This document shows, in pieces, positions 1-59,472 of a stretch of 59,472 nt of DNA. How positions within the stretch are numbered: position 1 is the stretch's first letter; each line of letters begins with the position of its first letter. The notes beneath the pieces are model-generated. The model was not told the origin of the DNA. It searched no databases and saw only the letters and a program-made list of their open reading frames with translations. Source of the stretch: Solirubrobacteraceae bacterium (GTDB lineage: Bacteria > Actinomycetota > Thermoleophilia > Solirubrobacterales > Solirubrobacteraceae). Both the position numbers and the translations under genes were made by a program. The stretch spans positions 1 to 59,472 of the forward strand of contig DATFQI010000391.1 of the NCBI GenBank assembly GCA_035264365.1. The letters run 5' to 3'.

Positions 1-611
1 GAGGCCAGGCCCTGCGCCTGGCCGGCGTCCGCGGCGCCGAGCGGGTGGACGTCGTCGATCACCGCCCCCGCCTTGCGCATCAGCCCGCGGAAGATCCCGC
101 CGATCTGCGTGAGCTCGAACGCCCGCTGCACGAGCGCGACGAACGCCCCCAGGGTGACGACGAGCAGGACGAGTCCGAAGAGCACCGTCAGCGTGGGGTC
201 GAATGCGTGCCCGGCCTGGTCGCTCCGGGCGGCGACCGCGGCGATCGCGAACAGCGCGTAGGTCGCGGTCGCGGTCGGCAGGGCCAGCCCCGCGATCACG
301 ACGGGATCGCGGCGCAGGCGTGCCGCGAGCCTGGGCGAGTAGGAGGACGTCTGGATCTGCGCCGCGACGAAGACCGCCGAGAAGATGATGCCGGTGAACG
401 TGATCATGCCGGCCGCGAGGGCGCCGAAGATCTGCTCCGCGGCCCCGGGGGCGATCCGGATCCCCGCGTCTCCCACGCGCTCGTCCAGCGCGGGCAGAGC
501 GAGGGCCAGCACGATCGCGGCGCAGTTCCCTGCGAGCACCGGCAGCCACATCGCCGAGGCGAGCCGCAGGCGGGCGCGCAGGAACCGGCGCGGAGCCGGG
601 CCGTGCCTCAC
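1..611 (-). CDS. DUF2254-like integral membrane protein, N-terminal part (3' end lies beyond the left edge)
   Basis: Absent from the ORF track because it has no stop in the window. My reverse-strand translation from GTG 611 (alternative ATG 551) reads VRHGPAPRRFLRARLRLASAMWLPVLAGNCAAIVLALALPALDE...MITFTGIIFSAVFVAAQIQTSSYSPRLAARL... Third positions are G/C-rich. The FTGIxFS...Q.SS.YSPR motif is typical of DUF2254. GTG 611-609 overlaps the antiporter stop TGA 610-608. Confidence 0.6.
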   Translation of the reverse strand, partial: MRHGPAPRRFLRARLRLASAMWLPVLAGNCAAIVLALALPALDERVGDAGIRIAPGAAEQIFGALAAGMITFTGIIFSAVFVAAQIQTSSYSPRLAARLRRDPVVIAGLALPTATATYALFAIAAVAARSDQAGHAFDPTLTVLFGLVLLVVTLGAFVALVQRAFELTQIGGIFRGLMRKAGAVIDDVHPLGAADAGQAQGLA

Positions 612-1843
612 GCCGCCCCCGCCCGGCTGGGCATGCCGGGCGGCTCGGCCGCCACCGGCGGCTCCGCCCGGAGCCGCAGGCCGACGATCGGATAGACGAG
701 CGTCGAGAGCACGGCCGCCCCGATCAGCGACGCCGCGGTCGAGGACCGCATGTGCCCGCCGTCCTGCGCGAGCGTCGTGATCGCGATCACCAGCGGCAGC
801 TGCGTGGACGAGAACAGGGCGAGCGCGACGCGGTCGCGGCGGTCGAGGAGCTGCCGGTAGAGCACGAGCGCCGGCACGCCGCGCACGACGAGGAACAGCC
901 CGAAGAACACGAACAGCTTCACCACGCCCGACGCGCTGGCGAACAGCGCGTCGATGTCGAGCTGCATCCCGCTGACGACGAAGAAGAACGGGATGAACAC
1001 GCCGAAGGCGACCGCGGACAGCTTCGAGTCGAACGCCGGGACCTCGCGCGTCTTGAGCACTTGCCGCGTGATCAGCCCCGCGGCGAACCCGCCGAGCAGT
1101 AGGTCGAGGCCGAGCTCGGACGCGAGCAGCGCCAGCGCGAACACAAGCACGACGATCCAGCGCACGGCGAGCTGCGAGCTCTTCTCGAGCGTGCGCTCGA
1201 ACAGCGGGATGGCGCGGCCCGAGGAACGCACCGCGACCACCGCGACCCCGACCGCGAGCGCCACGAACGCGATCAGGATCGCTGCATGGTGGAGCGCGCT
1301 GCCCGTGGACAGGACCAGCGTGATCAGCAGGATCGGGCCGAACTCCCCCACCGCCCCCGCACCGAGCAGCAGCGTGCCGAAGCGGGTCTTCAGCTCGCCG
1401 CTGTCCGACAGGATCGGGATCAGCGTCCCGATCGCGGTCGTCGCGATCGCCGAGCCGGTGTAGAGCAGCGAGACCACCACCCCGGCGGCCGCGAGGACGC
1501 CCCCGATCGCGTACGCCAGGACGAGCGAGAGCAGCCAGCCGATCGTCCCCAGGCGCAGCGGCGTGCCGGAGATCCGCCGCAAGTCGATCTCGTAGCCGGC
1601 GAAGAAGAACAGCATCCCGAGGCCGAGGTTGGCGAAGAACTGGATGAACTCCGAGACGTCCAGGCCCAGCATCTGCGGCCCGATCAGCACGCCCAGCAGC
1701 AGCTCGACCACGACCGCCGGCAGCAGCAGCCCGCGTCCGGTCACGACCGCGGCGACCGTGCCCGCGACGGCCGCCACGCCCACGACCGCGAGGAAGTCCT
1801 CGGGCTCGACCTGGACGGCGGCGGCGAGAACGAGCCCGCTCAC
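608..1843 (-). CDS. cation:proton antiporter (CPA2/Kef-type Na+(K+)/H+ exchanger family)
   Basis: Track ORF 608..1972 trimmed to GTG 1843 (VSGLVLAAAVQ...). This start overlaps the MFS stop (GTGA 1840-1843). The protein is polytopic. LLLGVLIGPQMLGL, FFANLGLGMLFFFAGYEIDL and GAVGEFGPILL are typical of this exchanger family. Confidence 0.8.
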   Translation of the reverse strand: MSGLVLAAAVQVEPEDFLAVVGVAAVAGTVAAVVTGRGLLLPAVVVELLLGVLIGPQMLGLDVSEFIQFFANLGLGMLFFFAGYEIDLRRISGTPLRLGTIGWLLSLVLAYAIGGVLAAAGVVVSLLYTGSAIATTAIGTLIPILSDSGELKTRFGTLLLGAGAVGEFGPILLITLVLSTGSALHHAAILIAFVALAVGVAVVAVRSSGRAIPLFERTLEKSSQLAVRWIVVLVFALALLASELGLDLLLGGFAAGLITRQVLKTREVPAFDSKLSAVAFGVFIPFFFVVSGMQLDIDALFASASGVVKLFVFFGLFLVVRGVPALVLYRQLLDRRDRVALALFSSTQLPLVIAITTLAQDGGHMRSSTAASLIGAAVLSTLVYPIVGLRLRAEPPVAAEPPGMPSRAGAA

Positions 1844-3426
1844 GGGGCGGCGCCGGTGTCCTCGGCGTGGTAGGCGGCGAGCAGCCGCTTCTCCTCCGCG
1901 GCCCTCGGGAACTTGAAGAAGACGAGCGCCGCGCCCAGCAGCACGGCGACGATCCCGGCGAGATAGGCCCACTGGTCACCCTGCAGGAACGCCGTCTTGG
2001 CGGCCGCGACGATCGTGTCCTGGACCGACTCGGGATAGCCCTGTGCCGTGTCGACCGCGCTGGAGAACGACTTCGTCAGCTCGGTCTGGACGGTGTCGTC
2101 GACGTCCTTGCCCGACGCGGCGACGGCGGCGCCCGCGGCGCTGGCGTAGCCGGCGGTCAGCAGCGCGCCGAAGATCGACTGCATGATCGCGCCGCCCAGA
2201 TCGCGCTGCAGGTCTGCGGTGCCCGAGGCCATCCCGACCCGCTTGACGGGCACCGAGCCGGTGAGCGAGTGCGACGCCGGGGTGCCGGCGAGGCCGACGC
2301 CGATGCCGACGAAGGCGTAGCCGAGCGCGACCTTCCAGTACGAGATGTCCTCCTTCCAGAGCAGGAGCATCGTCAGGAAGCCGAGCAGCACGAATACGTA
2401 GCCGAACAGCAGCGTCTGCCTCGCCCCGTTGCGCTCGACGAGCTTCGCCGAGCGCGGCGCGACGACGACCATGCACAAGGCGGCGGGAAGGATCGCGAGG
2501 CCGGCGTCGACGGTCGAGTAGCCGAGCACGTTCTGGAGGAACTGCTGGCCGATGAACATCGCGCCCATCAGCGAGCCGAACACGATCAGGCCCGCGCAGG
2601 CGGCGACCCAGAACGTCGGCCGCGAGGCGGCGTCGAGGTCGTACAGCGGGTTCGGCGCGCGCCGCTGGCGCACGAAGAAGGCGACCAGGCCGGCGGCCGC
2701 GATCGCGAACAGGCCGATCACCAGCGCGGTCTCGCCGGGGACCGGCGCGAAGTTGATCGCGAGGATCAGCGCCGCCACGAGCACCACGGAGAGGACGCCT
2801 CCGAGGTTGTCGACCGGATCGGTCGCCTCGTTGACGTGGGCCGGCACCAGCTTGAGCGCCATCAGCAGGGCGATCAGCGCGAGCGGCAGCGTGATCAGGA
2901 AGACCGAGCCCCACCAGTAGTGCTCGAGCAGCAGCCCCGAGCACAGCGGGCCGAGCGAGCTGATCGCCCCGCCGGTGGCCGCCCACAGGGCGATCGCGCC
3001 AGTCCGCAGCGGCCCCGACCACAGCGCCGTGATCAGCGCCAGCGTCGTCGGGTAGGCCATGCCCGCCGCGAGCCCGCCGAAGATCCTCGCGCCGATCAGG
3101 ACCTCCTCGGAGGGCGCCCACGCCGCGAGGCAGTCGGCGGGGATCGTGAGCACCATGCCGAGGACGAGCAGGCGCTTGCGCCCGTAGCGGTCGCCGACGG
3201 CGCCCAGGTAGAGCACCGAGGCCGCGAGCCCGAGCGAGTACCCGACCGCGATCAGGTTCAGCGCGGTCTGCGAGGCGTCGAAGTGCTGGCCGATCGACGG
3301 CAGCGCCACGTTGGCGACGGCGAGGCCGAGGTTCGCGACGGCCGCGACCGCGATCAGCGCGCCGAGCACCAGCCCGGCGCGCGCCGGCGCGGTCGAGGCT
3401 TCCTCGCGGGCGGGGGCTGCGGTCAT
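1840..3426 (-). CDS. MFS transporter, DHA2 (EmrB/QacA-like, 14-TMS) family
   Basis: ORF 1840..3426, 528 aa, many hydrophobic spans. LPSIGQHF and GDRYGRKRLLVLG (MFS motif A-like) are present. ATG 3426 overlaps the cydB stop (ATGA 3423-3426). Confidence 0.85.
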   Translation of the reverse strand: MTAAPAREEASTAPARAGLVLGALIAVAAVANLGLAVANVALPSIGQHFDASQTALNLIAVGYSLGLAASVLYLGAVGDRYGRKRLLVLGMVLTIPADCLAAWAPSEEVLIGARIFGGLAAGMAYPTTLALITALWSGPLRTGAIALWAATGGAISSLGPLCSGLLLEHYWWGSVFLITLPLALIALLMALKLVPAHVNEATDPVDNLGGVLSVVLVAALILAINFAPVPGETALVIGLFAIAAAGLVAFFVRQRRAPNPLYDLDAASRPTFWVAACAGLIVFGSLMGAMFIGQQFLQNVLGYSTVDAGLAILPAALCMVVVAPRSAKLVERNGARQTLLFGYVFVLLGFLTMLLLWKEDISYWKVALGYAFVGIGVGLAGTPASHSLTGSVPVKRVGMASGTADLQRDLGGAIMQSIFGALLTAGYASAAGAAVAASGKDVDDTVQTELTKSFSSAVDTAQGYPESVQDTIVAAAKTAFLQGDQWAYLAGIVAVLLGAALVFFKFPRAAEEKRLLAAYHAEDTGAAP

Positions 3427-4457
3427 CGATCACCTCGGTCGGTCACCGGGGCGTCGCCCTCGGCGATCAGGTCTCGCTGCGCGAGCGTGTACAGCAGCGC
3501 GAGCGACGGGATCACGAGCACGACCGCCACGCCGAAGACGATCAGCAGGCTCGTGAGCGTGGCTGTGGGCGCGGCGCCGGCGTCGATCGTGAGCTCCTGC
3601 GGGAGCAGGTACGGGTGCTGCGCGACGCCCCAGCCGCAGACGACGGCGGCGACGGCGCCGACGGCGAGCGCCCGGGCGCCTCGCCGCGCGCCGCGACGCA
3701 GCAGGACGAGCACGGCGATGCCGCACACGGCGGAGACGATGACCAGCGGCAGCCCGGCGCTGGTGAGGCCGTCATAGACGAAGCGCGCGTCGGCGCGCAG
3801 CGCCACGATGCCGGCGACCGCGAGCGCCCCCGCCGCGACGGCGGCGCCGAGCGCGCGGGCCGCGAAGTAGCGCTCGAGGTCCGCCGCGCCGGCGCGGCGG
3901 GCGTCGCTGACGAGGAACACCGCCGCGAGGTACGCGGAGACCGCGACGGAGAGCGCCCCGAGCAGCAGCGGGAGCGGGCCGGTCCAGCTGCTCACGGGAT
4001 CGCCGGCGGCGTTGCCGACCGGCACCTCGCCGCTCGCGATGGCGCCGAGGACCGTGCCCAGGAAGAACGGCGTGAGCAGCGAGGAGAGCCCGAACAGGCG
4101 CTCGGCGACGCGGCGTCCTGCCAGCCGCCGCGCCGTCTTGTGGAAGGCGAAGCCCGAGCCGCGCAGCACGATGCCGATCGCCGCCAGGCTGAGTGGGATG
4201 AACAGCGTCGAGAAGATCGACGCGAACGCGGTCGAGAAGCCGGTCCAGAGAACGACGAGCACGAAGATCAGCCACACGTGGTTGGCCTCCCAGACCGGCC
4301 CGATCGCCCAGCCGATCAGGTCGCGCGCGCGGCGGGCGCGCTCGCCGCGCCCGGCGAAGAGGCTCCAGAAGCCCGCGCCGAAGTCGGCGCCGCCGAACAC
4401 GGCGTACGCCGTCACGCCGATCCACAACACGCCCGCCACGGCGTCGGCGCTGCTCAT
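3423..4457 (-). CDS. cydB: cytochrome bd ubiquinol/menaquinol oxidase subunit II
   Basis: Track ORF 3423..5450 is a fusion artefact. I trimmed it to ATG 4457: MSSADAVAGVLWIGVTAYAVFGGADFGAGFW...GPVWEANHVWLIF, a canonical CydB N-terminus. ATGA overlap with the cydA stop at 4454-4457. Confidence 0.9.
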   Translation of the reverse strand: MSSADAVAGVLWIGVTAYAVFGGADFGAGFWSLFAGRGERARRARDLIGWAIGPVWEANHVWLIFVLVVLWTGFSTAFASIFSTLFIPLSLAAIGIVLRGSGFAFHKTARRLAGRRVAERLFGLSSLLTPFFLGTVLGAIASGEVPVGNAAGDPVSSWTGPLPLLLGALSVAVSAYLAAVFLVSDARRAGAADLERYFAARALGAAVAAGALAVAGIVALRADARFVYDGLTSAGLPLVIVSAVCGIAVLVLLRRGARRGARALAVGAVAAVVCGWGVAQHPYLLPQELTIDAGAAPTATLTSLLIVFGVAVVLVIPSLALLYTLAQRDLIAEGDAPVTDRGDR

Positions 4458-5836
4458 CGCGCGACCTCGGCCGGCGGGCCGGACGGGCCGTAGGGCACCT
4501 CGGAGTCGTCCTCGGCGGCGGCGCGCCACCGCCGTGCCATCGCCCGCAGGGTGATCGCGAGCGCCGCACCGAGCACCACGTACAGGCCGACCACGAGCGT
4601 GAACGTCACCCAGACGCCGTCCGCCTGCGTGACCGCATCCTCGGTGCGCATCACCTCGTAGACGATCCACGGCTGTCGCCCCACTTCGGTGACGATCCAG
4701 CCGCACTCGAGCGCGACGACCGCCGCCACGCCCGAGATGGCGACCGCGCGCAGGAACCACTTCGTCTGCGGGATCTCGCGCCGTCGCCACCACACCACGC
4801 CCAGCCAGAGCCCGAGCGCGATCATCGCGCTGCCGATGCCGACCATCGTGTCGAACGCCCAGTGCAGCATCGTGTTGGCGGGCGGGCGGTCCTCGGCCGG
4901 GACCGTGTCGAGGCCGATCACCTCCGTGTCGGTGCTGAAGCCGACGAGGAACGAGTCGAAGCCGGGGATGCCGACTCCGCCCTTGACGCCCTCCGAGGTG
5001 CAGCGGCCGTAGATGTACTCCGTGACGTGCGTCGCGGTGGTCTGGACGCACTCCATTGCGGCGAACTTGATCGGCTGGTCCTTGGCGATCGCCCGCGCCG
5101 CGGAGTCGCCGACCGCGAACTGGACCGGCGCGAGGGCGCAGGCCACCGTGAGCGGGACCAGCAGGCCGAGCCGGTGGTAGCGGTCGCGCCGGCCCCGGAG
5201 CATGCCGACGGCGTAGACCGAGGCCACCAGGAAGCCCGTGACGAGGTACGCCGCGAGGATCATGTGCGGCACCTCGTACGGCACCGCCGGATTGAAGATC
5301 ACCTTCAGCGGGTCGACGTCCGTCACCTCGCCGCCCGAGGACATGGTGTAGCCCTGCGGCTGGTTCATCCACGAGTTGACGGCCACCACCGAGAAGGCGC
5401 CGCCGAGCCCGCAGAACGGGATCGGCACGCCGGACCAGAAGTGCGTCCACGGGGACAGCCGCTCCCAGCCGAAGATGTAGATGGCGACGAAGATCGCCTC
5501 GAGGAAGAAGAAGATCCCCTCGATCGCGAACAGCACGCCGAAGACCTCACCGAAGCGGCCGGTGAACTCGGGCCACAGCAAGCCGAACTCGAACGAGAGC
5601 ACGGTCCCCGTCACGGCACCGACCGCGAACGTCACCGCGACCACCTTCGACCAGCGGCGCGCGAGCAGGAGCGCGTCGGCGTCGTCGCGGCGAAGGCCGC
5701 GGTGGTTGGCGATCAGCATGAGCGCGGGGAGCGCCACGCCCAGCGAGGCCAGGATGATGTGGAACCCGAGCGTGAACGCCATCTGGCTCCGCGCCGCCTC
5801 GAGCGTGGAGGCCAATGGCACGGCCAGTTGCGTCAC
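4454..5836 (-). CDS. cydA: cytochrome bd ubiquinol/menaquinol oxidase subunit I
   Basis: ORF 4454..5836, 460 aa. FHIILASLGVALP, FAIEGIFFFLEAIFVAIYIFGW and WIVTEVGRQPW are hallmark CydA segments. GTG 5836 overlaps the ndh stop (GTGA 5833-5836). Confidence 0.92.
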   Translation of the reverse strand: MTQLAVPLASTLEAARSQMAFTLGFHIILASLGVALPALMLIANHRGLRRDDADALLLARRWSKVVAVTFAVGAVTGTVLSFEFGLLWPEFTGRFGEVFGVLFAIEGIFFFLEAIFVAIYIFGWERLSPWTHFWSGVPIPFCGLGGAFSVVAVNSWMNQPQGYTMSSGGEVTDVDPLKVIFNPAVPYEVPHMILAAYLVTGFLVASVYAVGMLRGRRDRYHRLGLLVPLTVACALAPVQFAVGDSAARAIAKDQPIKFAAMECVQTTATHVTEYIYGRCTSEGVKGGVGIPGFDSFLVGFSTDTEVIGLDTVPAEDRPPANTMLHWAFDTMVGIGSAMIALGLWLGVVWWRRREIPQTKWFLRAVAISGVAAVVALECGWIVTEVGRQPWIVYEVMRTEDAVTQADGVWVTFTLVVGLYVVLGAALAITLRAMARRWRAAAEDDSEVPYGPSGPPAEVAR

Positions 5837-7164
5837 GGCGTGACGGCGGGCTCGCGCTCGGGCGTCATGTCCTCGTCCCAGTGGATCGCCGCCGCATCCG
5901 GCCGGTCGAGCACCTGCGGGCCGCGCGCCTCGGTGAAGTAGTCCCAGCCCCAGTCGACGAATGCGTCGATGCGGTTGCGGACGCCGGTCATCAGCGAGGC
6001 ATGGACACCGAGCCAGGCGGAGAACGCGATCGCGCCGTGCAGCTCGTGGCGGTGCGCTCCCACCTCGGCGATCGCCGCGCCGCGGCCGATCATCGCCATG
6101 ATGCCCTTGTCGCGGTAGTGGAACGGCTTGGGCTGCTTGCCGGCGGCGTCGGCCAGGATGTTCCCCGCCGCCCAGGCGCCGCTCTGCAGCGCGACCGAGC
6201 CGAGCTGCGGCTGCGCGGAGCCGTCGGGACCCGGGATGTTGGCCACGTCGCCGATCGCGTAGACGCCCGGGGCGCCCGCCACCGTGAGGTCCGGCTGGAC
6301 CTCGATCCGCCCGCCGCGGCCGCGCGGGAGGTCACCCGTCGCCGCGACGGCGGGCGCCTGGATCCCTCCCCCCCACACCACGCAGCGGGTGCGGATGGTC
6401 GAGCCGTCGGCGAGCGAGACGTGCCCCGGGCCGACCTCGGTGACCGCGACGCCCAGGTGCAGCCGGACGCCCTTGCGGCCGAGGATCTTCGCGGCATAGT
6501 CGTGCGCGCGGTCCGAGAACGGGCCGAGCAGCGTGTGCCCGAGGTCGACGAGGTGGATCTGCGCGGCGCTGACCGCCAAGTGGTGGTACTCGGCCGTCAT
6601 CGTCTCGGCGATCAGGTCGGCGAGCGCGCCGGCCAGCTCGACCCCGGTCGGGCCTCCGCCGACCACGACGAAGGTGAGCGCCCCCTGGTCGAGGAGCGCC
6701 GGATCGCGGTCGGCCGCCTCGAACACCTCGAGGATCCGAGAGCGCAGCCGGGTCGCGTCGTCGAGCGAGTAGAGCGGGAGGGCATGCTCCTCGGCGCCGG
6801 GGGTGCGGAAGAAGTTCGGGCGCGACCCCGCCGCCAGCACCAGCGCGTCGCCCGCGAAGCGCTCGCCCCCGGCCAGCGTGACGCTGCGGCTCGCCGGGTC
6901 GAGCTCGACGACCTCGCCGAGCTTCACGTCGACGTTCTCGTGATTGCGGAACAGCTTGCGCAGCGAGAACGCGATGTCGCTGGAGGCCAGCTGCGAGGTC
7001 GCCACCTGGTAGAGCAGCGGCTGGAACTGGTGATAGTTGTGGCGGTCGACCAGCGTGACGCTGACGCCCTGCTCGCCCAGGAGCCGCTTGACGCAGCCCA
7101 CACCGGCGAAGCCGCCGCCGACGACGACCACATGGCGCCGCTCGCCGCCGTTCTCACGCGACAT
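5833..7164 (-). CDS. ndh: type II NADH:quinone oxidoreductase (NDH-2)
   Basis: ORF 5833..7164, 443 aa. It has two Rossmann dinucleotide motifs (HVVVVGGGFAGVG and FVVVGGGPTGVELAGA). The NHENVDVKLGEVVELD and YAIGDVA regions are typical of NDH-2. Confidence 0.9.
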   Translation of the reverse strand: MSRENGGERRHVVVVGGGFAGVGCVKRLLGEQGVSVTLVDRHNYHQFQPLLYQVATSQLASSDIAFSLRKLFRNHENVDVKLGEVVELDPASRSVTLAGGERFAGDALVLAAGSRPNFFRTPGAEEHALPLYSLDDATRLRSRILEVFEAADRDPALLDQGALTFVVVGGGPTGVELAGALADLIAETMTAEYHHLAVSAAQIHLVDLGHTLLGPFSDRAHDYAAKILGRKGVRLHLGVAVTEVGPGHVSLADGSTIRTRCVVWGGGIQAPAVAATGDLPRGRGGRIEVQPDLTVAGAPGVYAIGDVANIPGPDGSAQPQLGSVALQSGAWAAGNILADAAGKQPKPFHYRDKGIMAMIGRGAAIAEVGAHRHELHGAIAFSAWLGVHASLMTGVRNRIDAFVDWGWDYFTEARGPQVLDRPDAAAIHWDEDMTPEREPAVTP

Positions 7165-8743
7165 GCTGGATCACCGTCCGCTCCGGGCGCGGCGCGCCCA
7201 TCCGGTCCAGGAGGTGGTCGCCCACACGCAGCGCGTTCGCCATCGCCGTCAGCGCCGGGTTCACCGCGCCGATGCTCGGGAAGAAGCTCGTGTCGACGAC
7301 GTAGAGGTTGTCGACCTCGTGCGCGCGGCAGTCCGTGTTCAGCACCGAGGAGGCGGGGTCGGCGCCGAACCGGCACGTGCCGGCCTGATGCGCGCAGCCC
7401 GCGACGGGGATGTCGTTCTTGAGGTACGCATGGCGCGGCACCAGGTGGTCGTGGTGCATGCCGAGCTGCCCCAGCATCGACTTCAGCTGGTGCAGGAGCC
7501 GCTGCTTCGGCACCTCGTTGGACGGCGTGTAGCGGAGCTGGATCGACCCGTCGTCCCGGAGCGTGACGCGGTTGCCCGGGTCCGGCAGGTCCTCCGTGGA
7601 GAGCCAGAAGTCCACGGCGTGCCGGGCGACGGCGTCGAGCGAGCGCTGCGGCGCGAGCCGCGTCTGGAGCGGCTTCTCGCCGCGGTACATGTCCGCCGAG
7701 GACTTCCCGACCATCTGGATGTTGCCCAGCGGATGGTCGAAGTCGGGCGCGCCGAAGTAGAAGTCGTTGAGGCCGAGCGTCTTCTGGAAGACCGTCGGGT
7801 TCTCCTCCTTGGACAGCGCCAGCACCGCCTGGCTGTTGTGGAACATGTAGTTGCGGCCGACCTGGTCGGAGCCGTTCGCGAGACCGGCGGGATGCGCCTC
7901 GCTCGCCGACGCGAGCAGCAGCCGCGCGCTGTTCGCCGCCCCGCAGGAGACGACGACGATGTCGCCGGTGAACGTCTCGCGCTCGCCGCCGCGGTCGACC
8001 ACGACCCCCGTCACGGCGCGGCCGTCCGGGCCCGTCTCCAGCCGCACCGCCTCGGCCTCGGTCAGCATCGTCACGTTCGAGCGCTCGAGCGCCGGTCGCA
8101 CGCACAGCACCTCGGCGTCGGACTTGGCGTGCACCAGGCACGGGAAGCCGTCGCAGGTGGCGCAGCGGACGCAGTGGCCATGCGGCATGTCGCGCTCGTT
8201 CAGCCGGACGCCGCACGGCGCGTGGAAGGGGTGCAGCCCGGCCGCCGCGAGATCGTCGGCGAGCTGCTGGATGCGCGGCTCGTGGCTGACCGCCGGGAAC
8301 GGGTAGTCCGCCGACGCGGGCGGCTCCGTCGGGTCCTCGCCGCGCGCGCCGTGGACCTCGTAGAGCTGCTCGGCGAGCGTGTAGTACGGCTCCATCTCCT
8401 CGTAGCCGATCGGCCACGCGGGCGAGATCCCGCCGTGGTGCCGGAGGTCGCCGAAGTCCTCCGCGCGCAAGCGGTAGAGCGCCGCGCCGTAGAGCTTCGT
8501 GGCGCCGCCGACGAAGTAGTGCACCTGCGGCTGGAACGGCCTGCCGCGGTCGTCGTACCACGTGTCCGCGGACACGTACCGGTTGTCGACGAAGACGGCG
8601 TGCGCATCCCAGTTCGCGGGCTCGCGGGCGAGCCAGCCGCCGCGCTCGAGCAGCAGCACGCGCTTGCCCGATGGCGCGAGGTGGCGCACCAAGGTGCCGC
8701 CGCCCGCGCCGCTGCCGATCACGATCACGTCGTAGTGGCTCAT
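7154..8743 (-). CDS. GMC-family FAD oxidoreductase with an internal CxxCxxCxxxxC cluster
   Basis: Track ORF 7154..10363 trimmed to ATG 8743 (MSHYDVIVIGSGAGGGTLV, FAD GxGxxG). ATGA overlap with the zwf stop at 8740-8743. The C-terminal NLYVVDTSFFPSIGAVNPALT is GMC-like. The gene overlaps the ndh start by 11 nt. Confidence 0.85.
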   Translation of the reverse strand: MSHYDVIVIGSGAGGGTLVRHLAPSGKRVLLLERGGWLAREPANWDAHAVFVDNRYVSADTWYDDRGRPFQPQVHYFVGGATKLYGAALYRLRAEDFGDLRHHGGISPAWPIGYEEMEPYYTLAEQLYEVHGARGEDPTEPPASADYPFPAVSHEPRIQQLADDLAAAGLHPFHAPCGVRLNERDMPHGHCVRCATCDGFPCLVHAKSDAEVLCVRPALERSNVTMLTEAEAVRLETGPDGRAVTGVVVDRGGERETFTGDIVVVSCGAANSARLLLASASEAHPAGLANGSDQVGRNYMFHNSQAVLALSKEENPTVFQKTLGLNDFYFGAPDFDHPLGNIQMVGKSSADMYRGEKPLQTRLAPQRSLDAVARHAVDFWLSTEDLPDPGNRVTLRDDGSIQLRYTPSNEVPKQRLLHQLKSMLGQLGMHHDHLVPRHAYLKNDIPVAGCAHQAGTCRFGADPASSVLNTDCRAHEVDNLYVVDTSFFPSIGAVNPALTAMANALRVGDHLLDRMGAPRPERTVIQHVA

Positions 8744-10179
8744 GAGGCCATCCAGGGTTCGTGCCAGCGCCCGTGGCCGGCGATGAGGCGATCCGCCTCG
8801 ACCGGTCCCCACGTGCCCTTGGCATAGGGTTGGACGGGTGGCGGCGCGTCGACCAGCGGCTCCATCACCCGCCAGGCCTCCTCGACGCCGTCCTGGCGCT
8901 TGAAGCGCGTGCTGTCGCCCCGCATCGCGGCGTGCAGCAGCACCTCGTAGGGGGCGGGGACGTCTGCGCCCTCCGTGCCGAGCTCCTTGTCGAGGTTGAT
9001 CGTCTCGGGCCCCGCGGGCTCGCCGCGCTCGGCGTCGAGCGTCAGCCGCACCCCGGTCGAGGGATCCAGCCTGATGACGAGCTGGTTGGCGTCCGGGGCC
9101 TTGCGGTCGTCGAACCCGAGACGAGGTGGTCGCTTGAAGACCAGCCGCAACTCGGTCTGGGTGGCCGGCAGGTGCTTGCCGGCGCGGATGAAGAACGGCA
9201 CGCCCGACCAGCGCCAGGTGTCGACCTCCAGGCGCATCGCGGCGTAGGTCTCGGTCGTCGAGTCCGCCGCGACCCCGTCGATGTCGCGGTACCCGTCGTG
9301 CTGGCCGCGGACGTAGTGCGCCGGATCGCCCGGCGGCATCGCGTGGAAGACGGCGAACAACGCGTTCTTGAGCGTGCCGGGGTCGCGTGCCGCCGGCGGT
9401 TCCATCGCCGCCGCGCCGACGATCTGCATGAGGTGGTTGACCACGACGTCGCGCAGCGCGCCGACCGGGTCGTAGAAGTGCCCGCGATCCTCGACGCCGA
9501 AGCTCTCGGCCATCGTGATCTGGACGCTCGCGACGTGGTGGCGGTGCCAGACCGGCTCGAGGATCGCGTTGGCGAAGCGCAGCCGCAGGATCTCCGCGAG
9601 GCCGAGCTTCCCGAGGTAGTGGTCGATCCGGTAGAGCTGGCGCTCGTCGAGGTGCTCGTGCAGCTCGGCCGCGAGCGCCCGGGCGGAGTCGAGGTCGTGG
9701 CCGAACGGCTTCTCGACGACGACCCGCGCCCCCCGGGTCAGCCCCACGTCCGCCAGGCCCTTCACGACGGCGCCGAACAGGAACGGGGGGATCTCGAGGT
9801 AGAAGACGGGGCTGCGGGCGTCGGCCAGCCGGGCTGCAAGGCGCTGGAAGGTGGCCGGGTCCGCGAAGTCGCCGGCCAGGTAGGAGAGGCGGGCGCTGAA
9901 GCGCGCGAAGACCTCCGGGTCGAGCGGCTCGCCCGACGCGACGATCGCCTCGCGGGCGCGCTGCCGCAGGTCCTCGACGGTCCAGTCGTCGACGGCGACG
10001 CCGACGATCGGACAGCTCAGCAGGCCGCGCGCCTCCAGGCGATAGAGCGAGTGCAGGGTCATCTGCTTCGCGAGGTCGCCGGTGATGCCGAACACCACGA
10101 ACACGTCCGCCGGTTGTGGCGTGTCCGCAGCGCCCGGGATCCCGCGCGTCCGTTGACGGGGTCGTTCGGCGGTGGTCAT
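8740..10179 (-). CDS. zwf: glucose-6-phosphate 1-dehydrogenase
   Basis: ORF 8740..10179, 479 aa. It carries FGITGDLAKQ (dinucleotide site), EKPFGHD and the RIDHYLGK signature. Confidence 0.9.
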   Translation of the reverse strand: MTTAERPRQRTRGIPGAADTPQPADVFVVFGITGDLAKQMTLHSLYRLEARGLLSCPIVGVAVDDWTVEDLRQRAREAIVASGEPLDPEVFARFSARLSYLAGDFADPATFQRLAARLADARSPVFYLEIPPFLFGAVVKGLADVGLTRGARVVVEKPFGHDLDSARALAAELHEHLDERQLYRIDHYLGKLGLAEILRLRFANAILEPVWHRHHVASVQITMAESFGVEDRGHFYDPVGALRDVVVNHLMQIVGAAAMEPPAARDPGTLKNALFAVFHAMPPGDPAHYVRGQHDGYRDIDGVAADSTTETYAAMRLEVDTWRWSGVPFFIRAGKHLPATQTELRLVFKRPPRLGFDDRKAPDANQLVIRLDPSTGVRLTLDAERGEPAGPETINLDKELGTEGADVPAPYEVLLHAAMRGDSTRFKRQDGVEEAWRVMEPLVDAPPPVQPYAKGTWGPVEADRLIAGHGRWHEPWMAS

Positions 10180-10280
10180 GGGAGGCCGTTCCTTCGGGAG
10201 AGCGACGGTGCGCCAGGGGATCGTCGCCCCCGCAGTGGGTCGCGCGCGTCATCCCGATCGGGTGACGGCGCGGCGAGGCT

Positions 10281-10658
10281 CTACGGCCGGTCGGCCCAGA
10301 GCTGACGGAGGCGCCGCGGCGAGAGGTCCTGCTTGCGCACGAAGGCCAGTGCGCCACATCCACACAGCATCGACTCGTCGAGCCCCTCGGCCGACATCAC
10401 GACCACGGCGGTGCCCGGGTGCCGCTCGACGATGGCGCGGGTGGCCGCGATCCCGTCGATCGGCCCCATCCGGTAGTCCATCAGGACGAGGTCAGGGCTC
10501 AGCTCGGCGATGCGCTCCAGCGCACCTTCACCGGAATCGGCCTCCCCGACCAGGGTGAACTCCGGCGTCGCCTCGACGAGCGAGCGTCCCACGGCCCGGA
10601 ACACCTCCTCGTCATCGACGACCACCACCCGTATCCGGGCATCGCCATTCGCGCTCAC
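10281..10658 (-). CDS. stand-alone response-regulator receiver (CheY-like) protein
   Basis: These are the last 125 codons of artefactual ORF 10281..11795. From GTG 10658 it reads VSANGDARIRVVVVDDEEVF...DLVLMDYRMGPIDG...AVVVMSAEG. There is no output domain. The exact start is uncertain. Confidence 0.7.
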   Translation of the reverse strand: MSANGDARIRVVVVDDEEVFRAVGRSLVEATPEFTLVGEADSGEGALERIAELSPDLVLMDYRMGPIDGIAATRAIVERHPGTAVVVMSAEGLDESMLCGCGALAFVRKQDLSPRRLRQLWADRP

Positions 10659-10750
10659 CTTGCCGCCGCAGTACCCCGGATCCGGAGCTTTTATCAAGGC
10701 GGGTGCTACGCGATCGCCGACCCCCCTTGCCTGATCGCCACGGCGGCTGA

Positions 10751-12307
10751 TCAGGCGAGCAGCGCGGCGGGGATCGCGGCGACGATCCGCGTGCCGCCGC
10801 GCGGCGGGCTGAGGATCTCCAGCGTGCCGCCCACGGCGTCCACACGGTCTTGGAGCCCCTCGAGGCCCGAGCCCGGTCTGGCGACCGCGCCGCCGGGGCC
10901 CTCGTCGGCGATCTCGACGTGCAGCGTCCCGTGCGAAAGCGCGACGCGAACCTGCACGGCGGTCGGGCTGGCGTACTTGCGAGCGTTCGCGATGGCCTCC
11001 GAGACGACGAAGTACGCCGTCGCCTCGACGGTGGGGTTCAGCCGGGAGGACGGAACCTCGAGCAGCTGGATCGGCGTCGTCGATCGCAGCGCGATGCTGC
11101 GCAGTGCGTTGGGGAGCCCGAGGTCGGTGAGCGCGGACGGATGGATGCCGTGGGCGAGCTCGCGCAGCTCGTCGATCGCGAGCGCCAGCTCCTGGCTGGC
11201 GTCGTCGAACATCCCGGCGGCGGCCGCTGGGTACTCCCGGGCGCGCTCCTCGTACATGCCCAGCTGCACGATCAGCGACGTCAGCCGCTGCTGCGCCCCG
11301 TCGTGCAGGTTCTGCTCGATCCGCCGCCGCTCCGTGTCGGCCGACCGGACCAGCCGGGTGCGCGAGGCGGCCAGGCGCTGCGTCACGTCCTCTCGCTCGG
11401 CCACGACCACCGCGAGGAAGAGCGTGGAGATCGTCGCGGTCGCGATGTAGAGCTGGGCGCTGAGCTCGCTGTAGGTGACCGACTCGTAGGCGAACGGGCC
11501 GACCTGCCGCGTCGTCTCCCAGACGGCGAACCCCGCCGCGACGGCGATCACCACCGTCGCGCCGTGCCGGCCAAGCCGCAGCGCGGCCCAGATCAGCACC
11601 GGGAACACGATGTAGGCGAGCGGGCGGCTCGCGTGCTGGGCGACCTCGCTGAGCGCGAGGAGCGCGATGAGCAAGAGCGCGGCCTCGAGGCCGCGGCGCC
11701 GCCACCAGTTGCGGCTCGGCGGGCGCGCCCACACGAGCGCAAGCGGCAGCACGAGCAGCGCGCCGGAGGCGTCGCCGAGCCACCACGTCCGCCATACGCG
11801 GGGCAGCTCGCCGCTCGGGACGACGTCGCCGAGCCAGAGCGAGAGCATTCCGATCGTCGCGCTCACAGTCGTCCCGGCGACGATGGCGACGAGCATGAGC
11901 CCGAGGCCTCGGACAGAGCTCAGCGGATCGCCGCGCGGCACGAACCTCCGCAGCAGCATCGTGATCACCAGGACCTCGAGGAGGTTGCCCGTCGTCTGCC
12001 CGAGCGCCGACCCGATCGGGAGCGCGTGATAGTCGTTCGCCAGCAGGTCGCCGAGCAGGACGCCCGGCCAGTAGCGCATCCCGCCGAGGTAGAGGAACGC
12101 CACGCCGATGCCGACCGGCAGCCAGACGATCGCGGCGACCGGGCCGGCGAACTGCAGCGCATAACCGATCTCCGCCGCGCCGCGATAGAGCACGGCGAGG
12201 GCGACCACGCCGATCAGGTAGCGGATGCGAGGCTCCGCGAACAGGGTGACCGCGGGAGCGCGCTCGGCGATCCGCGGTCCCTCAGCTGCGGCAGCCCGAG
12301 TCGGCAT
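10751..12307 (-). CDS. MASE1-domain sensor histidine kinase (HisKA_3 + HATPase_c, NarL-partner type)
   Basis: ORF 10751..12307, 518 aa. The N-terminal polytopic region (AAIVWLPVGIGVAFLYLGGMRYWPGVLLGDLLAN) is MASE1-like. The H-box is ERRRIEQNLHDGAQQRL. The ATPase region includes EAIANARKYA ... GSGLEGLQDRV. Confidence 0.82.
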   Translation of the reverse strand: MPTRAAAAEGPRIAERAPAVTLFAEPRIRYLIGVVALAVLYRGAAEIGYALQFAGPVAAIVWLPVGIGVAFLYLGGMRYWPGVLLGDLLANDYHALPIGSALGQTTGNLLEVLVITMLLRRFVPRGDPLSSVRGLGLMLVAIVAGTTVSATIGMLSLWLGDVVPSGELPRVWRTWWLGDASGALLVLPLALVWARPPSRNWWRRRGLEAALLLIALLALSEVAQHASRPLAYIVFPVLIWAALRLGRHGATVVIAVAAGFAVWETTRQVGPFAYESVTYSELSAQLYIATATISTLFLAVVVAEREDVTQRLAASRTRLVRSADTERRRIEQNLHDGAQQRLTSLIVQLGMYEERAREYPAAAAGMFDDASQELALAIDELRELAHGIHPSALTDLGLPNALRSIALRSTTPIQLLEVPSSRLNPTVEATAYFVVSEAIANARKYASPTAVQVRVALSHGTLHVEIADEGPGGAVARPGSGLEGLQDRVDAVGGTLEILSPPRGGTRIVAAIPAALLA

Positions 12308-12377
12308 GACCCGGGGAGCATCCCAACCCGCTTCGAGACGTGCAACTTGTGAACGCCGACCGGTCCCGCGCTCGCGG

Positions 12378-14504
12378 TCACGGCTGGAGGAGACGGTCGA
12401 TCGTGATCGGAAGTGACCGGATCCGCCGCCCCGTGGCGTGAAAGACCGCGTTCGCGACTGCCGGGGCGATCCCGGCCAGGCCGATCTCGCCGATCCCTTT
12501 CGTCCCGGTCGGGGTCATGCGGTCCGGTCCGCCGACGAACGTCACCTCGATGTCCGGGACGTCGGCGTTGACGGGAATGAGGTAGTCGCCGAACGTCGCG
12601 TTCGCGATCCGCCCCGTCTCGGCGTCCGTGATCGTCTCCTCGAAGATGGCTTGGCCGATGCCACCGATGGTCCCGCCGACTATCTGGCTGCGCGCGAGCT
12701 TCTCGTTGAGGATCCGCCCGCCGTCTACGACAGAGACGATCCGCGCGATCCGGATCACCCCGAGATCGCGGTCCACGTGGACTTCGACGAACTTGGCCGC
12801 GAACGCGCCGGACGGTGCCATTCCGAGAACCTGCGGATCGGGCGGCGTGCTCTCGGCATCGGTCGACAGCTCGGTCAGCCCCCGGCGGGCGAGCACGTCG
12901 GCATATGACTCACCGGTCCTCCGCCCGAGCTCGCCGAGCCGTTCCACCACCGCCTTGCAGGCGAGGTGGACCGCGTTGCCGAGCGCGCCCGTGAGTCCGG
13001 AACCGCCGGCGGCCGGCGACCAGGGCATGTCGGAGTCGCCGAGCCCGACACGCACCTGCGAGAGCTCGAGGCCGAGCAGCTCGGCGGCGAGCTGCTGCAT
13101 CACCGTGTAGGTACCGGTGCCGATGTCGGTGGCGGCGCTGCGGACGTCCGCCGTGCCGTCGGCGCCGATCGTCACCCGCACCCGGCAGCGGACCTGCCAC
13201 CAGGGGTAGCTGACCCCCGCCAGGCCGTACCCGACCTGCCATCGACCATCGGTCATCGAGGCCACGCGCGGGTCGCGCGCGGTCCATCCGAACCGCTCCG
13301 CGCCGACCGCGCAGCACTCGCGCAACGCCTTGCTGGACCACGGGAGGCCGAGCTGCGGGTGCGTCTCGGCGTAGTTGCGCAGCCGCAGCTCCAACGGGTC
13401 GATCCGCAGCTCGTAGGCGAGCTCGTCGAGCGCCGATTCCAGGGCGAAGCTGCCCTGGGCGTGGCCCGGTGCTCGCATCGATCCCGGGCACGGGATGTTC
13501 AGCCGCCGCTGGATGTCCCGCGCGGAGAGGTTCGCGCAGGCGTAGCCATCCGCCGCGACGCCTGAGACCGGCTCGAGGTTGTCGTCCTCCATCGCGACGG
13601 ATTGCAGCGCCTCGTGCTCGATCGCCACCAGCTCACCGTCGCGCTTGGCGCCGACCCGGAGCCGCTGAACCGTGCTCGGGCGGTGACCGACGCCGGTGAA
13701 CATCTCCGGCCGCGTGAGCGTGACCTTGACCGGCCGCCGTACGACGCGGGCCGCCAGGGCCGCGAGGACGACGTGCGGCCACGCACGCAGCCCGGCACCG
13801 AAGCCGCCGCCCACGTACGGCGCGTGGACGCGGACGCTGGGCTCGGGCAACCCGAACGCCGCTGCCACGGTGGTGCGCACGTTGGAAGTCCACTGCGACG
13901 CGTCGTGGAGGACGAGCCCGTCGCCCTGCCAGGCGGCGACGGTGGTGAACAGCCCGAGCGGGTTGTTCGTGTTGTCCGCCGTCGTGTAGACCGCCTCGTG
14001 CACGACGTCGGCGTCAGCGAGCCCCGCCTCGACGTCGCCGCGCGCCGCGTCCCAGCCGAACGGGTTCGCCACGCTCTCGCCGCGCGGGTCGTCGAGGTCG
14101 AGCGCCGCCTCGGCGCGGTCATAGGTCACCACCACGCGTCGTGCCGCTTCGGCGGCCTGCTGGGGCGTGTCCGCGACGACGACCGCGACGTACTGCCCGT
14201 TGTGCAGGATCCGGTCGTCCTGCAACGGCGCCGGCGGCGGCGGCCCGAGCACCGAGGCCGCGGCCCGGCCGAGCCGCGGAGCGTTGTCGTGGGTGATGAT
14301 CGCCTGGACGCCGCCGACCGCCTCGGCCGCCGTGACCTCGATGGCGAGGATCCGGCCGGCCGCGATGGTGCTTCGCACGAACGCCGCGTGCGCCATGTCG
14401 GGATAGCGGACGTCCGAGGGATACGGCGCGGCGCCGGCGACCTTGAGCCGGCCGTCGACCCGGTCGACCGGCGCCCCGGTCGCGGGCCCGGACGTGGCGG
14501 TCAT
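12378..14504 (-). CDS. xanthine dehydrogenase/aldehyde oxidase-family molybdopterin-binding large subunit
   Basis: Track ORF 12378..14675 trimmed to ATG 14504 (MTATSGPATGAPVDRVDGRLKVAGAAPYPSD...). ATGA overlap with the FAD-subunit stop at 14501-14504. The length (708 aa) and the GGGFG and MRAPG-type segments fit the family. Confidence 0.88.
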   Translation of the reverse strand: MTATSGPATGAPVDRVDGRLKVAGAAPYPSDVRYPDMAHAAFVRSTIAAGRILAIEVTAAEAVGGVQAIITHDNAPRLGRAAASVLGPPPPAPLQDDRILHNGQYVAVVVADTPQQAAEAARRVVVTYDRAEAALDLDDPRGESVANPFGWDAARGDVEAGLADADVVHEAVYTTADNTNNPLGLFTTVAAWQGDGLVLHDASQWTSNVRTTVAAAFGLPEPSVRVHAPYVGGGFGAGLRAWPHVVLAALAARVVRRPVKVTLTRPEMFTGVGHRPSTVQRLRVGAKRDGELVAIEHEALQSVAMEDDNLEPVSGVAADGYACANLSARDIQRRLNIPCPGSMRAPGHAQGSFALESALDELAYELRIDPLELRLRNYAETHPQLGLPWSSKALRECCAVGAERFGWTARDPRVASMTDGRWQVGYGLAGVSYPWWQVRCRVRVTIGADGTADVRSAATDIGTGTYTVMQQLAAELLGLELSQVRVGLGDSDMPWSPAAGGSGLTGALGNAVHLACKAVVERLGELGRRTGESYADVLARRGLTELSTDAESTPPDPQVLGMAPSGAFAAKFVEVHVDRDLGVIRIARIVSVVDGGRILNEKLARSQIVGGTIGGIGQAIFEETITDAETGRIANATFGDYLIPVNADVPDIEVTFVGGPDRMTPTGTKGIGEIGLAGIAPAVANAVFHATGRRIRSLPITIDRLLQP

Positions 14505-15484
14505 GCGACCAGGTCCTCGAGTGCGCGGACGATGGCCCGCTCGGCGAGCGTCACCTTGAAGCGCGTTCCCTCGACCGTGTAAGGGTCGATGATCGCCGCG
14601 TTCGCGGCGGCCGCGAACAGCGCGCGCCCTGGACGACCGCCGATCAGGACCTGCTCGGCGGCGCGAGCACGCCACGGGATCGTCCCGACCCCGCCCAGCC
14701 CCACCCGCGCCTGCACGATGACGCCATCCTCGACGACCAGTGCGGCGGCCACCGAGACCAACGCGAACTCGTAGGACGCGCGGTCTCTGATCTTCACGTA
14801 ACCCGAGCGCGCGCCGGCCGGCAGCAACGGGACTTCGATCGCGGTGATCAGCTCGCCGTGGACGAGCACGTTCTCGACGTCCGGCCGATCGCCGGGAAGG
14901 ACGTAGAGCTCCGTGAGCGGGACGGTGCGTTCCCCGTCACGGCCCTGGACGTGCACGATCGCGTCGAGTGCGACGAGCGCCACGCACAGGTCGGAGGCAT
15001 GCAGGGCGATGCAGTGCTCGCTCGCGCCGAGGATCGCGTGCATCCTGGCGGCGCCGTGGATCGCTGCGCAACCCGAGCCCGGCGCGCGCTTGTTACAGGC
15101 GGCGACCGCCGGATCGCGGAAGTAGCGACAGCGCGTGCGCTGCAGGACATTTCCTCCGATCGTCGCCATGTTGCGGAGCTGCACGGAGGCGCCGTGCAGC
15201 AGCGCCTCGCGGACGCATGGGAGCCGTTCGGCGACCGTGGCGTCGGCGGCGAGCTCCTCCATCGTCGTCAGCGCCCCGACGTGCAGCGCGTCCCCGATCC
15301 GCGCGATGCCGCGCAGCGGGAGCCGCGTGATGTCGACGAGACGGCGCGGCTCCACGACGCCGTCCTTGAGCATCAGATCGACCTGGGTCGTACCGCCCGC
15401 GAGATAGGCGGCATCCGGGTCGCCGGTCACGATCTCGACCGCCGCGGCGGTATCGCTCGCACTCGTGTACTCGAACGGTCGCAT
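14501..15484 (-). CDS. molybdenum hydroxylase FAD-binding medium subunit (CoxM/XdhB-like)
   Basis: ORF 14501..15484, 327 aa. MRPFEYTSASD...AYLAGGTTQVDLMK-like and RNMATIGGNV motifs belong to the FAD_binding_5 family. Confidence 0.88.
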   Translation of the reverse strand: MRPFEYTSASDTAAAVEIVTGDPDAAYLAGGTTQVDLMLKDGVVEPRRLVDITRLPLRGIARIGDALHVGALTTMEELAADATVAERLPCVREALLHGASVQLRNMATIGGNVLQRTRCRYFRDPAVAACNKRAPGSGCAAIHGAARMHAILGASEHCIALHASDLCVALVALDAIVHVQGRDGERTVPLTELYVLPGDRPDVENVLVHGELITAIEVPLLPAGARSGYVKIRDRASYEFALVSVAAALVVEDGVIVQARVGLGGVGTIPWRARAAEQVLIGGRPGRALFAAAANAAIIDPYTVEGTRFKVTLAERAIVRALEDLVA

Positions 15485-15487
15485 CGC

Positions 15488-15964
15488 TCAGGTCGCCGGG
15501 CGCTGCGCGACGTCGCGGATCGCGGCGCGGATGTTCGGGTACGCGCCACAGCGGCACAGGTTGCCGCTCATGAACTCCTTGATCTCCTCGTCGGAGCCGG
15601 CCCGCCCCTCCTCGAGCAAGGCCACGGCGGACATGATCTGGCCCGGCGTGCAGTAGCCGCACTGAAATCCGTCGTGCCGGACGAACGCCGCCTGCATCGG
15701 ATGCAACTCGCCGTCTTCACCGGACAGCCCCTCGATCGTGGTGACCTCGCGGCCGTCGCTCTGCGCCGCGAGCGTCAAGCACGACAAGACGCGCCTGCCA
15801 TCGAGGAGCACCGTGCACGCCCCGCACGCACCCTGGTCGCACCCCTTCTTCGTGCCGGTCAGCCCGAGGTGATCGCGCAGCGCGTCCAGCAGCGTGACCC
15901 GGCTGTCGATCTCCAAGCGCGCGGAGCTGCCGTTGACCCGCAGCGTCACGCTGCACGCGCTCAT
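15488..15964 (-). CDS. (2Fe-2S)-binding small subunit of the molybdenum hydroxylase
   Basis: ORF 15488..15964, 158 aa. It has [11 protein letters not shown] (plant-type cluster) and [13 protein letters not shown] (second cluster). Confidence 0.9.
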
Positions 15965-16845
15965 CGCGCGGCCGACTTCGCGGCCGGGCTCCCCGCCCCG
16001 TCCAGGCGGGCGAACTCCTCGTCGGTCAGCGTCAGGTCCACCGCCGCGACGTTCTCCTCGAGGTGGGCGACGGTGGTCGTGCCCGGGATCGGCAGCATCA
16101 CCGGACTGCGCTTCAGCAGCCAGGCGAGGGAGACCTGGCCGGGAGTCGCCCCGTGCGCCGCAGCGACCTCGCCGACGAAGCCGTCGGGCTTCGACAGCTC
16201 ACCAGAGGCGAGCGGGAACCACGGCATGAACCCGATCCCCTCGCGCTCGCAGTACTCGAGCACGTCTTCGTCCGCCTGGTCGGCGAGGTTGTAGCCGTTC
16301 TGCACGGTCGCGACGTCGAAGACCTGGCGCGCCGCTTCGATCTGCTCGACCGAGACGTTGGAGAGCCCGAGGTGGCGCACCTTGCCCTCGTCCTGCAGTT
16401 CCTTCAGGACGCCGAACTGCTCCTCCTGCGGCACCTTCGCGTCGATCCGGTGCAGCTGAAGCAGGTCGATCGTCTCGACGTCGAGCCGGCGCAGGCACAT
16501 CATCGTGGCCGCGCGAAGGTACTCCGGACGGCCGACCGCCGGCCACGGGCTGACGTCGTCCTCGCCCCAGCGGAGGTGGCCGACCTTCGTCGCAACGACG
16601 AGGCCGTCGTAGGGATGGAGCGCCTCCCGGATCATGTCCTCCGAGATGAACGGCCCGTACGCGTCGGCCGTGTCGATGAGGTCGACCCCCAGCTCGGGGA
16701 GCCGGCGCAGCGTGCGCATCGCCTCGTCCCGATCGGCCGGCGGGCCCCAGAACCCCCTGCCCGTGATGCGCATGGCCCCGTACCCGAGGCGGTTCACCTC
16801 GAGCTCTCTTCCGATCTTGAAGGCCATCGCTGCGGTTGCGGGCAT
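15961..16845 (-). CDS. aldo/keto reductase
   Basis: ORF 15961..16845, 294 aa. [10 protein letters not shown]...[13 protein letters not shown]...HLGLSN is the AKR signature. Its stop overlaps the 2Fe-2S start (ATGA 15961-15964). Confidence 0.88.
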
Positions 16846-16934
16846 GCGGGTGATGCTGCTCTGATCGCGAGCAACCGCCGATAACGAGACGCGATCAGGT
16901 CAGATCGGATCCCGCCTGCACGCTCCCGCCGGGC

Positions 16935-17051
16935 TCAGGGAGCCCGTTGCGCAGCGTCGCGGACTGCAAGCTCGACCGCGAGGCCCAGCAGGCCGGACAC
17001 GACCGGCGGCTCTGCAACGGCCACGAAGTACCTCGACTGGCGGAGTTCCAC
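16935..17051 (-). pseudogene. possible relic of a LysR-type regulator N-terminus (38 codons)
   Basis: My translation from GTG 17051 (GAGGA 7 nt upstream) gives VELRQSRYFVAVAEPPVVSGLLG...*. The string ELRQ.RYFVAVAE is the classic LysR N-terminal opening. It degenerates immediately afterwards and stops at 16935. Confidence 0.3.
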
Positions 17052-17198
17052 GGCGGTGTCCTCTCATCGACGGAAGCGTTGGAGATGCCTTACGACAAGG
17101 TCCCGCGCAGGCGGCCGCCCGCACATGCCCCCGGGCCGGAAAGCGATCTCCGGCTAGCCCTACCTTCTCGCGTGCGCGCGCTTGCGAGGATCGCCGTG

Positions 17199-17576
17199 AT
17201 GGCCACCACCGTGCTCGTGATCGACGACGACCCGGCGTTCCGCGCGCTGGCGGTGCGAATGCTCGTGGGCATGGGGCTCGCGGTTGTCGGCGAGGCCGGC
17301 ACGGTCGAGGGGGCGAGGAAGGCCGCCGACTCCCTGCGCCCGGAATCCGCCCTGGTCGACGTCGGGCTGCCCGACGGTGACGGTGTCACGCTCGCCGGCA
17401 TGCTCGCATCGCTGCCGTGGCGCCCTCGCATCGTCCTCACCTCGAGCGACCCCGAGGCAACCACGCCCGCGGACGCTCGCTCGGTCGGCGCCGCTTCCTT
17501 CATAGCCAAGGACGACCTCCCCGAGAGCGGGCTCCGCGCGCTGCTCACCGGCCCCGGCGAGCCGGAGTACGGTTGA
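17199..17576 (+). CDS. stand-alone response-regulator receiver protein
   Basis: Track ORF 16947..17576 trimmed to ATG 17199, with GAGGA 8 nt upstream. It reads MATTVLVIDDDPAFRALAV...ALVDVGLPDGDG...IVLTSS. There is no output domain. Confidence 0.72.
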   Translation: MATTVLVIDDDPAFRALAVRMLVGMGLAVVGEAGTVEGARKAADSLRPESALVDVGLPDGDGVTLAGMLASLPWRPRIVLTSSDPEATTPADARSVGAASFIAKDDLPESGLRALLTGPGEPEYG

Positions 17577-17579
17577 GCG

Positions 17580-18239
17580 ATGCCCGTACGAGTCCTGGTC
17601 GGCGAGGACGACGTCCTGCTCCGGGAAGGGATCGTGCGGATCCTCGAGGGCGCCGGGCTCGAGGTCGTCGCCCAGACCGGGAACGCCGATGACTTCCTCC
17701 GTCGCGCGAAGGCGCATCGGCCCGATGTGGCGGTGGTCGACGTCCAGATGCCTCCGGGCAACGAGGACGACGGGCTCCGCGCCGCGGTCGAGCTGCGTGA
17801 CGACATCCCCGAGACAGGCGTCCTCGTGCTCTCGCAGTTCTTCGAGGAGTCCTACGCGGTCGACCTGATCGGCGACCACGCCGAGGGTGTGGGCTACCTG
17901 CTCAAGGAACGGGTGGGAGACGTCTCGGCCTTCATCGACGCGGTGTGCCGCGTCGCCGACGGCGGCACCGCGCTCGACCCGGAGATCGTCGGCCGCATGC
18001 TGGGCCGGCGCCGTACCGCCGGGCCGCTCGACGACCTCAGCCCGCGCGAGCTCGACGTGCTCGGCGAGATGGCCGAAGGCAAGTCGAATCGCGGCATCGC
18101 GGAAGCCCTGGTCGTCTCCGACGCGGCGGTCGAGAAGCACGTGACCAACATCTTCCGCAAGCTCCAGATCGAGGCGACCCCGACCGAGCATCGCCGGGTC
18201 CTCGCGGTCTTGCGCTACGTCGGCGCCGCCCGCCACTAG
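17580..18239 (+). CDS. NarL/LuxR-family response regulator
   Basis: ORF 17580..18239, 219 aa. The receiver reads VLVGEDDVLLREG...VAVVDVQMPP. The GerE HTH reads LSPRELDVLGEMAEGKSNRGIAEALVVSDAAVEKHVTNIFRKL. It is a close paralog of 25746..26390. Confidence 0.9.
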   Translation: MPVRVLVGEDDVLLREGIVRILEGAGLEVVAQTGNADDFLRRAKAHRPDVAVVDVQMPPGNEDDGLRAAVELRDDIPETGVLVLSQFFEESYAVDLIGDHAEGVGYLLKERVGDVSAFIDAVCRVADGGTALDPEIVGRMLGRRRTAGPLDDLSPRELDVLGEMAEGKSNRGIAEALVVSDAAVEKHVTNIFRKLQIEATPTEHRRVLAVLRYVGAARH

Positions 18240-18290
18240 GCGTCGGCGCCGCCCGCCGAGCCACTGGCCCGGCGAGCGGCGGCAGCTTGG

Positions 18291-19538
<1,248 letters not shown>

Positions 19539-19687
19539 GGAGAGGACTGTGCGGCACGACACGCCGGCCGCAAGCGCGCCGACCGATCGCCCGATAGGCC
19601 GTCGCGCGGATGGCTCGAGACGTGATTCCGCTGCCGCGATCTCCGATCGCTATCGGCCGAAGCGCATCCCGAGGTATCACTCAGCGG

Positions 19688-20350
19688 ATGACGCTCCAGA
19701 GGACGACGACGCTCGCTGCGTCTGCGGCGCCCGGCGCGAGCGCCGATCGATGGGCCGAGGGCAGAGCGGCGCTGCGCGCGGCGGATCAACGGATGGCGGC
19801 GCTCGTGGACGAGCGTCCGCTGCTCGACCCGGATGCCTTCTTCGACACCTGGCCGTCCGAGCTGTGGAGCGCTGTGGTGACGCAGGTGATCGGCCAGGAG
19901 ATCTCTCTCGCGGCCGCCGGAGCGATCCGGGGGCGCCTCCAGGCGCTGTGCGGCGGCCGGCTGCCGAGCCCGGAGCAGCTGCTCACCCTCGACGAGGGGA
20001 CGCTGCGAGCGGTCGGGCTCTCACGCGCCAAGATGGTGTATCTGCAAGACCTCGCCGCGCGTCTCGTCGACGGACGGCTCGACCTCGCGAGGCTCCGCGC
20101 CATGGACGATGACGCCGCGCGCGACGAGCTCACCCGGATCAAGGGCGTCGGGCGGTTCACGGCCGATGGCGTGCTGCTGCTCACGCTCCGCCGGGCCGAC
20201 ATCTGGCCGGCCGGGGATCTGGCACTGCGGCGAGCGGTTGCGCGCGTCTGGGAGCTCGAGCAGCCGCTGTCGCTGGCTGAAGCGGACGCCGTCGGCGAGC
20301 GCTTCCGGCCCTGGCGTACGCTGGCCGCGGTCTATCTCCTGACCCGATGA
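19688..20350 (+). CDS. alkA: DNA-3-methyladenine glycosylase II (HhH-GPD superfamily)
   Basis: Track ORF 19610..20350 trimmed to ATG 19688, because codons 19610-19687 have poor G/C third-position bias. The HhH region is LTRIKGVGRFTADGVLL. The catalytic-Asp region is WPAGDLALRRA. Confidence 0.8.
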   Translation: MTLQRTTTLAASAAPGASADRWAEGRAALRAADQRMAALVDERPLLDPDAFFDTWPSELWSAVVTQVIGQEISLAAAGAIRGRLQALCGGRLPSPEQLLTLDEGTLRAVGLSRAKMVYLQDLAARLVDGRLDLARLRAMDDDAARDELTRIKGVGRFTADGVLLLTLRRADIWPAGDLALRRAVARVWELEQPLSLAEADAVGERFRPWRTLAAVYLLTR

Positions 20351-20387
20351 TCACAACCGAGCACCGCTCGAAAGGTAGGTTCGAGAC

Positions 20388-20636
20388 ATGGCTAAGTGGC
20401 CCGAGAACCCCGACGACCCGGTCGACCCCGCCTTCGCCCCGCTGATCGAGGCCGGCGAAGGTGAGGCCGAGGGCTTCGAACTCGCCGAAGCCGACCTCAT
20501 CGAGCACGCCGAGCACGGTGACCAGCACGGCACCGACCGCATCTGGCACGACGCGGCCGGCTTCAACGAGGAAGAGATCCCCGGGCTCGACGACGATCGC
20601 TACGGCGTGCCGGACGACGGGGACCCGGAGACCTGA
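20388..20636 (+). CDS. small acidic hypothetical protein (82 aa)
   Basis: ORF 20388..20636 has AAAGGTAGG upstream of the ATG. Codon bias is good. I recognise no domain. Confidence 0.55.
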   Translation: MAKWPENPDDPVDPAFAPLIEAGEGEAEGFELAEADLIEHAEHGDQHGTDRIWHDAAGFNEEEIPGLDDDRYGVPDDGDPET

Positions 20637-20639
20637 CGG

Positions 20640-20924
20640 TCAGCCCCCCGCGCGGCGCCGTTCGCGGCGCCTGAGCTCGTGCGGGTTCGCCTTGCGCGGG
20701 TCGACCTCGATGTCGGCCTCGTGTGGCGGCGCGCTCGTGCTCGTGGCACCGGTCGGCGTGTGCACGTCGCCGAAGTCCATCCCCTCTTCGTCGGCCGCCG
20801 GATCCCGTGGGTCGGGCCGCTTGTCGTACGGGTCCGGCCACGCCGTCGGGTCAGGGTCGGTGGCGGGCTCGTTGAGGGCCTCGTGCACGTCGTGCACGCG
20901 CGGTGGCGGATCGCTCTGGGCCAT
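20640..20924 (-). CDS. small Pro/Asp-rich hypothetical protein (94 aa)
   Basis: Track ORF 20640..21011 trimmed to ATG 20924, with GAGGAG 6 nt upstream. It reads MAQSDPPPRVHDVHEALNEP...WPDPYDKRPDPRDP... I recognise no domain. Confidence 0.5.
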   Translation of the reverse strand: MAQSDPPPRVHDVHEALNEPATDPDPTAWPDPYDKRPDPRDPAADEEGMDFGDVHTPTGATSTSAPPHEADIEVDPRKANPHELRRRERRRAGG

Positions 20925-21007
20925 GTCTGCTCCTCTGCGTCGAGTGCCGTCCGGGCAACGTACCGGGCGGCCCGCCGCGGGTTGAGCCGTCAGCCCTATG
21001 AGCGCAT

Positions 21008-22576
21008 TCACATTCGCTCTCGCAGCAGCCCGCGCTCGACGACGAGCGGTACGAGCAGGTCGCGGTAGCCGTGGTCATCGAAGAGCACGGTGACCTGGTC
21101 GCCGTCGTAGCGCTGAACGGTTCCCTCGCCCCAGCGGTCGCTGGCCACGCGGGCGCCGACCGCGAACGGCTCGACCACGCGCCTCGCGGGCGCGTGCCGG
21201 CGGTCGTTGTCGCACGCCCCGCACGGGCCGGGGTAGTCCTGGCCGAAGTAGGAGAGCAGGAACGAGCGGCGGCATCCTGCGTGCTCGGCGTAGCGGCGCA
21301 TCATGTCCAGTCGCGAGCGCTCGACCTCGCGCTCGCGCTCGCTTTCCTCGCGCGACGCAGCGAGTGCGCCGGCGACGTCCATCGCCCCGCTCCAACGCAC
21401 CCGCCCGTCGGGAGCCCACGCGGCCGCGCCGATGTCCACGAGCTGTGCCAGCGCCAGGGTCGACGAGCGCGAGCCGAGCACGCCGACGCCCGCCGCCGCG
21501 AGCCGGTCGGCCACCGCGGCCACCACCGTCTCGGAGACGCCGCGGGCGGTCAGGTGCCGCGCGGCGCCGATGTCCTGCGACCGGTAGAGCAGCCGGGCCT
21601 CGGCGCGCTCCCCGTCGCGTCCGGCGCGGCCCATCTCCTGGTAGTAGGCGTCGAGCGAGGCAGGCGTGTCAGCGTGGAGCACCCAGCGCACGTCGGGCTT
21701 GTCGATGCCCATCCCGAACGCGACCGTGGCCGCGACGATCCGCGCAGAGCCCTCGAGGAACGCGCCCATCGCCCGGCGCCGCGCGCCCGTGCCCAGCCCG
21801 GCGTGGTAGAGCGTCACGCGCTCGCCCGCGGCGGCCAGCGTGTCCTTCGCCGCCCGCGCGCCGGCGTGGGTCGCGGCGTACACGATCCCGGAGCCGTCCA
21901 GCTCGTGCGCGGCCCGCGCGATCAGGCGCTGCTTGTCCTGGGGCGACCGCGCGTGCTGGACGGAGAGCTCGATCTGCGGCCGGTCGAAGTCGCCGATCAC
22001 CCGCTCGGGCTCGCGCAGCCCGAGCCGCCGGCAGATCTCGCGGCGCACGGGCGGTGTCGCGGTCGCGGTGAGCGCGAGCCGGACCCTCGCGCCGAGCGCG
22101 TCGGCCTGCGCGCCCAGCCGCAGATAGTCGGGCCGGAAGTCTCGTCCCCACTGGCTCACGAGATGCGCTTCGTCGACGACGAACAGCCCCGGCCGGGCGC
22201 GTCGCAAGGCCGCCCGCGTCTCGTCGTTGGAGAGCTGCTCGGGCGAGAGGAACACGAACTCGTCCGGCCCGCACGCCTCGACGAGCGCCGCCGCCCGCGC
22301 ACCCGCGGCCTGCGCGGAGTTGAGCACCGTCGCGGCGAGACCCGATGCCCGCAGGTGCGCCAGCTGGTCGTCCTGCAGAGCGATCAGCGGCGACACGACC
22401 ACCGTGGGCCCGGGGCGCAGCAGGCCGGCCAGCTCGTAGATCGCCGACTTCCCGCCGCCGGTGGGCAGCACCGCGAGCACGTCCCGGCCCGCGGCAGCCG
22501 CGGCGACCGCCGCCGCCTGGCCGGGCCGCAACCGCTCGAACCCGAGCCGCTCACGCGCCAGCTCGAGGATGTTCAC
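21008..22576 (-). CDS. recQ: RecQ-family ATP-dependent DNA helicase
   Basis: ORF 21008..22576, 522 aa. It has LRPGQ, Walker A PTGGGKS, SPLIALQDDQ and FVVDEAHLVSQWGRDFRPDY (DEAH box). The zinc-binding Cys cluster (CRRSFLL...CGACDNC-like) is present. Confidence 0.88.
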   Translation of the reverse strand: MNILELARERLGFERLRPGQAAAVAAAAAGRDVLAVLPTGGGKSAIYELAGLLRPGPTVVVSPLIALQDDQLAHLRASGLAATVLNSAQAAGARAAALVEACGPDEFVFLSPEQLSNDETRAALRRARPGLFVVDEAHLVSQWGRDFRPDYLRLGAQADALGARVRLALTATATPPVRREICRRLGLREPERVIGDFDRPQIELSVQHARSPQDKQRLIARAAHELDGSGIVYAATHAGARAAKDTLAAAGERVTLYHAGLGTGARRRAMGAFLEGSARIVAATVAFGMGIDKPDVRWVLHADTPASLDAYYQEMGRAGRDGERAEARLLYRSQDIGAARHLTARGVSETVVAAVADRLAAAGVGVLGSRSSTLALAQLVDIGAAAWAPDGRVRWSGAMDVAGALAASREESEREREVERSRLDMMRRYAEHAGCRRSFLLSYFGQDYPGPCGACDNDRRHAPARRVVEPFAVGARVASDRWGEGTVQRYDGDQVTVLFDDHGYRDLLVPLVVERGLLRERM

Positions 22577-22762
22577 GCGGAGGTTCGGTCGACGAGAGGA
22601 ACCGCCACAGCATGTCCCGCCGGCGGCCCCGGCTCAACAACGAACGCCGCTCGCGTGATTGCCCGTTCGGTCCTATGGGCGGGGCCGGGCCATCCGGCGA
22701 TTGCCCGACCGGACGCCCGTTCGCTCTGGCGCGCCCCTGTCGGCTCTGACAGCATCCGTCGC

Positions 22763-24364
22763 GTGACGACGGAGCCCCCCGCGGCACGCGAGACCGAGGC
22801 GGCGCCGCCCGTCGAGCAGCCGGAGGCGGCCGCGACCCCCGCCGCGCCGCTCCACGCGGGGATCGGCAACGCCGCCTTCGGACAGATGGTGGCGGCGGGC
22901 CTCGTCCCCGGCGTGCCGTTCGGGGCGGGTAACGCCACGCTCGCGCGCATGCTCTCGGGCCCGCGGATGCTCTCGCGCGAGGAGCTCCCGACGCCCGCGG
23001 AGCTCGCGGAGGCGGACGCCTGGGCGGCGGACGGCATCCGCCGCGGGACCGACCTCACCCCCGGCGCCCCCGGCGCCGGGCTCAACAACGCGCCCGGCGG
23101 CTTCGACGCCGAGTACGACCCGGCGACGGGCGAGCTGGTCGTCATCATGCGCTGTGGCGTCGAGTTCACCGACGGCATCTCGCGTGCCGGCGTCGCCCGG
23201 CCCGGGCTGCAGAACCAGCTCGACCGCGCGAACGCGATGCCCGAGCCGCAGCGCCGCGCGCGGCTCGCCCAGTTCCGCTGGTCGGAGGACAAGAGCGACG
23301 CGGAGCGCGTCGCCTTCAAGTCCGGCGTCGAGACTCAGATCGAGGCCTTCTGGGGCGGCCGCCACGAGTTCTTCCTGCGCAAGCGCGGCTGGAGCTGGCT
23401 CGGGGCGACGGTGCGGATCGACCTCCAGGTCGCCGACAAGGAGGACGTCCCCGACGCGCACCTCACCATGCGGCCGGTCAAGGTGCCGGCCGACGTCTCG
23501 CTCGGCGCCAACGTGCAGCCCGGGCAGCTCGAGAACGCCCAGGACCAGGTGATGAACTTGTCGAGCAACCTGAACGCGTCCGACAACTTCCTCAACCACC
23601 GCGTCACGTTCGGCGTCAACAGCTCCGCGGTGGTGGGCGCCCAGGCGACCAGCCTGCAGCAGGTGATCGACACCTTCAAGGGCGCGGTGCAGGCGGGCCG
23701 GCCCGGCGTCGCCGACACACGCTCGATCCAAACGCCGGTCGTGCTCACCGGCCACGCGAGCGCGACGGGCTCGCCGGAGCACAACCAGATCCTGTCCGAG
23801 CAGCGCGTCGACAGCGTGGCCGATTTCATGTCGCGCAACGGGTTCGTGAACGTGGAGACGCGCGTCGGCGGCACCGGCGTCGGCGACATCGAGGCGGCCG
23901 GCGGCGAGCGCGCGGAGGACCGGCGCGTCGACATCGTGGTCGGTAGCGGCGGCTCGCAGAACACGGTCGCGCACGAGTTCGGGCACGCTTTCGGGCTCGG
24001 CGACGAGTACGCCAACACGCCGCTCGTCAGCTCTGGCCTCGGCCGCGATACCGGTACGCCGCAGATGGGCGACGACGCGACGCACGACACGCTCGTCAAG
24101 CAGATGGTCGACGCCGGCGGCACGCCGCTCGCCGGCGCGGTCTGCGAGCCGACCGACTCGATCATGTCCGTCGGCGACGTTGTGCGCCCGCAGCACTACG
24201 CAACCTTCCACGCCTCGCTGACCGAGATCACGGCGCAGAGCCCTTGGGCGCTCGGCCCACCGACCGGCCGCAACGACCCGCTGCCGGGCGGCGCCGCGAC
24301 CGAGACGGGCCCTGGCGACTTCCCCGTGCCGGCGCGCGGCGAGGGCGATCCGGTGGCCGTATGA
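22763..24364 (+). CDS. toxin-like protein: Ala/Pro-rich N-terminus with GNxA motifs, OmpA-like peptidoglycan-binding domain, HExxHxxGxxD zinc-peptidase motif
   Basis: Track ORF 21071..24364 is mostly antisense to recQ. Coding bias starts near GTG 22763 (VTTEPPAARE...). The OmpA_C signature is LTGHASATGSPEHNQILSEQRVDSVADFM...EDRRVDIVV. The zincin motif HEFGHAFGLGDEY lies at 23972-24010. No Sec signal is evident. The start is uncertain. Confidence 0.6.
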   Translation: MTTEPPAARETEAAPPVEQPEAAATPAAPLHAGIGNAAFGQMVAAGLVPGVPFGAGNATLARMLSGPRMLSREELPTPAELAEADAWAADGIRRGTDLTPGAPGAGLNNAPGGFDAEYDPATGELVVIMRCGVEFTDGISRAGVARPGLQNQLDRANAMPEPQRRARLAQFRWSEDKSDAERVAFKSGVETQIEAFWGGRHEFFLRKRGWSWLGATVRIDLQVADKEDVPDAHLTMRPVKVPADVSLGANVQPGQLENAQDQVMNLSSNLNASDNFLNHRVTFGVNSSAVVGAQATSLQQVIDTFKGAVQAGRPGVADTRSIQTPVVLTGHASATGSPEHNQILSEQRVDSVADFMSRNGFVNVETRVGGTGVGDIEAAGGERAEDRRVDIVVGSGGSQNTVAHEFGHAFGLGDEYANTPLVSSGLGRDTGTPQMGDDATHDTLVKQMVDAGGTPLAGAVCEPTDSIMSVGDVVRPQHYATFHASLTEITAQSPWALGPPTGRNDPLPGGAATETGPGDFPVPARGEGDPVAV

Positions 24365-25125
24365 CGGATGCGATGGGCGTGGCGACGCGTGCTCTCACCG
24401 GGGGCGCCGACCGCCTGATCGTCGCCTACGAGGCGGGCAACCACCTGCACCGCTACGGCGCGCGCGTGTACGCCGACGGCCGCTACGAGCAGTTCAGCAC
24501 GCGCCGTGCGAGCGAGCAGCCCGAGTGGGAGCGCTACGAGCCGTTCGGCGAGCAGGCGATCGAGGCGATCGCCGGCGCGGTCGATGCCGCGCTGGCCGCG
24601 CGGCTCCCCGACCACATCTCGGCCGGCGACCCGCCACCGCCCGACGCCGCGACCGCGCACGTGACGCTGCGCGACCGCGAGATCGAGATCGGCAACTGGC
24701 CCGAGAACGCGCCCGCCGAGATCCAGCGCGTCCTCGACGCGATCGCCGAGCAGCGCGAGCGTCCGCCCACGCGGAGCACCTGGGAGCTGTGGAGCCGCGG
24801 CGCGGTCGTCGCGCTGGAGGTCGGCTGCGACGTCGGCAACGTCGCCGTCCTGCACGCGCTCGACGACGCGCTCTTCATGAGCGCCGTGGCGCCGGGCGAG
24901 GCGCCCGCGGGCGACGACCCGCCGCAGGGCACTCCGCTCGTGCGCGTAACGTTCTCCGGCCGCGGGGGCGACGACGTGCTGTCGGTGTTCGCCGACGGCC
25001 GCCGCGTCGAGCGCGCGGCAGGTGGGGAGACGAGCGAGCGCCGCCTCGGCGCCGACCAGCTCGCCGCGGTGCGCCGGGCGCTCGCGGGCACGGACTGGGG
25101 CGCGCTGCCGTCCCGGCTCTGCTGA
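24361..25125 (+). CDS. hypothetical protein translationally coupled to the toxin-like gene (candidate immunity/partner)
   Basis: Track ORF 24244..25125 trimmed to ATG 24361. This start overlaps the upstream stop (ATGA 24361-24364). It is 254 aa with good codon bias. I recognise no domain. Confidence 0.55.
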   Translation: MTDAMGVATRALTGGADRLIVAYEAGNHLHRYGARVYADGRYEQFSTRRASEQPEWERYEPFGEQAIEAIAGAVDAALAARLPDHISAGDPPPPDAATAHVTLRDREIEIGNWPENAPAEIQRVLDAIAEQRERPPTRSTWELWSRGAVVALEVGCDVGNVAVLHALDDALFMSAVAPGEAPAGDDPPQGTPLVRVTFSGRGGDDVLSVFADGRRVERAAGGETSERRLGADQLAAVRRALAGTDWGALPSRLC

Positions 25126-25337
25126 GCTCCGGTCGCCGAGCGGGCCCCGCGTCCCGCATGGAGTCACTGCAGATCCCGAGGTTCCGGCAGCGCAGCCACT
25201 TCCCGAGCATCCTGGCGGATTTCCGCCACACGATGGCGGCCGCCCGCCCGCCGCTCCACCGGGCTGCCCGCCTCGCGCCGAGACCGGGCGGCGGCGAAGC
25301 TTGCTGCGTCGTGCACCACCCTCCCCAAAGGACTTCC

Positions 25338-25667
25338 ATGTTTTCCGCCACCACCTACATCATCCGCATCGCGACCGCCGAGGACGAGGAGGCACTCCGC
25401 CGTCTCGGGGAAATCGACTCGCAGGATTCGCTTACGGCGGGTCCCTACCTCGTCGGCGAGGTCGACGGTAGCGTCCAGGCCGCGCTGTCGCTGGCCGACG
25501 GTCGCGTCGTCGCCAACCCGTTCGTGCCGACCGCGCAGCTGGTGGCGCACCTGCGCATGCGCGCCGGCGCGCTGGGCGCTTACGAGCGCATGCCCTCGCT
25601 GCCGGCTCGGCTGCGAGCCGCCCTGTCCGGCGCGGTGCTGACCCGGCCCGCCACCGCGTCGGCATGA
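25338..25667 (+). CDS. small hypothetical protein (109 aa)
   Basis: This is the tail of artefactual ORF 24525..25667. ATG 25338 is preceded by AAAGGA. It reads MFSATTYIIRIATAEDEEALRRLGEIDSQDSL...LADGRVVANPF... The pattern resembles small actinobacterial proteins I have seen, but I cannot name a family. Confidence 0.5.
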   Translation: MFSATTYIIRIATAEDEEALRRLGEIDSQDSLTAGPYLVGEVDGSVQAALSLADGRVVANPFVPTAQLVAHLRMRAGALGAYERMPSLPARLRAALSGAVLTRPATASA

Positions 25668-25745
25668 GCTAGCGGGCGCGGCCGTCGGGAGCCAGGGCCG
25701 CCTCAGCTGTGCGCGCGGGCCGTGAGATCTGCCCGCAGTGTGTGT

Positions 25746-26390
25746 TCAGCTATCGAGGTAGGTACGTACTGCGAGCACGCGGCGGTGGCCGCCGTCGGCG
25801 GCGGAGAGCCCGAGCTTGTCGAAGATGGCCGTGACGTGGCGCTCGATGGCGCGCTCGCTGAGGAACATGCGCGCGGAGATCTCCCGGTTGGTCAGCCCCT
25901 CCGCCATCGCCGCCAACACGTCGCGCTCACGATCGGTGAGCGTGTCCAACGGTCCAGGGGGCCGACGCCTGCCGAGCATCTCCGCCACGACTTGCGGGTC
26001 GAGCACCGAGCCGCCTTCCGCCACGCGTCGCACGGCGTCGACGAACCGCTCGACGTCGGCGACCCGATCCTTGAGCAGATAGCCGACGCCTTCGGTGCCG
26101 GTGGACATGAGCTGGACCACGTAATGCTCCTCGACGTACTGGGAGAGGACGAGGACACCGACCGATGGCAGCTCGCGCCGGATCTCGGCGGCGGCCTGCA
26201 GCCCTTCGTTGCCGTAGCCGGGCGGCATCCGGATGTCCACGATCGCGACGTCGGGCTTGTGTGCGCGGACCTTGCGCAGCAGCTCCTCGGCGTCGCCCGC
26301 GCGCCCGACGACCTCCACGCCGGCGTCCTCGAGCAGTCGCACGGTTCCCTCGCGCAGCAGGACCGAGTCGTCGGCGATCACGACGCGCAC
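25746..26390 (-). CDS. NarL/LuxR-family response regulator
   Basis: ORF 25746..26390, 214 aa. It reads MRVVIADDSVLLREG...VAIVDIRMPP...LTDRERDVLAAMAEGLTNREISARMFLSERAIERHVTAIFDKL. Confidence 0.9.
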   Translation of the reverse strand: MRVVIADDSVLLREGTVRLLEDAGVEVVGRAGDAEELLRKVRAHKPDVAIVDIRMPPGYGNEGLQAAAEIRRELPSVGVLVLSQYVEEHYVVQLMSTGTEGVGYLLKDRVADVERFVDAVRRVAEGGSVLDPQVVAEMLGRRRPPGPLDTLTDRERDVLAAMAEGLTNREISARMFLSERAIERHVTAIFDKLGLSAADGGHRRVLAVRTYLDS

Positions 26391-27901
26391 GGGAGCTCCG
26401 CGTGGATCGTCGTTCCGCCGCCGACCGGGCTGTGCACGTCGAGGGTGCCATCGAGGGCCGCGATCCGGTCGGCCAGGCCACGCAGACCGCCGCCTTCGGG
26501 GTCGGCGCCGCCGCCCGCATCGTCACGCACCTCGACGACGAGCCGGCCGTTTGCGCGCGTCAGTGCGATCTCCACGAGCGTGGCTCCTGCTGCGTGCCGG
26601 GTGACGTTCGTCAGCGCTTCCGCCACGACGAAGTAGGCGGCCGATTCGACCGCGTGGGGTAGGCGACCCGCGGGAGCCGACAAGAGCCTCGCGGGCACGG
26701 AGCTGCGACGGACGAGGCCGCGCACCGCCGGTTCGAGGCCGCCTTCCATCAGGACGACAGGATGGATGCCACGGGCCAGCTCGCGCAGCTCGGCCAGTCC
26801 CTCGGCAAGATCCTCGATGGCATCGTCGAGCAGCGCGCTCGCCCCGATCGGGTCGTCGGCGATCCGGTCGCGTGCAGCACGGAGGCTGATGGCGACGCTT
26901 ACCAGCTGCTGCTGCGCGCCGTCGTGCAGGTCGCGCTCGATGCGCCTGCGAGCGGCGTCGCCCGCCTCGACCACGCGCGCACGCGATTCCCGCAACTCGG
27001 TCTCGGCCCGGCGGCGCTCGGTGATGTCACGCAGGTAGCCGGTGAACAGGGGCGGCCCAGGGACATCGATCCGGGTGATGGCGAGCTCCACGGGGAACCG
27101 GGTCCCGTCGGCGCGCACCGCCTCGATCTCGAAGCGCTGGTCGAGGACCCGCGGCGCGCCGCCGGCGAGGTATCGCGCGAGTCCCCGTCGGTGGCTCTCG
27201 CGCAGATCGGGCGGCACGATCAGCTCGGCCATCTCGCGGCCGATCGCATCCTCGCTGCGGTAGCCGAACGTCCGCTCGGCGGCCGGGTTGAACTCGACGA
27301 CGCGTCCGCGATGGTCCATCGTCACGACGCAGTCCAGAGCCGCCTGCAGGGTGGCCCGGTATCGCTGCTCGCTCGCGTGCCGGGAGCCCTCGGCGCGCCG
27401 GCGTTCGACGAGCTGCCCCAGGTGGGCACCCGCGACCTCGAGCGCCGCGACGAGCGCGGCGTCGGGCTCGCGCTGCTGAGCGCCGAAGATCTCGATCACG
27501 CCGACGAGCCCGCGTTCGCTGCGCACGGGGAACGCGACGGCTGCGTGCAGCCCGGACGTCGCCGCGGCACGCTGCCTGGGGAGATGGGCGTCGAGCGCCG
27601 CGTCGGTGATCCAGACCGGGCGCCCGCTCCGCCAGACGCGCCCCGGCAGGCCCTCGCCGGGACGCAGCGAGAGCGTGCGCGTCAGGTCCGCGAAGGCGCG
27701 CGGGCCTTCCTCGTCGGCAGCCCAGATCGCGACGCATCCCAGCTCGTCGGGATCGTGCGCGTTCGGCTCCCAAGCGGCCGCGAGCGGCCACTCGAGCGCC
27801 TCTGCGATGGCCTGCAGCGCGCGCGTGTACGCGTCGCCGGCGTCGGTGGCTCCGGCGACCGCCCGCGCGACCGCCTGTTCCATCCGCATCCGCACCGGCA
27901 C
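26378..27901 (-). CDS. GAF-PAS sensor histidine kinase (HisKA_3 + HATPase_c)
   Basis: ORF 26378..27901, 507 aa. The GAF region reads LPGRVWRSGRPVWITD...AVAFPVRSERGLVGVIE. The PAS region reads DCVVTMDHRGRVVEFNPAAERTFGY. The H-box is ARRRIERDLHDGAQQQL. It overlaps the regulator start by 13 nt. Confidence 0.86.
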   Translation of the reverse strand: MPVRMRMEQAVARAVAGATDAGDAYTRALQAIAEALEWPLAAAWEPNAHDPDELGCVAIWAADEEGPRAFADLTRTLSLRPGEGLPGRVWRSGRPVWITDAALDAHLPRQRAAATSGLHAAVAFPVRSERGLVGVIEIFGAQQREPDAALVAALEVAGAHLGQLVERRRAEGSRHASEQRYRATLQAALDCVVTMDHRGRVVEFNPAAERTFGYRSEDAIGREMAELIVPPDLRESHRRGLARYLAGGAPRVLDQRFEIEAVRADGTRFPVELAITRIDVPGPPLFTGYLRDITERRRAETELRESRARVVEAGDAARRRIERDLHDGAQQQLVSVAISLRAARDRIADDPIGASALLDDAIEDLAEGLAELRELARGIHPVVLMEGGLEPAVRGLVRRSSVPARLLSAPAGRLPHAVESAAYFVVAEALTNVTRHAAGATLVEIALTRANGRLVVEVRDDAGGGADPEGGGLRGLADRIAALDGTLDVHSPVGGGTTIHAELPCAS

Positions 27902-27960
27902 GCTCGTCCCGTCCTCACTCGAAGGAGGACAGCGACGCTACCGATCTCGCGCGTCCGCGA

Positions 27961-28317
27961 CTAGTCCGAGACCAGCGCGGCCAGTGCCGCGCTGGAGAGC
28001 TCGGCCTTCGGAAGGAAGCCGCGCGCGCCGCTGGCGACGGCGAGCTCGTGATAATCGGCCGAGTCCCGGGTCGACATCACCACCACCAAGAGCTCCGGCA
28101 TCTCGTCGCGTACGCGCCGCGCGACCTGCAGACCGCTCATGCCGGGTAACCCGACGTCGATCACGACGACGTCCGGCTCGAGGGCGCGCACAGCGTGTAG
28201 GGCTTCCTCGCCGTCCGAGGCCTCGCCGACGATCGTCCAGCCGTCGCGTTCGAGCGCCCGGCGCGCGATGCGGCGGAAGCGGGCATGGTCATCCACGATC
28301 AGGACGCGGCGCGCCAT
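27961..28317 (-). CDS. stand-alone response-regulator receiver protein
   Basis: ORF 27961..28317, 118 aa. It reads MARRVLIVDDHARFR...VVVIDVGLPGMSG...VVVMSTRD...GARGFLPK. Confidence 0.85.
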   Translation of the reverse strand: MARRVLIVDDHARFRRIARRALERDGWTIVGEASDGEEALHAVRALEPDVVVIDVGLPGMSGLQVARRVRDEMPELLVVVMSTRDSADYHELAVASGARGFLPKAELSSAALAALVSD

Positions 28318-28390
28318 GCGGTCATCCTCGCAGCGGGCACCGCCGCGTCGTGGCGGACAACCGACACGGCGTCGTCGGTTCTCCGCCGTA

Positions 28391-28407
28391 CGTCGGGATT
28401 CCCGACG
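28391..28407. promoter_or_regulatory. perfect 7-bp inverted repeat CGTCGGG-ATT-CCCGACG in the divergent receiver/globin intergenic region
   Basis: Read directly from the sequence. It lies in the 169-bp region between start codons 28317 (-) and 28487 (+). Confidence 0.3.
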
Positions 28408-28413
28408 CCCGAT

Positions 28414-28429
28414 TGGCGGTCAGCCGCCA
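28414..28429. promoter_or_regulatory. 6-bp inverted repeat TGGCGG-TCAG-CCGCCA adjacent to the previous palindrome
   Basis: Read directly from the sequence. It could be an operator or an RNA hairpin in the globin leader. Confidence 0.25.
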
Positions 28430-28486
28430 GCCGATCCGGGAGTCATCAACCTCCCGCTGCCGCGCCTCGGCGGCGAAGCTCCCCTC

Positions 28487-28915
28487 ATGCCCCTGAACCT
28501 TGAAGCCCTGGAGACCAGCTTCGACCTCGTCGCCCCCCGCGGCGAGGAGCTGGTCGACCAGTTCTACGCAAAGCTGTTCGCGGCCGCCCCCGCCGTCAGG
28601 CCGCTCTTCGCGCACACCGACCTGCGGCGGCAGAAGGCCATGCTGCTCGGAACGCTCGTGCTCCTGCGCAAGTCGCTGCGTGATCTCGACGCGATCCTCC
28701 CGAAGCTGCGCGCCCTGGGAGCTCGCCATGTCGCATACGGCGCCGAGCCCGAGCACTACCCCGTCGTCGGGCAGGTCCTGATCGAGTCGATGGCGAACGT
28801 CGGCGGCGCCGCCTGGCGACCGGAGTACAGCACCGCATGGGCTGCCGCGTTCGACGTCGTCGTGGGCGCGATGCTCGACGGCGCCGCGGCGGAAGAGCTC
28901 GCCGACGCCGCGTGA
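28487..28915 (+). CDS. single-domain globin (flavohemoglobin-type 3-on-3 globin domain)
   Basis: Track ORF 28139..28915 trimmed to ATG 28487. It reads FDLVAPRGEELVDQFYAKLF (Tyr at the B10-like position), RRQKAML (Gln at the E7-like position), LGARHVAYG (proximal His) and EHYPVVGQVLIESM. Confidence 0.8.
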   Translation: MPLNLEALETSFDLVAPRGEELVDQFYAKLFAAAPAVRPLFAHTDLRRQKAMLLGTLVLLRKSLRDLDAILPKLRALGARHVAYGAEPEHYPVVGQVLIESMANVGGAAWRPEYSTAWAAAFDVVVGAMLDGAAAEELADAA

Positions 28916-28926
28916 GGGACTCCTCC

Positions 28927-29226
28927 ATGTACCCGCACGTCAGACAGCTCCCGAGCCGGCCGCTGGAGGTGGAACGCAACCGTGAGCCGAGCATCGGGCG
29001 TCGCCGCAGGACCGGCCCGCCACGCTACAAGCTCGCGCTTCTCACCTGGGCGGGCGCGTACACGGTCATCACGCTGATGCTCACGCTGCTCGGTCCGCTT
29101 ATGACCGCCTGGCCGCTTGCCCTGCGCACGCTGGTGCTCAGCGCCACGATGGTGGTCACGCTCACATGGGTGGTCATGCCGCGCCTCACGCGACTGTTCC
29201 AGCCCTGGCTGGCCCCGCGCGGCTGA
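28927..29226 (+). CDS. small membrane protein with two predicted TM helices
   Basis: Track ORF 28837..29226 trimmed to ATG 28927, with GAGGGA upstream. PRYKLALLTWAGAYTVITLMLTLLGPLM...LRTLVLSATMVVTLTWVVMPRLTRLFQPWL resembles the membrane tail fused to some ABM-type monooxygenases. Confidence 0.55.
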   Translation: MYPHVRQLPSRPLEVERNREPSIGRRRRTGPPRYKLALLTWAGAYTVITLMLTLLGPLMTAWPLALRTLVLSATMVVTLTWVVMPRLTRLFQPWLAPRG

Positions 29227-29282
29227 CGGCACTCGCCTTGGCCGGTAGGCTCCGCCTCGTCGTCGAGCGAGGAGATGCCGCC

Positions 29283-29657
29283 GTGCAACACGAGCATACG
29301 GAGCATGTCGCGGCGCCGGCCGACGCCGTCTACGCCGCGATTGCAGACCTCGACAACCTGCCGCGGTTCGTGCCGCAGATGACCGCCGTCCGCTCTGCGG
29401 AAGGCGACCGGGTGGAGGTCGACGCCCGCTATGAGGGTCGCGAGCAGCACGGGGAGGCGTCATTCCGAGCCGATGACGGCGAGCGCCGCATCGAGTGGAG
29501 CGCGCCGAGCGGCTACCGGGGGTGGATGAAGGTCGACCCGGACGGCGATGGATCGCGGTTGACGCTCTTCCTCGACACCCGTCACGGAGCCGAGAGCGAC
29601 CACGACATCGCGGCCACGCTCGACGCGATCCGCATGCTCGTCGAAGCCGAGGTCTGA
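29283..29657 (+). CDS. SRPBCC (START/polyketide-cyclase-like) family protein
   Basis: Track ORF 29166..29657 trimmed to GTG 29283, with GGAG 8 nt upstream. VAAPADAVYAAIADLDNLPRFVPQM...W is typical of SRPBCC ligand-binding proteins. The start is uncertain. Confidence 0.62.
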   Translation: MQHEHTEHVAAPADAVYAAIADLDNLPRFVPQMTAVRSAEGDRVEVDARYEGREQHGEASFRADDGERRIEWSAPSGYRGWMKVDPDGDGSRLTLFLDTRHGAESDHDIAATLDAIRMLVEAEV

Positions 29658-29903
29658 CCGGCGGCGACCCGCATCGGACGTGACGGGCCGCCGCCGCGTG
29701 CGCGGTGGGCCGCTTCCCCAGGCGCGCGGACGACGCTGGGCGAGGCTACGGGCTCCACGGCGTTCCTTGATCGTGCACCGGCCGGCGGGAAACCGCCATT
29801 CCTTCTGCGGTCGGCCGCCACCGGCTCGGCGGCGGTCCACCTCCCGCGGCCGTGCCGCGGGCTTCAAGCTTCGCTCGAGGCAATCGACAAGGAGACGTGC
29901 TCC

Positions 29904-30206
29904 GTGATCAAGCTGACTGTGCTGTACGGCCCGCCGACCGACCCGGCGGCGTTCGAGGACTACTACGCGAACACGCATCTCGCGCTCGCGGCGAAGATCC
30001 CGAACGCGCGCCGCATCGAGGCGTCCAAGGTGGTCGCCACGCCGGCCGACGGCGAGGCGCCGTACCACCGCATCGCCGAGCTGTGGTTCGACAGCGCCGA
30101 CCAGATGCAGGCCGCTCTCGGCTCCGAGGAGGGCCGCGCAGCCGTCGAGGACATCGATGCCTTCGCGACCGGTGGAGCGACCGTCGTCGTCTCTGCGCTC
30201 GACTGA
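29904..30206 (+). CDS. EthD-family protein
   Basis: ORF 29904..30206, 100 aa, GTG start with AAGGAGA upstream. MIKLTVLYGPPTDPAAFEDYYANTHLALAAKIP...YHRIAELWFDSADQMQAAL matches the EthD pattern. Confidence 0.82.
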   Translation: MIKLTVLYGPPTDPAAFEDYYANTHLALAAKIPNARRIEASKVVATPADGEAPYHRIAELWFDSADQMQAALGSEEGRAAVEDIDAFATGGATVVVSALD

Positions 30207-30215
30207 GCGAAGCCG

Positions 30216-30500
30216 ATGCCGATCGCACGCGTCGCAACGTTCGACGAGGCACCCGTCCTGCACCCCGACGACGAGCGCCGCTCCCGAACGCTGCAAGAGC
30301 TCCTTCGATCGCTGCCCGGCTTCATCGCCGGCTACCACCTCCGCGAGGAACGGACCGGTCGCCTGATCTCGCTCACCCTCTGGGACAGCGATTCAAAGCT
30401 CGAAGCCGGCGAAGACGCCGTCCGCAACCGGCCCGTCGACGATCAGCGAGGGATCCGTCCCACTCGCGTCGAGCGCTGGATGCTCGACGCGAGCTTCTGA
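30216..30500 (+). CDS. ABM-like (dimeric alpha-beta barrel) protein
   Basis: ORF 30216..30500, 94 aa. It shares ARVATF, PG[FY][IV]AG[YF]H[LF]R and GI.P.RVE blocks with the protein at 36376..36648. Confidence 0.6.
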   Translation: MPIARVATFDEAPVLHPDDERRSRTLQELLRSLPGFIAGYHLREERTGRLISLTLWDSDSKLEAGEDAVRNRPVDDQRGIRPTRVERWMLDASF

Positions 30501-30650
30501 ACGGCAGGCCGAGGTGACCGCCGCCACTTGACGCGTGACCTCGGTCTCGCTCCGACATCACCGGCGGCGTTGCCGGGAGGTCTTGCTGCGGCGCGTCGTC
30601 CTCGCCGTCAGCAACCCCGTCGACCGACGGACAAGCCAAAGGAGCAATCG

Positions 30651-31196
30651 ATGTTCAAACCGAAGGCCAACACCATCCTCGGCACAACGGGAGGAAGACT
30701 GATGTGGAGCGGTCTGAGACGCCGGACGCTCATCGCGCTGCTCGTCCTGCCGGCGCTTGCCCTGCCGATGCAGGCAGCGGCGAATGCCCGGCTGCACGTC
30801 ACGGGACGAGAGGCCGGGACGTTCCAGCTGCTCGGTCCGTGCGAGTCGGGCGGCATGATCCTCGAAGTAACCGGCACCGGCCATGCCACCCACCTCGGAA
30901 ACTACAGCGGCAGCTATCGCGAGTGCCTCGACCCCGCGACGGGTGCTGTCACGGCCGGAACCTTCACGCTGACGGCGGCGAACGGCGACAAGGTGTTCGG
31001 CACCTACAGTGGCCGGGCCCTCCCCACCGGCGACCCGAACGTCGTCGCCTACCAGGATCCCGGCGTGATCACGGGCGGAACCGGCCGCTTCGCCGGTGCC
31101 GGCGGCATCCTGACCACAAGCGGCCTCGCAGACCTGGCGACCGGCGAATACACGGGGACGATCGGCGGCAGCGTGTCGCGCCGAGCATCGGGATAA
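30651..31196 (+). CDS. secreted hypothetical protein (signal peptide; GGTGRFAGAGG beta-barrel-like motif)
   Basis: Track ORF 30528..31196 trimmed to ATG 30651, with AAAGGAG 5 nt upstream. The hydrophobic signal is LIALLVLPALALPMQAAA. Confidence 0.55.
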   Translation: MFKPKANTILGTTGGRLMWSGLRRRTLIALLVLPALALPMQAAANARLHVTGREAGTFQLLGPCESGGMILEVTGTGHATHLGNYSGSYRECLDPATGAVTAGTFTLTAANGDKVFGTYSGRALPTGDPNVVAYQDPGVITGGTGRFAGAGGILTTSGLADLATGEYTGTIGGSVSRRASG

Positions 31197-31404
31197 CGCC
31201 TCCGCGCTGCGCTTCACGCGTCTCCTCGGAGAACACTCGATCCGGCTGGTACCGCTGGAGAGCGGCATGGGTATCACGAGACGTAGACCCGATGCCCTCG
31301 GAGACTCCCGTGTCACGCTCGCTGGCCGCGCTCGTGGCCCGCTCGCCGCGGGTGGCGGCACGATCGTCGTCCACGACTGCAGCGGCGAAGACATCGGGCG
31401 TCTC

Positions 31405-32172
31405 GTGGCCGAGCACCGCCTGATCTCCTCCGAGTTGCTCAAGTTGCGCAGCACCCGCACCGCCATCGCCCCGATTGCCTCCGTGGTCGGCTTGGTCGTG
31501 CTGATCGGGCTGATCGCAACGATCACCGCGGACTTCGAACAGGACGAGGTGCTCACCGTCGATCTGCTCGGGATCGCCGGCTTCGCGCAGGTCTTCGCGC
31601 TGATCCTCGGCATCCTCGCGGTCACGACGGAGTTTCGCCACGGGACCATCACGCGGACCATCACGCGGACCCTGATCGTCGCGCCGGACCGCGTGCGGGT
31701 CGTGCTGGCCAAGCTCGTCGCCCACGTCCTCGCCGGCCTGATCCTCGGCGTCCTGGCGGCCGGGCTGACGACCGCGATCGTGCTGATCACCCTGTCCTCG
31801 CGCGACATCGACAGCGGCCTGACGAGCCAGGAGATCACCGAAGTCGTCTTCGGGCTCATCCTGGGCACGGCGCTGTGGGCGGCGCTGGGCGTCGGGCTCG
31901 GCGCGCTGGTGCGCAACGAGGTCGGCGCGATCGTCGGCGCGCTCGGGTGGGCGCTCCTGGTCGAGAATCTGCTGACGATCGTCCCCACGGTCGGCGACTG
32001 GGTGCAGAAGTACGGCCTCAACGGCGTAACCAACGCGTTGAGCAACATCGAATCCGAGGTGACCGGCGACGTCCTCTCCCAGGCGGCCGGCGGGGCGCTG
32101 CTGCTGGCCTACGCCGCGACATTCGTGATCGCCGGCACGGGGGCGATGCGCCGACGCGACGTCACGAGCTGA
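31405..32172 (+). CDS. ABC-2 type transporter permease, no partner ATPase gene
   Basis: The ORF opens at 31267. The first 20 codons have poor bias, so GTG 31405 (VAEHRLISSELLKLRSTRT...) is my preferred start. It has six hydrophobic spans and an EFRHGTI motif typical of ABC-2 permeases. Confidence 0.68.
   Translation: MAEHRLISSELLKLRSTRTAIAPIASVVGLVVLIGLIATITADFEQDEVLTVDLLGIAGFAQVFALILGILAVTTEFRHGTITRTITRTLIVAPDRVRVVLAKLVAHVLAGLILGVLAAGLTTAIVLITLSSRDIDSGLTSQEITEVVFGLILGTALWAALGVGLGALVRNEVGAIVGALGWALLVENLLTIVPTVGDWVQKYGLNGVTNALSNIESEVTGDVLSQAAGGALLLAYAATFVIAGTGAMRRRDVTS
31643..31671 (+). repeat. in-frame 12-bp tandem duplication GGACCATCACGC x2 (+5 nt of a third unit)
   Basis: Read directly from the sequence. 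It encodes GTITRTITRT inside the conserved EF.HGTI..T motif of the permease. Confidence 0.85.
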
Positions 32173-32270
32173 GGGGAATCCGCCTGCACCGCTCGGACTG
32201 ATACGGCGCACGTGTCGGATGAGACCGGTTGGGTGTTGAGGCGCGGCTTCCAGGCGGGTTCACTGGATGC

Positions 32271-32990
32271 ATGCCGCGCGCTCCCCGGTCGATGGCTCTT
32301 CTCGCCGTAGGCGTCGCGGCGTTCGCCGGTACCTACGCGCTCCGCTCCAAGCGCGAGCCGAGGCGCGCCACCGGCGCGGCTTACACGACATCCGCGGCGC
32401 CCACAGCATCCGCAACTCCCACGGCACCCGCGACGCCCACGGCATCCGCAACGCCCGCGCCATCCGCGTCGCCCACGGCCGGCCGCATGGACCAGGCGGC
32501 CTTCTGGCGGCTCGTCGCCGATACGCGAAGCGCCGCCGGCAGCGACACCGAGAGGCAGTCGGAACTGCTCGAAGAGCGCCTGCGCCAACTCCCCGCTCAG
32601 CAGATCGCCGCCTTCGCGCGCATCCGTCGCGCGCTCGACCGGCGCGCGTACACCTGGGACGTCTGGGGCGCGGCCTACGTCATCGAGGATGGTTGCTCGG
32701 ACGACTGCTTCCGCGACTTCCGCGGCTATCTCATCTCACTGGGCCCAGGGCCGTACAACACCTTCCTCCGGAGCCCGGACGCGCTTGCGCAAACCGTCCA
32801 GGACGCCGAGACCGGAGACTGGGAGAACGCCGACGACGTCGCGCCCGACGCCTACGAGAGCGTCACCGGCCAGGACATCCCCGGCGACTCGTCCGACCTG
32901 TCGGGCGACCCGCGCGGCACGCCCTGGGACGACGATCAGACCGAGGCGCTCGGGCAGCGCTACCCAAGGCTGGCCGCGCGCTTCCGATGA
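32271..32990 (+). CDS. DUF4240-domain protein with N-terminal hydrophobic anchor and Pro/Thr/Ala linker
   Basis: Track ORF 32229..32990 trimmed to ATG 32271 (MPRAPRSMALLAVGVAAFAG...). The C-terminal part, MDQAAFWRLVADTR...YTWDVWGAAYVIEDGCSDDCFRDFRGYLISLG, is the DUF4240 pattern. Confidence 0.7.
   Translation: MPRAPRSMALLAVGVAAFAGTYALRSKREPRRATGAAYTTSAAPTASATPTAPATPTASATPAPSASPTAGRMDQAAFWRLVADTRSAAGSDTERQSELLEERLRQLPAQQIAAFARIRRALDRRAYTWDVWGAAYVIEDGCSDDCFRDFRGYLISLGPGPYNTFLRSPDALAQTVQDAETGDWENADDVAPDAYESVTGQDIPGDSSDLSGDPRGTPWDDDQTEALGQRYPRLAARFR
32400..32480 (+). repeat. imperfect 18-bp tandem repeat x4.5 (CCCACGGCATCCGCAACG consensus) encoding PTA[SP]AT hexapeptides
   Basis: The units start at 32400, 32418, 32436, 32454 and 32472. 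Read directly from the sequence. Confidence 0.85.
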
Positions 32991-33219
32991 CCTCTCAGGC
33001 GGCAACGCGGAATGGTCGGAGTTGCACGGAGTTGCGCTCGCTTGCGCTCGATTTTGACCACGGATCGGTCCCGTGGTGCACCAGCGAAGACCGGGCGCAC
33101 GCACGAGCCGTGAGACCGCGATGCGAACGCACGACCGACCAGGTGCCCTGGCGAAAACGACTAGGGCGAGAACGACGCGAATCGCTCGTCGCCAACCTGC
33201 ATCGTTGCCTCGGTGGGCG

Positions 33220-33399
33220 ATGAGCGCGCAGGAGCTCCTATCCGCGCTGGTGGGCGAGCTGCCCATACCTGAGGTAGTGGAGCCGCTCGACTTCCTGGAT
33301 GACGAACTCCTACCGCTGGCTCTCGCCCTGGTGGAGCCCACGGCGTTCACGCTGGCGTGCGCTCAGTCGCTCTGGGGCGCCTATGGGCCCCGCAACTGA
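33220..33399 (+). CDS. possible small acidic ORF (59 aa)
   Basis: This is the tail of track ORF 33073..33399, from ATG 33220: MSAQELLSALVGELPIPEVVEPLDFLDDELLPLALALVEPTAFTLACAQSLWGAYGPRN. Third-position bias is fair. I see no clear RBS and no recognisable family. Confidence 0.3.
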   Translation: MSAQELLSALVGELPIPEVVEPLDFLDDELLPLALALVEPTAFTLACAQSLWGAYGPRN

Positions 33400-33657
33400 G
33401 GGGTTCAGGGGCCAGCACGTCAGATACACCCGCAACGCGCTCTTCGTCGTTTGCAGGTCGTCTGCGACCCGGGAGACAGGAATTGCACCGGCGACCGCCC
33501 GGCCCCGAGCCGGAGCGATCCGGGCGTGCCCGGTGCTCTCCCGCGCTCTATAGCGGCATGAGCTGACGGCCCTTTTCACCAGCCCGACCGGTCCTAGGAG
33601 CCCGCTCATCAGCCCTGCGGGGCATAATGCGGGGAACGGAAGGGAGCTCTTCGAAAC

Positions 33658-36195
33658 GTGGGTAGGCCGCCGCATACGCCGGAGGCGAGCACCGAGCTGG
33701 ACGAGTTCTTCGACCTCTCGATCGACCTGCTGTGCATCGTCGGCTTCGACGGCTACTTCAAGCGGGTCAATCCGGCGCTGGCGCGCACGCTGGGGTATCC
33801 GTCGCGAGAGCTCTTCTCGCGAACCGTCTTCGACATCACGCATCCGGACGACGTCGAGCCCTCGCGCGAGGCGCTCTCGAACCTCCAAGAGGGCCAGGAT
33901 CTGGTCGGCTTCGAGTCCCGGGTGATCTCCGCCGACGGCTCCGTGCGGTGGCTCGAGTGGAACACGCGGACGATGCCCGACCGAGGCGTCGTTTATGGCG
34001 TCGCACGGGACACCACGGAGCGCCGCCGCACGGAGGACGACTTGCGCGAGGCGCACGGTCTGCTGGCGTTGCGCGCCGGCGAGCTGGCCCAGCTCGCCGA
34101 GGAGCAGGCCGCGCTCAAGCGCGTGGCGACGCTCGTCGCCCACGAGACCGCCCCCGAGGCGGTGTTCGCCGCGGTGGGCCGCGAGGTCGGTCAGGTGCTC
34201 GGGGTGGACGCCACGCACCTGGGCCGTTTCGAGCCGGGCGACACGATCGTCAGCGTCGCGCAATGGGGCGCCAGCCCGGGCGTCGCGGTCGGAGCCTCCT
34301 TCCCGCTCGAGGGCGACAGCGTCTCCGCCCGGGTACTGCGGACCGGCCGGCCGGCCCGCATGGACGGCTACGACGACGCCCCCGGCGCGATCGCTGCGAC
34401 GGTGAGGGAGACCGGCATCCGCTTCGCCATCGGCGTGCCGATCTCGGTCGAGGGGCGGCCGTGGGGCGTGATGATCGCCACCTCGAAGGGCGACGAGCCG
34501 TTCCCCGCCGAGACGGAGGTGCGCCTGCAGCACTTCACGGAGCTCGTGGCGACCGCGGTCGCCAACGCCAGCGCGCGCGCCAGCGTCCGCATCCTCGCCG
34601 ACGAGCAGGCGGCGCTGCGCCGGGTCGCCACGCTCGTCGCCCGGCAGACGCCGGAGGCCGGGGTCTTCCACGCTATCGCCGAGGAGATGGGCCGGCTGCT
34701 CGCGGTCGACTCGATCGAAATGGTCCGCTACCAGGACGACCGGGAGGTCACCTTCGTCGCCGGCTGGGGCCCGCTCGCCACTTCGCTGCCGACCGGGACA
34801 CGCGTGCCGCTCGGCGGCAACAACGTCACGTCGCTCGTCTTCCGCTCCGGGCGCCCCGCGCGCCTCGACGACTATCGGACGGCAAGCGGGCCGATCGGCG
34901 AGCGCCTGACGGCCGGAGGCGTGCGAGCGGCGGTGGGCGGTCCCATCCTCGCCGAGGGGCGGCTTTGGGGCGCCATGATCGCGGCCAGCACGCGGGAGCC
35001 CTCGCTCCCCTCCGATACCGAGGCGCGCATGGGTCAGTTCACCGAGCTGATGGCCACGGCGATCGCGAACGCCGAGACGCGGGCAGAGGTCGCGCGCCTC
35101 GCCGACGAGCAGGCTGCGCTCCGGCGGGTGGCCACGCTGGTCGCGCAGGGCCGCGCCCCGGCCGACGTCTTCGACGCCGTGACCACGGAGGTAGGCGAGA
35201 TCATGAACGCCTCGGCGGTGGTGCTCGGGCGCTATGACGAGGACGTCCTGACGGTGGTCGCCACGAGCGGCACGCGGTACGTGCGGGTCGGCGAGCAGTA
35301 TCCGGTCGGTGGGGCGAACGTCACCTCGATCGTGCTGCGCACGGGGCGGCCGGCACGCCTCGACGACTGGGCGAAGGGAAGCGGCCGGATCGGCGAGCTC
35401 GCACGCCAGGCGGGCATCCGGGCGACGGTCGGAGCACCTGTGACGGTGGAGGGCCGCAGGTGGGGCGTGCTGATCGCGCTTTGGGAAGATCCCATGCCGC
35501 CTGCCGCCGACACCGAGAAGCGGCTGGCGGGCTTCGCGGAGATGCTCGACACGGCGATCGCCAACGCCCACAGCCGCGACGAGCTCGCGGCATCGCGCGC
35601 GCGCGTGCTCGCCGCCGGCGACGACGCGCGCCGGCGCGTGGTGCGGGATCTCCACGACGGCGCCCAACAGCGTCTCGTGCACACGACGGTGACGTTGAAG
35701 CTGGCGCAACAGGCGCTGCGTGAGCAGCGCAGCGACGCCGAGGCGTTCCTGACCGAGGCGCTCGAGAACGCCGAGCTCGCCACGGAGGAGCTGCGCGAGC
35801 TGGCCCACGGCATCCTGCCGTCGGTGCTGAGCCGCGGCGGGCTGCGCGCGGCCGTCGCCGCGCTCGCCGGCCGGTCGGGCCTCCCCGTCGACGTGGAGGT
35901 CACGGATGAGCGGCTCCGCCCGGACATCGAGGCCAGCGCGTACTTCATCCTCGCCGAGGCGATGACCAACGTCGTGAAGCACGCCCGGGCTACGCGCGCA
36001 GTCATGAAGGCAACGGTCGACGGCGGCATGCTGACGCTCGCGGTCCGCGACGACGGGGTGGGCGGCGCCGACCTCCAGGGGCATGGCCTCATCGGCATCG
36101 CGGACCGGGTCGACGCGCTCGGCGGCCGCATGAAGGTCGAACGGGCGACCGGCGGGGGGACCGCGCTCACCGTCCAGCTGCCGCTGACCAGCTAG
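33658..36195 (+). CDS. PAS + three GAF domains sensor histidine kinase (HisKA_3 + HATPase_c)
   Basis: ORF 33658..36195, 845 aa, GTG start with GGAAGGGAG upstream. The PAS region reads LLCIVGFDGYFKRVNPALARTLGY. Three LA[ED]EQAAL[KR]RVATLVA-initiated GAF modules follow. The H-box is ARRRVVRDLHDGAQQRL. The ATPase region includes EAMTNVVKHA ... GHGLIGIADRV. Confidence 0.88.
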   Translation: MGRPPHTPEASTELDEFFDLSIDLLCIVGFDGYFKRVNPALARTLGYPSRELFSRTVFDITHPDDVEPSREALSNLQEGQDLVGFESRVISADGSVRWLEWNTRTMPDRGVVYGVARDTTERRRTEDDLREAHGLLALRAGELAQLAEEQAALKRVATLVAHETAPEAVFAAVGREVGQVLGVDATHLGRFEPGDTIVSVAQWGASPGVAVGASFPLEGDSVSARVLRTGRPARMDGYDDAPGAIAATVRETGIRFAIGVPISVEGRPWGVMIATSKGDEPFPAETEVRLQHFTELVATAVANASARASVRILADEQAALRRVATLVARQTPEAGVFHAIAEEMGRLLAVDSIEMVRYQDDREVTFVAGWGPLATSLPTGTRVPLGGNNVTSLVFRSGRPARLDDYRTASGPIGERLTAGGVRAAVGGPILAEGRLWGAMIAASTREPSLPSDTEARMGQFTELMATAIANAETRAEVARLADEQAALRRVATLVAQGRAPADVFDAVTTEVGEIMNASAVVLGRYDEDVLTVVATSGTRYVRVGEQYPVGGANVTSIVLRTGRPARLDDWAKGSGRIGELARQAGIRATVGAPVTVEGRRWGVLIALWEDPMPPAADTEKRLAGFAEMLDTAIANAHSRDELAASRARVLAAGDDARRRVVRDLHDGAQQRLVHTTVTLKLAQQALREQRSDAEAFLTEALENAELATEELRELAHGILPSVLSRGGLRAAVAALAGRSGLPVDVEVTDERLRPDIEASAYFILAEAMTNVVKHARATRAVMKATVDGGMLTLAVRDDGVGGADLQGHGLIGIADRVDALGGRMKVERATGGGTALTVQLPLTS
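34093..35600 (+). repeat. three tandem ~500-bp GAF-domain modules inside the kinase gene
   Basis: Module starts with CTCGCCGA[GC]GAGCAGGC... lie at 34093, 34594 and 35098, giving spacings of 501 and 504 bp. Confidence 0.75.
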
Positions 36196-36375
36196 TGATA
36201 CTTGGCGTCGCCCAGAGCGAGGCGCTCGCAGCGGCGGCCGAGCGAGCCACGGCCGCAACGTGCTCCTGGTGCGTGCGACCGCGTGCACAACATCCTCACC
36301 AGCGGGTATCTCGACCTGTGCGGCCGGCTATGCGGCCGACGACCGGCGACGCGCTCCCGATCGCGCCAGGCCGGT

Positions 36376-36648
36376 TCAGAACGCGAACGCTTCGAAGAAC
36401 TCGACGCGGTCGGGTTCGATGCCGACCTTGCGGTTGTCAGGGCGGCGACTCATCGCCTCGCGTGTGCGTTCCACGGCCGCTCGGTCCTCATAAACCGTGA
36501 CGGACATCGCCTTGTGCGACTTGGGGTCGCGAAAGTGGAAGCCCGCGACGTAGCCGGGCACCTCCCTGATGGTCTGCCGCAGGAGGTCCACCGAGCCATC
36601 ATCCAGGTCGTCCGGCAGGGAGTTGAAAGTTGCCACGCGAGCCAGCAC
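36376..36648 (-). CDS. ABM-like (dimeric alpha-beta barrel) protein
   Basis: ORF 36376..36648, 90 aa, GTG start with AGGAGGA upstream. It is a paralog of 30216..30500. Confidence 0.65.
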   Translation of the reverse strand: MLARVATFNSLPDDLDDGSVDLLRQTIREVPGYVAGFHFRDPKSHKAMSVTVYEDRAAVERTREAMSRRPDNRKVGIEPDRVEFFEAFAF

Positions 36649-36666
36649 GGATCCTCCTAGCGTTCG

Positions 36667-36683
36667 TTACAGTAGAACTGTAA
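36667..36683. promoter_or_regulatory. candidate TetR operator: perfect palindrome TTACAGT-AGA-ACTGTAA
   Basis: It fills most of the 38-bp gap between divergent start codons 36648 (-) and 36687 (+). This is locally AT-rich in a GC-rich genome. It contains the TGTAAT and TACAGT -10-like hexamers. Confidence 0.6.
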
Positions 36684-36686
36684 TCA

Positions 36687-37331
36687 ATGACCGGTCGTCA
36701 AGTCAAGCGACACTACGAATCTGCGGCCCGCAAAGCGGGAGCGCAGGAAACCCGCCGCAAGATTCGTGCGGCGGCGGCAGAGTTGTTCGTCACCCACGGC
36801 TACGTGGCGACGACCATGAAGGCGATCGCCACCGCAGCGGGGATCTCGGAGCGAACGGTCTTCCTCGCCTTCCCGACCAAGGCAGCCCTGCTCGCAGAAT
36901 GCATCCAAGTTGCGGTGCGCGGGGATGACGACGCGACGCCGCTGCTGGCGCGCGAGCGAACTCAGAAGTTGCTCGAGGCTCCACGGGAGCACATCCTTGG
37001 ACTCCTCGCCGAGCAATCAGCCGAACTGATGAGCCGCGCCGCCCGTCTCCTTGCCGTGGGCGAATCGGTCGGGCCGGCGGACCCCCTGCTCAACGAGGCG
37101 CGCGAACGCGGCCGCGCGGCGACCCGAAGCGACTTGCTCGAGGTCGCCAAGGCGATGAAGCGAGTCGGGGCGCTGCAGCGCGGCATGTCAGCGGAGCGCG
37201 CGGCGGACGTCATGTACGCGGTCGCCGCCAGCGAGTCCGTCTACCTCCGGCTCGTCGACCAGCGTGGCTGGAGCACCGACGAATATGCCCGCACCCTCGA
37301 ACGTGCGCTCGCCGGCGCCCTCAGCGCCTGA
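36687..37331 (+). CDS. TetR/AcrR-family transcriptional regulator
   Basis: ORF 36687..37331, 214 aa. The N-terminal HTH is TRRKIRAAAAELFVTHGYVATTMKAIATAAGISERTVFLAF. Confidence 0.88.
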   Translation: MTGRQVKRHYESAARKAGAQETRRKIRAAAAELFVTHGYVATTMKAIATAAGISERTVFLAFPTKAALLAECIQVAVRGDDDATPLLARERTQKLLEAPREHILGLLAEQSAELMSRAARLLAVGESVGPADPLLNEARERGRAATRSDLLEVAKAMKRVGALQRGMSAERAADVMYAVAASESVYLRLVDQRGWSTDEYARTLERALAGALSA

Positions 37332-37510
37332 GTTCCCGTTTCGAGGACGTGACTCCGGAAGCGGCCCCTGCGTCTGCCGGCGCGAGCCCGCTGCTCGCCG
37401 GCGCAGGCCGCGACGACCGTCGCGAAGTCCGGTGACTACTCGCTAGGGCGCGGGAGAAGGGCGGGCGGCTCTGCATCACGCTCATCCGCGACCGCCGCAA
37501 CTACCAGGGC

Positions 37511-39107
37511 ATGGCCTGCGGTCGGATCCCACGCTCGCCGCACCGGCCGCTGGCGATCTTCCCCGACACGTTCACCTACCACTACGCGGCCGCCGTCCCG
37601 CCGTCGGTGCGCATCGCCGAGGCCGAGGATCGCAAGGGCCGGCGTACGCGTCACCGCACGTTCCGGGCGCGCGGGTTCTCCGCTCGCTTCGTCCTGATCC
37701 CGTCGCCCCCGATCCCGGTGTTCGTGCGCTTCCATGGGGCGAGGGACACGTTGCTCGGTATGGACGCAGGGTCGTTCGGCTACATCACCATGGAGGACGA
37801 CGAGGCACGCGTCTTCGGGGAGCCCGGCCACGACGTCACGGTGCACACGGAACCGCGGATCGCTCCGACGCCCGACCAGGCCGACCGCATCCGCACGCTC
37901 GCCTGCGCCGGACTCAACCAACGGCAACGCCGGCAGCGGATGGTGCACCGGCGACGCGGAGAACTTCGTCACGGTGGCTCCCGCCTGCGACGTGCCGGAC
38001 CTCGTGAGCGGGATCGTCTCCGCAGGCGTCGAGCGCGTGCGACTCACGCTCGGTACTGGCGGCGAGCTCGACCTCGCCTCGCGCGATCTCCCGGCAGCAT
38101 TCGGCGGGCGCCGCGTCTTCGCCGGGCCCGTGCCCGGACGCGAGGCGATCCGTGCCGCGGCAGCCCTGGACGCCCCCGGCGTGGTCGTCGCCCGCCGCAC
38201 GCTCGGAACCCCGCCCGGCGGCCAGTGTCCCGGCGAGGACCAGGGGAACGACAATGCGGGCGGCGACATGCGGCCGACGACGGCGCCGCTCGGCGCGGTC
38301 CCGGTCGCGACCGCGGCCGGCGAGTCGCTGGTCGCTGCCGACCGCGGCGAGACGCTGTGCGTCGCATTCGGCGCGCTGCGCGCTCGGGTCTGCCCGCCGC
38401 CGCCGGTCGACTCCGACCGCCCGCGGCTGCAGCGCCGCGGCGGCGCCGTCGGCGGAGTCCTGAGCCGCGACGCGGCTCGCGTCACGCTCCGGCTCGACCG
38501 CGGCGGGCCGGTCACGCGCCACCACGGACGGCCCGGCGTACACCGGTCGCTGGGCGGGGAAGGTGCGCTTCTTCGCGGCGGCGGTCGACCCCGGGCGCGA
38601 GGTGACGGGCGCCGTAGTGCGCAACACAGCCGGCGACGTGATCGGCATCAGCGAGCGCGGGATCGTGCGGCGGCGCACGCACCGCCGCGTGGTCGCCGAG
38701 CAGGCCGGTCGTGGTGTCGCGATCGTGCGCCGGACGGCGAGCAGCCATGCCTGACACCGTTCGCGGCCGACCTCCCGCCTGCCGGGCGCCTCTGCTTCGA
38801 CCCGGAACACGGTACGCCGATCGATGGCCCGTTCTACCTCTACCGCGGCTCGGTGATCGTTCCCTGCGCGCCGCGGCTCGCGTTCGCCTACGGCCGGATG
38901 CCCGCCGACCGCCGCGCGCCCGAGATCCTGCTCGACGGCGGCCGCTCCGTCCGCGCGCGCCGGCTCGCGTTCCCGGGAGACGACGGCTGGGTCGCCTTCC
39001 TCCCGGATACCGGCGTGCGCGGTCTGAAGGGCGGCCGCTCGAAGGTACCGCTGCGACTCCCACCCGCCTCCGAGCAGTGCGGCTACAGCTTGTTCAGGGC
39101 GTTCTGA
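37511..39107 (+). pseudogene. unknown-function gene disrupted by three apparent frameshifts (or three indel errors)
   Basis: High G/C third-position bias moves between frames (frame = coordinate mod 3). It is in frame 2 for 37511 to ~37920 and in frame 0 for ~37935 to ~38515. It is in frame 1 for ~38520 to 38751 (stop at 38752-38754), then in frame 0 for ~38745 to 39107. The downstream segments have no in-frame start codon at their beginnings. Confidence 0.45.
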
Positions 39108-39243
39108 CGGCGCCAGCGAGTTGATCGTGAAACACAGGTTCGAGTGGGAGGTGCAGCCGGGCGTGCATCAGGCCGGCGGGTGCCATGGGCGCCCAGGCCG
39201 CCCGGGCTGGGCGGAGTTCTGCTCGGTCGTCGACGAGCTGTCG

Positions 39244-39471
39244 CTACTCAAACGCGCGCCGCCCACGCCCCAGCACCGCGGAGCGTGCCGCCGTGACCTT
39301 CGCGCGCCGCGGCGGCGGCTCGTCCGACAGATGCAAGTTCCCGCCGCAACGTCGGCAACTGACGCCCATCGAGAGCGTGATCTCACGGGTGATCGCCGCC
39401 CTGGAGTAGACCAGGCCGCACTGCGCGCACCGCAGCTGCGACGGTCCGGGTGCGAGGCTCAAGTGACGCAC
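39244..39471 (-). CDS. small zinc-ribbon protein (CxxC-x20-CxxC)
   Basis: Track ORF 39244..39525 trimmed to GTG 39471. This start overlaps the end of the upstream ATPase gene by 13 nt. It reads ...LRCAQCGLVYSRAAITREITLSMGVSCRRCGGNLHL... with good third-position bias. Confidence 0.5.
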   Translation of the reverse strand: MRHLSLAPGPSQLRCAQCGLVYSRAAITREITLSMGVSCRRCGGNLHLSDEPPPRRAKVTAARSAVLGRGRRAFE

Positions 39472-40097
39472 GGCAGCTGTGCCCAGACGCGGGTGGGTCC
39501 GCCCGGAGCGCGGATGACGCCCCACCGCAGGCTGAGCTGCTCGACGAGGTTCAAGCCCATCCCGCCGCCGGCGGTCGGGTCGGGCGTGCGCCGCGCGACC
39601 ACCCCGTCAAAGCCGTGATCTTCGACTTCGAGCCGGCACGTGCCGCGCCACAGGTGCACGCGCACGACGAAGTCATCGCCCTGCGCCGCTCCGCTGTGCA
39701 CCAGGCTGTTCGTGGCCAGCTCGGAGACGAGCAACTGCGCGACGTCGAGCACGGCGCTGGTGACGTGGTCGCCCAGGCAGCTGGCGACGACGGTCCGGGC
39801 GAGTCCAGGTGCGTGCGCGTCGAGCGGGATCGTCACGTCTGCGAGCTCGACACCGTCCACGCGCCCACCCTCGCGGGCGGCCGCCCGCAGCCGCGCATTG
39901 TGCACCCGCAATTCGACGTTTTCGGCCTTGAGCGCCTTCGCCCCGCGACGCAGGGTCGCCACCGCATCGGTGAGCAGACCGATCTGCAACGCCTGACGGC
40001 GGCATTCGCTCTGCAGGCGCCCGATGTCGGGCGGCAACCGCGTACTTGCAGGCGGCGGAGCGGCCGCGGCCGCCGGACCGAGTTCCTCTAGTCGCAT
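39459..40097 (-). CDS. coiled-coil + HATPase_c (RsbW/SpoIIAB-like anti-sigma kinase fold) protein
   Basis: Track ORF 39459..40163 trimmed to ATG 40097, with GGGAGG 8 nt upstream. The N-terminal heptad-like region is LQSECRRQALQIGLLTDAVATLRRGAKALKAENVELR. The C-terminal region is LLVSELATNSLVHSG...CRLEVEDHG...GGMGLNLVEQLSLRWGV. Confidence 0.7.
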   Translation of the reverse strand: MRLEELGPAAAAAPPPASTRLPPDIGRLQSECRRQALQIGLLTDAVATLRRGAKALKAENVELRVHNARLRAAAREGGRVDGVELADVTIPLDAHAPGLARTVVASCLGDHVTSAVLDVAQLLVSELATNSLVHSGAAQGDDFVVRVHLWRGTCRLEVEDHGFDGVVARRTPDPTAGGGMGLNLVEQLSLRWGVIRAPGGPTRVWAQLPCVT

Positions 40098-40333
40098 CAG
40101 GTTCGCCTCCCTGGACCCCCTGACCGGCCGAGGCTCGTCACCTGGACTGCGCAGAGTTTCCAATGTCTCGGCGAGAGCGAACCGCGCGTCTCAGAACCCG
40201 GCTTCGACCGCCAGGCCCAGCTCGCGCCGAGGACGCTCCCCTTGCGCGGCGAACCCTAACGCCCGCTCGGTGACACGCAAGTGATAACGCAGACGCTCGT
40301 AACGGTTCGAACCTGCCCGGGGTCGAACCTCGC

Positions 40334-40720
40334 TCAGTCTTCTTCGAAGCCGGTCATGTCCGTTCGCTCGTCCGCGAGCAGGAACGTCTCGACCGATACG
40401 TCCCGGTCGATGTCGGTGTCCGATAGGAAGACCCTGACCTTGCGGCCCGTCGCCTGCTCGACGACGCTCGTGAAGCTCTCGGCCATCTGTTGCTGGAAGC
40501 GGCGACGGATGTGCTGAATCGCCTCGCGCTCGCCTCGGCTGGCGAGCGTCTTCTCGGCGCGCGTGAAGGACTCTTCGAGAACCACGACCACAAGGTCGTC
40601 GACGATGTACGTCTTGGCCTTCGTGGGGCCCTTGCCGTAGTACTCAGCCTGAAGGCGGACCATCTCCCGCGAGATGTCGGCCCGCATCTCGCCCAGCGAT
40701 CTTGCAGGTTCTTCGCTCAT
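40334..40720 (-). CDS. DUF2294 (MpsC-like) family protein
   Basis: Track ORF 40334..41335 trimmed to ATG 40720. ISREMVRLQAEYYGKGPTKAKTYIVDDLVVVVLEESFTRAEKTL...GRKVRVFLSDTDIDRDVSVETFLL matches the DUF2294 pattern. Confidence 0.78.
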   Translation of the reverse strand: MSEEPARSLGEMRADISREMVRLQAEYYGKGPTKAKTYIVDDLVVVVLEESFTRAEKTLASRGEREAIQHIRRRFQQQMAESFTSVVEQATGRKVRVFLSDTDIDRDVSVETFLLADERTDMTGFEED

Positions 40721-40828
40721 CTGCGTGCGTGAGGGAGCAGGTCCGGCGACACGCGCCGAGTCTACCCGCGGCGCTGCCCTGGAACCGCGACGTGACCACG
40801 GTAGTCTCGCTGGAGGAGCGAACCTCGC

Positions 40829-41236
40829 ATGCGGCTCCGTCCAGCGACCGTTCTCATCCTCGCCGCGTTCGGCGCGGTGGTCGAGGCCGGCGAGGCCGCC
40901 GCAGCCGAGCTCGCACGCGTGGATGCGCGCGAGCTCCGCGACGAGCTCGACGCGGCCTTCGCGCTCATCCGCAACCAGTCGCGCCCTGTGGCGTCCATCT
41001 GCGAGAAGCAGCTCCCGTTCGTGACCCCCGGTCTCACCCTGCGCTTCGATGGAGCGAAGGATGGCGGCGTCGAGTTCACCTACGAGACGGATTCCGACAA
41101 GCCGCTGACCATCAGACGTGCGGTGTCGCCCCCACGCCCGGGGACCGTGACGATGCGACGCGCATACGAATCCGCGAAGACGAAGACGTTCAGGGCCGAG
41201 ATCGCGGATGACGGCCAGTCTGCCTCGATTGCCTAG
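40829..41236 (+). CDS. secreted hypothetical protein
   Basis: ORF 40829..41236, 135 aa, with GGAGGAG upstream. The signal-like N-terminus is MRLRPATVLILAAFGAVVEA. Confidence 0.55.
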   Translation: MRLRPATVLILAAFGAVVEAGEAAAAELARVDARELRDELDAAFALIRNQSRPVASICEKQLPFVTPGLTLRFDGAKDGGVEFTYETDSDKPLTIRRAVSPPRPGTVTMRRAYESAKTKTFRAEIADDGQSASIA

Positions 41237-41353
41237 CCGGCGGTCCGCCGGCGTCGGGACCCCCCGATAAGCACCTAGAGCGCGACCAGTTCTGCGGCGG
41301 CGCGGTGTCACTACTGCCATGGAAGGCATCGACACCCGGATGGAGGTACGCAG

Positions 41354-41707
41354 ATGAGCGCGCAGGAGATCGTCGCCCGCTACTACGAGGCGTGGCAGAC
41401 CAAGCGCGGCGACATGAGCGACGTCCCGCTCGCCGACGACTTCCGGTTCACCGGGCCGGTCGCGAGTTTCGAGAGCGCCGAGGGCTACCGCGCGATGGCG
41501 CGCGAGGCAGGCCAGGTGGTCACGAGCTTCGACGTGCGCCGGCAGTTCGTCGACGGCGGGACGGTGTGCTCGATCATCGACTGGGAGATGGCGATGCCCG
41601 GGGTCGGGCGGATGACGTCGGCCGAGCTGCTCGAGGTCGAGGACGGTGTCATCGTCCGCGGCGAGTTGATCTACGACGCGGAGCAGCTACGGCGCGCTAT
41701 GGCGTGA
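41354..41707 (+). CDS. SnoaL-like / NTF2-fold protein
   Basis: ORF 41354..41707, 117 aa, with GGAGG upstream. It opens MSAQEIVARYYEAWQTKRGD...FRFTGP..., as this family typically does. Confidence 0.75.
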   Translation: MSAQEIVARYYEAWQTKRGDMSDVPLADDFRFTGPVASFESAEGYRAMAREAGQVVTSFDVRRQFVDGGTVCSIIDWEMAMPGVGRMTSAELLEVEDGVIVRGELIYDAEQLRRAMA

Positions 41708-41722
41708 GCCGGCGGCAACCGT

Positions 41723-42766
41723 ATGCCCGAGAACCCGATCGATGCGACCCAGGACTCGCTCCTGGGTCGCGCGAGAGCCGGCGACGAGCACGCGTTCCGG
41801 GAGCTGGTCGAGACGTATCGCAGTGAGCTGCATCTGCATTGCTACAGGATCGTCGGGTCGGTCCAGGACGCGGAGGATCTCGTGCAGGAGACGATGCTGG
41901 GCGCCTGGCGCGGGCTGGATGGCTTCGAAGGGCGAGCCTCGTTGCGCTCGTGGCTGTACCGGATCGCCACGAATCGCTGCCTCAACGCCCTGCGCGACCG
42001 CGGGCGGCGCCCGCCGGAGATATCGCCGCCCGCCGAGCAGCCGCCGGAGCCACCGACGCCGACCCGGCTGCACGACCCGCTCTGGCTCGAGCCGTACCCG
42101 GATGCGCTGCTCGCCGGACTCGCCGACCGCGCACCAGGTCCCGATGCCCGCTACGAGACTCGCGAGGCGATCGCGCTGGCCTTCGTCACGGGCCTGCAAC
42201 AGCTCCCGCCGCGCCAGCGCGCCGTGCTCGTCCTGCGCGACGTGCTCGGCTTCCGCGCTGCCGAGGTCGCCCGGATGCTCGACGTCACCGACGCGTCCGT
42301 GACGAGCGCGTTGCACCGGGCACGGACCGGGATCGAGCGCGCGTCGCGCACCGGTCGGCGAGAACGGGCGCCGCTGCCCGATTCGCGCGCGGAGCGCGAG
42401 CTCGTCACCCGCTTCGCCGACGCCTTCCAGGCCGGCGACGTCGACGCCGTCGTGGCACTCCTCACCCAGGACGCGGTGCTGACGATGCCGCCCACGCCGC
42501 TCGAATACGAGGGACCGGCGGCGATCGCTCGCTTCCTGACCGCCGTCCCGGGCGGTGGACAGCTCGAGCGATTCCGGCTCATCCCCACCCGCGCCAACGG
42601 CCAGCCGGCCTTCGGCTGCTACCTACGCGACCTCCACGCCCCACTCGACCACGCCTACGGGCTCATGGTCCTCACCCTCCGCAGAGACGGGGTCGCCGCC
42701 ATCACCGGTTTCCCCGACACCAGCGTGTTCGCCCACTTCGGGCTCCCGCGCACGCTACCCGAGTGA
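41723..42766 (+). CDS. ECF-type RNA polymerase sigma factor with C-terminal SnoaL/NTF2-like extension (SigG/TIGR02960-like)
   Basis: ORF 41723..42766, 347 aa. Region 2 reads FRELVETYRSELHLHCYRIVGSVQDAEDLVQETMLGAW. Region 4 reads LPPRQRAVLVLRDVLGFRAAEVARMLDVTDASVTSALHRAR. The C-terminal ~120 aa, FADAFQAGDVDAVVALLTQDAVLTMPP..., is NTF2-like. Confidence 0.88.
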   Translation: MPENPIDATQDSLLGRARAGDEHAFRELVETYRSELHLHCYRIVGSVQDAEDLVQETMLGAWRGLDGFEGRASLRSWLYRIATNRCLNALRDRGRRPPEISPPAEQPPEPPTPTRLHDPLWLEPYPDALLAGLADRAPGPDARYETREAIALAFVTGLQQLPPRQRAVLVLRDVLGFRAAEVARMLDVTDASVTSALHRARTGIERASRTGRRERAPLPDSRAERELVTRFADAFQAGDVDAVVALLTQDAVLTMPPTPLEYEGPAAIARFLTAVPGGGQLERFRLIPTRANGQPAFGCYLRDLHAPLDHAYGLMVLTLRRDGVAAITGFPDTSVFAHFGLPRTLPE

Positions 42767-42811
42767 CGAGGTTGTGTAGGAGAGCGCGATCTGGTACTTA
42801 ACAGATACGTT

Positions 42812-42831
42812 ATCTAACGATCCCGTTAGAT
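42812..42831. promoter_or_regulatory. candidate ArsR operator: perfect 8-bp inverted repeat ATCTAACG-ATCC-CGTTAGAT overlapping the arsR-like start codon
   Basis: Read directly from the sequence. It lies in a locally AT-rich stretch (42795-42835). ATG 42830 lies inside the right arm. A second palindrome, AGATA-CGT-TATCT, sits at 42803-42815. Confidence 0.55.
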
Positions 42832-43159
42832 GCTCACCGACCAGCTCAGCCTCACGTTCGCGGCCCTCGCCGACCCGACGCGCCGCTCGATCCTCACTCG
42901 CCTCGCCGAGGGCGAGGCGACCGTCACTGAGCTCGCGGAGCCATTCCCCATGAGCCTGCCCGCGATCTCGCGACACCTCAAGGTGCTCGAGCGCGCGGGG
43001 CTGATCGCCCGCAGCCGCGACGCCCAGTGGCGGCCGAGCCGGCTGCAAGCTGACCCGCTCGACGACGCGGCGGAGTGGATCGAGTCGCGCAAGCGAACCT
43101 GGGAAGCCCGGATGGACCGACTCGACGCGCACCTGCGCGCGAAAGGAGAGCAACGATGA
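42830..43159 (+). CDS. ArsR/SmtB-family transcriptional regulator
   Basis: ORF 42830..43159, 109 aa. It reads FAALADPTRRSILTRLAEGEATVTELAEPFPMSLPAISRHLKVLERAGLI. Confidence 0.88.
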   Translation: MLTDQLSLTFAALADPTRRSILTRLAEGEATVTELAEPFPMSLPAISRHLKVLERAGLIARSRDAQWRPSRLQADPLDDAAEWIESRKRTWEARMDRLDAHLRAKGEQR

Positions 43160-43611
43160 CCGACTCGACCCCCGTGGCCGCCGACCAGCAGGTCAAGATC
43201 ACCCGCACCTTCGACGCGCCACGCCAGCAGGTCTTCCGCGCCTGGACCGATCCGGACGAGGTCGCGAGCTGGTTCGGCCCCGAGCACGTCGACACACCGC
43301 GCGAGCGGATTCATATCGACCTGCGCGTCGGAGGGCGCTACGAGCTCACGATGGTCCAGCGCGACAGCGGCGCCGAGTTCGCGATCGGCTACGACATCCT
43401 CGAGCTCGTGGAACCGGAGCTGCTCGTCCTGCGCTCGGATCCGATGCCCGAGATGGGCATGCACGAGCGCACGATCACGCGCGTCGAGCTGCACGACATC
43501 GGCGGGCAGACCCGCATGGACCTGACCGACGGCCCCTACCCCGAAACCGGACACGCCGAGGCCGGCTGGCACGCCGCCTTCGACAAGCTCGCGACGGTCG
43601 TCGCGCGGTAG
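43156..43611 (+). CDS. SRPBCC/AHSA1-family protein
   Basis: Track ORF 43075..43611 trimmed to ATG 43156, an ATGA overlap with the ArsR stop, with AAAGGAGAG upstream. It reads ITRTFDAPRQQVFRAWTDPDEVASWFGP. Confidence 0.85.
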   Translation: MTDSTPVAADQQVKITRTFDAPRQQVFRAWTDPDEVASWFGPEHVDTPRERIHIDLRVGGRYELTMVQRDSGAEFAIGYDILELVEPELLVLRSDPMPEMGMHERTITRVELHDIGGQTRMDLTDGPYPETGHAEAGWHAAFDKLATVVAR

Positions 43612-43660
43612 CGCGTCAAACAAAGCCAGCGCCGCTGCAGCCGTCGTGGCGCGCCCTGCT

Positions 43661-44956
43661 TCACACCGTCTGCGGGAGGAGCGAGTGTGCGGTGCTCTTG
43701 TGCCACTCGAGCAGGAGGGCGGTGGCATCGTCGCGCAATGCCCCTTCGCCGCGTTCGATGATTGCTTCGCGTAGGCCGCGGAGCGTCTCGGGGGCAGGGA
43801 GGCCGTTGGCGGCCTGGCGTTCGATGAACTCGCCGAGGCGCTCGACGGTGAACAGCTCGCCGTCCGGGCGGCGCGCCTCGGTCAGCCCGTCGGTGTAGAG
43901 CAGGAGCATGTCGCCGGGCTCGAGCCACTCCTCGCCTTCGATGGGCTCACGGGTGGCGAGTCGCATGCCCAGCGGCGGTGATGGCGTGATGTCGAGCGGC
44001 TTGACCAGGTGCCCGCTGCGGAGGAGCAACGGCGGGGGATGCCCCGCGCTGATCCAGCTCAGCCGCCCGGTCGCCAGTTCGAGCTCGGCAATGAGCCCGG
44101 TCACGAAGCGGCTGGTCGGGTATTGCTCGAAGATCGCTGCATCGATCGTCTTGTACCTGGTCGCCGGGCTCTCGCCGTGGCGCCGGCTGTGCCGGTAGGC
44201 TGCCAGCGCGAAGGCCGCCACCCCGGCCGCGGCGAGGCCGTGTCCCATCGCGTCGAAGACGGCGAAGTGCAGGATGCCTTCGGCGTTGACGGCGTAGTCG
44301 TAGGCGTCGCCTCCGTTGTCGTACGCAGGCTCGAGCAGTGCGCCCAGGACGAATGCGTCGGTCGCCAGGACCTGGGGCGGGACGAGATCCCAGATCAGCT
44401 CGCTGGCCATCGTCATCGATTGCCGTCGGCGAAGCAGCTTGAAGAAGTCGCTGTAGAGATCCTTGTTGGTGATCAGCGTGGCGATCAGATGGCTGAGCCG
44501 CTCGCACAACGCGACGAGCGCCTCCGGCAGCGGCCCCTGGCGGCCCCCGAAGCTCATTTCCACGACCCCGAGCCGCTCGGTGCCGTCGATCAGCGGCAGC
44601 CACAACCGGCGACTTCCGCCGTCGTCCTGGAGTTGGATGATGGAGGTGGAAGCGAAGGCGCGGCCGGCCACGGTGCCCTGGATCTGCAGCGGCTCGCCGT
44701 CGGGTGAGCCGGGGTGCGGCACGGGGATCAGGCGCTTCTGCTCCTGGTCGACGACATACGGCACCAGGGAATCGGCCGCGATGCGGCGCGCCTCCTCAGC
44801 GACGACCGTGGCGAGGTCGGACGCGGAGCTGAGGTGCGTCCGGCGCAGGACCTCTTGCAGCAGCTCGCCGGCCCGCGACGCGATGTCGCATTGCTCACCC
44901 ACCGTCGATACGGCTTCCACCGAAGCGGATTCGCGGTCGCTCAAGCCCACGAGCAC
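43661..44956 (-). CDS. GAF-domain PP2C-type (SpoIIE/RsbU-like) serine phosphatase
   Basis: ORF 43661..44956, 431 aa. The phosphatase motifs are GGDAYDY, FDAMGHGLAAA, SAGHPPPLL and LLLYTDGLTEA. Confidence 0.85.
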   Translation of the reverse strand: MLVGLSDRESASVEAVSTVGEQCDIASRAGELLQEVLRRTHLSSASDLATVVAEEARRIAADSLVPYVVDQEQKRLIPVPHPGSPDGEPLQIQGTVAGRAFASTSIIQLQDDGGSRRLWLPLIDGTERLGVVEMSFGGRQGPLPEALVALCERLSHLIATLITNKDLYSDFFKLLRRRQSMTMASELIWDLVPPQVLATDAFVLGALLEPAYDNGGDAYDYAVNAEGILHFAVFDAMGHGLAAAGVAAFALAAYRHSRRHGESPATRYKTIDAAIFEQYPTSRFVTGLIAELELATGRLSWISAGHPPPLLLRSGHLVKPLDITPSPPLGMRLATREPIEGEEWLEPGDMLLLYTDGLTEARRPDGELFTVERLGEFIERQAANGLPAPETLRGLREAIIERGEGALRDDATALLLEWHKSTAHSLLPQTV

Positions 44957-45307
44957 CCCGTCGATGCGTCAGAGGGATTCGACCGGGTGGCGGTCAGCGG
45001 CCCCATCGTGAGCGTCTACCCACGATGGCCGTGTCAGGATCCGACCGGTCACGGCTGTGCCCGACGCGCGAGCTCAAGCCGCGCGAGCGAGAAGCTCGGC
45101 GTCTGCGGACAGCGGCCCGTAGATCTCGCGCGCGAGCGTGAGGATCTCGCCCGTGTTGCGGCTGCTGACGCCGGGTCGAGCGGAGGTGCGGGACCGGTAC
45201 GGTCCGGCCACTTACAAGGCCGGTTCGCCCAGCTCGGAGCGCGGGGCAGCCTTTAGGCAAGCGGCGACCGAACCGTGTTCGGACGAGGCAAGCTGGAGGT
45301 GAAGCCA

Positions 45308-45589
45308 ATGGCGTCCGCGAGCAAGACGACGACCGACCACGACGAGATCCGCTCCTGGGTGGAGGAGCACGAGGGCAAGCCCGCCAGCGTCCGAGCCACC
45401 AGCGAGGGCGACGATCCCGGCGTGCTGCGGATCGACTTCCCCGGTGGCACCGGCGAGGAGCAGCTCGAGCACATCTCATGGGACGACTGGTTCGCGAAGT
45501 TCGACGAGACCGACCTTGCGTTCCTCTATCAGCAGGAGAAGGCCAGTGGCGAGGACAGCACGTTCTTCAAGCTCGTCTCGCGCGACTGA
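45308..45589 (+). CDS. conserved hypothetical protein (93 aa)
   Basis: Track ORF 45275..45589 trimmed to ATG 45308, with GGAGGTGA upstream. It reads TTDHDEIRSWVEEHEGKPASV...GVLRIDFPG...LEHISWDDWFAKFDETDLAFLYQ. I recognise no named domain. Confidence 0.62.
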   Translation: MASASKTTTDHDEIRSWVEEHEGKPASVRATSEGDDPGVLRIDFPGGTGEEQLEHISWDDWFAKFDETDLAFLYQQEKASGEDSTFFKLVSRD

Positions 45590-45620
45590 TCTCCGTATAA
45601 CAGCGACCTGACCCGGCAGC

Positions 45621-45644
45621 GCGAGCGGCGCGTGGGCCGCTCGC
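45621..45644 (+). terminator. GC-rich hairpin GCGAGCGGC-GCGTGG-GCCGCTCGC downstream of 45308..45589
   Basis: A 9-bp perfect stem with a 6-nt loop, starting 32 nt after the stop codon. It is followed by TCGGGTGTCTTG, a weak U tract. Confidence 0.45.
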
Positions 45645-45782
45645 TCGGGTGTCTTGAGCGTCGCTCATCGTGGGCGCGGTGCTCGCGCCGCTGCCCCGGA
45701 GCGCCGCTGAGTTGGCGCGCCGTTCAGTCCCCGCGCGCAAGGTGGCTGTGGTAGGAAGGGCCATCCAACCTAGGAGCGCTCA

Positions 45783-46193
45783 ATGGACGTAGGTCGCCTG
45801 CGGAAGATCCCGGTGTTCGCCGACGTGTCGGACGACGACCTGCGACGGATCGCCACCTTCGCGACGGAGGACAGCGCGCCCGCGGGGACGACCCTGGTAC
45901 GCGAGGGCGACTACTCGACAGAGCTGATCGCCATCGAGGAGGGCACCGCGGAGGTCCGCCACGACGGCAGGCTCCTGGCCTCGCTCGGTCCCGGAGACGT
46001 GTTCGGCGAGACCGGTGTCCTCGAGGGGGGCTTACGCAACGCGTCCGTGGTCGCGACCTCGCCGCTGCGGATCGTCAAGCTCACGACGTGGGACATCAAG
46101 CGGCTCACGCCCGAGACCGTCCAGCGGCTGCGCGAGCTCGTCGCTCAGCGCCAGCCCGCGGTGGAGCCGGACGGCGCGCCGCCGGCCGCATGA
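45783..46193 (+). CDS. stand-alone cyclic-nucleotide-binding domain protein
   Basis: ORF 45783..46193, 136 aa, with TAGGAG upstream. IPVFADVSDDDLRRIA...GDVFGETGVLEGGLRNASVVA carries the FGE...R.A phosphate-binding cassette. There is no HTH or other output. Confidence 0.85.
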   Translation: MDVGRLRKIPVFADVSDDDLRRIATFATEDSAPAGTTLVREGDYSTELIAIEEGTAEVRHDGRLLASLGPGDVFGETGVLEGGLRNASVVATSPLRIVKLTTWDIKRLTPETVQRLRELVAQRQPAVEPDGAPPAA

Positions 46194-46226
46194 AGCGCCG
46201 GGGCGCGCCACTCCCGATCGACTGTC

Positions 46227-49200
46227 GTGCCTGACACCCAGCCACTCCTTCCTTATGTGCCGCGCCTTCTGCTGCGGCACCTCGAGGAGACGCCCGAGGC
46301 GCCGCTGCGCGTCCTCGACGGGTCGCTCGTGTTCGTCGACATCTCGGGCTTCACGCGGCTCTCGGAGCGCCTGGCTCGCCAGGGACGGGAGGGGGCCGAG
46401 CGCCTGGCCGATGCGATCGACGAGTGCTTCACAGCGCTGCTGGCGGTCGCCTACGAGAACGGCGGCGGTCTCCTGAAGTTCGGCGGCGACGCGCTGCTGC
46501 TGCTGTTCGACGGCGACCAGCACCCGCAGCGAGCGTGCCGGGCGGCGTTCGGGATGCGAGCGCTGCTGCGCGAGATCGGGCGGCTGGACGCGGGCGGCGT
46601 GCAGGTCAAGCTGCGCATGTCGGTCGGCGTCCACTCCGCGGAGTGCACGTTCTTCGTGACGCGCGGGGCGCACCGCGAGCTGCTCGTGGCCGGCCCGGCG
46701 GCGACGGAGGTGGTCCGGATGGAGCACGCCGCCGGCGCGGACCAGATCGTGGTGAGCGGCGCGACGGCATCCAGGCTGCCCGCCGGTTGCACGGGCCCGC
46801 CTGCGGGGCCCGGCCGTCTGCTGCGCGAGGCGCCTCTCGCGCGGGCGGATGCCGCACCGGAGGCACGCCGGACGGCCCCCCTCCGCCTGGACACCGTGCT
46901 CTCACCGCTGCTCCGCGACCACCTACAAGGTGGTGTCGGCACGCCGGAGCACCGCATGGTGACCGTCGCCTTCCTGCGCTTCGGCCGTCTTGACGCCCTG
47001 CTCGCCGAGCAGGGCGCGGATGCGGTCGCGAGCGCTCTCGACGACCTGGTCGCGCGGACCGCCGCGGCGGCCGGGCGCCACGGTGTCTGCCTGCTCGGCT
47101 CGGACGTCGACGCCGACGGCGGCAAGCTGCTGTTGGCGGCCGGCGCACCGGTCGCCACGGGAGATGACGACGAGCGGATGCTGCTCGCGATGCGGGAGGT
47201 GCTCGAGGGCGGCGGAGCGCTGCCCATCAAGATCGGCGTGCACCGCGACGCCGTGTTCGCCGGCGACATCGGTCCCGCGTACCGCCGGACCTACACGGTC
47301 ATGGGAGACGCAGTCAATCTCGCTGCTCGGCTCATGCTCGCCGCGCCCGAGGGCGAGCTCTACGCGACCGAGCGGGTCGTCGACGGCTCCGGCACGCGCT
47401 TCGAGGTCGCGCGCATGGCGCCCTTCCGCGTCAAGGGCAAGGCGCGTCCCGTCGACGCGCTGTCCGTAGGCCTGGCCCTCGGCGGCCGGAGCCGGGAGTC
47501 CCTGCTGGCCGACCGGCGCTTCGCGCTGGTGGGACGCCGCCGCGAGACCGAAGCCTTCGAAGCCGCCGTCGCGAGCGTGCGCGACGGGCGCGGGCGGGTG
47601 CTCGACATCGTCGGCGAGCCCGGGATCGGCAAGAGCCGGCTGCTCGAGGAGCTCAGGATCCGCGCGAGCGACCTGCGCGGGCTGCAGGTCACGTGCGAGG
47701 CGTACACCGCGGACGTCCCGCACGTGGCCTCGCGGCAGCTGCTGCACCAGGTGCTGCGCATTCCTCTGGACGCCGACGCCGCCCATGTGGAGTCTCGCCT
47801 GCGCGCCGCCGTCGCCGCCGCCGAGCCGGTGCTCGAACCGTGGCTGCCGCTGCTCGCGATCCCCCTCGGGCTCGACCTCCCGCCCACGCAACAGGTCGCC
47901 CACCTCGACGGCGAGTATCGGCGCGACAAGCTCCACGAGGTGGTCGTGGCGTTCCTGCGTGCGACGCTCAAGGCGCCGACGCTGATCGAGGTGGAGGACG
48001 CGCATCACGTCGATCCCGCCTCGACCGGGCTCCTCGCCGCTGTCGCGGCGGCCGCCCCGGACGCGCCGTGGCTGCTGGTTGTGACACGGCGTGACGCCGG
48101 CCCGGGCGTCGCGACGCATGCGGCGGTCGAGCGCATCGAGCCGGAGCCGCTCACCTCCGCCGAGACGCTGGCCCTCGCACGTGACGCGACGGCGCACGTG
48201 CCGCTGCCGCCGCGGGTGCTCGAGATCGTCGCGGAGCGCTCCGGCGGCAATCCGCAGTTCCTCCGGGACCTCCTGCGCTCTGCCGCCCGGGACGGTGCCG
48301 AGCACCTCCCCGAGAGCATCGAGGCGGCCGCCGCGGCGCGGCTCGACCGCCTTCCGCCCGCGGATCGCACGCTCGTCCGGCGCGCGGCCGTCCTCGGGCG
48401 CGCGTTCGACCCGGCCCTGATCGGGCTGGTGCTCGACGAGGACGCGCAGCCGCCGGACGCGGCGACGTGGGCTCGGCTGCACCGTTACGTCGAGCCCGAC
48501 GGTGACTGGTTCCTGCGCTTCCGTAGACAGGTCGTGTGGGAGGCCGCGTATACCGGGCTCCCGTTCCGGACCCGCCGCCGTCTCCACCTCCGCGCGGGCC
48601 TCGAGCTCGAGCGGCGCGGCGGCGATGACGCCGTGCTGGCACTGCACTTCGAGCGCGCCGGCGACCACGAGCGCGCGTACCGCTACGCGCGACGGGCCGG
48701 GGACGCCGCGGTACGGGACCTCGCTCCGGCCGAGGCATCCGTGGCGTACCGGCGTGCGCTCGAGGCGGGGCGGATGCTCGGCGTACCGGCGGGCGAGCGC
48801 TCGGCGGTGTGGGAGTCCCTGGGCGACGCGCATGCGCAGCTCGGCGAGCTCGCCGCGGGCCACCACGCCTTCTCCGCTGCCCGCCGACTCGCCGCAGACG
48901 ACCCGATCCGCCGGGCGCAGCTGATGCTGCGCCACGCCGAGCTCTCGGTCGAGGCCGGCCGGATCCGGCCCGGTGTGCGCTGGGCGCTGCGCGGGCTGCG
49001 GACGCTCGACGCGGTGGAGGGTCCTGAGGCCGCCGCGGCCCGGGTGCGGCTGACAGCCATGCTCGCGACGCTGCGTCAGCGTCAGGGGCGGGCGGCCGAG
49101 GCGATCGCGCTCTGCCGCGCCGCGATCCCCGCCGCGGAGGCGGCCCGCGAGGACAGGGCCCTCGCCCATGCCTGCTACGTCCTGGACTGGGCGCTCGTGG

Positions 49201-50036
49201 AGTCGGGGCGCGCCGTGGAGGCCGGGTTCTCCGACCGGGCGCTGGCGATCTACCGCCGGCTCGGCGACGTGGGCCGGGAGGCGGCGGTGCTCAACAACGC
49301 CGGCGGGTTCGCGTATCGCGACGGGCGCTGGAAGGACGCGATGGACCTCTACGTTCAGGGCGCGGAGGCGAGCGCCCGCTCGGGCAACTCGGCCAACGCG
49401 GCGTTCGGCGACTGCAACGTCGGCGAGCTGCTCTCGGATCAGGGTCACTGGGAGGAGGCCGAGATGCTGCTGAGCCGCGCGCGCCAGGTGTGGCGCGGGA
49501 CCGGCTACGAGTGGGGCGTCGCGTACGCCACCGCGCAGCTCGGCCGGCTCGCCGCACGCTCCGGGCAGGCCGGTCAGGCGCTCACCAGGCTGCTCGACGC
49601 ACTCGCGCGGTTCCGCGAGCTGGGCGTCGAGGGCGACGTGCAGTTTGCGGAGGCGCTGCTGGCGGAGGCTGCCGCGTTTGCGGGCGACGGAGAGACCGCA
49701 CGGGCGACGGCTGACCGGCTGCTCGCCGACGGGGACGTGGGCCTGCTCGAGCCGTTGCTCCATCGCGTCAAGGCGATCTCCCTCGCCCAGCGCGGCGACG
49801 TCGACGGTGCGACGGTGGCGCTCGAGGCGGCACTCGACGCCGCGCGGGCGCAGGAGCAGGACTACGAGACGCTGGTGGCGCTCGACGCGCGGGCGCTACT
49901 GACGCGCTTCGACGCCGCAGCGACGCGCCGAGCCGAGCTGGCCGCTCGGCTCGGGGTTGCGCGTCTGGCCGCTCCGCCGCTCACTATGGCCGGTACGCCG
50001 GATCCTCCGCGCCGGCCGGAGCCCGCACCTCGATGA
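46227..50036 (+). CDS. tandem class III cyclase domains + P-loop STAND/AAA ATPase + TPR-like repeats
   Basis: ORF 46227..50036, 1269 aa, GTG start 33 nt after the cNMP-binding gene. CHD1 has FVDISGFT and KFGGDA. CHD2 has YTVMGDAVNLAARL. The P-loop is VGEPGIGKSRLLEEL (about 47613-47660). The long helical repeat C-terminus carries TPR-like ...ALAIYRRLGD...AGGFAYRDGRW... units. Confidence 0.88.
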   Translation: MPDTQPLLPYVPRLLLRHLEETPEAPLRVLDGSLVFVDISGFTRLSERLARQGREGAERLADAIDECFTALLAVAYENGGGLLKFGGDALLLLFDGDQHPQRACRAAFGMRALLREIGRLDAGGVQVKLRMSVGVHSAECTFFVTRGAHRELLVAGPAATEVVRMEHAAGADQIVVSGATASRLPAGCTGPPAGPGRLLREAPLARADAAPEARRTAPLRLDTVLSPLLRDHLQGGVGTPEHRMVTVAFLRFGRLDALLAEQGADAVASALDDLVARTAAAAGRHGVCLLGSDVDADGGKLLLAAGAPVATGDDDERMLLAMREVLEGGGALPIKIGVHRDAVFAGDIGPAYRRTYTVMGDAVNLAARLMLAAPEGELYATERVVDGSGTRFEVARMAPFRVKGKARPVDALSVGLALGGRSRESLLADRRFALVGRRRETEAFEAAVASVRDGRGRVLDIVGEPGIGKSRLLEELRIRASDLRGLQVTCEAYTADVPHVASRQLLHQVLRIPLDADAAHVESRLRAAVAAAEPVLEPWLPLLAIPLGLDLPPTQQVAHLDGEYRRDKLHEVVVAFLRATLKAPTLIEVEDAHHVDPASTGLLAAVAAAAPDAPWLLVVTRRDAGPGVATHAAVERIEPEPLTSAETLALARDATAHVPLPPRVLEIVAERSGGNPQFLRDLLRSAARDGAEHLPESIEAAAAARLDRLPPADRTLVRRAAVLGRAFDPALIGLVLDEDAQPPDAATWARLHRYVEPDGDWFLRFRRQVVWEAAYTGLPFRTRRRLHLRAGLELERRGGDDAVLALHFERAGDHERAYRYARRAGDAAVRDLAPAEASVAYRRALEAGRMLGVPAGERSAVWESLGDAHAQLGELAAGHHAFSAARRLAADDPIRRAQLMLRHAELSVEAGRIRPGVRWALRGLRTLDAVEGPEAAAARVRLTAMLATLRQRQGRAAEAIALCRAAIPAAEAAREDRALAHACYVLDWALVESGRAVEAGFSDRALAIYRRLGDVGREAAVLNNAGGFAYRDGRWKDAMDLYVQGAEASARSGNSANAAFGDCNVGELLSDQGHWEEAEMLLSRARQVWRGTGYEWGVAYATAQLGRLAARSGQAGQALTRLLDALARFRELGVEGDVQFAEALLAEAAAFAGDGETARATADRLLADGDVGLLEPLLHRVKAISLAQRGDVDGATVALEAALDAARAQEQDYETLVALDARALLTRFDAAATRRAELAARLGVARLAAPPLTMAGTPDPPRRPEPAPR

Positions 50037-51291
50037 CGCCGTTGCCGGCCCGGTCCTTACGTCGGGACGCCACGCACGGGGGCGTGCCGCAGTCGGGCAG
50101 CGTGGCGTAGTACCAGTCGATCGCGCCGTCGCCGTCGATGTCGGCTTCCTGCGGTGCTCCACCGGCCCGGGTCGGGAACGTGAACGGCGCGGCGAAGCAC
50201 ATCTGCAGGGATGATGCGCCGTTGTCGGGACTGGCGTTCATCACACGCTTGTCGATCGAGTAGACGACGCGCTTCTGCCGGTCCGGCCCGAGGACGAGCG
50301 CCCAGTCGGCAGACAGCTCCTGATAGCCGGTGCAGTCCGGCCTGAAGCCGGTGTTGAACGAGAGCTGGAGGAAGCCGGCGTCCGTGGCAGGGCCGGCGAA
50401 GGCGCTGGCGTCGACGTTCGAGCGGGGCGTGCTGAGCGAACCGGAGCAGTCGACGTCCTCCACGCACTCGATCGCCAGCTGCTGGATCGTGAAGAGCGCC
50501 GAGACAGCAGGCTCCAGCCCCGGCGCGGAGGCCTGCAGGCGGTAGCTGCCAGGCGCGTCGACGCTGAGGTCGCCGAACGCCGCGAAGCCCGCCGCCGCGG
50601 TCACGGAATTCTGACCGAGCAGTGTTCCCAGGCCACCGGCGGAGGCGAGGTCGACGGAGACCGTGGGAGCCGACGACGTCAGGCGGTTGCCCCCGCCGTC
50701 GACCACCTCGACCGAGACGGGCGGTCCGGCGGGATCGAAGTCTGCGGCGCTGATCCGCTCGCCGACACGCGCGTCCTGCGGCTGGGCGGCGAAGCGCAGT
50801 GCGCAGCCGCCGGTCACCGCGGTGGTGAGCACCTCCGGAGAGGAGACCAGCACGAAGTCGTTCCCCGGAGAGCCGTTGAACCGGTTCGCCTGCTTGGCCA
50901 GCACGCTCCATGCGTACTCGCCGGCGGCGCACCCGGCGTCGACGGTCACGGCGACCTGGACCGCCGCACCGGGTGCCAGCGAGAGGTTGCGCAGCTCGAT
51001 CACATTGCCGCGGACCGTCGCGGAACCGGGGCCGGGCAGCGACACGGCATGGACCGTCAGCGCCGAATGCACCGTCAAGTTCGCCGAGCCGAGATCCTGC
51101 TGATCGGACTGGTTCTCGATCGTCGCCGTGACGACGGACTGCTGGCCGGCCGGGATGGACGCCGGCGTCAGGACGACGCTGTACGGCTTGACCTCCGCGC
51201 CGGCGGCCGCCGGCAGCAGCATGATCGCGAGGAGCGCGCCGGCAACGATCCATGGGTGCGCCTTCCGAAGGCGCGGGGGCGAGACGGGCAT
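49984..51291 (-). CDS. secreted multi-domain (Ig-like/CARDB-like repeats) protein
   Basis: Track ORF 49984..51363 trimmed to ATG 51291, with AAAGGAGAG upstream. The signal peptide is WIVAGALLAIMLLPAAAGA. Beta-rich domains follow (TATIENQSDQQDLGSANLTV...; RFAAQPQDARVGERISA...SYRLQASAPGL). The C-terminus is Cys-rich. Confidence 0.65.
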   Translation of the reverse strand: MPVSPPRLRKAHPWIVAGALLAIMLLPAAAGAEVKPYSVVLTPASIPAGQQSVVTATIENQSDQQDLGSANLTVHSALTVHAVSLPGPGSATVRGNVIELRNLSLAPGAAVQVAVTVDAGCAAGEYAWSVLAKQANRFNGSPGNDFVLVSSPEVLTTAVTGGCALRFAAQPQDARVGERISAADFDPAGPPVSVEVVDGGGNRLTSSAPTVSVDLASAGGLGTLLGQNSVTAAAGFAAFGDLSVDAPGSYRLQASAPGLEPAVSALFTIQQLAIECVEDVDCSGSLSTPRSNVDASAFAGPATDAGFLQLSFNTGFRPDCTGYQELSADWALVLGPDRQKRVVYSIDKRVMNASPDNGASSLQMCFAAPFTFPTRAGGAPQEADIDGDGAIDWYYATLPDCGTPPCVASRRKDRAGNGVIEVRAPAGAEDPAYRP

Positions 51292-51403
51292 GCGAGTGCA
51301 CTCTCCTTTTCCCGCCCTCGGTCGAGGCCGGTCCGTGGCGCGGCCTTGCGCCGAGGTGCCCACTCTCTCCGACCGACCGTTGCGCTGTCAAGCATCGTGT
51401 TGA

Positions 51404-54400
51404 TCATCCGAACAAGTTCCGCGGCGCCTCCGCGAGCGCCTCTCGGGCGGCCACTCTCCCTGCTTCTCGCGCGACGTCGATCTGATGGAACTCGAGCAAG
51501 GACACGCCCTCGGCCCGCGGCTTGATGACCAGGTCCGCGTGCCGGCGCGCTGCCTCCGACGTGTTGGCGCTCCCGAGCAGCAGCACGCGCGTGAGCGTCT
51601 CGCCGAGGCGTGGCGGCCGTGGGACGCCACCTGAGGGGCGCGCCCCGGCATCCGGGCGCTCGGCCGTCGGCTTGACGTCGACTGCGATCACCGGGCCCTC
51701 GCCCATGTCGGCCATGACGCGGACCGGCAGGTTGTCGACCAGCGATCCGTCGATGAACAACTCGCGCCCGCGCACCTGCGGCGGAGCGACCACCGGCAGG
51801 CAGACGCTGAAGCCGACCGCCTCATAGAGCGGGCCCCAGCGGTCGACCTGGAGCCGGCCGCTGCGCAGCTCGGTCGAGCCGCTCATGAAGCTGCGCGGCA
51901 GCTCCTCGATGGCGACGGTCCCGAACGTGCGCTCGAGCATCGCTCGGGCGCGCTCGCCGCGGATGAGGGCGTGCCGCGGCAGCGTGTAGTCGGCCAGCGG
52001 GCGCCGCTGCACCCACTCCTCGAAGCAGCGCGCGTCGATCTCGTCGGCGTTGAGCCCCATCGCGAACAGCGCGCCGACGAACGAGCCCATGCTGACGCCC
52101 GCGACGCGGTCGATGGTCACGCCGGCGGCCGTGAGCTCCTCGAGGACGCCGATGTGCGAGAAGGCACGCGCGCCGCCGCCGGACAGCACGACACCGACGG
52201 ACCGGCCGGCCAGGCGCCGGCCGAGGCGGGCGAGATCCTCGTCGAGGTCGTCAGGACGCAGCACATGGGTCTCGATCGGCTCGAGCGCGGCGGCCACTGC
52301 GTCGAGGACTCCGGAACCCGGGGCCACGCCGTAGGCGACGAGATCGCATCCGCGGAGCTCGTGGCGGGCGGCGACAGCCGCAGGCAGAGGGCCGTGGGAC
52401 ACGAGCACCAGGATCCGGTCGGCCTGCTGCAAGCAGAAGCCGGTCCAGCCGTCGTCGTCGTCCGCCACACCCGCGTCGAGCACCACGAGGTCGTGCTGCC
52501 CCTCCGCCCGATCGAGCAGCGGCCCGTACAGGCCTGCAGGCTCGCTGCCGTTGACCGTCGACGGCGCGTCCCGCGCACCGAGGAACGTCGCGTCCAGGTG
52601 GCGCCCGAGTGCCCCGGCGAGACCGCTGGCGATGGTGTCGGACGGCATCCCGCGGTCGACGGCGAGGACGGCGACCGTTGCAGGACGGGGACGCGTCGAG
52701 CGCGCGGGTGCGCGCATCTCCCGCAACTGCCCCGCGAGGGTGCGGGCAAGGGCGAGGGGAAGGGCCGGAGCCGTGGCCAACAGCTCCTCGAAATCGTCGC
52801 GGTAGACGGCGAGGAGGTCCGTGTCACGCGCCGCCCGGACCGACGCCGCGCGCGGCTCACCTGTGAGCAAGGCGAGCTCGCCGACGGCATCCCCCCGCCC
52901 GATCTCGCGGATCATCGCGCCCGTAGCTCCCTCGAGGACGTGCATGCGCCCGGCGCGGAGCACGTAGAGCGCGTCGCCGGACTCGCCCTCACGGAACAGC
53001 CACTCGCCGGCGGCGACCCGCAGTGGACGCGCACGCTGGGCGACCGCATCTCGGAGCGCCGGATCGAGGCCGGCGAACATGGGCACGCGTGCGAGGAAGT
53101 CGGCCGCCGTCTCCGCTCGCGGCGCCGCCGGTTGCGCGGCGTCGACGCTGATCGCCCGGCGCGCGGCCGGAGGAGGCGCGGGCATCGCCTCGGTGAGCCG
53201 CTCCTGCAGCACGGCGCGCGCCGCGGCGCCCAGCGACGGCGCCTCCGAGCCCGGCGGTCGGCCGACGAACAGGCAGCCCAGTCCGGCCACCAGGAAGCAG
53301 GCTGCGCCGAACGCCCATGCGCGGTCGAACGCCGCAGCAGCCTCGGTGGCGGAGGGCGTCCCGAGGATCGCGACGACAACGGCGACGCCAAGCGCGGCGC
53401 CGATCTGGCGCGCGACCGAGTTCAGGCTCGTCGCCGTCGCGTACTCCGTCCCCGGCGCCGACGCCGCGGCCGCGGCGGTGAGGTTGGGGAGCAGCGCGCC
53501 GGCACCGACGCCGAGGAGCGCGACTGCGGGCAGCCACTCACCTATGAAGTCCGGCGTCGTCCCCACGCGCGTCACGAGCCACACCACGGCCGCGCACCAC
53601 ACGAGGCCGCCTGCAACCAGGACGGGCCGGGGCCCGAAGCGGGTGACGAGATGGCTGGTGGGCCCGGCGACGGCGGCGGCGACGAAGGGCCCGGGCGTCA
53701 TCGCGAGGCCCGCCTCCAGCACGGAGTACTGCCAGACCGCGGTCAGGAACAGCACGTTGACCAGCGTGTAGCCGTAGAACCCGGCGCCCGTGACGAGCGT
53801 CATGGCGTTCGTGACGCCGAACGTCCTGTCGCGCAGGAGCGACAGGTCCACGATCGGCGCACGATGGGTGACGCAGCGCCGGGCGAACAGCGCGACGAGC
53901 GCGATCGCCACCACGAACGACCCCAGGACCCGCCCGCTGAGCCAGCCCCACTCCTCGCCCTTGACGACGCCGAGCACGAGCGCGGCGATAGCCACCGCGA
54001 GGACGAGGGCCCCCGTCAGGTCCGGCACGCGGCGCCGTCCGGGGGCCCGGCTCTCCACGAGGTGCCGGCGCGTGAGCACGATCGCCGCCACGCCGATCGG
54101 CAGGTTGACCAGGAAGACGAGCCGCCAGTCGCCCGCGGCCACCAGCAGCCCGCCGAGCGACGGGCCGAGCCCCGCAGCCCCGGCGGCGACGGCAGACAGC
54201 AGGGCCACGCCGTGGGAGCGGCGCTCGGGTGGGAACGCCTCCAGCACCAGCGCCAGCGACGAGGGGACGAGAAGCGCGGCCCCGAGCGCCTGCAGCACAC
54301 GGAAGGCGACGAGCGCGCCGGGGGACCAAGCGATCGCGCAGAGCGCGGAGGCGATCGTGAAGAGCTCGAGGCCCGCGATGAACACGCGCCGCCGGCCGAC

Positions 54401-54670
54401 GAGGTCGGCCAGCCGGCCCGCGGCGACCAGGAACGCCGCGAACACGATGTTGTAGGCGTTCAGGATCCATGACAAGGACGCGATCGACGCGTCGGGGTAC
54501 GAGCGGGCGATGTCCGGGAACGCGATGTTGACGATCGTCGCGTCGACGAATGCCATGGCGGCGCCCAGCGAGGCGACCGCCAGCACCGTCCGCGCCTGTG
54601 GTCCGCGACGGCGTGCCACGGTTGGGGCGGGCGGAGCGACCTCCGCCGGCTCGGCATGCGTGGTGGCCAT
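51404..54670 (-). CDS. three-part fusion: DHA2-type MFS transporter + cyclic-nucleotide-binding domain + patatin-like phospholipase (NTE-like)
   Basis: Track ORF 51404..55291 trimmed to ATG 54670 (MATTHAEP...). The MFS part reads FVDATIVNIAFPDI and GRLADLVGRRRVF. The cNMP cassette is GDAVGELALLTGEPRAASVRA. The patatin motifs are LSGGGARAF (oxyanion), GVSMGSF (GxSxG) and IDGSLVDNLP (DG[AG]). Confidence 0.85.
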   Translation of the reverse strand: MATTHAEPAEVAPPAPTVARRRGPQARTVLAVASLGAAMAFVDATIVNIAFPDIARSYPDASIASLSWILNAYNIVFAAFLVAAGRLADLVGRRRVFIAGLELFTIASALCAIAWSPGALVAFRVLQALGAALLVPSSLALVLEAFPPERRSHGVALLSAVAAGAAGLGPSLGGLLVAAGDWRLVFLVNLPIGVAAIVLTRRHLVESRAPGRRRVPDLTGALVLAVAIAALVLGVVKGEEWGWLSGRVLGSFVVAIALVALFARRCVTHRAPIVDLSLLRDRTFGVTNAMTLVTGAGFYGYTLVNVLFLTAVWQYSVLEAGLAMTPGPFVAAAVAGPTSHLVTRFGPRPVLVAGGLVWCAAVVWLVTRVGTTPDFIGEWLPAVALLGVGAGALLPNLTAAAAASAPGTEYATATSLNSVARQIGAALGVAVVVAILGTPSATEAAAAFDRAWAFGAACFLVAGLGCLFVGRPPGSEAPSLGAAARAVLQERLTEAMPAPPPAARRAISVDAAQPAAPRAETAADFLARVPMFAGLDPALRDAVAQRARPLRVAAGEWLFREGESGDALYVLRAGRMHVLEGATGAMIREIGRGDAVGELALLTGEPRAASVRAARDTDLLAVYRDDFEELLATAPALPLALARTLAGQLREMRAPARSTRPRPATVAVLAVDRGMPSDTIASGLAGALGRHLDATFLGARDAPSTVNGSEPAGLYGPLLDRAEGQHDLVVLDAGVADDDDGWTGFCLQQADRILVLVSHGPLPAAVAARHELRGCDLVAYGVAPGSGVLDAVAAALEPIETHVLRPDDLDEDLARLGRRLAGRSVGVVLSGGGARAFSHIGVLEELTAAGVTIDRVAGVSMGSFVGALFAMGLNADEIDARCFEEWVQRRPLADYTLPRHALIRGERARAMLERTFGTVAIEELPRSFMSGSTELRSGRLQVDRWGPLYEAVGFSVCLPVVAPPQVRGRELFIDGSLVDNLPVRVMADMGEGPVIAVDVKPTAERPDAGARPSGGVPRPPRLGETLTRVLLLGSANTSEAARRHADLVIKPRAEGVSLLEFHQIDVAREAGRVAAREALAEAPRNLFG

Positions 54671-54855
54671 CGCGCGGGTCGAGTGTCTTCGATCGGGCCC
54701 CGCGAGGCAAGTCTGGCGGCGGCTGGACTCTTCACCTAGATCGGCGTTGCCGCGGGCAACGCGGGGACCTTGGACGCCGGCCGATGGCGCGCGGGTGCAG
54801 GATGGAAGAAGATCGCTCTCGTGGCCGGCGTGACGAAGAGCGCCTCGGTTGCGAG

Positions 54856-55455
54856 CTACTCGCTCGCTGAGTCGCGCAGCTGCGTGAGGGAGATGGCGCC
54901 GCGCCGCAGCGCCTCGTTGGCGAGCCGCGCGCGGCGCGAGCCCTCGGCGGCGACGGCGAACTTGTCGTACAGGTTGGCCAGATGCTGCTTGACCGCGGCC
55001 TGCGTGATGACGAGCTCCTCGGCGATCGCCTGCGTCGACGCCGGCTCCGTGAACATGTCGCGGTCCAGCAGCGGACGACACAGCGCCAGGAGGACGTCCC
55101 GCTCGCGCGTGGTCAGCGCCGGCGGCGCCTCGTCGGCCTGCGTCACCGTGGCACCGGCGGCCAGCGGGTCGTGGAACACCAAGCGGGTCTGGCCGATGCG
55201 GATCTCGTCGCCATGCTGGAGGCGGTGCGAGGACCAGACCCGCTCGCCGTTGATCGCCGTGCCGTTGGACGACCCGAGGTCGCTCACGCACCAGCCCGCC
55301 GAGAAGCGCTCCAGGACGGCATGCAGGCGACTCGCGGTCGGGTCGTCCTCGAGCGGCACGTCGTTCTCGGGCGCCTTGCCGATCGTGACACGGTCAGCCT
55401 CCAGCGGGATCCGCCGGCTGCGTACTCCGGAGATCACCTCGATCTGCGGGGCCAC
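54856..55455 (-). CDS. FHA-domain + LuxR/GerE HTH transcriptional regulator
   Basis: Only the last 199 codons of track ORF 54856..57234 look real. From GTG 55455 (alternative GTG 55437) it reads RVTIGKAPENDVPLEDDPTASRLHAVLERFSAGWCVSDLGSSNGTAINGERV (FHA). It continues with LTTRERDVLLAL...TQAIAEELVITQAAVKQHLANLYDKF (HTH). Confidence 0.8.
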   Translation of the reverse strand: MAPQIEVISGVRSRRIPLEADRVTIGKAPENDVPLEDDPTASRLHAVLERFSAGWCVSDLGSSNGTAINGERVWSSHRLQHGDEIRIGQTRLVFHDPLAAGATVTQADEAPPALTTRERDVLLALCRPLLDRDMFTEPASTQAIAEELVITQAAVKQHLANLYDKFAVAAEGSRRARLANEALRRGAISLTQLRDSASE

Positions 55456-55470
55456 CGTGCCGTCAAGCCT

Positions 55471-58400
55471 ATGGCGCGGAGCAACGGCTCGATGAGCGAA
55501 CCGCTCCTGGAGGGCCGCATGCTGCACGGGCGCTACGAGGTCTTGGAGACGCTCGGCGTGGGCGGCGAGGCGCGCGTCGTCAGGGCGCTCGACCATCGCC
55601 ACGAGCGTCTGGTCGCGTTGAAGATCCGGCGGGTGCGCGATGACGCGGCGCGCGAGAGCCTGCTCCGCGAGGCCCGGCTGCTGCTCGGCCTCCAGCCGCA
55701 CCCGGCGCTGCCGCTTGTCCGCGAGGATTTCTTCGTCGACGACGAGTACGTCGTCGCGATGGACTGGGTCGACGGGACCGACCTGGCGTGGATCCTGGCC
55801 GAGCGCGGAGCGCCCGGACTGGCGCCCTCCAGCGTCGTGGCCTACCTCGCCGAGGCCGCCGAGGCGCTGATGTTCCTGCACGCGCAGGAGCCGCCGATCG
55901 TGCACGCCGACGTCAAGCCGGCGAACCTGATCCTGACTCGCGGCGGGCACGTCAAGCTCGTGGACTTCGGGCTCTCGTCCACGCCGCTGATGCTCGGGAG
56001 CCGCTCGGGAACGACCGGCTACCGCGCCCCGGAGCTCGCGACGGGCTCCCCGCCGTCGCGCGCGAGCGACGTGTACGCGCTGGCGGCGACGGCCTTCGCG
56101 CTGCTGACCGGGGCTCCGCCGCAGGGGGTGCTGCCGGCCTGGGAGGGAATCGACCCGGCCCTGGCCGAGCAGCTCGAGAGCGCGATCCGCCTGGGGCTCG
56201 CGACGGACCCGGCGCGGCGGCCGGCGACGCCGGGTGAGCTCGTCGAGCGGCTGCGCGCCGGTTGGGGAGCGACGCTCCCGGCGGGCGTGACGACGTTCTG
56301 CCTGTCGGACATCGACTCCTCGACGGTGCTGTGGGAGCAGGATCCCGGCGCGATGGCGGCGGTGCTCGTCCGCCACGACGAGCTCGTCGCGGGGGCGGTG
56401 GAGTCGCACGGTGGCCGCTTCCTGAAGTCCAAGGGCGAAGGGGACGCGACCTTCTCGGTGTTCGAGTCCGCGTCCGGCGCGGTGCAGGCGGCGATCGCCG
56501 CGACGCGCGCGCTCGGCGCCGAGCGGTGGCCGAACGGCTGGAGCATCGCGGCCCGTTTCGGGATCCATACCGGCGAGGCCGAAAGACGCGATACCGACTA
56601 TTTCGGCCCGGCGGTCAACCTCGCGATGCGCGTGCGCGGGCAGGGTGGCGGCGGCGAGATCCTGCTGTCGCGGCTCACGGCGGGTCTGACGGCGAAGCAC
56701 CTGCCGGCGGGGTACTCGCTCGTCGACCTCGGCCCTCACCGCCTTCGCGCCGTCGAGGGTCCCCAGACGCTGCACGCGGTCGCAGGCCCCGGCGTCACCG
56801 CGCCGGCGCCGGCGAGCCGGTGCCCCTACCGCGGGCTGCTGGCGTTCGACGCGGACGACCGCGCCTTCTTCTTCGGGCGCGAGGTCGTGCTCGGCTCGGT
56901 CATCGAGCGGATCGCAACGCGGCGCCTGCTCGCGCTCGTGGGAGCGTCGGGCAGTGGGAAGTCCTCGCTGCTGCGCGCCGGCCTGATCGCGTCCGTCAGT
57001 GCCGGGGAGGTGCCCGGGGTTACGAGCGCGCGGCTGGTGCATCCCGGGGCGCGGCCGCCGGCGGCGATCGACGGCGGCGCCGCGACCCTCGTCGTCGTGG
57101 ACCAGTTCGAGGAGCTGTACACGCTCTGCGACGACCCTGGCGAGCGGGGGCGCTTCATCGATTCGTTGCTCGCCCATACCGGACCGGTGGCGATCGCCGT
57201 GCGCGCCGACTTCTACGGCGAGCTGAGCGCGCATCCTGAGCTGGCGAGCGCGGTGGCCTCCAACCAGATCCTGCTCGGCGCGATGAGCGAGGAAGAGCTG
57301 CGCCGCGCGGTGACCGAGCCGGCGCGCATCGCCGGGCTGCGGCTCGAGCCCGGACTCGTCGACGTCGTCCTCGGCGAGGTCGCCGGCGAGCCGGGGGCCC
57401 TGCCCCTGCTCTCACACGCGCTGCGCGCGACCTGGGAGCGGCGCGACGGACGCACCCTGACCGTCGACGCGTACCGGGCCACCGGCGGGGTGACCTCGGC
57501 CGTCGCGCAATCGGCGGACGCGCTGGTCGAGGCGATCCCCGCCGGAGAGCGAGACCTGCTGCGCAACGTCTTCCTGCGGCTGACGGAGCTCGGCGACGGG
57601 GTCGAGGACACGCGACGGCGGGTGCCGATCGACGAGCTCGTCCCCCAGGACGTCCCGGGAGACACCGTTCGCGACCTGCTCGGCCGCTTCGCCGCTGCCC
57701 GGCTCCTCACGCTCGGGGAGGGGACTGCGGAAGTAGCGCACGAGGTGCTGATCCGCCAGTGGCCGACCCTGCGGGGCTGGCTCGAGGAGGATCGCGAGGG
57801 TCTGCGCCTGCACCGGCGGCTCGGCGACGCTGGGCGCATCTGGGAGGCCGCGGGGCGCGATCCCACGGACCTCTACCGCGGCGCCCGGCTCGCCGCCGCA
57901 CTCGAATGGGCGCAGGTGCATCAGGATGCCCTGAACGCGACGGAGCGCGCGTTCCTCGACGCGAGCATCGCCGAATCCGAGCGCGAGCGGCGGGTGCAGC
58001 TGCGGGCCAACCGCCGCCTGCGCGCATTGCTCACCGTCGCAGGGGTACTGCTCGTGGCCGCGACGGTGGCGGGCCTACTGGCGCTCCGGGAAAGCGGCGA
58101 CGCGCGGGACTCCGCACGGAGCGCCGACGCACAGCGGCTCGGCGCTCAGGCGCTGATCGACGACCGGCTCGATCGGAGCCTCCTGCTCGCCCAAGCCGGC
58201 CGCGTGCTCGACGACACCGTGGTCACCCGCAGCCACCTCCTGTCGGCGCTCGTGCGCCCTCCCGGCGCGGTCGGCGTGATGCAGGGCGGCGGGGACCCGC
58301 TCTACGCGCTGTCACTGAGCCCCGACGGGCGGATGCTCGCCACCGGCGGCGAGAGCGGGACCCTCTTGCGCTTCGACCCGCGGTCGCGCCGGAGGATCGG

Positions 58401-59472
58401 TCGTCCGATCCAGGTGGACGGCCCCATCGTGAGCCTCGACTTCTCGCCGAACGGCACCTTGCTGGCCGCCAACGGCGGCATCGGCGGAGGACGTGAGGTC
58501 GTGAGGCTGATCGAGCCGGCAACCGGACGCACCGTGCGCGATATCGAGTTCTCCGACCCGCGCTCGGGCGATGGATACGGCTTCACGGACATCCGGTTCG
58601 GGCCGGGCGGAGGGACTGTGGTGGTGACGACGTTCTTCGCGGCGGCCGGACAAGTGCCGCACCCCGCTCACGTCCGTCGCTTCGATGTGCGCAGCGGGAG
58701 GCAGCTGGGGCGCGTCTTGCGTGTGGGCCGACCGGACACGGTCGCGCCTGTCGTCGTGACACGGCGTGACCGCCTCGTTCTCACGGGGACCGCCGAGAAC
58801 GCGACGTACGTGGTGGACACGGCGACGCTGCGTGTGCGGAAGCGGCTCCCGAGCGGGGCGTTCACCGCCGGGCTGGCTCTCGACGGCCGCCGTACCGCCC
58901 TCGGCGGCGAGGACGGCAGCGTCACGCTTCTGGACCTCCGCACGGGGAAGCGCCGGCGGTTGGCGGACCGGCACGACGGTCGAGTGCAAGAGCTCGCATT
59001 CAGCGCGGACGGGCGCACACTGGCGACCGTCGGCGACGACGGCCGCGGGCTGGCATGGGACCTGCGCCGCGGCCGCGTGCGGGAGACGCTGACCGGCCAC
59101 AGCGGACGGGTCACCCACGTCAACGTCTCAGACGATGGACGCACCCTCTACACGACCGGTGTCGACAGCCGGATCATCGTCTGGGACATCGCGGGCGACC
59201 GGCGCCTCGCGCAGCCCTTCCCTGGCGGCAACCCGCTCGGGGAGGGTCTCGTGCCCGCGCTCGCCGTCAGCCCCGACGGCCGACGGCTCGCCGCGGGCCT
59301 CCGCGGCGGCGGCGTCCGGCTCCGCGACGCCCGCACGCTGCGACTGCAGGGCGAGCTCCCGGGGCTCGACGGGGACGCCGCGCTGGCCGTCGAGTTCAGC
59401 CCTGACGGGCGCACGATCGCGGTGACCGGCAGCGGTGGGAGCGTCGCGCTGCGCGACGCGCGCAGCGGCCGG
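55471..59472 (+). CDS. Ser/Thr kinase + class III cyclase + nSTAND-type P-loop NTPase + TM helix + WD40/beta-propeller repeats (3' end beyond the right edge)
   Basis: Absent from the ORF track because it has no stop in the window. I translated 1334 uninterrupted codons from ATG 55471 (alternatives 55492, 55519). The kinase has GVGGEARVVRA..LVALK, IVHADVKPANLIL, VDFGLS and GYRAPE. The cyclase has TFCLSDIDSSTVLWE, KSKGEGDATFSVF and YFGPAVNLAMRVR. The nSTAND part has CPYRGLLAFDADDRAFFFGRE, Walker A GASGSGKSSLLRAG and Walker B LVVVDQFEEL. The TM helix is LLTVAGVLLVAATVAGLLAL (~58020-58090). Repeated ...SPDGR.LA.G...G.V.L.D... blades run from ~58300. Confidence 0.87.
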   Translation, partial: MARSNGSMSEPLLEGRMLHGRYEVLETLGVGGEARVVRALDHRHERLVALKIRRVRDDAARESLLREARLLLGLQPHPALPLVREDFFVDDEYVVAMDWVDGTDLAWILAERGAPGLAPSSVVAYLAEAAEALMFLHAQEPPIVHADVKPANLILTRGGHVKLVDFGLSSTPLMLGSRSGTTGYRAPELATGSPPSRASDVYALAATAFALLTGAPPQGVLPAWEGIDPALAEQLESAIRLGLATDPARRPATPGELVERLRAGWGATLPAGVTTFCLSDIDSSTVLWEQDPGAMAAVLVRHDELVAGAVESHGGRFLKSKGEGDATFSVFESASGAVQAAIAATRALGAERWPNGWSIAARFGIHTGEAERRDTDYFGPAVNLAMRVRGQGGGGEILLSRLTAGLTAKHLPAGYSLVDLGPHRLRAVEGPQTLHAVAGPGVTAPAPASRCPYRGLLAFDADDRAFFFGREVVLGSVIERIATRRLLALVGASGSGKSSLLRAGLIASVSAGEVPGVTSARLVHPGARPPAAIDGGAATLVVVDQFEELYTLCDDPGERGRFIDSLLAHTGPVAIAVRADFYGELSAHPELASAVASNQILLGAMSEEELRRAVTEPARIAGLRLEPGLVDVVLGEVAGEPGALPLLSHALRATWERRDGRTLTVDAYRATGGVTSAVAQSADALVEAIPAGERDLLRNVFLRLTELGDGVEDTRRRVPIDELVPQDVPGDTVRDLLGRFAAARLLTLGEGTAEVAHEVLIRQWPTLRGWLEEDREGLRLHRRLGDAGRIWEAAGRDPTDLYRGARLAAALEWAQVHQDALNATERAFLDASIAESERERRVQLRANRRLRALLTVAGVLLVAATVAGLLALRESGDARDSARSADAQRLGAQALIDDRLDRSLLLAQAGRVLDDTVVTRSHLLSALVRPPGAVGVMQGGGDPLYALSLSPDGRMLATGGESGTLLRFDPRSRRRIGRPIQVDGPIVSLDFSPNGTLLAANGGIGGGREVVRLIEPATGRTVRDIEFSDPRSGDGYGFTDIRFGPGGGTVVVTTFFAAAGQVPHPAHVRRFDVRSGRQLGRVLRVGRPDTVAPVVVTRRDRLVLTGTAENATYVVDTATLRVRKRLPSGAFTAGLALDGRRTALGGEDGSVTLLDLRTGKRRRLADRHDGRVQELAFSADGRTLATVGDDGRGLAWDLRRGRVRETLTGHSGRVTHVNVSDDGRTLYTTGVDSRIIVWDIAGDRRLAQPFPGGNPLGEGLVPALAVSPDGRRLAAGLRGGGVRLRDARTLRLQGELPGLDGDAALAVEFSPDGRTIAVTGSGGSVALRDARSGR

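What the first reader, a model, noticed from the sequence alone, without database searches (positions are those of the whole stretch)
45783..59472. Cyclic-nucleotide / STAND-NTPase island: two sensor-cyclases flanking a cNMP-gated patatin phospholipase
The last 13.7 kb of the window holds five signalling genes.
(i) A stand-alone cNMP-binding protein.
(ii) 33 nt downstream, a tandem-cyclase protein fused to a STAND/AAA P-loop ATPase and TPR-like repeats.
(iii) An MFS-cNMP-binding-patatin fusion.
(iv) An FHA-LuxR regulator.
(v) Divergently, a kinase-cyclase-nSTAND-TM-WD40 giant.

That gives two nucleotide 'writers', each hard-wired to a STAND-type sensor. It gives two cNMP 'readers', one of them a membrane-anchored phospholipase. 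It also gives a phospho-Thr reader next to the kinase.

The logic resembles nucleotide-second-messenger immunity. CBASS uses patatin effectors activated by a cyclic nucleotide. Pycsar uses class III-type cyclases with cNMP-binding effectors. It also resembles STAND/NLR-like sensors such as Avs. However, I know of no described system in which the cyclase is the direct output of a STAND sensor and the effector is an MFS-anchored cNMP-patatin.

The alternative reading is ordinary cAMP housekeeping signalling. Mycobacterium tuberculosis encodes similar single proteins: cyclase-ATPase-TPR of the Rv0386 type and MFS-cNMP-NTE of the Rv3239c/Rv3728 type. The sequence alone cannot separate these readings. 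The clustering itself is the observation.
Basis: partly seen in the sequence, partly recalled or inferred. Interest (0 to 1): 0.75.

Follow-up and report, generated by a model that had tools for sequence, protein, structure and literature searches.

The report
Two juxtaposed actinobacterial signalling modules
The last 13.7 kb of the window holds six real genes forming two separately conserved signalling units: a cyclase resembling mammalian soluble adenylyl cyclase with cAMP-binding partners, including a membrane phospholipase, and a receptor kinase/cyclase with its transcription factor. The two units lie side by side only in this species and show no sign of being a phage-defence island.

Summary
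A sixth gene, C (a secreted beta-sandwich protein), was missed. The organism is a Solirubrobacterales-like member of the Thermoleophilia.

The "island" is a composite of two blocks:
- **Block 1 (A-B/C-D)** is collinear in relatives at 75-92% identity.
- **Block 2 (E/F)** is a divergent pair conserved across Thermoleophilia.

No sampled relative has the two blocks adjacent. Homology breaks at about 54744-54765.

- **B** is not an Rv0386 type. It is a soluble-adenylyl-cyclase (ADCY10)-type enzyme: complementary C1-C2 catalytic domains, then a STAND P-loop, then TPR.
- **D** belongs to the NTE/PNPLA6 family (cNMP-binding, NTE P-loop-like and patatin domains) on a DHA2 MFS anchor.
- **F** is a non-RD kinase, cyclase, nSTAND1, TM and WD40 protein.
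- **E** is FHA plus LuxR.

Cyclase genes are enriched next to D-like genes, in at least ten arrangements. However, B-like genes rarely have D-like neighbours, and B is a pseudogene in one relative that keeps A and D.

The evidence argues for ordinary cAMP and Ser/Thr signalling rather than defence. All genes are under purifying selection, nothing is found on plasmids or phages, and only domain-level PADLOC matches appear.

The parts
45783..46193 (+). Gene A: stand-alone cyclic-nucleotide-binding protein, 136 aa. Phosphate-binding cassette FGETGVLEGGLRNASVVA, aa 74-91.
   Evidence: Pfam cNMP_binding 1.7e-14. An ortholog at 76% identity with dN/dS 0.21 is present in L082. A-like genes lie directly upstream of B-like genes in 8 metagenome loci and in L043/L046.
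46227..50036 (+). Gene B: sAC-type cyclase, 1269 aa (the JGI call starts at 46257). C1 catalytic domain about 46323-46778; C2 about 46950-47444; AAA_16/STAND P-loop 47526-48074; arm and TPR 48144-50033.
   Evidence: Pfam. The best solved-structure match for both C1 and C2 is human/rat ADCY10, 3.4e-17. Invariant in homologs at 40% identity: D38, K84 and D88 in C1; K300, D361, N364 and R368 in C2; Walker A GEPGIGKS 463-470; D591; and 673-676 and F678 of the GGNPQF motif (673-678).
49984..51291 (-). Gene C: signal-anchored extracytoplasmic protein, 435 aa, made of beta-sandwich (Ig-like) domains. It is convergent with B and their 3' ends overlap by 53 nt.
   Evidence: Coding statistics. No Pfam family above threshold. 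AlphaFold2 model pLDDT 84.9, with only generic Ig-like/macroglobulin/cohesin fold matches at TM no more than 0.31. A C-like gene lies convergent to B-like in 10 metagenome loci and in L043.
51404..54670 (-). Gene D: NTE-family phospholipase on an MFS anchor, 1088 aa. DHA2-type MFS about 53264-54586; cNMP-binding domain 52772-53020 (cassette GELALLTGEPRAASVRA); NTE P-loop-like domain about 52211-52660; patatin 51716-52192 (GGGAR 831-835, GVSMG 858-862, DG 974-975).
   Evidence: Pfam. NCBIfam EmrB subfamily 233 bits. NTE_Ploop PF24179 scores 16.7 bits in D and passes the gathering threshold in the 78%-identical homolog P0008. The catalytic motifs align with PlpD. More than 1500 homologs were found.
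54745..54764 (.). Junction between the two independently conserved blocks.
   Evidence: Homology to block-1 relatives ends at 54744 (L079) or 54693 (L080/L081). Homology to block-2 relatives begins at 54765 (L083/L084).
54856..55455 (-). Gene E: FHA (55192-55389) plus LuxR/GerE HTH (about 54946-55116) regulator, 199 aa.
   Evidence: Pfam FHA 3.2e-19 and GerE 6.2e-6. The listed best hits among 2336 homologs are 72-97% identical and 177-341 aa long, mostly 199-202 aa.
55471..59472 (+). Gene F, 5' part; about 240 aa are missing beyond the window end. Non-RD Ser/Thr kinase 55534-56274; class III cyclase domain 56293-56763; nSTAND1 NTPase 56824-57864; TM helix 58024-58080; WD40 propeller(s) 58276-59472. 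The likely true start is 55492.
   Evidence: Pfam and PADLOC. The cyclase domain's best PDB match is Ma1120, 5e-15. Motifs and the TM segment are conserved in orthologs. The ortholog in L083 is 1571 aa, divergent from E with a 37-nt gap.

Best explanation
The stretch is not one system. It is two conserved signalling modules that a lineage-specific rearrangement has placed side by side.

**Module 1 (A, B, C, D): a cAMP module.**
- B is a bacterial counterpart of full-length soluble adenylyl cyclase. Its C1 domain supplies the two metal-binding Asp residues. Its C2 domain supplies the Lys/Asp adenine readers and the Asn/Arg transition-state residues. One polypeptide therefore forms one active site (shown from sequence).
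- Its MalT-like STAND P-loop and TPR region presumably gates activity by nucleotide-dependent opening or oligomerisation in response to an unknown ligand (inferred from what is known of STAND proteins).
- The cAMP made is read by the small cNMP-binding protein A. A is co-transcribed with B and may act as a feedback partner or buffer (inferred).
- It is also read by the PKA-like cNMP-binding domain of D. D is an NTE/PNPLA6-family Ser-Asp lipase held at the membrane by a DHA2-type MFS domain. Ligand binding would release its (lyso)phospholipase activity for membrane-lipid remodelling (inferred).
- D is probably served by whichever cyclase is local. In this genus that is B.
- C is a surface beta-sandwich protein linked to B by conserved convergent synteny. 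Its role is unknown.

**Module 2 (E, F): a receptor-type Ser/Thr kinase pathway.**
- F's extracytoplasmic WD40 propeller binds a ligand.
- nSTAND1-driven clustering activates the non-RD kinase and dimerises its cyclase domain.
- E's FHA domain reads the phospho-Thr marks, and its LuxR HTH changes transcription (inferred; PknH-EmbR logic).

Both modules are chromosomal, vertically inherited regulatory genes rather than a phage-defence island.
For: **Two modules.**
- Block 1 is collinear with L079 (90% nt identity, window 46944-54744) and L080/L081 (82-83%). A, a B remnant and D are present in L082. None of these relatives has E or F upstream of D; they carry P-II, STAS or HisKA genes instead.
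- Block 2 is collinear with L083 (79%, from 54765) and L086-88. E and F are adjacent but convergent in L085. None has D beside E.

**B is sAC-type.** One search gives the PDB matches, another the invariant catalytic and Walker residues, and (PMC12802110) the sAC STAND domain. Bacterial sAC-like cyclases are already known (PMC11006738).

**D is NTE-type and intact.**

**Coupling of cyclases with D-like genes.**
- 28 of 78 genome loci have a cyclase gene within 10 kb.
- Density is 4.2, 3.1, 2.7 and 0.35 per 100 kb in successive 2.5-kb bins, in at least ten distinct arrangements. The comparison figure from other flanks is about 0.9 per 100 kb.
- The arrangement A, B, C, D recurs with D inverted in L043/L046.

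**Not defence.**
- dN/dS is 0.1-0.4 for every gene, and B's TPR is its most conserved part.
- E's listed homologs are 72-97% identical.
- No full-length B or D occurs on 72,556 plasmids, and no full-length D on 50,697 phages.
- PADLOC gives only domain-level hits, with no Avs-like model.
- The neighbours are metabolic and regulatory genes.
Against: - The B-to-D link is loose. None of the 80 metagenome loci with full-length B-like genes has a patatin or D-like gene in its flanks; about 31 of them have more than 3 kb downstream.
- 50 of 78 D-like loci have no cyclase within 10 kb.
- In L082, B is a pseudogene while A and D stay intact.
- The enrichment statistics are not corrected for phylogeny, and the background density is rough.
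- The flanks of D differ in every close relative, which is also a trait of variable islands.
- F's WD40 region evolves two to five times faster than the rest of the protein (dN/dS 0.47-0.71). nSTAND1 was defined in predicted conflict systems (PMC8195603).
- No ligand, nucleotide product, lipase substrate or phosphorylation event has been shown.
Confidence: 0.55

Rival explanations
1. **No dedicated coupling.** The six genes are independent members of a large cAMP and phospho-signalling repertoire. D and A respond to the global cAMP pool, and B, D and F are neighbours through ordinary genome shuffling. The only true functional pairs would be A-B (an operon) and E-F.
For: - No D-like gene lies next to any of 80 B-like loci.
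- Most D-like loci lack a nearby cyclase.
- B has decayed in L082 while A and D are intact.
- The two blocks are adjacent only in this species.
Against: - Cyclase genes are several-fold denser within 7.5 kb of D-like genes than farther out or in other flanks. They occur in at least ten different arrangements, some immediately adjacent, for example L010, L030, L054 and L061.
- The A, B, C, D set recurs in a distant clade with a different gene orientation.
Confidence: 0.3
2. **Cyclic-nucleotide abortive-infection defence**. STAND sensors in B and/or F detect infection and make a nucleotide signal. That signal switches on D's patatin lipase to destroy the membrane, in a way that parallels Pycsar or CBASS and uses NLR-like sensing.
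For: - The architecture is parallel: a sensor-fused cyclase, a cNMP-binding domain and a patatin domain.
- There are weak PADLOC domain hits to PycC, to the PycTIR cNMP-binding part and to a CBASS phospholipase.
- nSTAND1 was described in predicted conflict systems with kinase and FHA parts.
- F's WD40 region diverges fast.
- D's flanks are variable and B has been lost in one relative.
Against: - There is no CD-NTase, and no Pycsar-type two-gene unit with a TIR or TM effector.
- B carries the canonical Lys/Asp adenine-specifying residues, all invariant. That points to cAMP, a general messenger.
- B's TPR sensor is its most conserved region (dN/dS 0.13-0.15).
- F's sensor lies beyond a TM helix, so it is unlikely to meet intracellular phage proteins.
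- The WD40 repeats show no high-identity repeat diversification.
- D and E are strongly conserved and syntenic within their blocks.
- Nothing is found on plasmids or phages.
- No mobile-element genes are nearby, and the only defence-model match elsewhere in the window is a lone RecQ-like helicase 24 kb away.
Confidence: 0.1

Closest known systems
Full-length soluble adenylyl cyclase (ADCY10/sACfl) and bacterial sAC-like cyclases (e.g. Chloroflexus)
   Same: B has tandem, complementary C1 and C2 class III domains whose best solved-structure matches are sAC C1 and C2. These are followed by a P-loop STAND module. sACfl is described with a predicted STAND/P-loop domain (PMC12802110). The C1 Lys equivalent to sAC K95 is conserved (K84).
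   Different: B is bacterial and 1269 aa long. No haem or autoinhibitory segment was identified. C2 keeps the canonical Asp (GDAVN), where sAC has GQKVN. Bicarbonate, Ca2+ and pH responses are untested. Homology of the STAND/TPR part to sAC's C-terminus could not be checked, because no solved structure matched it.
M. tuberculosis Rv3728 / Rv3239c and eukaryotic NTE/PNPLA6
   Same: D combines a cNMP-binding domain, the NTE-family P-loop-like domain and a patatin Ser-Asp lipase. Like Rv3728 and Rv3239c it is fused to an MFS 'efflux pump' domain. The architecture of those two proteins is from my own knowledge (McCue et al. 2000). They are listed as MFS pumps of unknown role in PMC6300501.
   Different: D has one cNMP-binding domain, whereas NTE has three (own knowledge). 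NTE uses a single TM anchor rather than an MFS domain. I did not compare D's sequence directly with the mycobacterial proteins. No member of this bacterial group has a demonstrated ligand or substrate.
Rv0386 / Rv1358 / Rv2488c type cyclases (cyclase-ATPase-LuxR HTH)
   Same: A class III cyclase is fused N-terminally to an AAA_16/STAND ATPase with helical repeats. Single-cyclase versions of this layout do sit next to D-like genes in other Solirubrobacterales, for example L001, L010, L022 and L040.
   Different: B has two complementary catalytic domains rather than one homodimerising domain. It has no GerE/LuxR HTH.
Pycsar (PycC cyclase plus cNMP-binding effector)
   Same: A class III-fold cyclase is encoded next to proteins with cNMP-binding domains. 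There are weak PADLOC hits to PycC (E 2e-9) and to the cNMP-binding part of PycTIR (E 4e-14).
   Different: The effector domain is a patatin on an MFS anchor, not a TIR or pore-forming TM domain. The cyclase carries the canonical adenine-specifying Lys/Asp. The gene pair is not compact, mobile or patchily distributed. The PADLOC matches are no stronger than those to PKA or generic Pfam domains.
CBASS with CapV patatin effector
   Same: A patatin phospholipase is presumably switched on by a cyclic nucleotide.
   Different: There is no CD-NTase. The patatin domain matches the PADLOC CBASS phospholipase over only about 55 residues (23 bits). The ligand-binding module is a classical cNMP-binding domain.
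nSTAND1 NLR-like proteins of multicellular bacteria (Kaur et al. 2021)
   Same: F has a full-length PF20703 match (E 1.6e-113) with an N-terminal kinase 'effector' and C-terminal repeat 'sensor'. That paper names kinase and FHA domains among the partners.
   Different: - A cyclase domain sits between the kinase and the NTPase.
- A TM helix sits between the NTPase and the WD40 region.
- No EAD or Death-like adaptor domains were seen.
- F and E form a conserved syntenic pair across Thermoleophilia, rather than a patchy, diversifying system.
PknH-EmbR type kinase / FHA-transcription-factor pairs of Actinobacteria
   Same: A receptor-like Ser/Thr kinase with an extracytoplasmic propeller-type sensor is encoded next to a regulator that joins an FHA domain to a DNA-binding domain (own knowledge for PknH-EmbR; domains; synteny).
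   Different: The DNA-binding domain is LuxR/GerE rather than SARP. The kinase is non-RD (HAD/HGD) and carries extra cyclase and STAND modules.

Membership tests
sAC (ADCY10)-type cyclase | Two class III catalytic domains in one chain, most similar to sAC C1 and C2 | tested here: met
   phmmer against the PDB: the top four distinct sequences are all ADCY10 (3.4e-17). Query aa 12-177 align to sAC 22-191, and aa 333-374 to sAC 382-423. Both domains pass the Pfam gathering threshold.
sAC (ADCY10)-type cyclase | Complementary catalytic residues: metal-binding Asp pair in C1; base-reading and transition-state residues in C2 | tested here: met
   C1 has FVDISGFT (D38) and KFGGD (K84, D88) but GPAATEVVR in place of GDxxNxxxR. 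C2 has R in place of the first Asp but keeps K300, D361, N364 and R368. All are invariant in alignment A1.
sAC (ADCY10)-type cyclase | C-terminal STAND P-loop module with helical repeats | tested here: met
   AAA_16 6.1e-17 and TPR_12. Walker A, the Asp of Walker B and the GxP motif are conserved. The sACfl STAND prediction is cited in PMC12802110. Direct homology to sAC's C-terminus was not testable (one search found no PDB match).
sAC (ADCY10)-type cyclase | Activation by bicarbonate, Ca2+ or pH | not testable with these tools
   Only the K95-equivalent Lys (K84) can be seen. The R176-equivalent is ambiguous by one column.
Rv0386-type cyclase-ATPase-HTH | Single catalytic domain plus C-terminal LuxR-type HTH | tested here: not met
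   Two Guanylate_cyc domains and no GerE hit in B.
NTE/PNPLA6 family (including Rv3728-type MFS fusions) | cNMP-binding domain(s), NTE P-loop-like domain and patatin domain in that order | tested here: met
   cNMP_binding 1.6e-19 and Patatin 2.5e-26. PF24179 NTE_Ploop scores 16.7 bits in D (below the gathering threshold) and 27.5 bits (above it) in the 78%-identical homolog P0008.
NTE/PNPLA6 family (including Rv3728-type MFS fusions) | Intact patatin catalytic motifs (GGGxR, GxSxG, DG) | tested here: met
   SGGGAR 830-835, GVSMG 858-862 and IDGS 973-976, aligned with PlpD 5fqu.
NTE/PNPLA6 family (including Rv3728-type MFS fusions) | Direct sequence relationship to Rv3728 / Rv3239c | not tested
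The architecture comparison rests on my own knowledge (McCue et al. 2000) and on PMC6300501.
Pycsar | PycC-family pyrimidine cyclase | tested here: inconclusive
   PADLOC PycC hits to B are only local and weak (E 2.3e-9, 35 bits). B's invariant Lys/Asp specificity residues are those of adenylyl cyclases. The product cannot be determined with these tools.
Pycsar | Adjacent effector made of a cNMP-binding domain fused to TIR or membrane-disrupting TM helices | tested here: not met
   A has no effector domain. D's effector is patatin on a DHA2 MFS transporter. Matches to PycTIR models cover only the cNMP-binding part.
CBASS | CD-NTase (cGAS/DncV-like) signal synthase | tested here: not met
   No CD-NTase model was hit by any of the six proteins, or by the families listed for the 38 other window proteins. 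The cyclases here are class III.
Avs / antiviral STAND (NLR-like) defence | Match to a known antiviral STAND model | tested here: not met
   PADLOC on the STAND-plus-sensor parts gave no family for B. For F it gave only P-loop-level hits (E 2e-4 and 6e-4) to mad8 and mad3.
Avs / antiviral STAND (NLR-like) defence | Patchy, mobile, fast-turnover distribution in defence islands | tested here: not met
   The blocks are conserved and syntenic with purifying selection. There are no plasmid or phage copies. The neighbours are metabolic and regulatory genes. Caveat: D's upstream flank differs in each relative.
nSTAND1 STAND NTPases | PF20703 NTPase domain with N-terminal effector and C-terminal repeats | tested here: met
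   nSTAND1 1.6e-113 over 378 of 379 model positions, Pkinase at the N-terminus and WD40 at the C-terminus. Walker A GASGSGKS is conserved.
Kinase / FHA-regulator pair (PknH-EmbR-like) | Conserved adjacency of a Ser/Thr kinase gene and a gene for an FHA-plus-DNA-binding protein | tested here: met
   E and F are adjacent in L083 and L086-88 (divergent; 37 nt in L083, 48 nt in L086 and L087/L088) and in L085 (convergent).
Kinase / FHA-regulator pair (PknH-EmbR-like) | Phosphorylation-dependent binding of the regulator to the kinase or its substrates | not testable with these tools
   Only motifs are visible. The kinase has VALK, HAD, DFG and APE. The FHA domain has GK (in place of GR), SxxH and NG.

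The most novel reading that the evidence does not exclude
Module 1 would be a previously undescribed cyclic-mononucleotide suicide or stress switch. A soluble-adenylyl-cyclase-type enzyme, whose STAND-TPR module senses an invader or damage cue, would drive an NTE-like membrane phospholipase through a classical cNMP-binding domain. That would be a Pycsar-like logic built from eukaryote-type parts. Module 2 would be an NLR-like surface receptor feeding the same nucleotide pool.
Probability: 0.1. Interest if true: 0.8.

Novelty: new variant of a known kind. Interest (0 to 1): 0.38.

Why it matters
It clears away an attractive but unsupported defence-island reading. It also leaves two usable leads.

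**B and the sAC STAND domain.** B-type proteins are bacterial versions of full-length soluble adenylyl cyclase. The role of that enzyme's STAND domain is still unknown in mammals; a 2025 biochemical study found no regulator specific to the full-length form (PMC12802110). B comes with conserved genomic partners (a small cNMP-binding protein and a surface protein) that could be tested as regulators.

**D and the NTE family.** To my knowledge, whether cyclic nucleotides regulate NTE-family lipases is unresolved. D-type proteins belong to that family, as do the orphan M. tuberculosis 'efflux pumps' Rv3728 and Rv3239c. The recurrent presence of cyclase genes beside them gives a concrete hypothesis that can be tested biochemically: a cAMP-gated lysophospholipase at the membrane.

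**F.** Its kinase-cyclase-nSTAND1-TM-WD40 layout, conserved with an FHA-LuxR partner, is an unusual case of a STAND NTPase separated from its sensor by a membrane.

Tried and rejected
1. **tRNA-flanked genomic island.** ARAGORN called a 90-nt 'tRNA-Ala' at 45653-45742, just before gene A. Rfam found no tRNA or any other RNA family in the window, the sequence lacks tRNA hallmarks, and no related locus has a tRNA. I rejected it as a false positive.
2. **Hypervariable WD40 repeats of the fungal NWD/HET-E kind.** No high-identity tandem repeats lie in 57900-59472.
3. **Solved-structure relatives of the STAND/TPR part of B and the nSTAND1 part of F.** None found.
4. **Promoter and terminator scan of 45200-56000.** Nothing found, as expected at 72% GC.
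5. **Structure of C.** The model is confident, but it matches only generic beta-sandwich folds, so it gives no functional clue.
6. **Structure prediction from my own locus-derived alignment.** I redid it with database homologs.
7. **Full text of the 2004 actinobacterial cyclase survey (PMC2447327).** Only the abstract and references are held.
8. **The first genome-collection scan** failed and was repeated.
9. **Plasmid and phage searches for D, and a plasmid search for B.** Only single-domain matches.

Full report
**Observation**

The window is 72% G+C. Real genes stand out by codon-position GC: GC1 about 0.75, GC2 about 0.5 and GC3 about 0.9. In 45783-59472 this identifies six genes:
- A, 45783-46193 (+)
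- B, 46227-50036 (+)
- C, 49984-51291 (-)
- D, 51404-54670 (-)
- E, 54856-55455 (-)
- F, 55471/55492 to the window end (+)

A JGI gene call on a 99.7%-identical metagenome contig (L169) gives the same set.

A has cNMP_binding. B has two Guanylate_cyc domains, AAA_16 and TPR. D has MFS_1, cNMP_binding and Patatin. E has FHA and GerE. F has Pkinase, Guanylate_cyc, nSTAND1 (E 1.6e-113) and WD40, with one hydrophobic helix between the NTPase and the WD40 region.

Homologs identify the organism as a Solirubrobacterales/Thermoleophilia bacterium.

**The island is two modules**

I fetched loci around relatives of D and of E.

*Relatives of D.* These are 92%, 87% and 75% identical in protein.
- L079 is collinear with window 46944-54744, and L080/L081 up to 54693. 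This covers B, C and D.
- L082 has A, a decayed B and D.
- Upstream of D they carry P-II/GntR, STAS or histidine-kinase genes. None carries E or F.

*Relatives of E.*
- E is extremely conserved. The best 120 listed homologs, out of 2336, are 72-97% identical.
- L083 and L084 are collinear with the window from 54765 onward. L083 and L086-88 keep a divergent E/F pair 37-48 nt apart. L085 keeps E and F adjacent but convergent. None has D beside E.

The two homology blocks therefore meet at about 54745-54764. Their juxtaposition, 'two cyclases flanking the patatin', was seen only in the window's own population (window, L169, L170).

**What B is**

The best solved-structure matches of B's N-terminal 430 residues are mammalian soluble adenylyl cyclase (ADCY10), for both its C1 and C2 domains (E 3.4e-17).

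The two domains are complementary:
- C1 keeps both metal-binding aspartates and the Lys that corresponds to sAC K95 (FVDISGFT, KFGGD). It has lost the Asn of the GDxxNxxxR motif.
- C2 has lost the first aspartate. It keeps K300, D361, N364 and R368 (YTVMGDAVNLAARL).

These residues, the Walker A motif (GEPGIGKS), a Walker B aspartate, and the core of the STAND GxP motif (GGNP and the following Phe) are invariant in homologs only 40% identical. B is thus a single-chain pseudo-heterodimeric adenylyl cyclase with canonical adenine-specifying residues, fused to an apparently functional STAND NTPase and TPR array.

This is the layout reported for full-length sAC, which is described with a predicted STAND/P-loop domain of unknown function (PMC12802110). 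Bacterial sAC-like enzymes are already known to respond to bicarbonate (PMC11006738). B is therefore not the Rv0386 type, which has one catalytic domain and a LuxR HTH.

Full-length B-like genes are common in soil metagenomes. 337 confirmed matches were found, and the 80 loci fetched are mostly 39-52% identical (one partial match at 82%).

**What D is**

- The MFS part belongs to the DHA2/EmrB subfamily.
- The cNMP-binding domain resembles PKA and PKG regulatory domains. Its phosphate-binding cassette, GELALLTGEPRAASVRA, is of the PKA 'RAA' type.
- The segment between the cNMP-binding and patatin domains is the NTE-family P-loop-like domain, PF24179. The match is weak in D but above threshold in a 78%-identical homolog.
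- The patatin domain keeps GGGxR, GxSxG and DG, aligned to PlpD.

D is therefore a bacterial NTE/PNPLA6-type lipase on an MFS anchor. From my own knowledge, this is the architecture of M. tuberculosis Rv3728 and Rv3239c, which are still listed as efflux pumps of unknown function (PMC6300501). D has more than 1500 homologs, and the genome representatives fetched from many Solirubrobacterales species are 60-70% identical.

**Is the cyclase linked to the lipase?**

*Seen from D.*
- 28 of 78 genome loci carry a class III cyclase gene within 10 kb.
- Density falls with distance: 4.2, 3.1, 2.7 and 0.35 genes per 100 kb in successive 2.5-kb bins. The flanks of B-like genes give about 0.9 per 100 kb.
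- The cyclases are of several kinds and occur in at least ten arrangements, some immediately adjacent.
- In a distant Actinomycetota clade (L043, L046, L047, L048, L059; D 45-47% and B 39-41% identical), a B-type gene again lies next to a D-type gene. In L043 and L046 a small cNMP-binding gene precedes B, and in L043 a C-like ORF lies between B and D, with D in the opposite orientation to the window.

*Seen from B.*
- None of 80 B-like loci has a D-like gene, although about 31 have more than 3 kb of downstream flank.
- Eight have an A-like gene directly upstream.
- Ten have a C-like gene convergent just downstream.
- In L082, B is a pseudogene: the AAA_16 domain and most of the TPR are deleted. 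A and D remain under purifying selection.

My reading is that A-B is a tight unit and that B/C is a conserved but unexplained pair. D-type lipases are cAMP effectors that often, but not necessarily, sit next to a cyclase. In this genus that cyclase is B.

**Module 2**

- F's kinase is catalytically complete. It is of the non-RD type (HAD/HGD) in all orthologs.
- Its cyclase domain is most similar to Ma1120. It keeps the metal, Asn and Arg positions in every ortholog, with Pro at the Asp specificity position.
- The Walker A motif and the TM helix are conserved.
- The WD40 region, presumably extracytoplasmic, is much more divergent than the rest: 54% against 77-86% identity in L083, with dN/dS 0.47-0.71. 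It shows no high-identity repeat diversification.
- nSTAND1 was defined in predicted 'conflict systems' that can carry kinase and FHA domains (PMC8195603).

Here, however, F and E form a strongly conserved syntenic pair. That fits a receptor-kinase and FHA-transcription-factor pathway of the PknH-EmbR kind (own knowledge).

**Defence or housekeeping?**

Evidence against a defence island:
- PADLOC gives only domain-level matches: weak PycC, the cNMP-binding part of PycTIR, and generic kinase models. It gives none to the STAND-plus-sensor parts.
- There is no CD-NTase.
- No full-length B or D occurs on 72,556 plasmids, and no full-length D on 50,697 phages.
- All genes evolve under purifying selection. 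B's TPR 'sensor' is its most conserved part (dN/dS 0.13-0.15).
- The neighbours are a sigma factor, SnoaL and AHSA1 proteins, a SpoIIE phosphatase, two-component systems, cytochrome bd and G6PD.
- No real tRNA, integrase or RNA element marks an island.

Points that keep a small probability alive:
- D's upstream flank is variable.
- B has been lost in one relative.
- F's ectodomain evolves fast.
- nSTAND1 has a literature association with conflict systems.

**Verdict**

The writer-to-reader logic is plausible within module 1, and the kinase-to-FHA logic within module 2. The cluster as a whole is a lineage-specific juxtaposition, and the immunity reading is not supported.

The parts belong to known kinds: sAC-type cyclase, NTE/Rv3728-type lipase, nSTAND1 kinase and FHA-LuxR regulator. 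What I have not seen described is the conserved A-B/C(-D) neighbourhood and the kinase-cyclase-nSTAND1-TM-WD40 layout. These give testable hypotheses for two orphan regulatory domains: sAC's STAND module and NTE's cNMP-binding domain.

Noticed in passing
window 45653-45742: ARAGORN calls a 90-nt 'tRNA-Ala(CGC)' 41 nt upstream of gene A. Rfam finds no tRNA anywhere in the window, and the sequence lacks tRNA hallmarks. It is probably a false positive in GC-rich DNA rather than an island integration site.
   Followed up: yes
window 21008-22576 (-): A RecQ-family helicase gives very strong PADLOC matches to DpdF (1.6e-151) and PsyrT (1.4e-85). No model for another Dpd component appears among the families listed for the 38 other window proteins, so it may simply be a housekeeping RecQ.
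   Followed up: no
window 36200-39400: This stretch has atypical codon-position GC (GC3 0.75-0.82 against about 0.9 elsewhere). My coding filter called no confident gene there. It contains a TetR-like ORF (36684-37328 +) and ambiguous overlapping long ORFs.
   Followed up: no
L001-L026 and many others, about 8200-9900 in locus coordinates: Most Solirubrobacterales genomes carry a soluble paralog (cNMP-binding, NTE P-loop-like and patatin domains, no MFS) directly upstream of, and co-directional with, the MFS-fused D-like gene. The window and its close relatives lack this tandem partner at the locus.
   Followed up: partly
L028 13416-14000; L068 13451-14026: An FHA-LuxR protein 46-50% identical to E lies directly downstream of a D-like gene in two MAGs. 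In the window, E lies directly upstream of D. This may hint that FHA-LuxR regulators and NTE-like lipases are linked, or it may be coincidence.
   Followed up: partly
L082 14516-16103: The B ortholog is a pseudogene, with frameshifts and with the AAA_16 domain and most of the TPR deleted. The adjacent A ortholog (76% identity, dN/dS 0.21) and D ortholog remain intact. C is replaced there by DUF1269 and Amphi-Trp genes.
   Followed up: yes
window 49984-50036, and L089, L090, L092, L116, L140, L142, L148, L155, L168, L043: B and the secreted beta-sandwich protein C are convergent with overlapping or nearly abutting 3' ends. This convergent pairing recurs in loci whose B-like gene is only 39-52% identical. 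No explanation is offered for a link between a cytoplasmic cyclase and a surface protein.
   Followed up: partly
window 55903-55926 (F aa 145-152): F's kinase has HAD (HGD in orthologs) instead of the HRD motif, making it a non-RD kinase. In eukaryotes this class is associated with pattern-recognition receptors (own knowledge).
   Followed up: partly
window 55456-55491: E and F are divergent with only 15-36 nt between their start codons (37 nt in L083, 48 nt in L086 and L087/L088). This implies leaderless transcripts or promoters embedded in the coding regions.
   Followed up: no
L079 14682-17735; L080 14596-17689: The B orthologs in these long-read-style metagenome contigs are split over two or three reading frames. 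Whether this is sequencing error or incipient pseudogenisation cannot be told. In L080 the AAA_16/arm region is only 44-51% identical, with dN/dS 0.5-0.7.
   Followed up: partly

Follow-up and report, generated by a model that had tools for sequence, protein, structure and literature searches.

The stretch of DNA that we analysed, hereafter the window, comprises the 59,472 nucleotides of contig DATFQI010000391.1 from a Solirubrobacteraceae bacterium. At its end lie two genes on opposite strands, one for a very large putative receptor and one for a small FHA-LuxR protein (Table 1). The receptor frame runs through 1334 sense codons without a stop, from position 55471 of the forward strand up to the very end of the window, as an earlier note on this DNA had reported; it is missing from the list of open reading frames because this list leaves out frames running past the window edge. 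The strong G/C bias at third positions was measured at 0.91 (0.78/0.54/0.91 for the three codon positions), and GC3 stays between 0.80 and 0.96 across all 100-codon blocks. Such a pattern is the coding signature of this 72% G+C genome, and the frame is thus strongly coding. The receptor gene is therefore confirmed as real, very large and cut by the window end. A database protein 99% identical to it (P0001) gives the full length, 1595 aa. In a 75%-identical relative (L082), ACG stands in place of the ATG at 55471, whereas the ATG at 55492 (MSEPL...) is common to the window copy and both of its closest relatives, L081 and L082. Translation therefore probably starts at 55492, which would give a protein of about 1588 aa.

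Table 1. Features of the receptor locus (window coordinates; residue numbers are those of the respective protein).
Feature	Position	Strand	Remarks
Receptor gene, 5' 84% (1334/1595 codons)	55471..59472	+	leaves the window at its end
Hanks-type Ser/Thr kinase, non-RD	55528..56265	+	aa 20-265; Pkinase 108 bits
Class III nucleotidyl cyclase	56278..56790	+	aa 270-440; Guanylate_cyc profile
nSTAND1 NTPase	56824..57864	+	aa 452-798; Walker A GASGSGKSS, Walker B VVVDQFEEL
Continuous helix of ~74 residues holding the TM segment	57937..58158	+	aa ~823-896; AF2 models
TM segment ALLTVAGVLLVAATVAGLLAL	58024..58086	+	aa 852-872; predicted N-in/C-out
Helical juxtamembrane module	58087..58290	+	aa 873-940, between membrane and first propeller
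WD40 blades 1-9 of 14	58291..59472	+	propeller A whole; propeller B cut by the window end
Partner gene: FHA (aa 23-88), linker and GerE/LuxR HTH, 199 aa	54856..55455	-	GTG start at 55455
Partner Thr105 codon, candidate phospho-acceptor, T-[E/Q]-x-[D/E]	55141..55143	-	conservation
Gap between divergent starts, 36 bp	55456..55491	.	start-codon mapping

Profile searches upheld each of the domain assignments previously made by eye (kinase, cyclase, nSTAND1 and WD40), and all the motifs quoted for the kinase, the cyclase, the NTPase and the hydrophobic stretch were found in their places. The Pkinase score compares with a cutoff of 31.7 bits. The window copy carries K51 in VALK, H145, D147 and N152 in HADVKPAN, D165 in DFG, and APE; together with E67 and K149, these residues are invariant in the family (113/113 members). 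The kinase is non-RD, as the note had stated from the HAD that replaces HRD. HAD is limited to the lineage of the window, and the family motif is HGD (112/113). Among solved kinases, PknE, PknB and PknA come closest in sequence and PknI in fold. The receptor kinase is predicted to be active.

The following domain matches Guanylate_cyc with 27.4 bits (cutoff 21.9). The closest solved relatives are Ma1120 and Rv1900c (LipJ): the family cyclase profile matches the Ma1120 adenylyl cyclase (4wp3) with E = 6.5e-23 and a residue-level alignment, and Rv1900c with E = 2e-12. Unlike these two proteins, the receptor has its cyclase flanked by a kinase and an NTPase, with an insertion of two residues in the second metal-binding hairpin (GEGD versus GD). 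The window residues are D280 (SDIDSST), K319, E323 and D325 (GEGDA), D376, and N383 and R387 (AVNLAMR). K319, D376, N383 and R387 align with the substrate and transition-state residues of Ma1120, K319/D376 determining ATP specificity, and an adenylyl cyclase is the best reading of this domain. The domain had been said to keep both metal-binding Asp residues. This holds for D280; the second ligand is E323 according to the HMM alignment, or D325 inside the insertion, which leaves this part of the claim plausible and not settled. The catalytic core is intact in 94 of 113 members (83%), the window copy included, and the K/D specificity pair is kept in 69/113. At least one core residue is lost in 19/113, suggesting that some lineages can do without the cAMP output. 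Among the compared loci, no cNMP-binding partner gene is conserved beside the receptor. An MFS-cNMP-patatin gene adjoins the window receptor, and is found beside the receptor in no other locus compared, including that of a 91%-identical relative.

The NTPase matches PF20703 (nSTAND1) with 380.6 bits and E = 1.6e-113 over profile positions 1-378 of 379, in agreement with the nSTAND-type signature recognised earlier in the block PYRGLLAFD..FFFGRE, GASGSGKSS and DQFEEL. The Walker A (with K497) and Walker B (with D544) motifs are invariant (113/113), and pLDDT is mostly above 90 in this region of the AF2 model; no solved relative of the domain is detectable by sequence. The nSTAND1-TM-WD40 chassis is widespread, with an N-terminus that varies between SARP, HTH (such as XRE-HTH), cyclase, BTAD+cyclase, kinase (HRD forms included) and kinase+cyclase. 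Of the nearest chassis relatives, 34/150 have cyclase alone, more than have any other N-terminal module. A TIR domain occurs in one clan relative, so that there may be immune effectors among the chassis members. The earlier note had called the architecture of the window receptor unusual. This is true of the literature searched, in which no description of a transmembrane nSTAND1-WD40 chassis was found, but the kinase+cyclase form is not rare in nature: clustering at 90% identity gives over 120 clusters that have it (17 at 50% identity), all from Solirubrobacterales wherever a family or order is named, and databases annotate kinase+cyclase+nSTAND1+WD40 automatically.

Between the NTPase and the WD40 region, where a single hydrophobic helix had been proposed, we found one hydrophobic stretch (residues 852-872). 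It consists of 21 uncharged residues with a KD19 of 2.44, against 1.29 for the next-best segment of the receptor, and reaches 3.1 in relatives; its hydrophobicity is conserved, its sequence is not. The AF2 model of P0083 contains a long helix, 800-873, that corresponds to window residues 823-896, and helix 2-44 of a second, C-terminal model spans the same element. All 83 clan ORFs have the TM helix, as do 146 of the 149 scorable clan representatives. Over 113 sequences, the net charge is +4.6 in its N-terminal flank and +0.3 in the C-terminal one. Past the helix, the number of cysteines is even in 108/113 family members and in 91 of 98 clan representatives (p ~ 9e-20), whereas in the cytoplasmic halves of the same 98 it is even in 46 and odd in 52. 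Since the charges follow the positive-inside pattern and the cysteine count is even only after the helix, the propellers are probably outside the cell. Hydrophobicity, flank charges and cysteine parity thus agree with the orientation first suggested, N-terminus inside and propeller outside, and support a single-pass membrane protein with cytoplasmic enzymes and extracytoplasmic propellers.

Beyond the membrane, the AF2 model shows the juxtamembrane module as two helices (48-61 and 65-76), and several residues of this module are conserved, A882, R889 and G891 among them. The WD40 profile matches the receptor with E = 7e-25, beta-propeller Pfam profiles match too, and the blade motifs (13 by regular expression and one by eye) amount to 14 blades in two propellers. 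The AF2 model of this double propeller has a pLDDT of 90.8 and a pTM of 0.88. Its Foldseek matches are tandem 7+7 propellers, namely 2ymu (E = 2e-39), Aip1 and Apaf-1, the last having the best query TM-score (0.43) among the PDB matches. The tail that follows is predicted to be disulfide-capped. The propellers are the fastest-evolving part of the receptor, with 41-44% identity across the family and many indels; identity is 80% in the kinase, 71% in the cyclase and 72% in the NTPase.

The 792-aa antisense ORF (54856..57234) had been regarded as an artefact. Its upstream ~590 codons are indeed a shadow, but its last 199 codons are a real gene that had been overlooked: codons 55455..54856 have real coding statistics (GC1/2/3 of ~0.7/0.5/0.95), and the product matches FHA (69.5 bits) and GerE (26.2 bits). 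Its start codon is ATG in L081. An FHA-LuxR gene adjoins the receptor in 10/10 related kinase+cyclase loci and in 0/74 loci with other chassis forms, in divergent, co-directional and convergent arrangements, and nine further partner proteins are encoded on contigs of exactly the same size as those of receptor homologs. The partner is limited to HGD-kinase receptors, and is absent with the cyclase-only, HTH, SARP and HRD-kinase variants. In 123 partner proteins, the linker is variable except around Thr105, which is invariant (123/123) and followed by E/Q at +1 (118/123) and D/E at +3 (114/123). Ser42, His45 and Asn64 of the FHA domain are invariant as well. The canonical phosphate-binding Arg ('GR') is found in 0/123, Lys taking its place in 110/123 and T, Q, N or S in the others; binding of phospho-threonine may therefore be weak or atypical. 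Given the 36-bp gap between the two starts, a shared control region would overlap the coding sequences, or else the mRNAs would be leaderless. Altogether, the receptor and the FHA-LuxR protein look like a two-gene signalling module, an outside-to-inside pathway of soil actinobacteria, located on the chromosome of a member of the Solirubrobacterales (Thermoleophilia, Actinomycetota).

We propose, with a probability of roughly 0.6, that the receptor is a transmembrane STAND protein whose kinase and adenylyl cyclase are activated by oligomerisation and which signals to its FHA-LuxR partner, probably via Thr105. From the computed features (gene, domains, catalytic residues, topology signals, partner linkage and modular chassis) we infer the following scenario. 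The fast-evolving propellers would bind an extracytoplasmic ligand, and the resulting clustering, relayed by the TM helix, would lead to nucleotide exchange and oligomerisation of nSTAND1, by analogy with the behaviour of STAND NTPases. Oligomerisation would gather the N-terminal enzymes; the kinases would become active by proximity and the cyclase would make cAMP, since the active sites of class III cyclases arise only in a dimer. The kinase would then phosphorylate the partner, most likely at Thr105 in the linker, and the partner's own FHA domain could read the phosphorylated residue, in cis or in trans, altering how the LuxR HTH dimerises or binds DNA and hence transcription. Canonical STAND proteins have their sensor folded back on the NTPase. 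The membrane between the two rules this out here, and the coupling mechanism is thus speculative.

The protein could instead be a cytoplasmic NLR-like STAND of anti-phage or conflict systems (compare Avs), its WD40 region sensing an invader inside the cell and its kinase and cyclase acting as abortive-infection effectors. Indeed, Kaur, Iyer, Burroughs & Aravind (eLife 2021, PMC8195603) defined the nSTAND1 NTPases (PF20703) in predicted counter-invader systems with FGS/C-type-lectin sensors and EAD adaptors, S/T kinase and FHA domains being among the associated N-terminal effectors. The window receptor has the same order of N-terminal effector and C-terminal repeat sensor, with a full-length, high-scoring NTPase, but it differs in its TM helix, its WD40 double propeller, its two tandem enzymatic outputs, its FHA-LuxR partner and the lack of a defence context. 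The TIR domain of one relative and the rapid evolution of the sensor would also suit a defence role, as would matches of the PADLOC models PD-T4-6, mad6 and MkoA to the kinase domain, although these span only the generic kinase fold (residues ~8-266). Moreover, a strong TM helix sets the sensor apart from the rest of the protein, the cysteine parity of the sensor is that of exported domains, the usual N-terminal modules of the chassis are DNA-binding and signalling domains, and the conserved partner is a transcription factor. The five neighbourhoods examined hold housekeeping and regulatory genes, with a single Abi_alpha gene 10 kb away in one locus, rather than defence islands. We consider a cytoplasmic defence function quite unlikely; the modules and neighbourhoods point to signalling and not to killing. 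That the whole protein might be cytoplasmic like Apaf-1, the hydrophobic helix being an oligomer core or a peripheral anchor, is highly improbable. The close structural matches of the propellers are all cytoplasmic eukaryotic proteins, WD40 domains are seldom described outside cells, and pLDDT is low across the hydrophobic segment; against this stand the length of the segment, its hydrophobicity here and in relatives, its conservation in character but not in sequence, the strong charge asymmetry and the parity contrast (91/98 after the helix versus 46/98 before it).

The cyclase could instead be a catalytically silent, pseudo-enzyme-like module for dimerisation or regulation, leaving the kinase and FHA-LuxR as the sole real output. 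Its low Pfam score, its non-canonical second metal-ligand position, the losses in the core and in the K/D pair and the missing conserved cNMP-reader gene would fit this, as would the contrast with kinase residues that are all kept. However, most members, the window copy among them, have the full catalytic set, the domain is as conserved as the NTPase, and its position as the top stand-alone module of the chassis is hard to explain without an output; a silent cyclase is in our view unlikely. It is equally doubtful, if not more so, that the partner is no kinase substrate, Thr105 being structural and the protein regulating the receptor gene or docking as an adaptor on the autophosphorylated receptor. 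The divergent arrangement in the window would fit autoregulation and the FHA pocket lacks its canonical Arg, but the linkage persists in co-directional and convergent loci, which have no shared promoter region, the partner occurs only with HGD-kinase receptors, and Thr105 and the acidic +3 position stand out within a variable linker.

An experimental analogue of the proposed pathway exists in Actinomycetota. In Actinomycetales, the threat-sensing pathway Esr links a WD40 sensor at the cell surface to a Ser/Thr kinase, which in turn acts on an FHA output protein and so alters transcription (Wang et al., bioRxiv 2026, PMC13622651). As in the window receptor family, the sensor is the most divergent element. 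Esr has no STAND NTPase or cyclase (PMC13622651), whereas the window system fuses everything except the FHA output in one polypeptide. Our main explanation allows for cell-surface threat sensing of the Esr kind.

Other systems share parts of this design. The mycobacterial STAND-type adenylyl cyclases Rv0386, Rv1358 and Rv2488c combine cyclase, NTPase, TPR and LuxR HTH; they are soluble, with an AAA_16/NB-ARC-type NTPase, TPR repeats and the HTH in cis. The window receptor likewise has its cyclase directly N-terminal to a STAND NTPase, a repeat sensor and a LuxR HTH as transcription output, but it differs by nSTAND1, the TM helix, the external WD40 region and the added kinase, and its HTH is on the separate FHA protein. 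A gene of the general Rv0386 type, with cyclase and STAND-type NTPase, lies at 46227..50036 in the window; no LuxR HTH was detected in it. M. tuberculosis PknD is a receptor Ser/Thr kinase with an extracytoplasmic NHL propeller and neither NTPase nor cyclase; it shares with the window receptor a Hanks kinase in the cytoplasm, a single TM helix and a beta-propeller sensor outside the cell. Pairs of kinases and FHA regulators include PknH-EmbR, in which the FHA domain of EmbR is joined to SARP/BTAD, and those involving GarA/OdhI. As with PknH-EmbR, the adjacent FHA transcription regulator is the presumptive substrate, with LuxR instead of SARP/BTAD, and a Thr that its own FHA could read intramolecularly recalls GarA/OdhI. 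The window kinase also differs in being non-RD, with PknI as closest fold.

In animal receptor guanylyl cyclases, an N-terminal ectodomain precedes a catalytically dead kinase-homology domain and a class III cyclase. The window receptor is also single-pass, with the kinase fold directly N-terminal to the cyclase; however, its kinase keeps all catalytic residues, it has the opposite polarity, and its cyclase is separated from the membrane by a STAND NTPase. Apaf-1 has the same succession of STAND NTPase, helical domain and tandem WD40 double propeller, but it is cytosolic, has propellers that fold back on the NTPase, and uses a CARD adaptor as its output.

The open frame at the right-hand end of the window is certainly a real gene, and its anatomy is clear. 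On translation, its 1334 codons held zero stops up to the window end. GC by codon position was 0.78/0.54/0.91, with GC3 between 0.80 and 0.96 in each 100-codon block, as is seen in genuine genes elsewhere in this ~72% G+C window; the third-position bias claimed in an earlier note was thus borne out, and the motifs it quoted were all found in the translation at their residues. As it had remarked, the ORF listing has no entry for this frame, because the frame runs off the window, and gives instead an antisense ORF in that region. The note took the latter for an artefact, which holds for its upstream part, a shadow of the receptor gene with GC1 > 0.9, but not for its last 199 codons, which are a real gene. 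The codon-position pattern shifts at about 55440, and these last codons have GC1/2/3 of ~0.7/0.5/0.95; the protein they specify combines FHA (69.5 bits) with a GerE/LuxR helix-turn-helix (26.2 bits), and we call this FHA-LuxR protein the partner. A 99%-identical database protein (P0001) gives a full receptor length of 1595 aa, and therefore the window lacks the final 261 codons. The ATG at 55471 is ACG in L082, the locus of a 75%-identical relative, while an ATG at 55492 is common to the window, L082 and the 91%-identical L081; the partner's GTG at 55455 is ATG in L081. According to this comparison, the two genes probably start back to back, 36 bp apart.

The receptor carries three ATP-related domains in its first half, which we compared across 113 full-length relatives with both kinase and cyclase. 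The kinase (PF00069, aa 22-217, 108 bits vs a cutoff of 31.7) has K51, E67, H145, D147, K149, N152, D165 and APE invariant (113/113). The residue before the catalytic aspartate is glycine in 112 of the 113, the alanine (HAD) being found only in the window's lineage; no member has arginine there, and therefore the whole family is non-RD, as was first read from the window copy. By sequence the nearest solved kinases are mycobacterial PknE, PknB and PknA, and by fold, in a Foldseek search with the N-terminal model, PknI (target TM-score 0.78). The cyclase was recognized when scanned on its own segment (PF00211, 27.4 bits vs 21.9), and a profile of this segment built from 18 relatives matched, among solved structures, the Mycobacterium avium adenylyl cyclase Ma1120 (E = 6.5e-23), then LipJ/Rv1900c, then the trypanosome GRESAG4 cyclases. 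In the alignment with Ma1120, K319 (85/113) and D376 (89/113) are the substrate lysine and aspartate; this pair, which specifies adenylyl cyclases, and the transition-state residues N383 (109/113) and R387 (102/113) are all present in the window copy. The statement that both metal aspartates are kept is plausible: D280 is present (109/113), and the second ligand may be either D325, which is common (106/113) and sits within a two-residue insertion relative to Ma1120, or E323 (Glu in 99, Asp in 11 of 113), to which the second Ma1120 aspartate aligns. Every catalytic residue is present in the window copy. Across the family, the core set is intact in 94/113, with the ATP-type Lys/Asp pair as well in 69/113. 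Taken with the invariant kinase residues, these counts suggest that kinase output is obligatory, whereas the cyclase is usually competent and has decayed in ~17% of lineages.

The third domain matches nSTAND1 (PF20703) at aa 452-798 over profile positions 1-378 of 379 (380.6 bits vs 27.1, E = 1.6e-113), in agreement with the earlier assignment. Walker A (GASGSGKSS) and Walker B (VVVDQFEEL) are intact, and G491, S493, G494, G496, K497, S498, S499, D544, E547 and E548 are each conserved in 113/113, so that by profile and motifs alike it qualifies as a genuine nSTAND1 protein. A PDB sequence search with this segment returned no solved relative, and the Foldseek search with the N-terminal model returned kinases only, with no STAND structure among the matches.

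The NTPase is followed by a single strongly hydrophobic stretch (aa 852-872, KD19 = 2.44; next best 1.29), as claimed from the sequence at the outset, and the proposed orientation is likewise the predicted one: net flank charges across the family are +4.6 (N side) and +0.3 (C side), and the positive-inside rule then gives N-in/C-out. The ATP-using domains must be cytoplasmic regardless of the helix signals. As an independent test of topology we tallied cysteines before and after the helix and scored each count as even or odd. After the helix, the only side counted in the family, 108 of 113 members had an even number; in 98 representatives of the wider clan (50% clustering), even counts were found after the helix in 91 (binomial p ≈ 9e-20) and before it in 46, with 52 odd. 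Exported actinobacterial proteins pair their cysteines, and such one-sided pairing is the pattern expected from disulfide bonding outside the cell. Read from sequence signals, the receptor is predicted to be single-pass, with an extracytoplasmic sensor and a PknD-like topology. AF2 models are consistent with this prediction. In that of the cytoplasmic half of a 65%-identical proxy (pLDDT 82.8), the membrane segment lies inside one continuous helix of ~74 residues. The outer half of a 91%-identical proxy was modelled with pLDDT 90.8 and pTM 0.88: the long helix leads into a small module of helices, then 14 blades of four strands each (~56 strands) and a two-helix cap holding the conserved C1568/C1593 pair. 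The WD40 assignment stands at E = 7e-25, with many beta-propeller families also matching from ~aa 946, and Foldseek placed the outer half with the tandem seven-bladed propellers of 2ymu (E = 2e-39), Aip1 and Apaf-1. The propellers evolve fastest (41-44% pairwise identity and many indels, vs 80% for the kinase and 71-72% for the cyclase and NTPase), and small residues are conserved in the membrane helix (G856, A864, A867, G868, A871).

We then considered the FHA-LuxR partner. A homolog lies directly beside the receptor gene in 10/10 kinase+cyclase loci fetched, in varied arrangements: upstream and divergent (L002, L008, L060, L081, L082), upstream and co-directional (L001, L003), or downstream and convergent, with a 4-bp overlap in L083 and L084 and, in L020, a tblastn match that begins 38 bp past that of the receptor. 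An FHA domain was found in 0 of 74 loci bearing other forms of the same chassis. The kinase is therefore genomically linked to an FHA transcription factor, as in PknH-EmbR-type pairs, in 10/10 loci vs 0/74. A search with the partner returned 2,332 relatives, and at least nine of the best 120 lie on contigs exactly equal in size to those of receptor homologs. Over 123 partner sequences, three residues of the canonical FHA phospho-threonine pocket (Arg, Ser, His, Asn) are invariant, namely Ser42, His45 and Asn64; the arginine position of the "GR" motif is never Arg and is Lys in 110. Thr105, in the linker, is also invariant (123/123), with E/Q at +1 in 118 and D/E at +3 in 114, and is the candidate for a single predicted phospho-site. 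In L081 the FHA-LuxR gene (1673..2252, minus strand) is broken at residue ~112 into two reading frames, and the gene caller retained just 66 aa of it; we take it for an assembly error or a pseudogene.

A protein search with the receptor gave 2,147 matches at E ≤ 1e-10. The best 120 share 54-99% identity, mostly across 99% of the query, and almost all are 1560-1600 aa long. The earlier note called the architecture unusual. Indeed, a transmembrane nSTAND1-WD40 receptor, its kinase+cyclase tandem and its FHA-LuxR partner were undescribed in a 2026 STAND survey, a DGR paper and the other literature searched, but many members already sit in public databases under automatic labels (JGI "WD40 repeat protein/class 3 adenylate cyclase/..."; NCBI labels include "protein kinase"), and the component parts are known families. 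Among contigs taken at one genome per species, we found the complete domain set in MAGs assigned to Solirubrobacteraceae, Paraconexibacteraceae and Conexibacter, as well as in some whose labels are broader (Solirubrobacterales, Actinomycetota, Actinomycetes); every named family belongs to the order Solirubrobacterales. In two chassis variants from Thermoleophilia / Actinomycetes MAGs (L014, L022) the kinase is of the canonical HRD type, the cyclase is absent and FHA-LuxR does not lie next door. A single genome can hold several receptor paralogs, since one MAG contributed both L022 and the kinase+cyclase locus L003. A 60%-identical relative in a Solirubrobacteraceae MAG (L007, ORF start ~9857) is cyclase-nSTAND1-TM-WD40 without a kinase; the final kinase helix motif (ELAERLRAG) is retained ahead of the cyclase, suggesting that the kinase was lost secondarily. 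This relative lacks an FHA-LuxR neighbour and ends in a different tail (CxxC).

The receptor is one form of a much larger chassis. In 84 loci, drawn from Streptomyces and further actinomycetes, Chloroflexota and two MAGs labelled Alphaproteobacteria and Melainabacteria, a hydrophobic helix lies 60-90 residues past the NTPase in 83/83 nSTAND1-bearing ORFs, and most of these ORFs end in a C...LT..EW...C tail. Their N-termini matched, in Pfam, SARP (Trans_reg_C+BTAD, sometimes with AAA_16), XRE-type HTH_31, cyclase, BTAD+cyclase and HRD kinase without cyclase. At E ≤ 1e-3, the nSTAND1+TM segment matched 46,297 representative clusters in an exhaustive search, and purpose-built HMMs were run on the best 150. 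The helix was present in 146 of the 149 scorable, and the N-terminal modules were cyclase only (34/150), SARP (29), kinase + cyclase (17), SARP + cyclase (8), kinase only (8), HTH (4) and unassigned or fragment (50). Members sampled from the unassigned group carried further BTAD domains, fragments of AAA_16, a membrane/coiled-coil module of unknown type and, in one case, TIR. According to this census, the window protein belongs to a large transmembrane STAND family with mostly signalling or DNA-binding outputs, in which the kinase is an N-terminal addition to the receptor-cyclase form. WdpB (SCO5953), a WD-40 protein of S. coelicolor to which a citation in PMC3896431 attaches regulatory phenotypes, may be a member of the HTH form. 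The TIR protein (P0256, TIR_2, 82.6 bits) bears, at the N-terminus of the nSTAND1-TM chassis, the sole classic immune-type effector among the sampled relatives. In four others (P0163, P0186, P0218, P0174) the chassis bears a common N-terminal module of ~200-280 aa that lacks annotation and contains a hydrophobic stretch of its own and then a coiled-coil-like region; in the two scanned, P0163 and P0218, it had no Pfam match.

STAND/NLR-type NTPases are understood to be cytoplasmic sensors in which a repeat domain restrains the NTPase until ligand binds. Here, and across a clan of tens of thousands of representative clusters, the membrane stands between sensor and switch; if the predicted topology is true, the switch must be triggered otherwise, clustering relayed by the transmembrane helix being one possibility. 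The boldest reading, to which we give a probability of about one in five, is a joint one in which the chassis forms a sizeable and hitherto unrecognised class of outside-in STAND receptors, with an NLR-type ATP switch driven across the membrane and not by a folded-back sensor, and in which the kinase+cyclase+FHA-LuxR form is a compact bacterial counterpart of a PRR (non-RD kinase)-NLR fusion, sensing a surface threat or neighbour (phage, epibiont, competitor, wall damage) and launching a phospho-threonine relay to transcription together with a cAMP burst. In the mechanism that we favour, which builds on the observed anatomy, conservation, topology signals and partner linkage, the propellers would bind an extracytoplasmic ligand and the long helix would transmit clustering, its small residues being suited to helix-helix packing; nSTAND1 would then exchange nucleotide and oligomerise, whereupon the cyclase domains would dimerise to make cAMP and the non-RD kinase would be switched on by proximity. 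The partner would be phosphorylated at Thr105, its FHA domain would read the phospho-threonine, and the activity of the LuxR-type HTH would be altered. We infer all six steps from the known workings of STAND NTPases, class III cyclases and kinase-FHA pairs.

An experimental precedent exists in the Esr threat-sensing pathway of Actinomycetota, where a surface WD40 sensor acts through a Ser/Thr kinase on an FHA output protein to change transcription (PMC13622651), although Esr uses MoxR/vWA proteins and the receptor described here a STAND NTPase. Kaur et al. 2021 counted FHA domains and S/T kinases among the domains associated with nSTAND1, but in systems whose sensors are lectin-type and whose role is in conflict (PMC8195603). 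A defence system of the Avs or bNACHT-like kind was considered and rejected: the PADLOC matches were to the generic kinase fold only, the N-terminal domains are kinase and cyclase and not a toxic effector, and the window and the four receptor-gene contigs L081-L084 hold housekeeping and regulatory genes and are not defence islands. A local cAMP circuit was also considered, in which two genes of the window would join the receptor as parts of its module, namely the MFS-cNMP-patatin gene just past the partner, which resembles M. tuberculosis Rv3239c and might have served to read cAMP from the nearby cyclases, and the cyclase-AAA_16-TPR gene. We dropped this idea because, by tblastn, neither lies beside the receptor in any of 84 loci, the 91%-identical one included; beyond the partner, the neighbourhood varies between receptor loci.

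The kinase+cyclase form has two predicted, measurable outputs, threonine phosphorylation and cAMP, and a dedicated one-gene readout with one predicted phospho-site, which would make it a tractable system for studying how a STAND switch is coupled to enzymes. It also bears on what the Solirubrobacterales, little-studied soil bacteria, sense at their surface. Since one chassis takes DNA-binding, cyclase and kinase outputs interchangeably, its proteins appear to have more in common with one-component signal transducers than with effectors of cell death.

Features of the window, with coordinates
Feature	Coordinates	Strand	Size	Content
Receptor gene	55471..59472	+		kinase-cyclase-nSTAND1-TM-WD40
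Antisense ORF of the listing	54856..57234	-	792 aa	
Partner gene	54856..55455	-	199 aa	FHA-LuxR
MFS-cNMP-patatin gene	51404..54652	-	1082 aa	MFS transporter + cyclic-nucleotide-binding + patatin-like phospholipase
ORF between the two cAMP-related genes	49984..51363	-	459 aa	codon statistics of a coding frame (GC3 0.89); no Pfam match
STAND-type cyclase gene	46227..50036	+	1269 aa	Guanylate_cyc (two stretches) + AAA_16 + TPR_12
Phosphatase gene	43661..44956	-		SpoIIE/PP2C
Sigma factor gene	41723..42766	+		ECF sigma factor fused to SnoaL
Histidine kinase gene	33658..36195	+		PAS-GAF-HisKA_3
Dense stretch of signalling genes	33658..44956			
Long ORF	21002..24364	+	1120 aa	GC3 0.87; no Pfam match
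Overlapping opposite-strand ORF	21008..22633	-		GC3 0.93

The product of the second STAND-cyclase gene is of the soluble, mycobacterial Rv0386-like kind, so that two different STAND-cyclase designs lie less than 10 kb apart. In principle, the SpoIIE/PP2C phosphatase might counteract the kinase, but it is not conserved near the receptor. Finally, AT skew reaches 0.20-0.29 at 1..6000 and 52001..54000, the rest of the window lying mostly within ±0.1.
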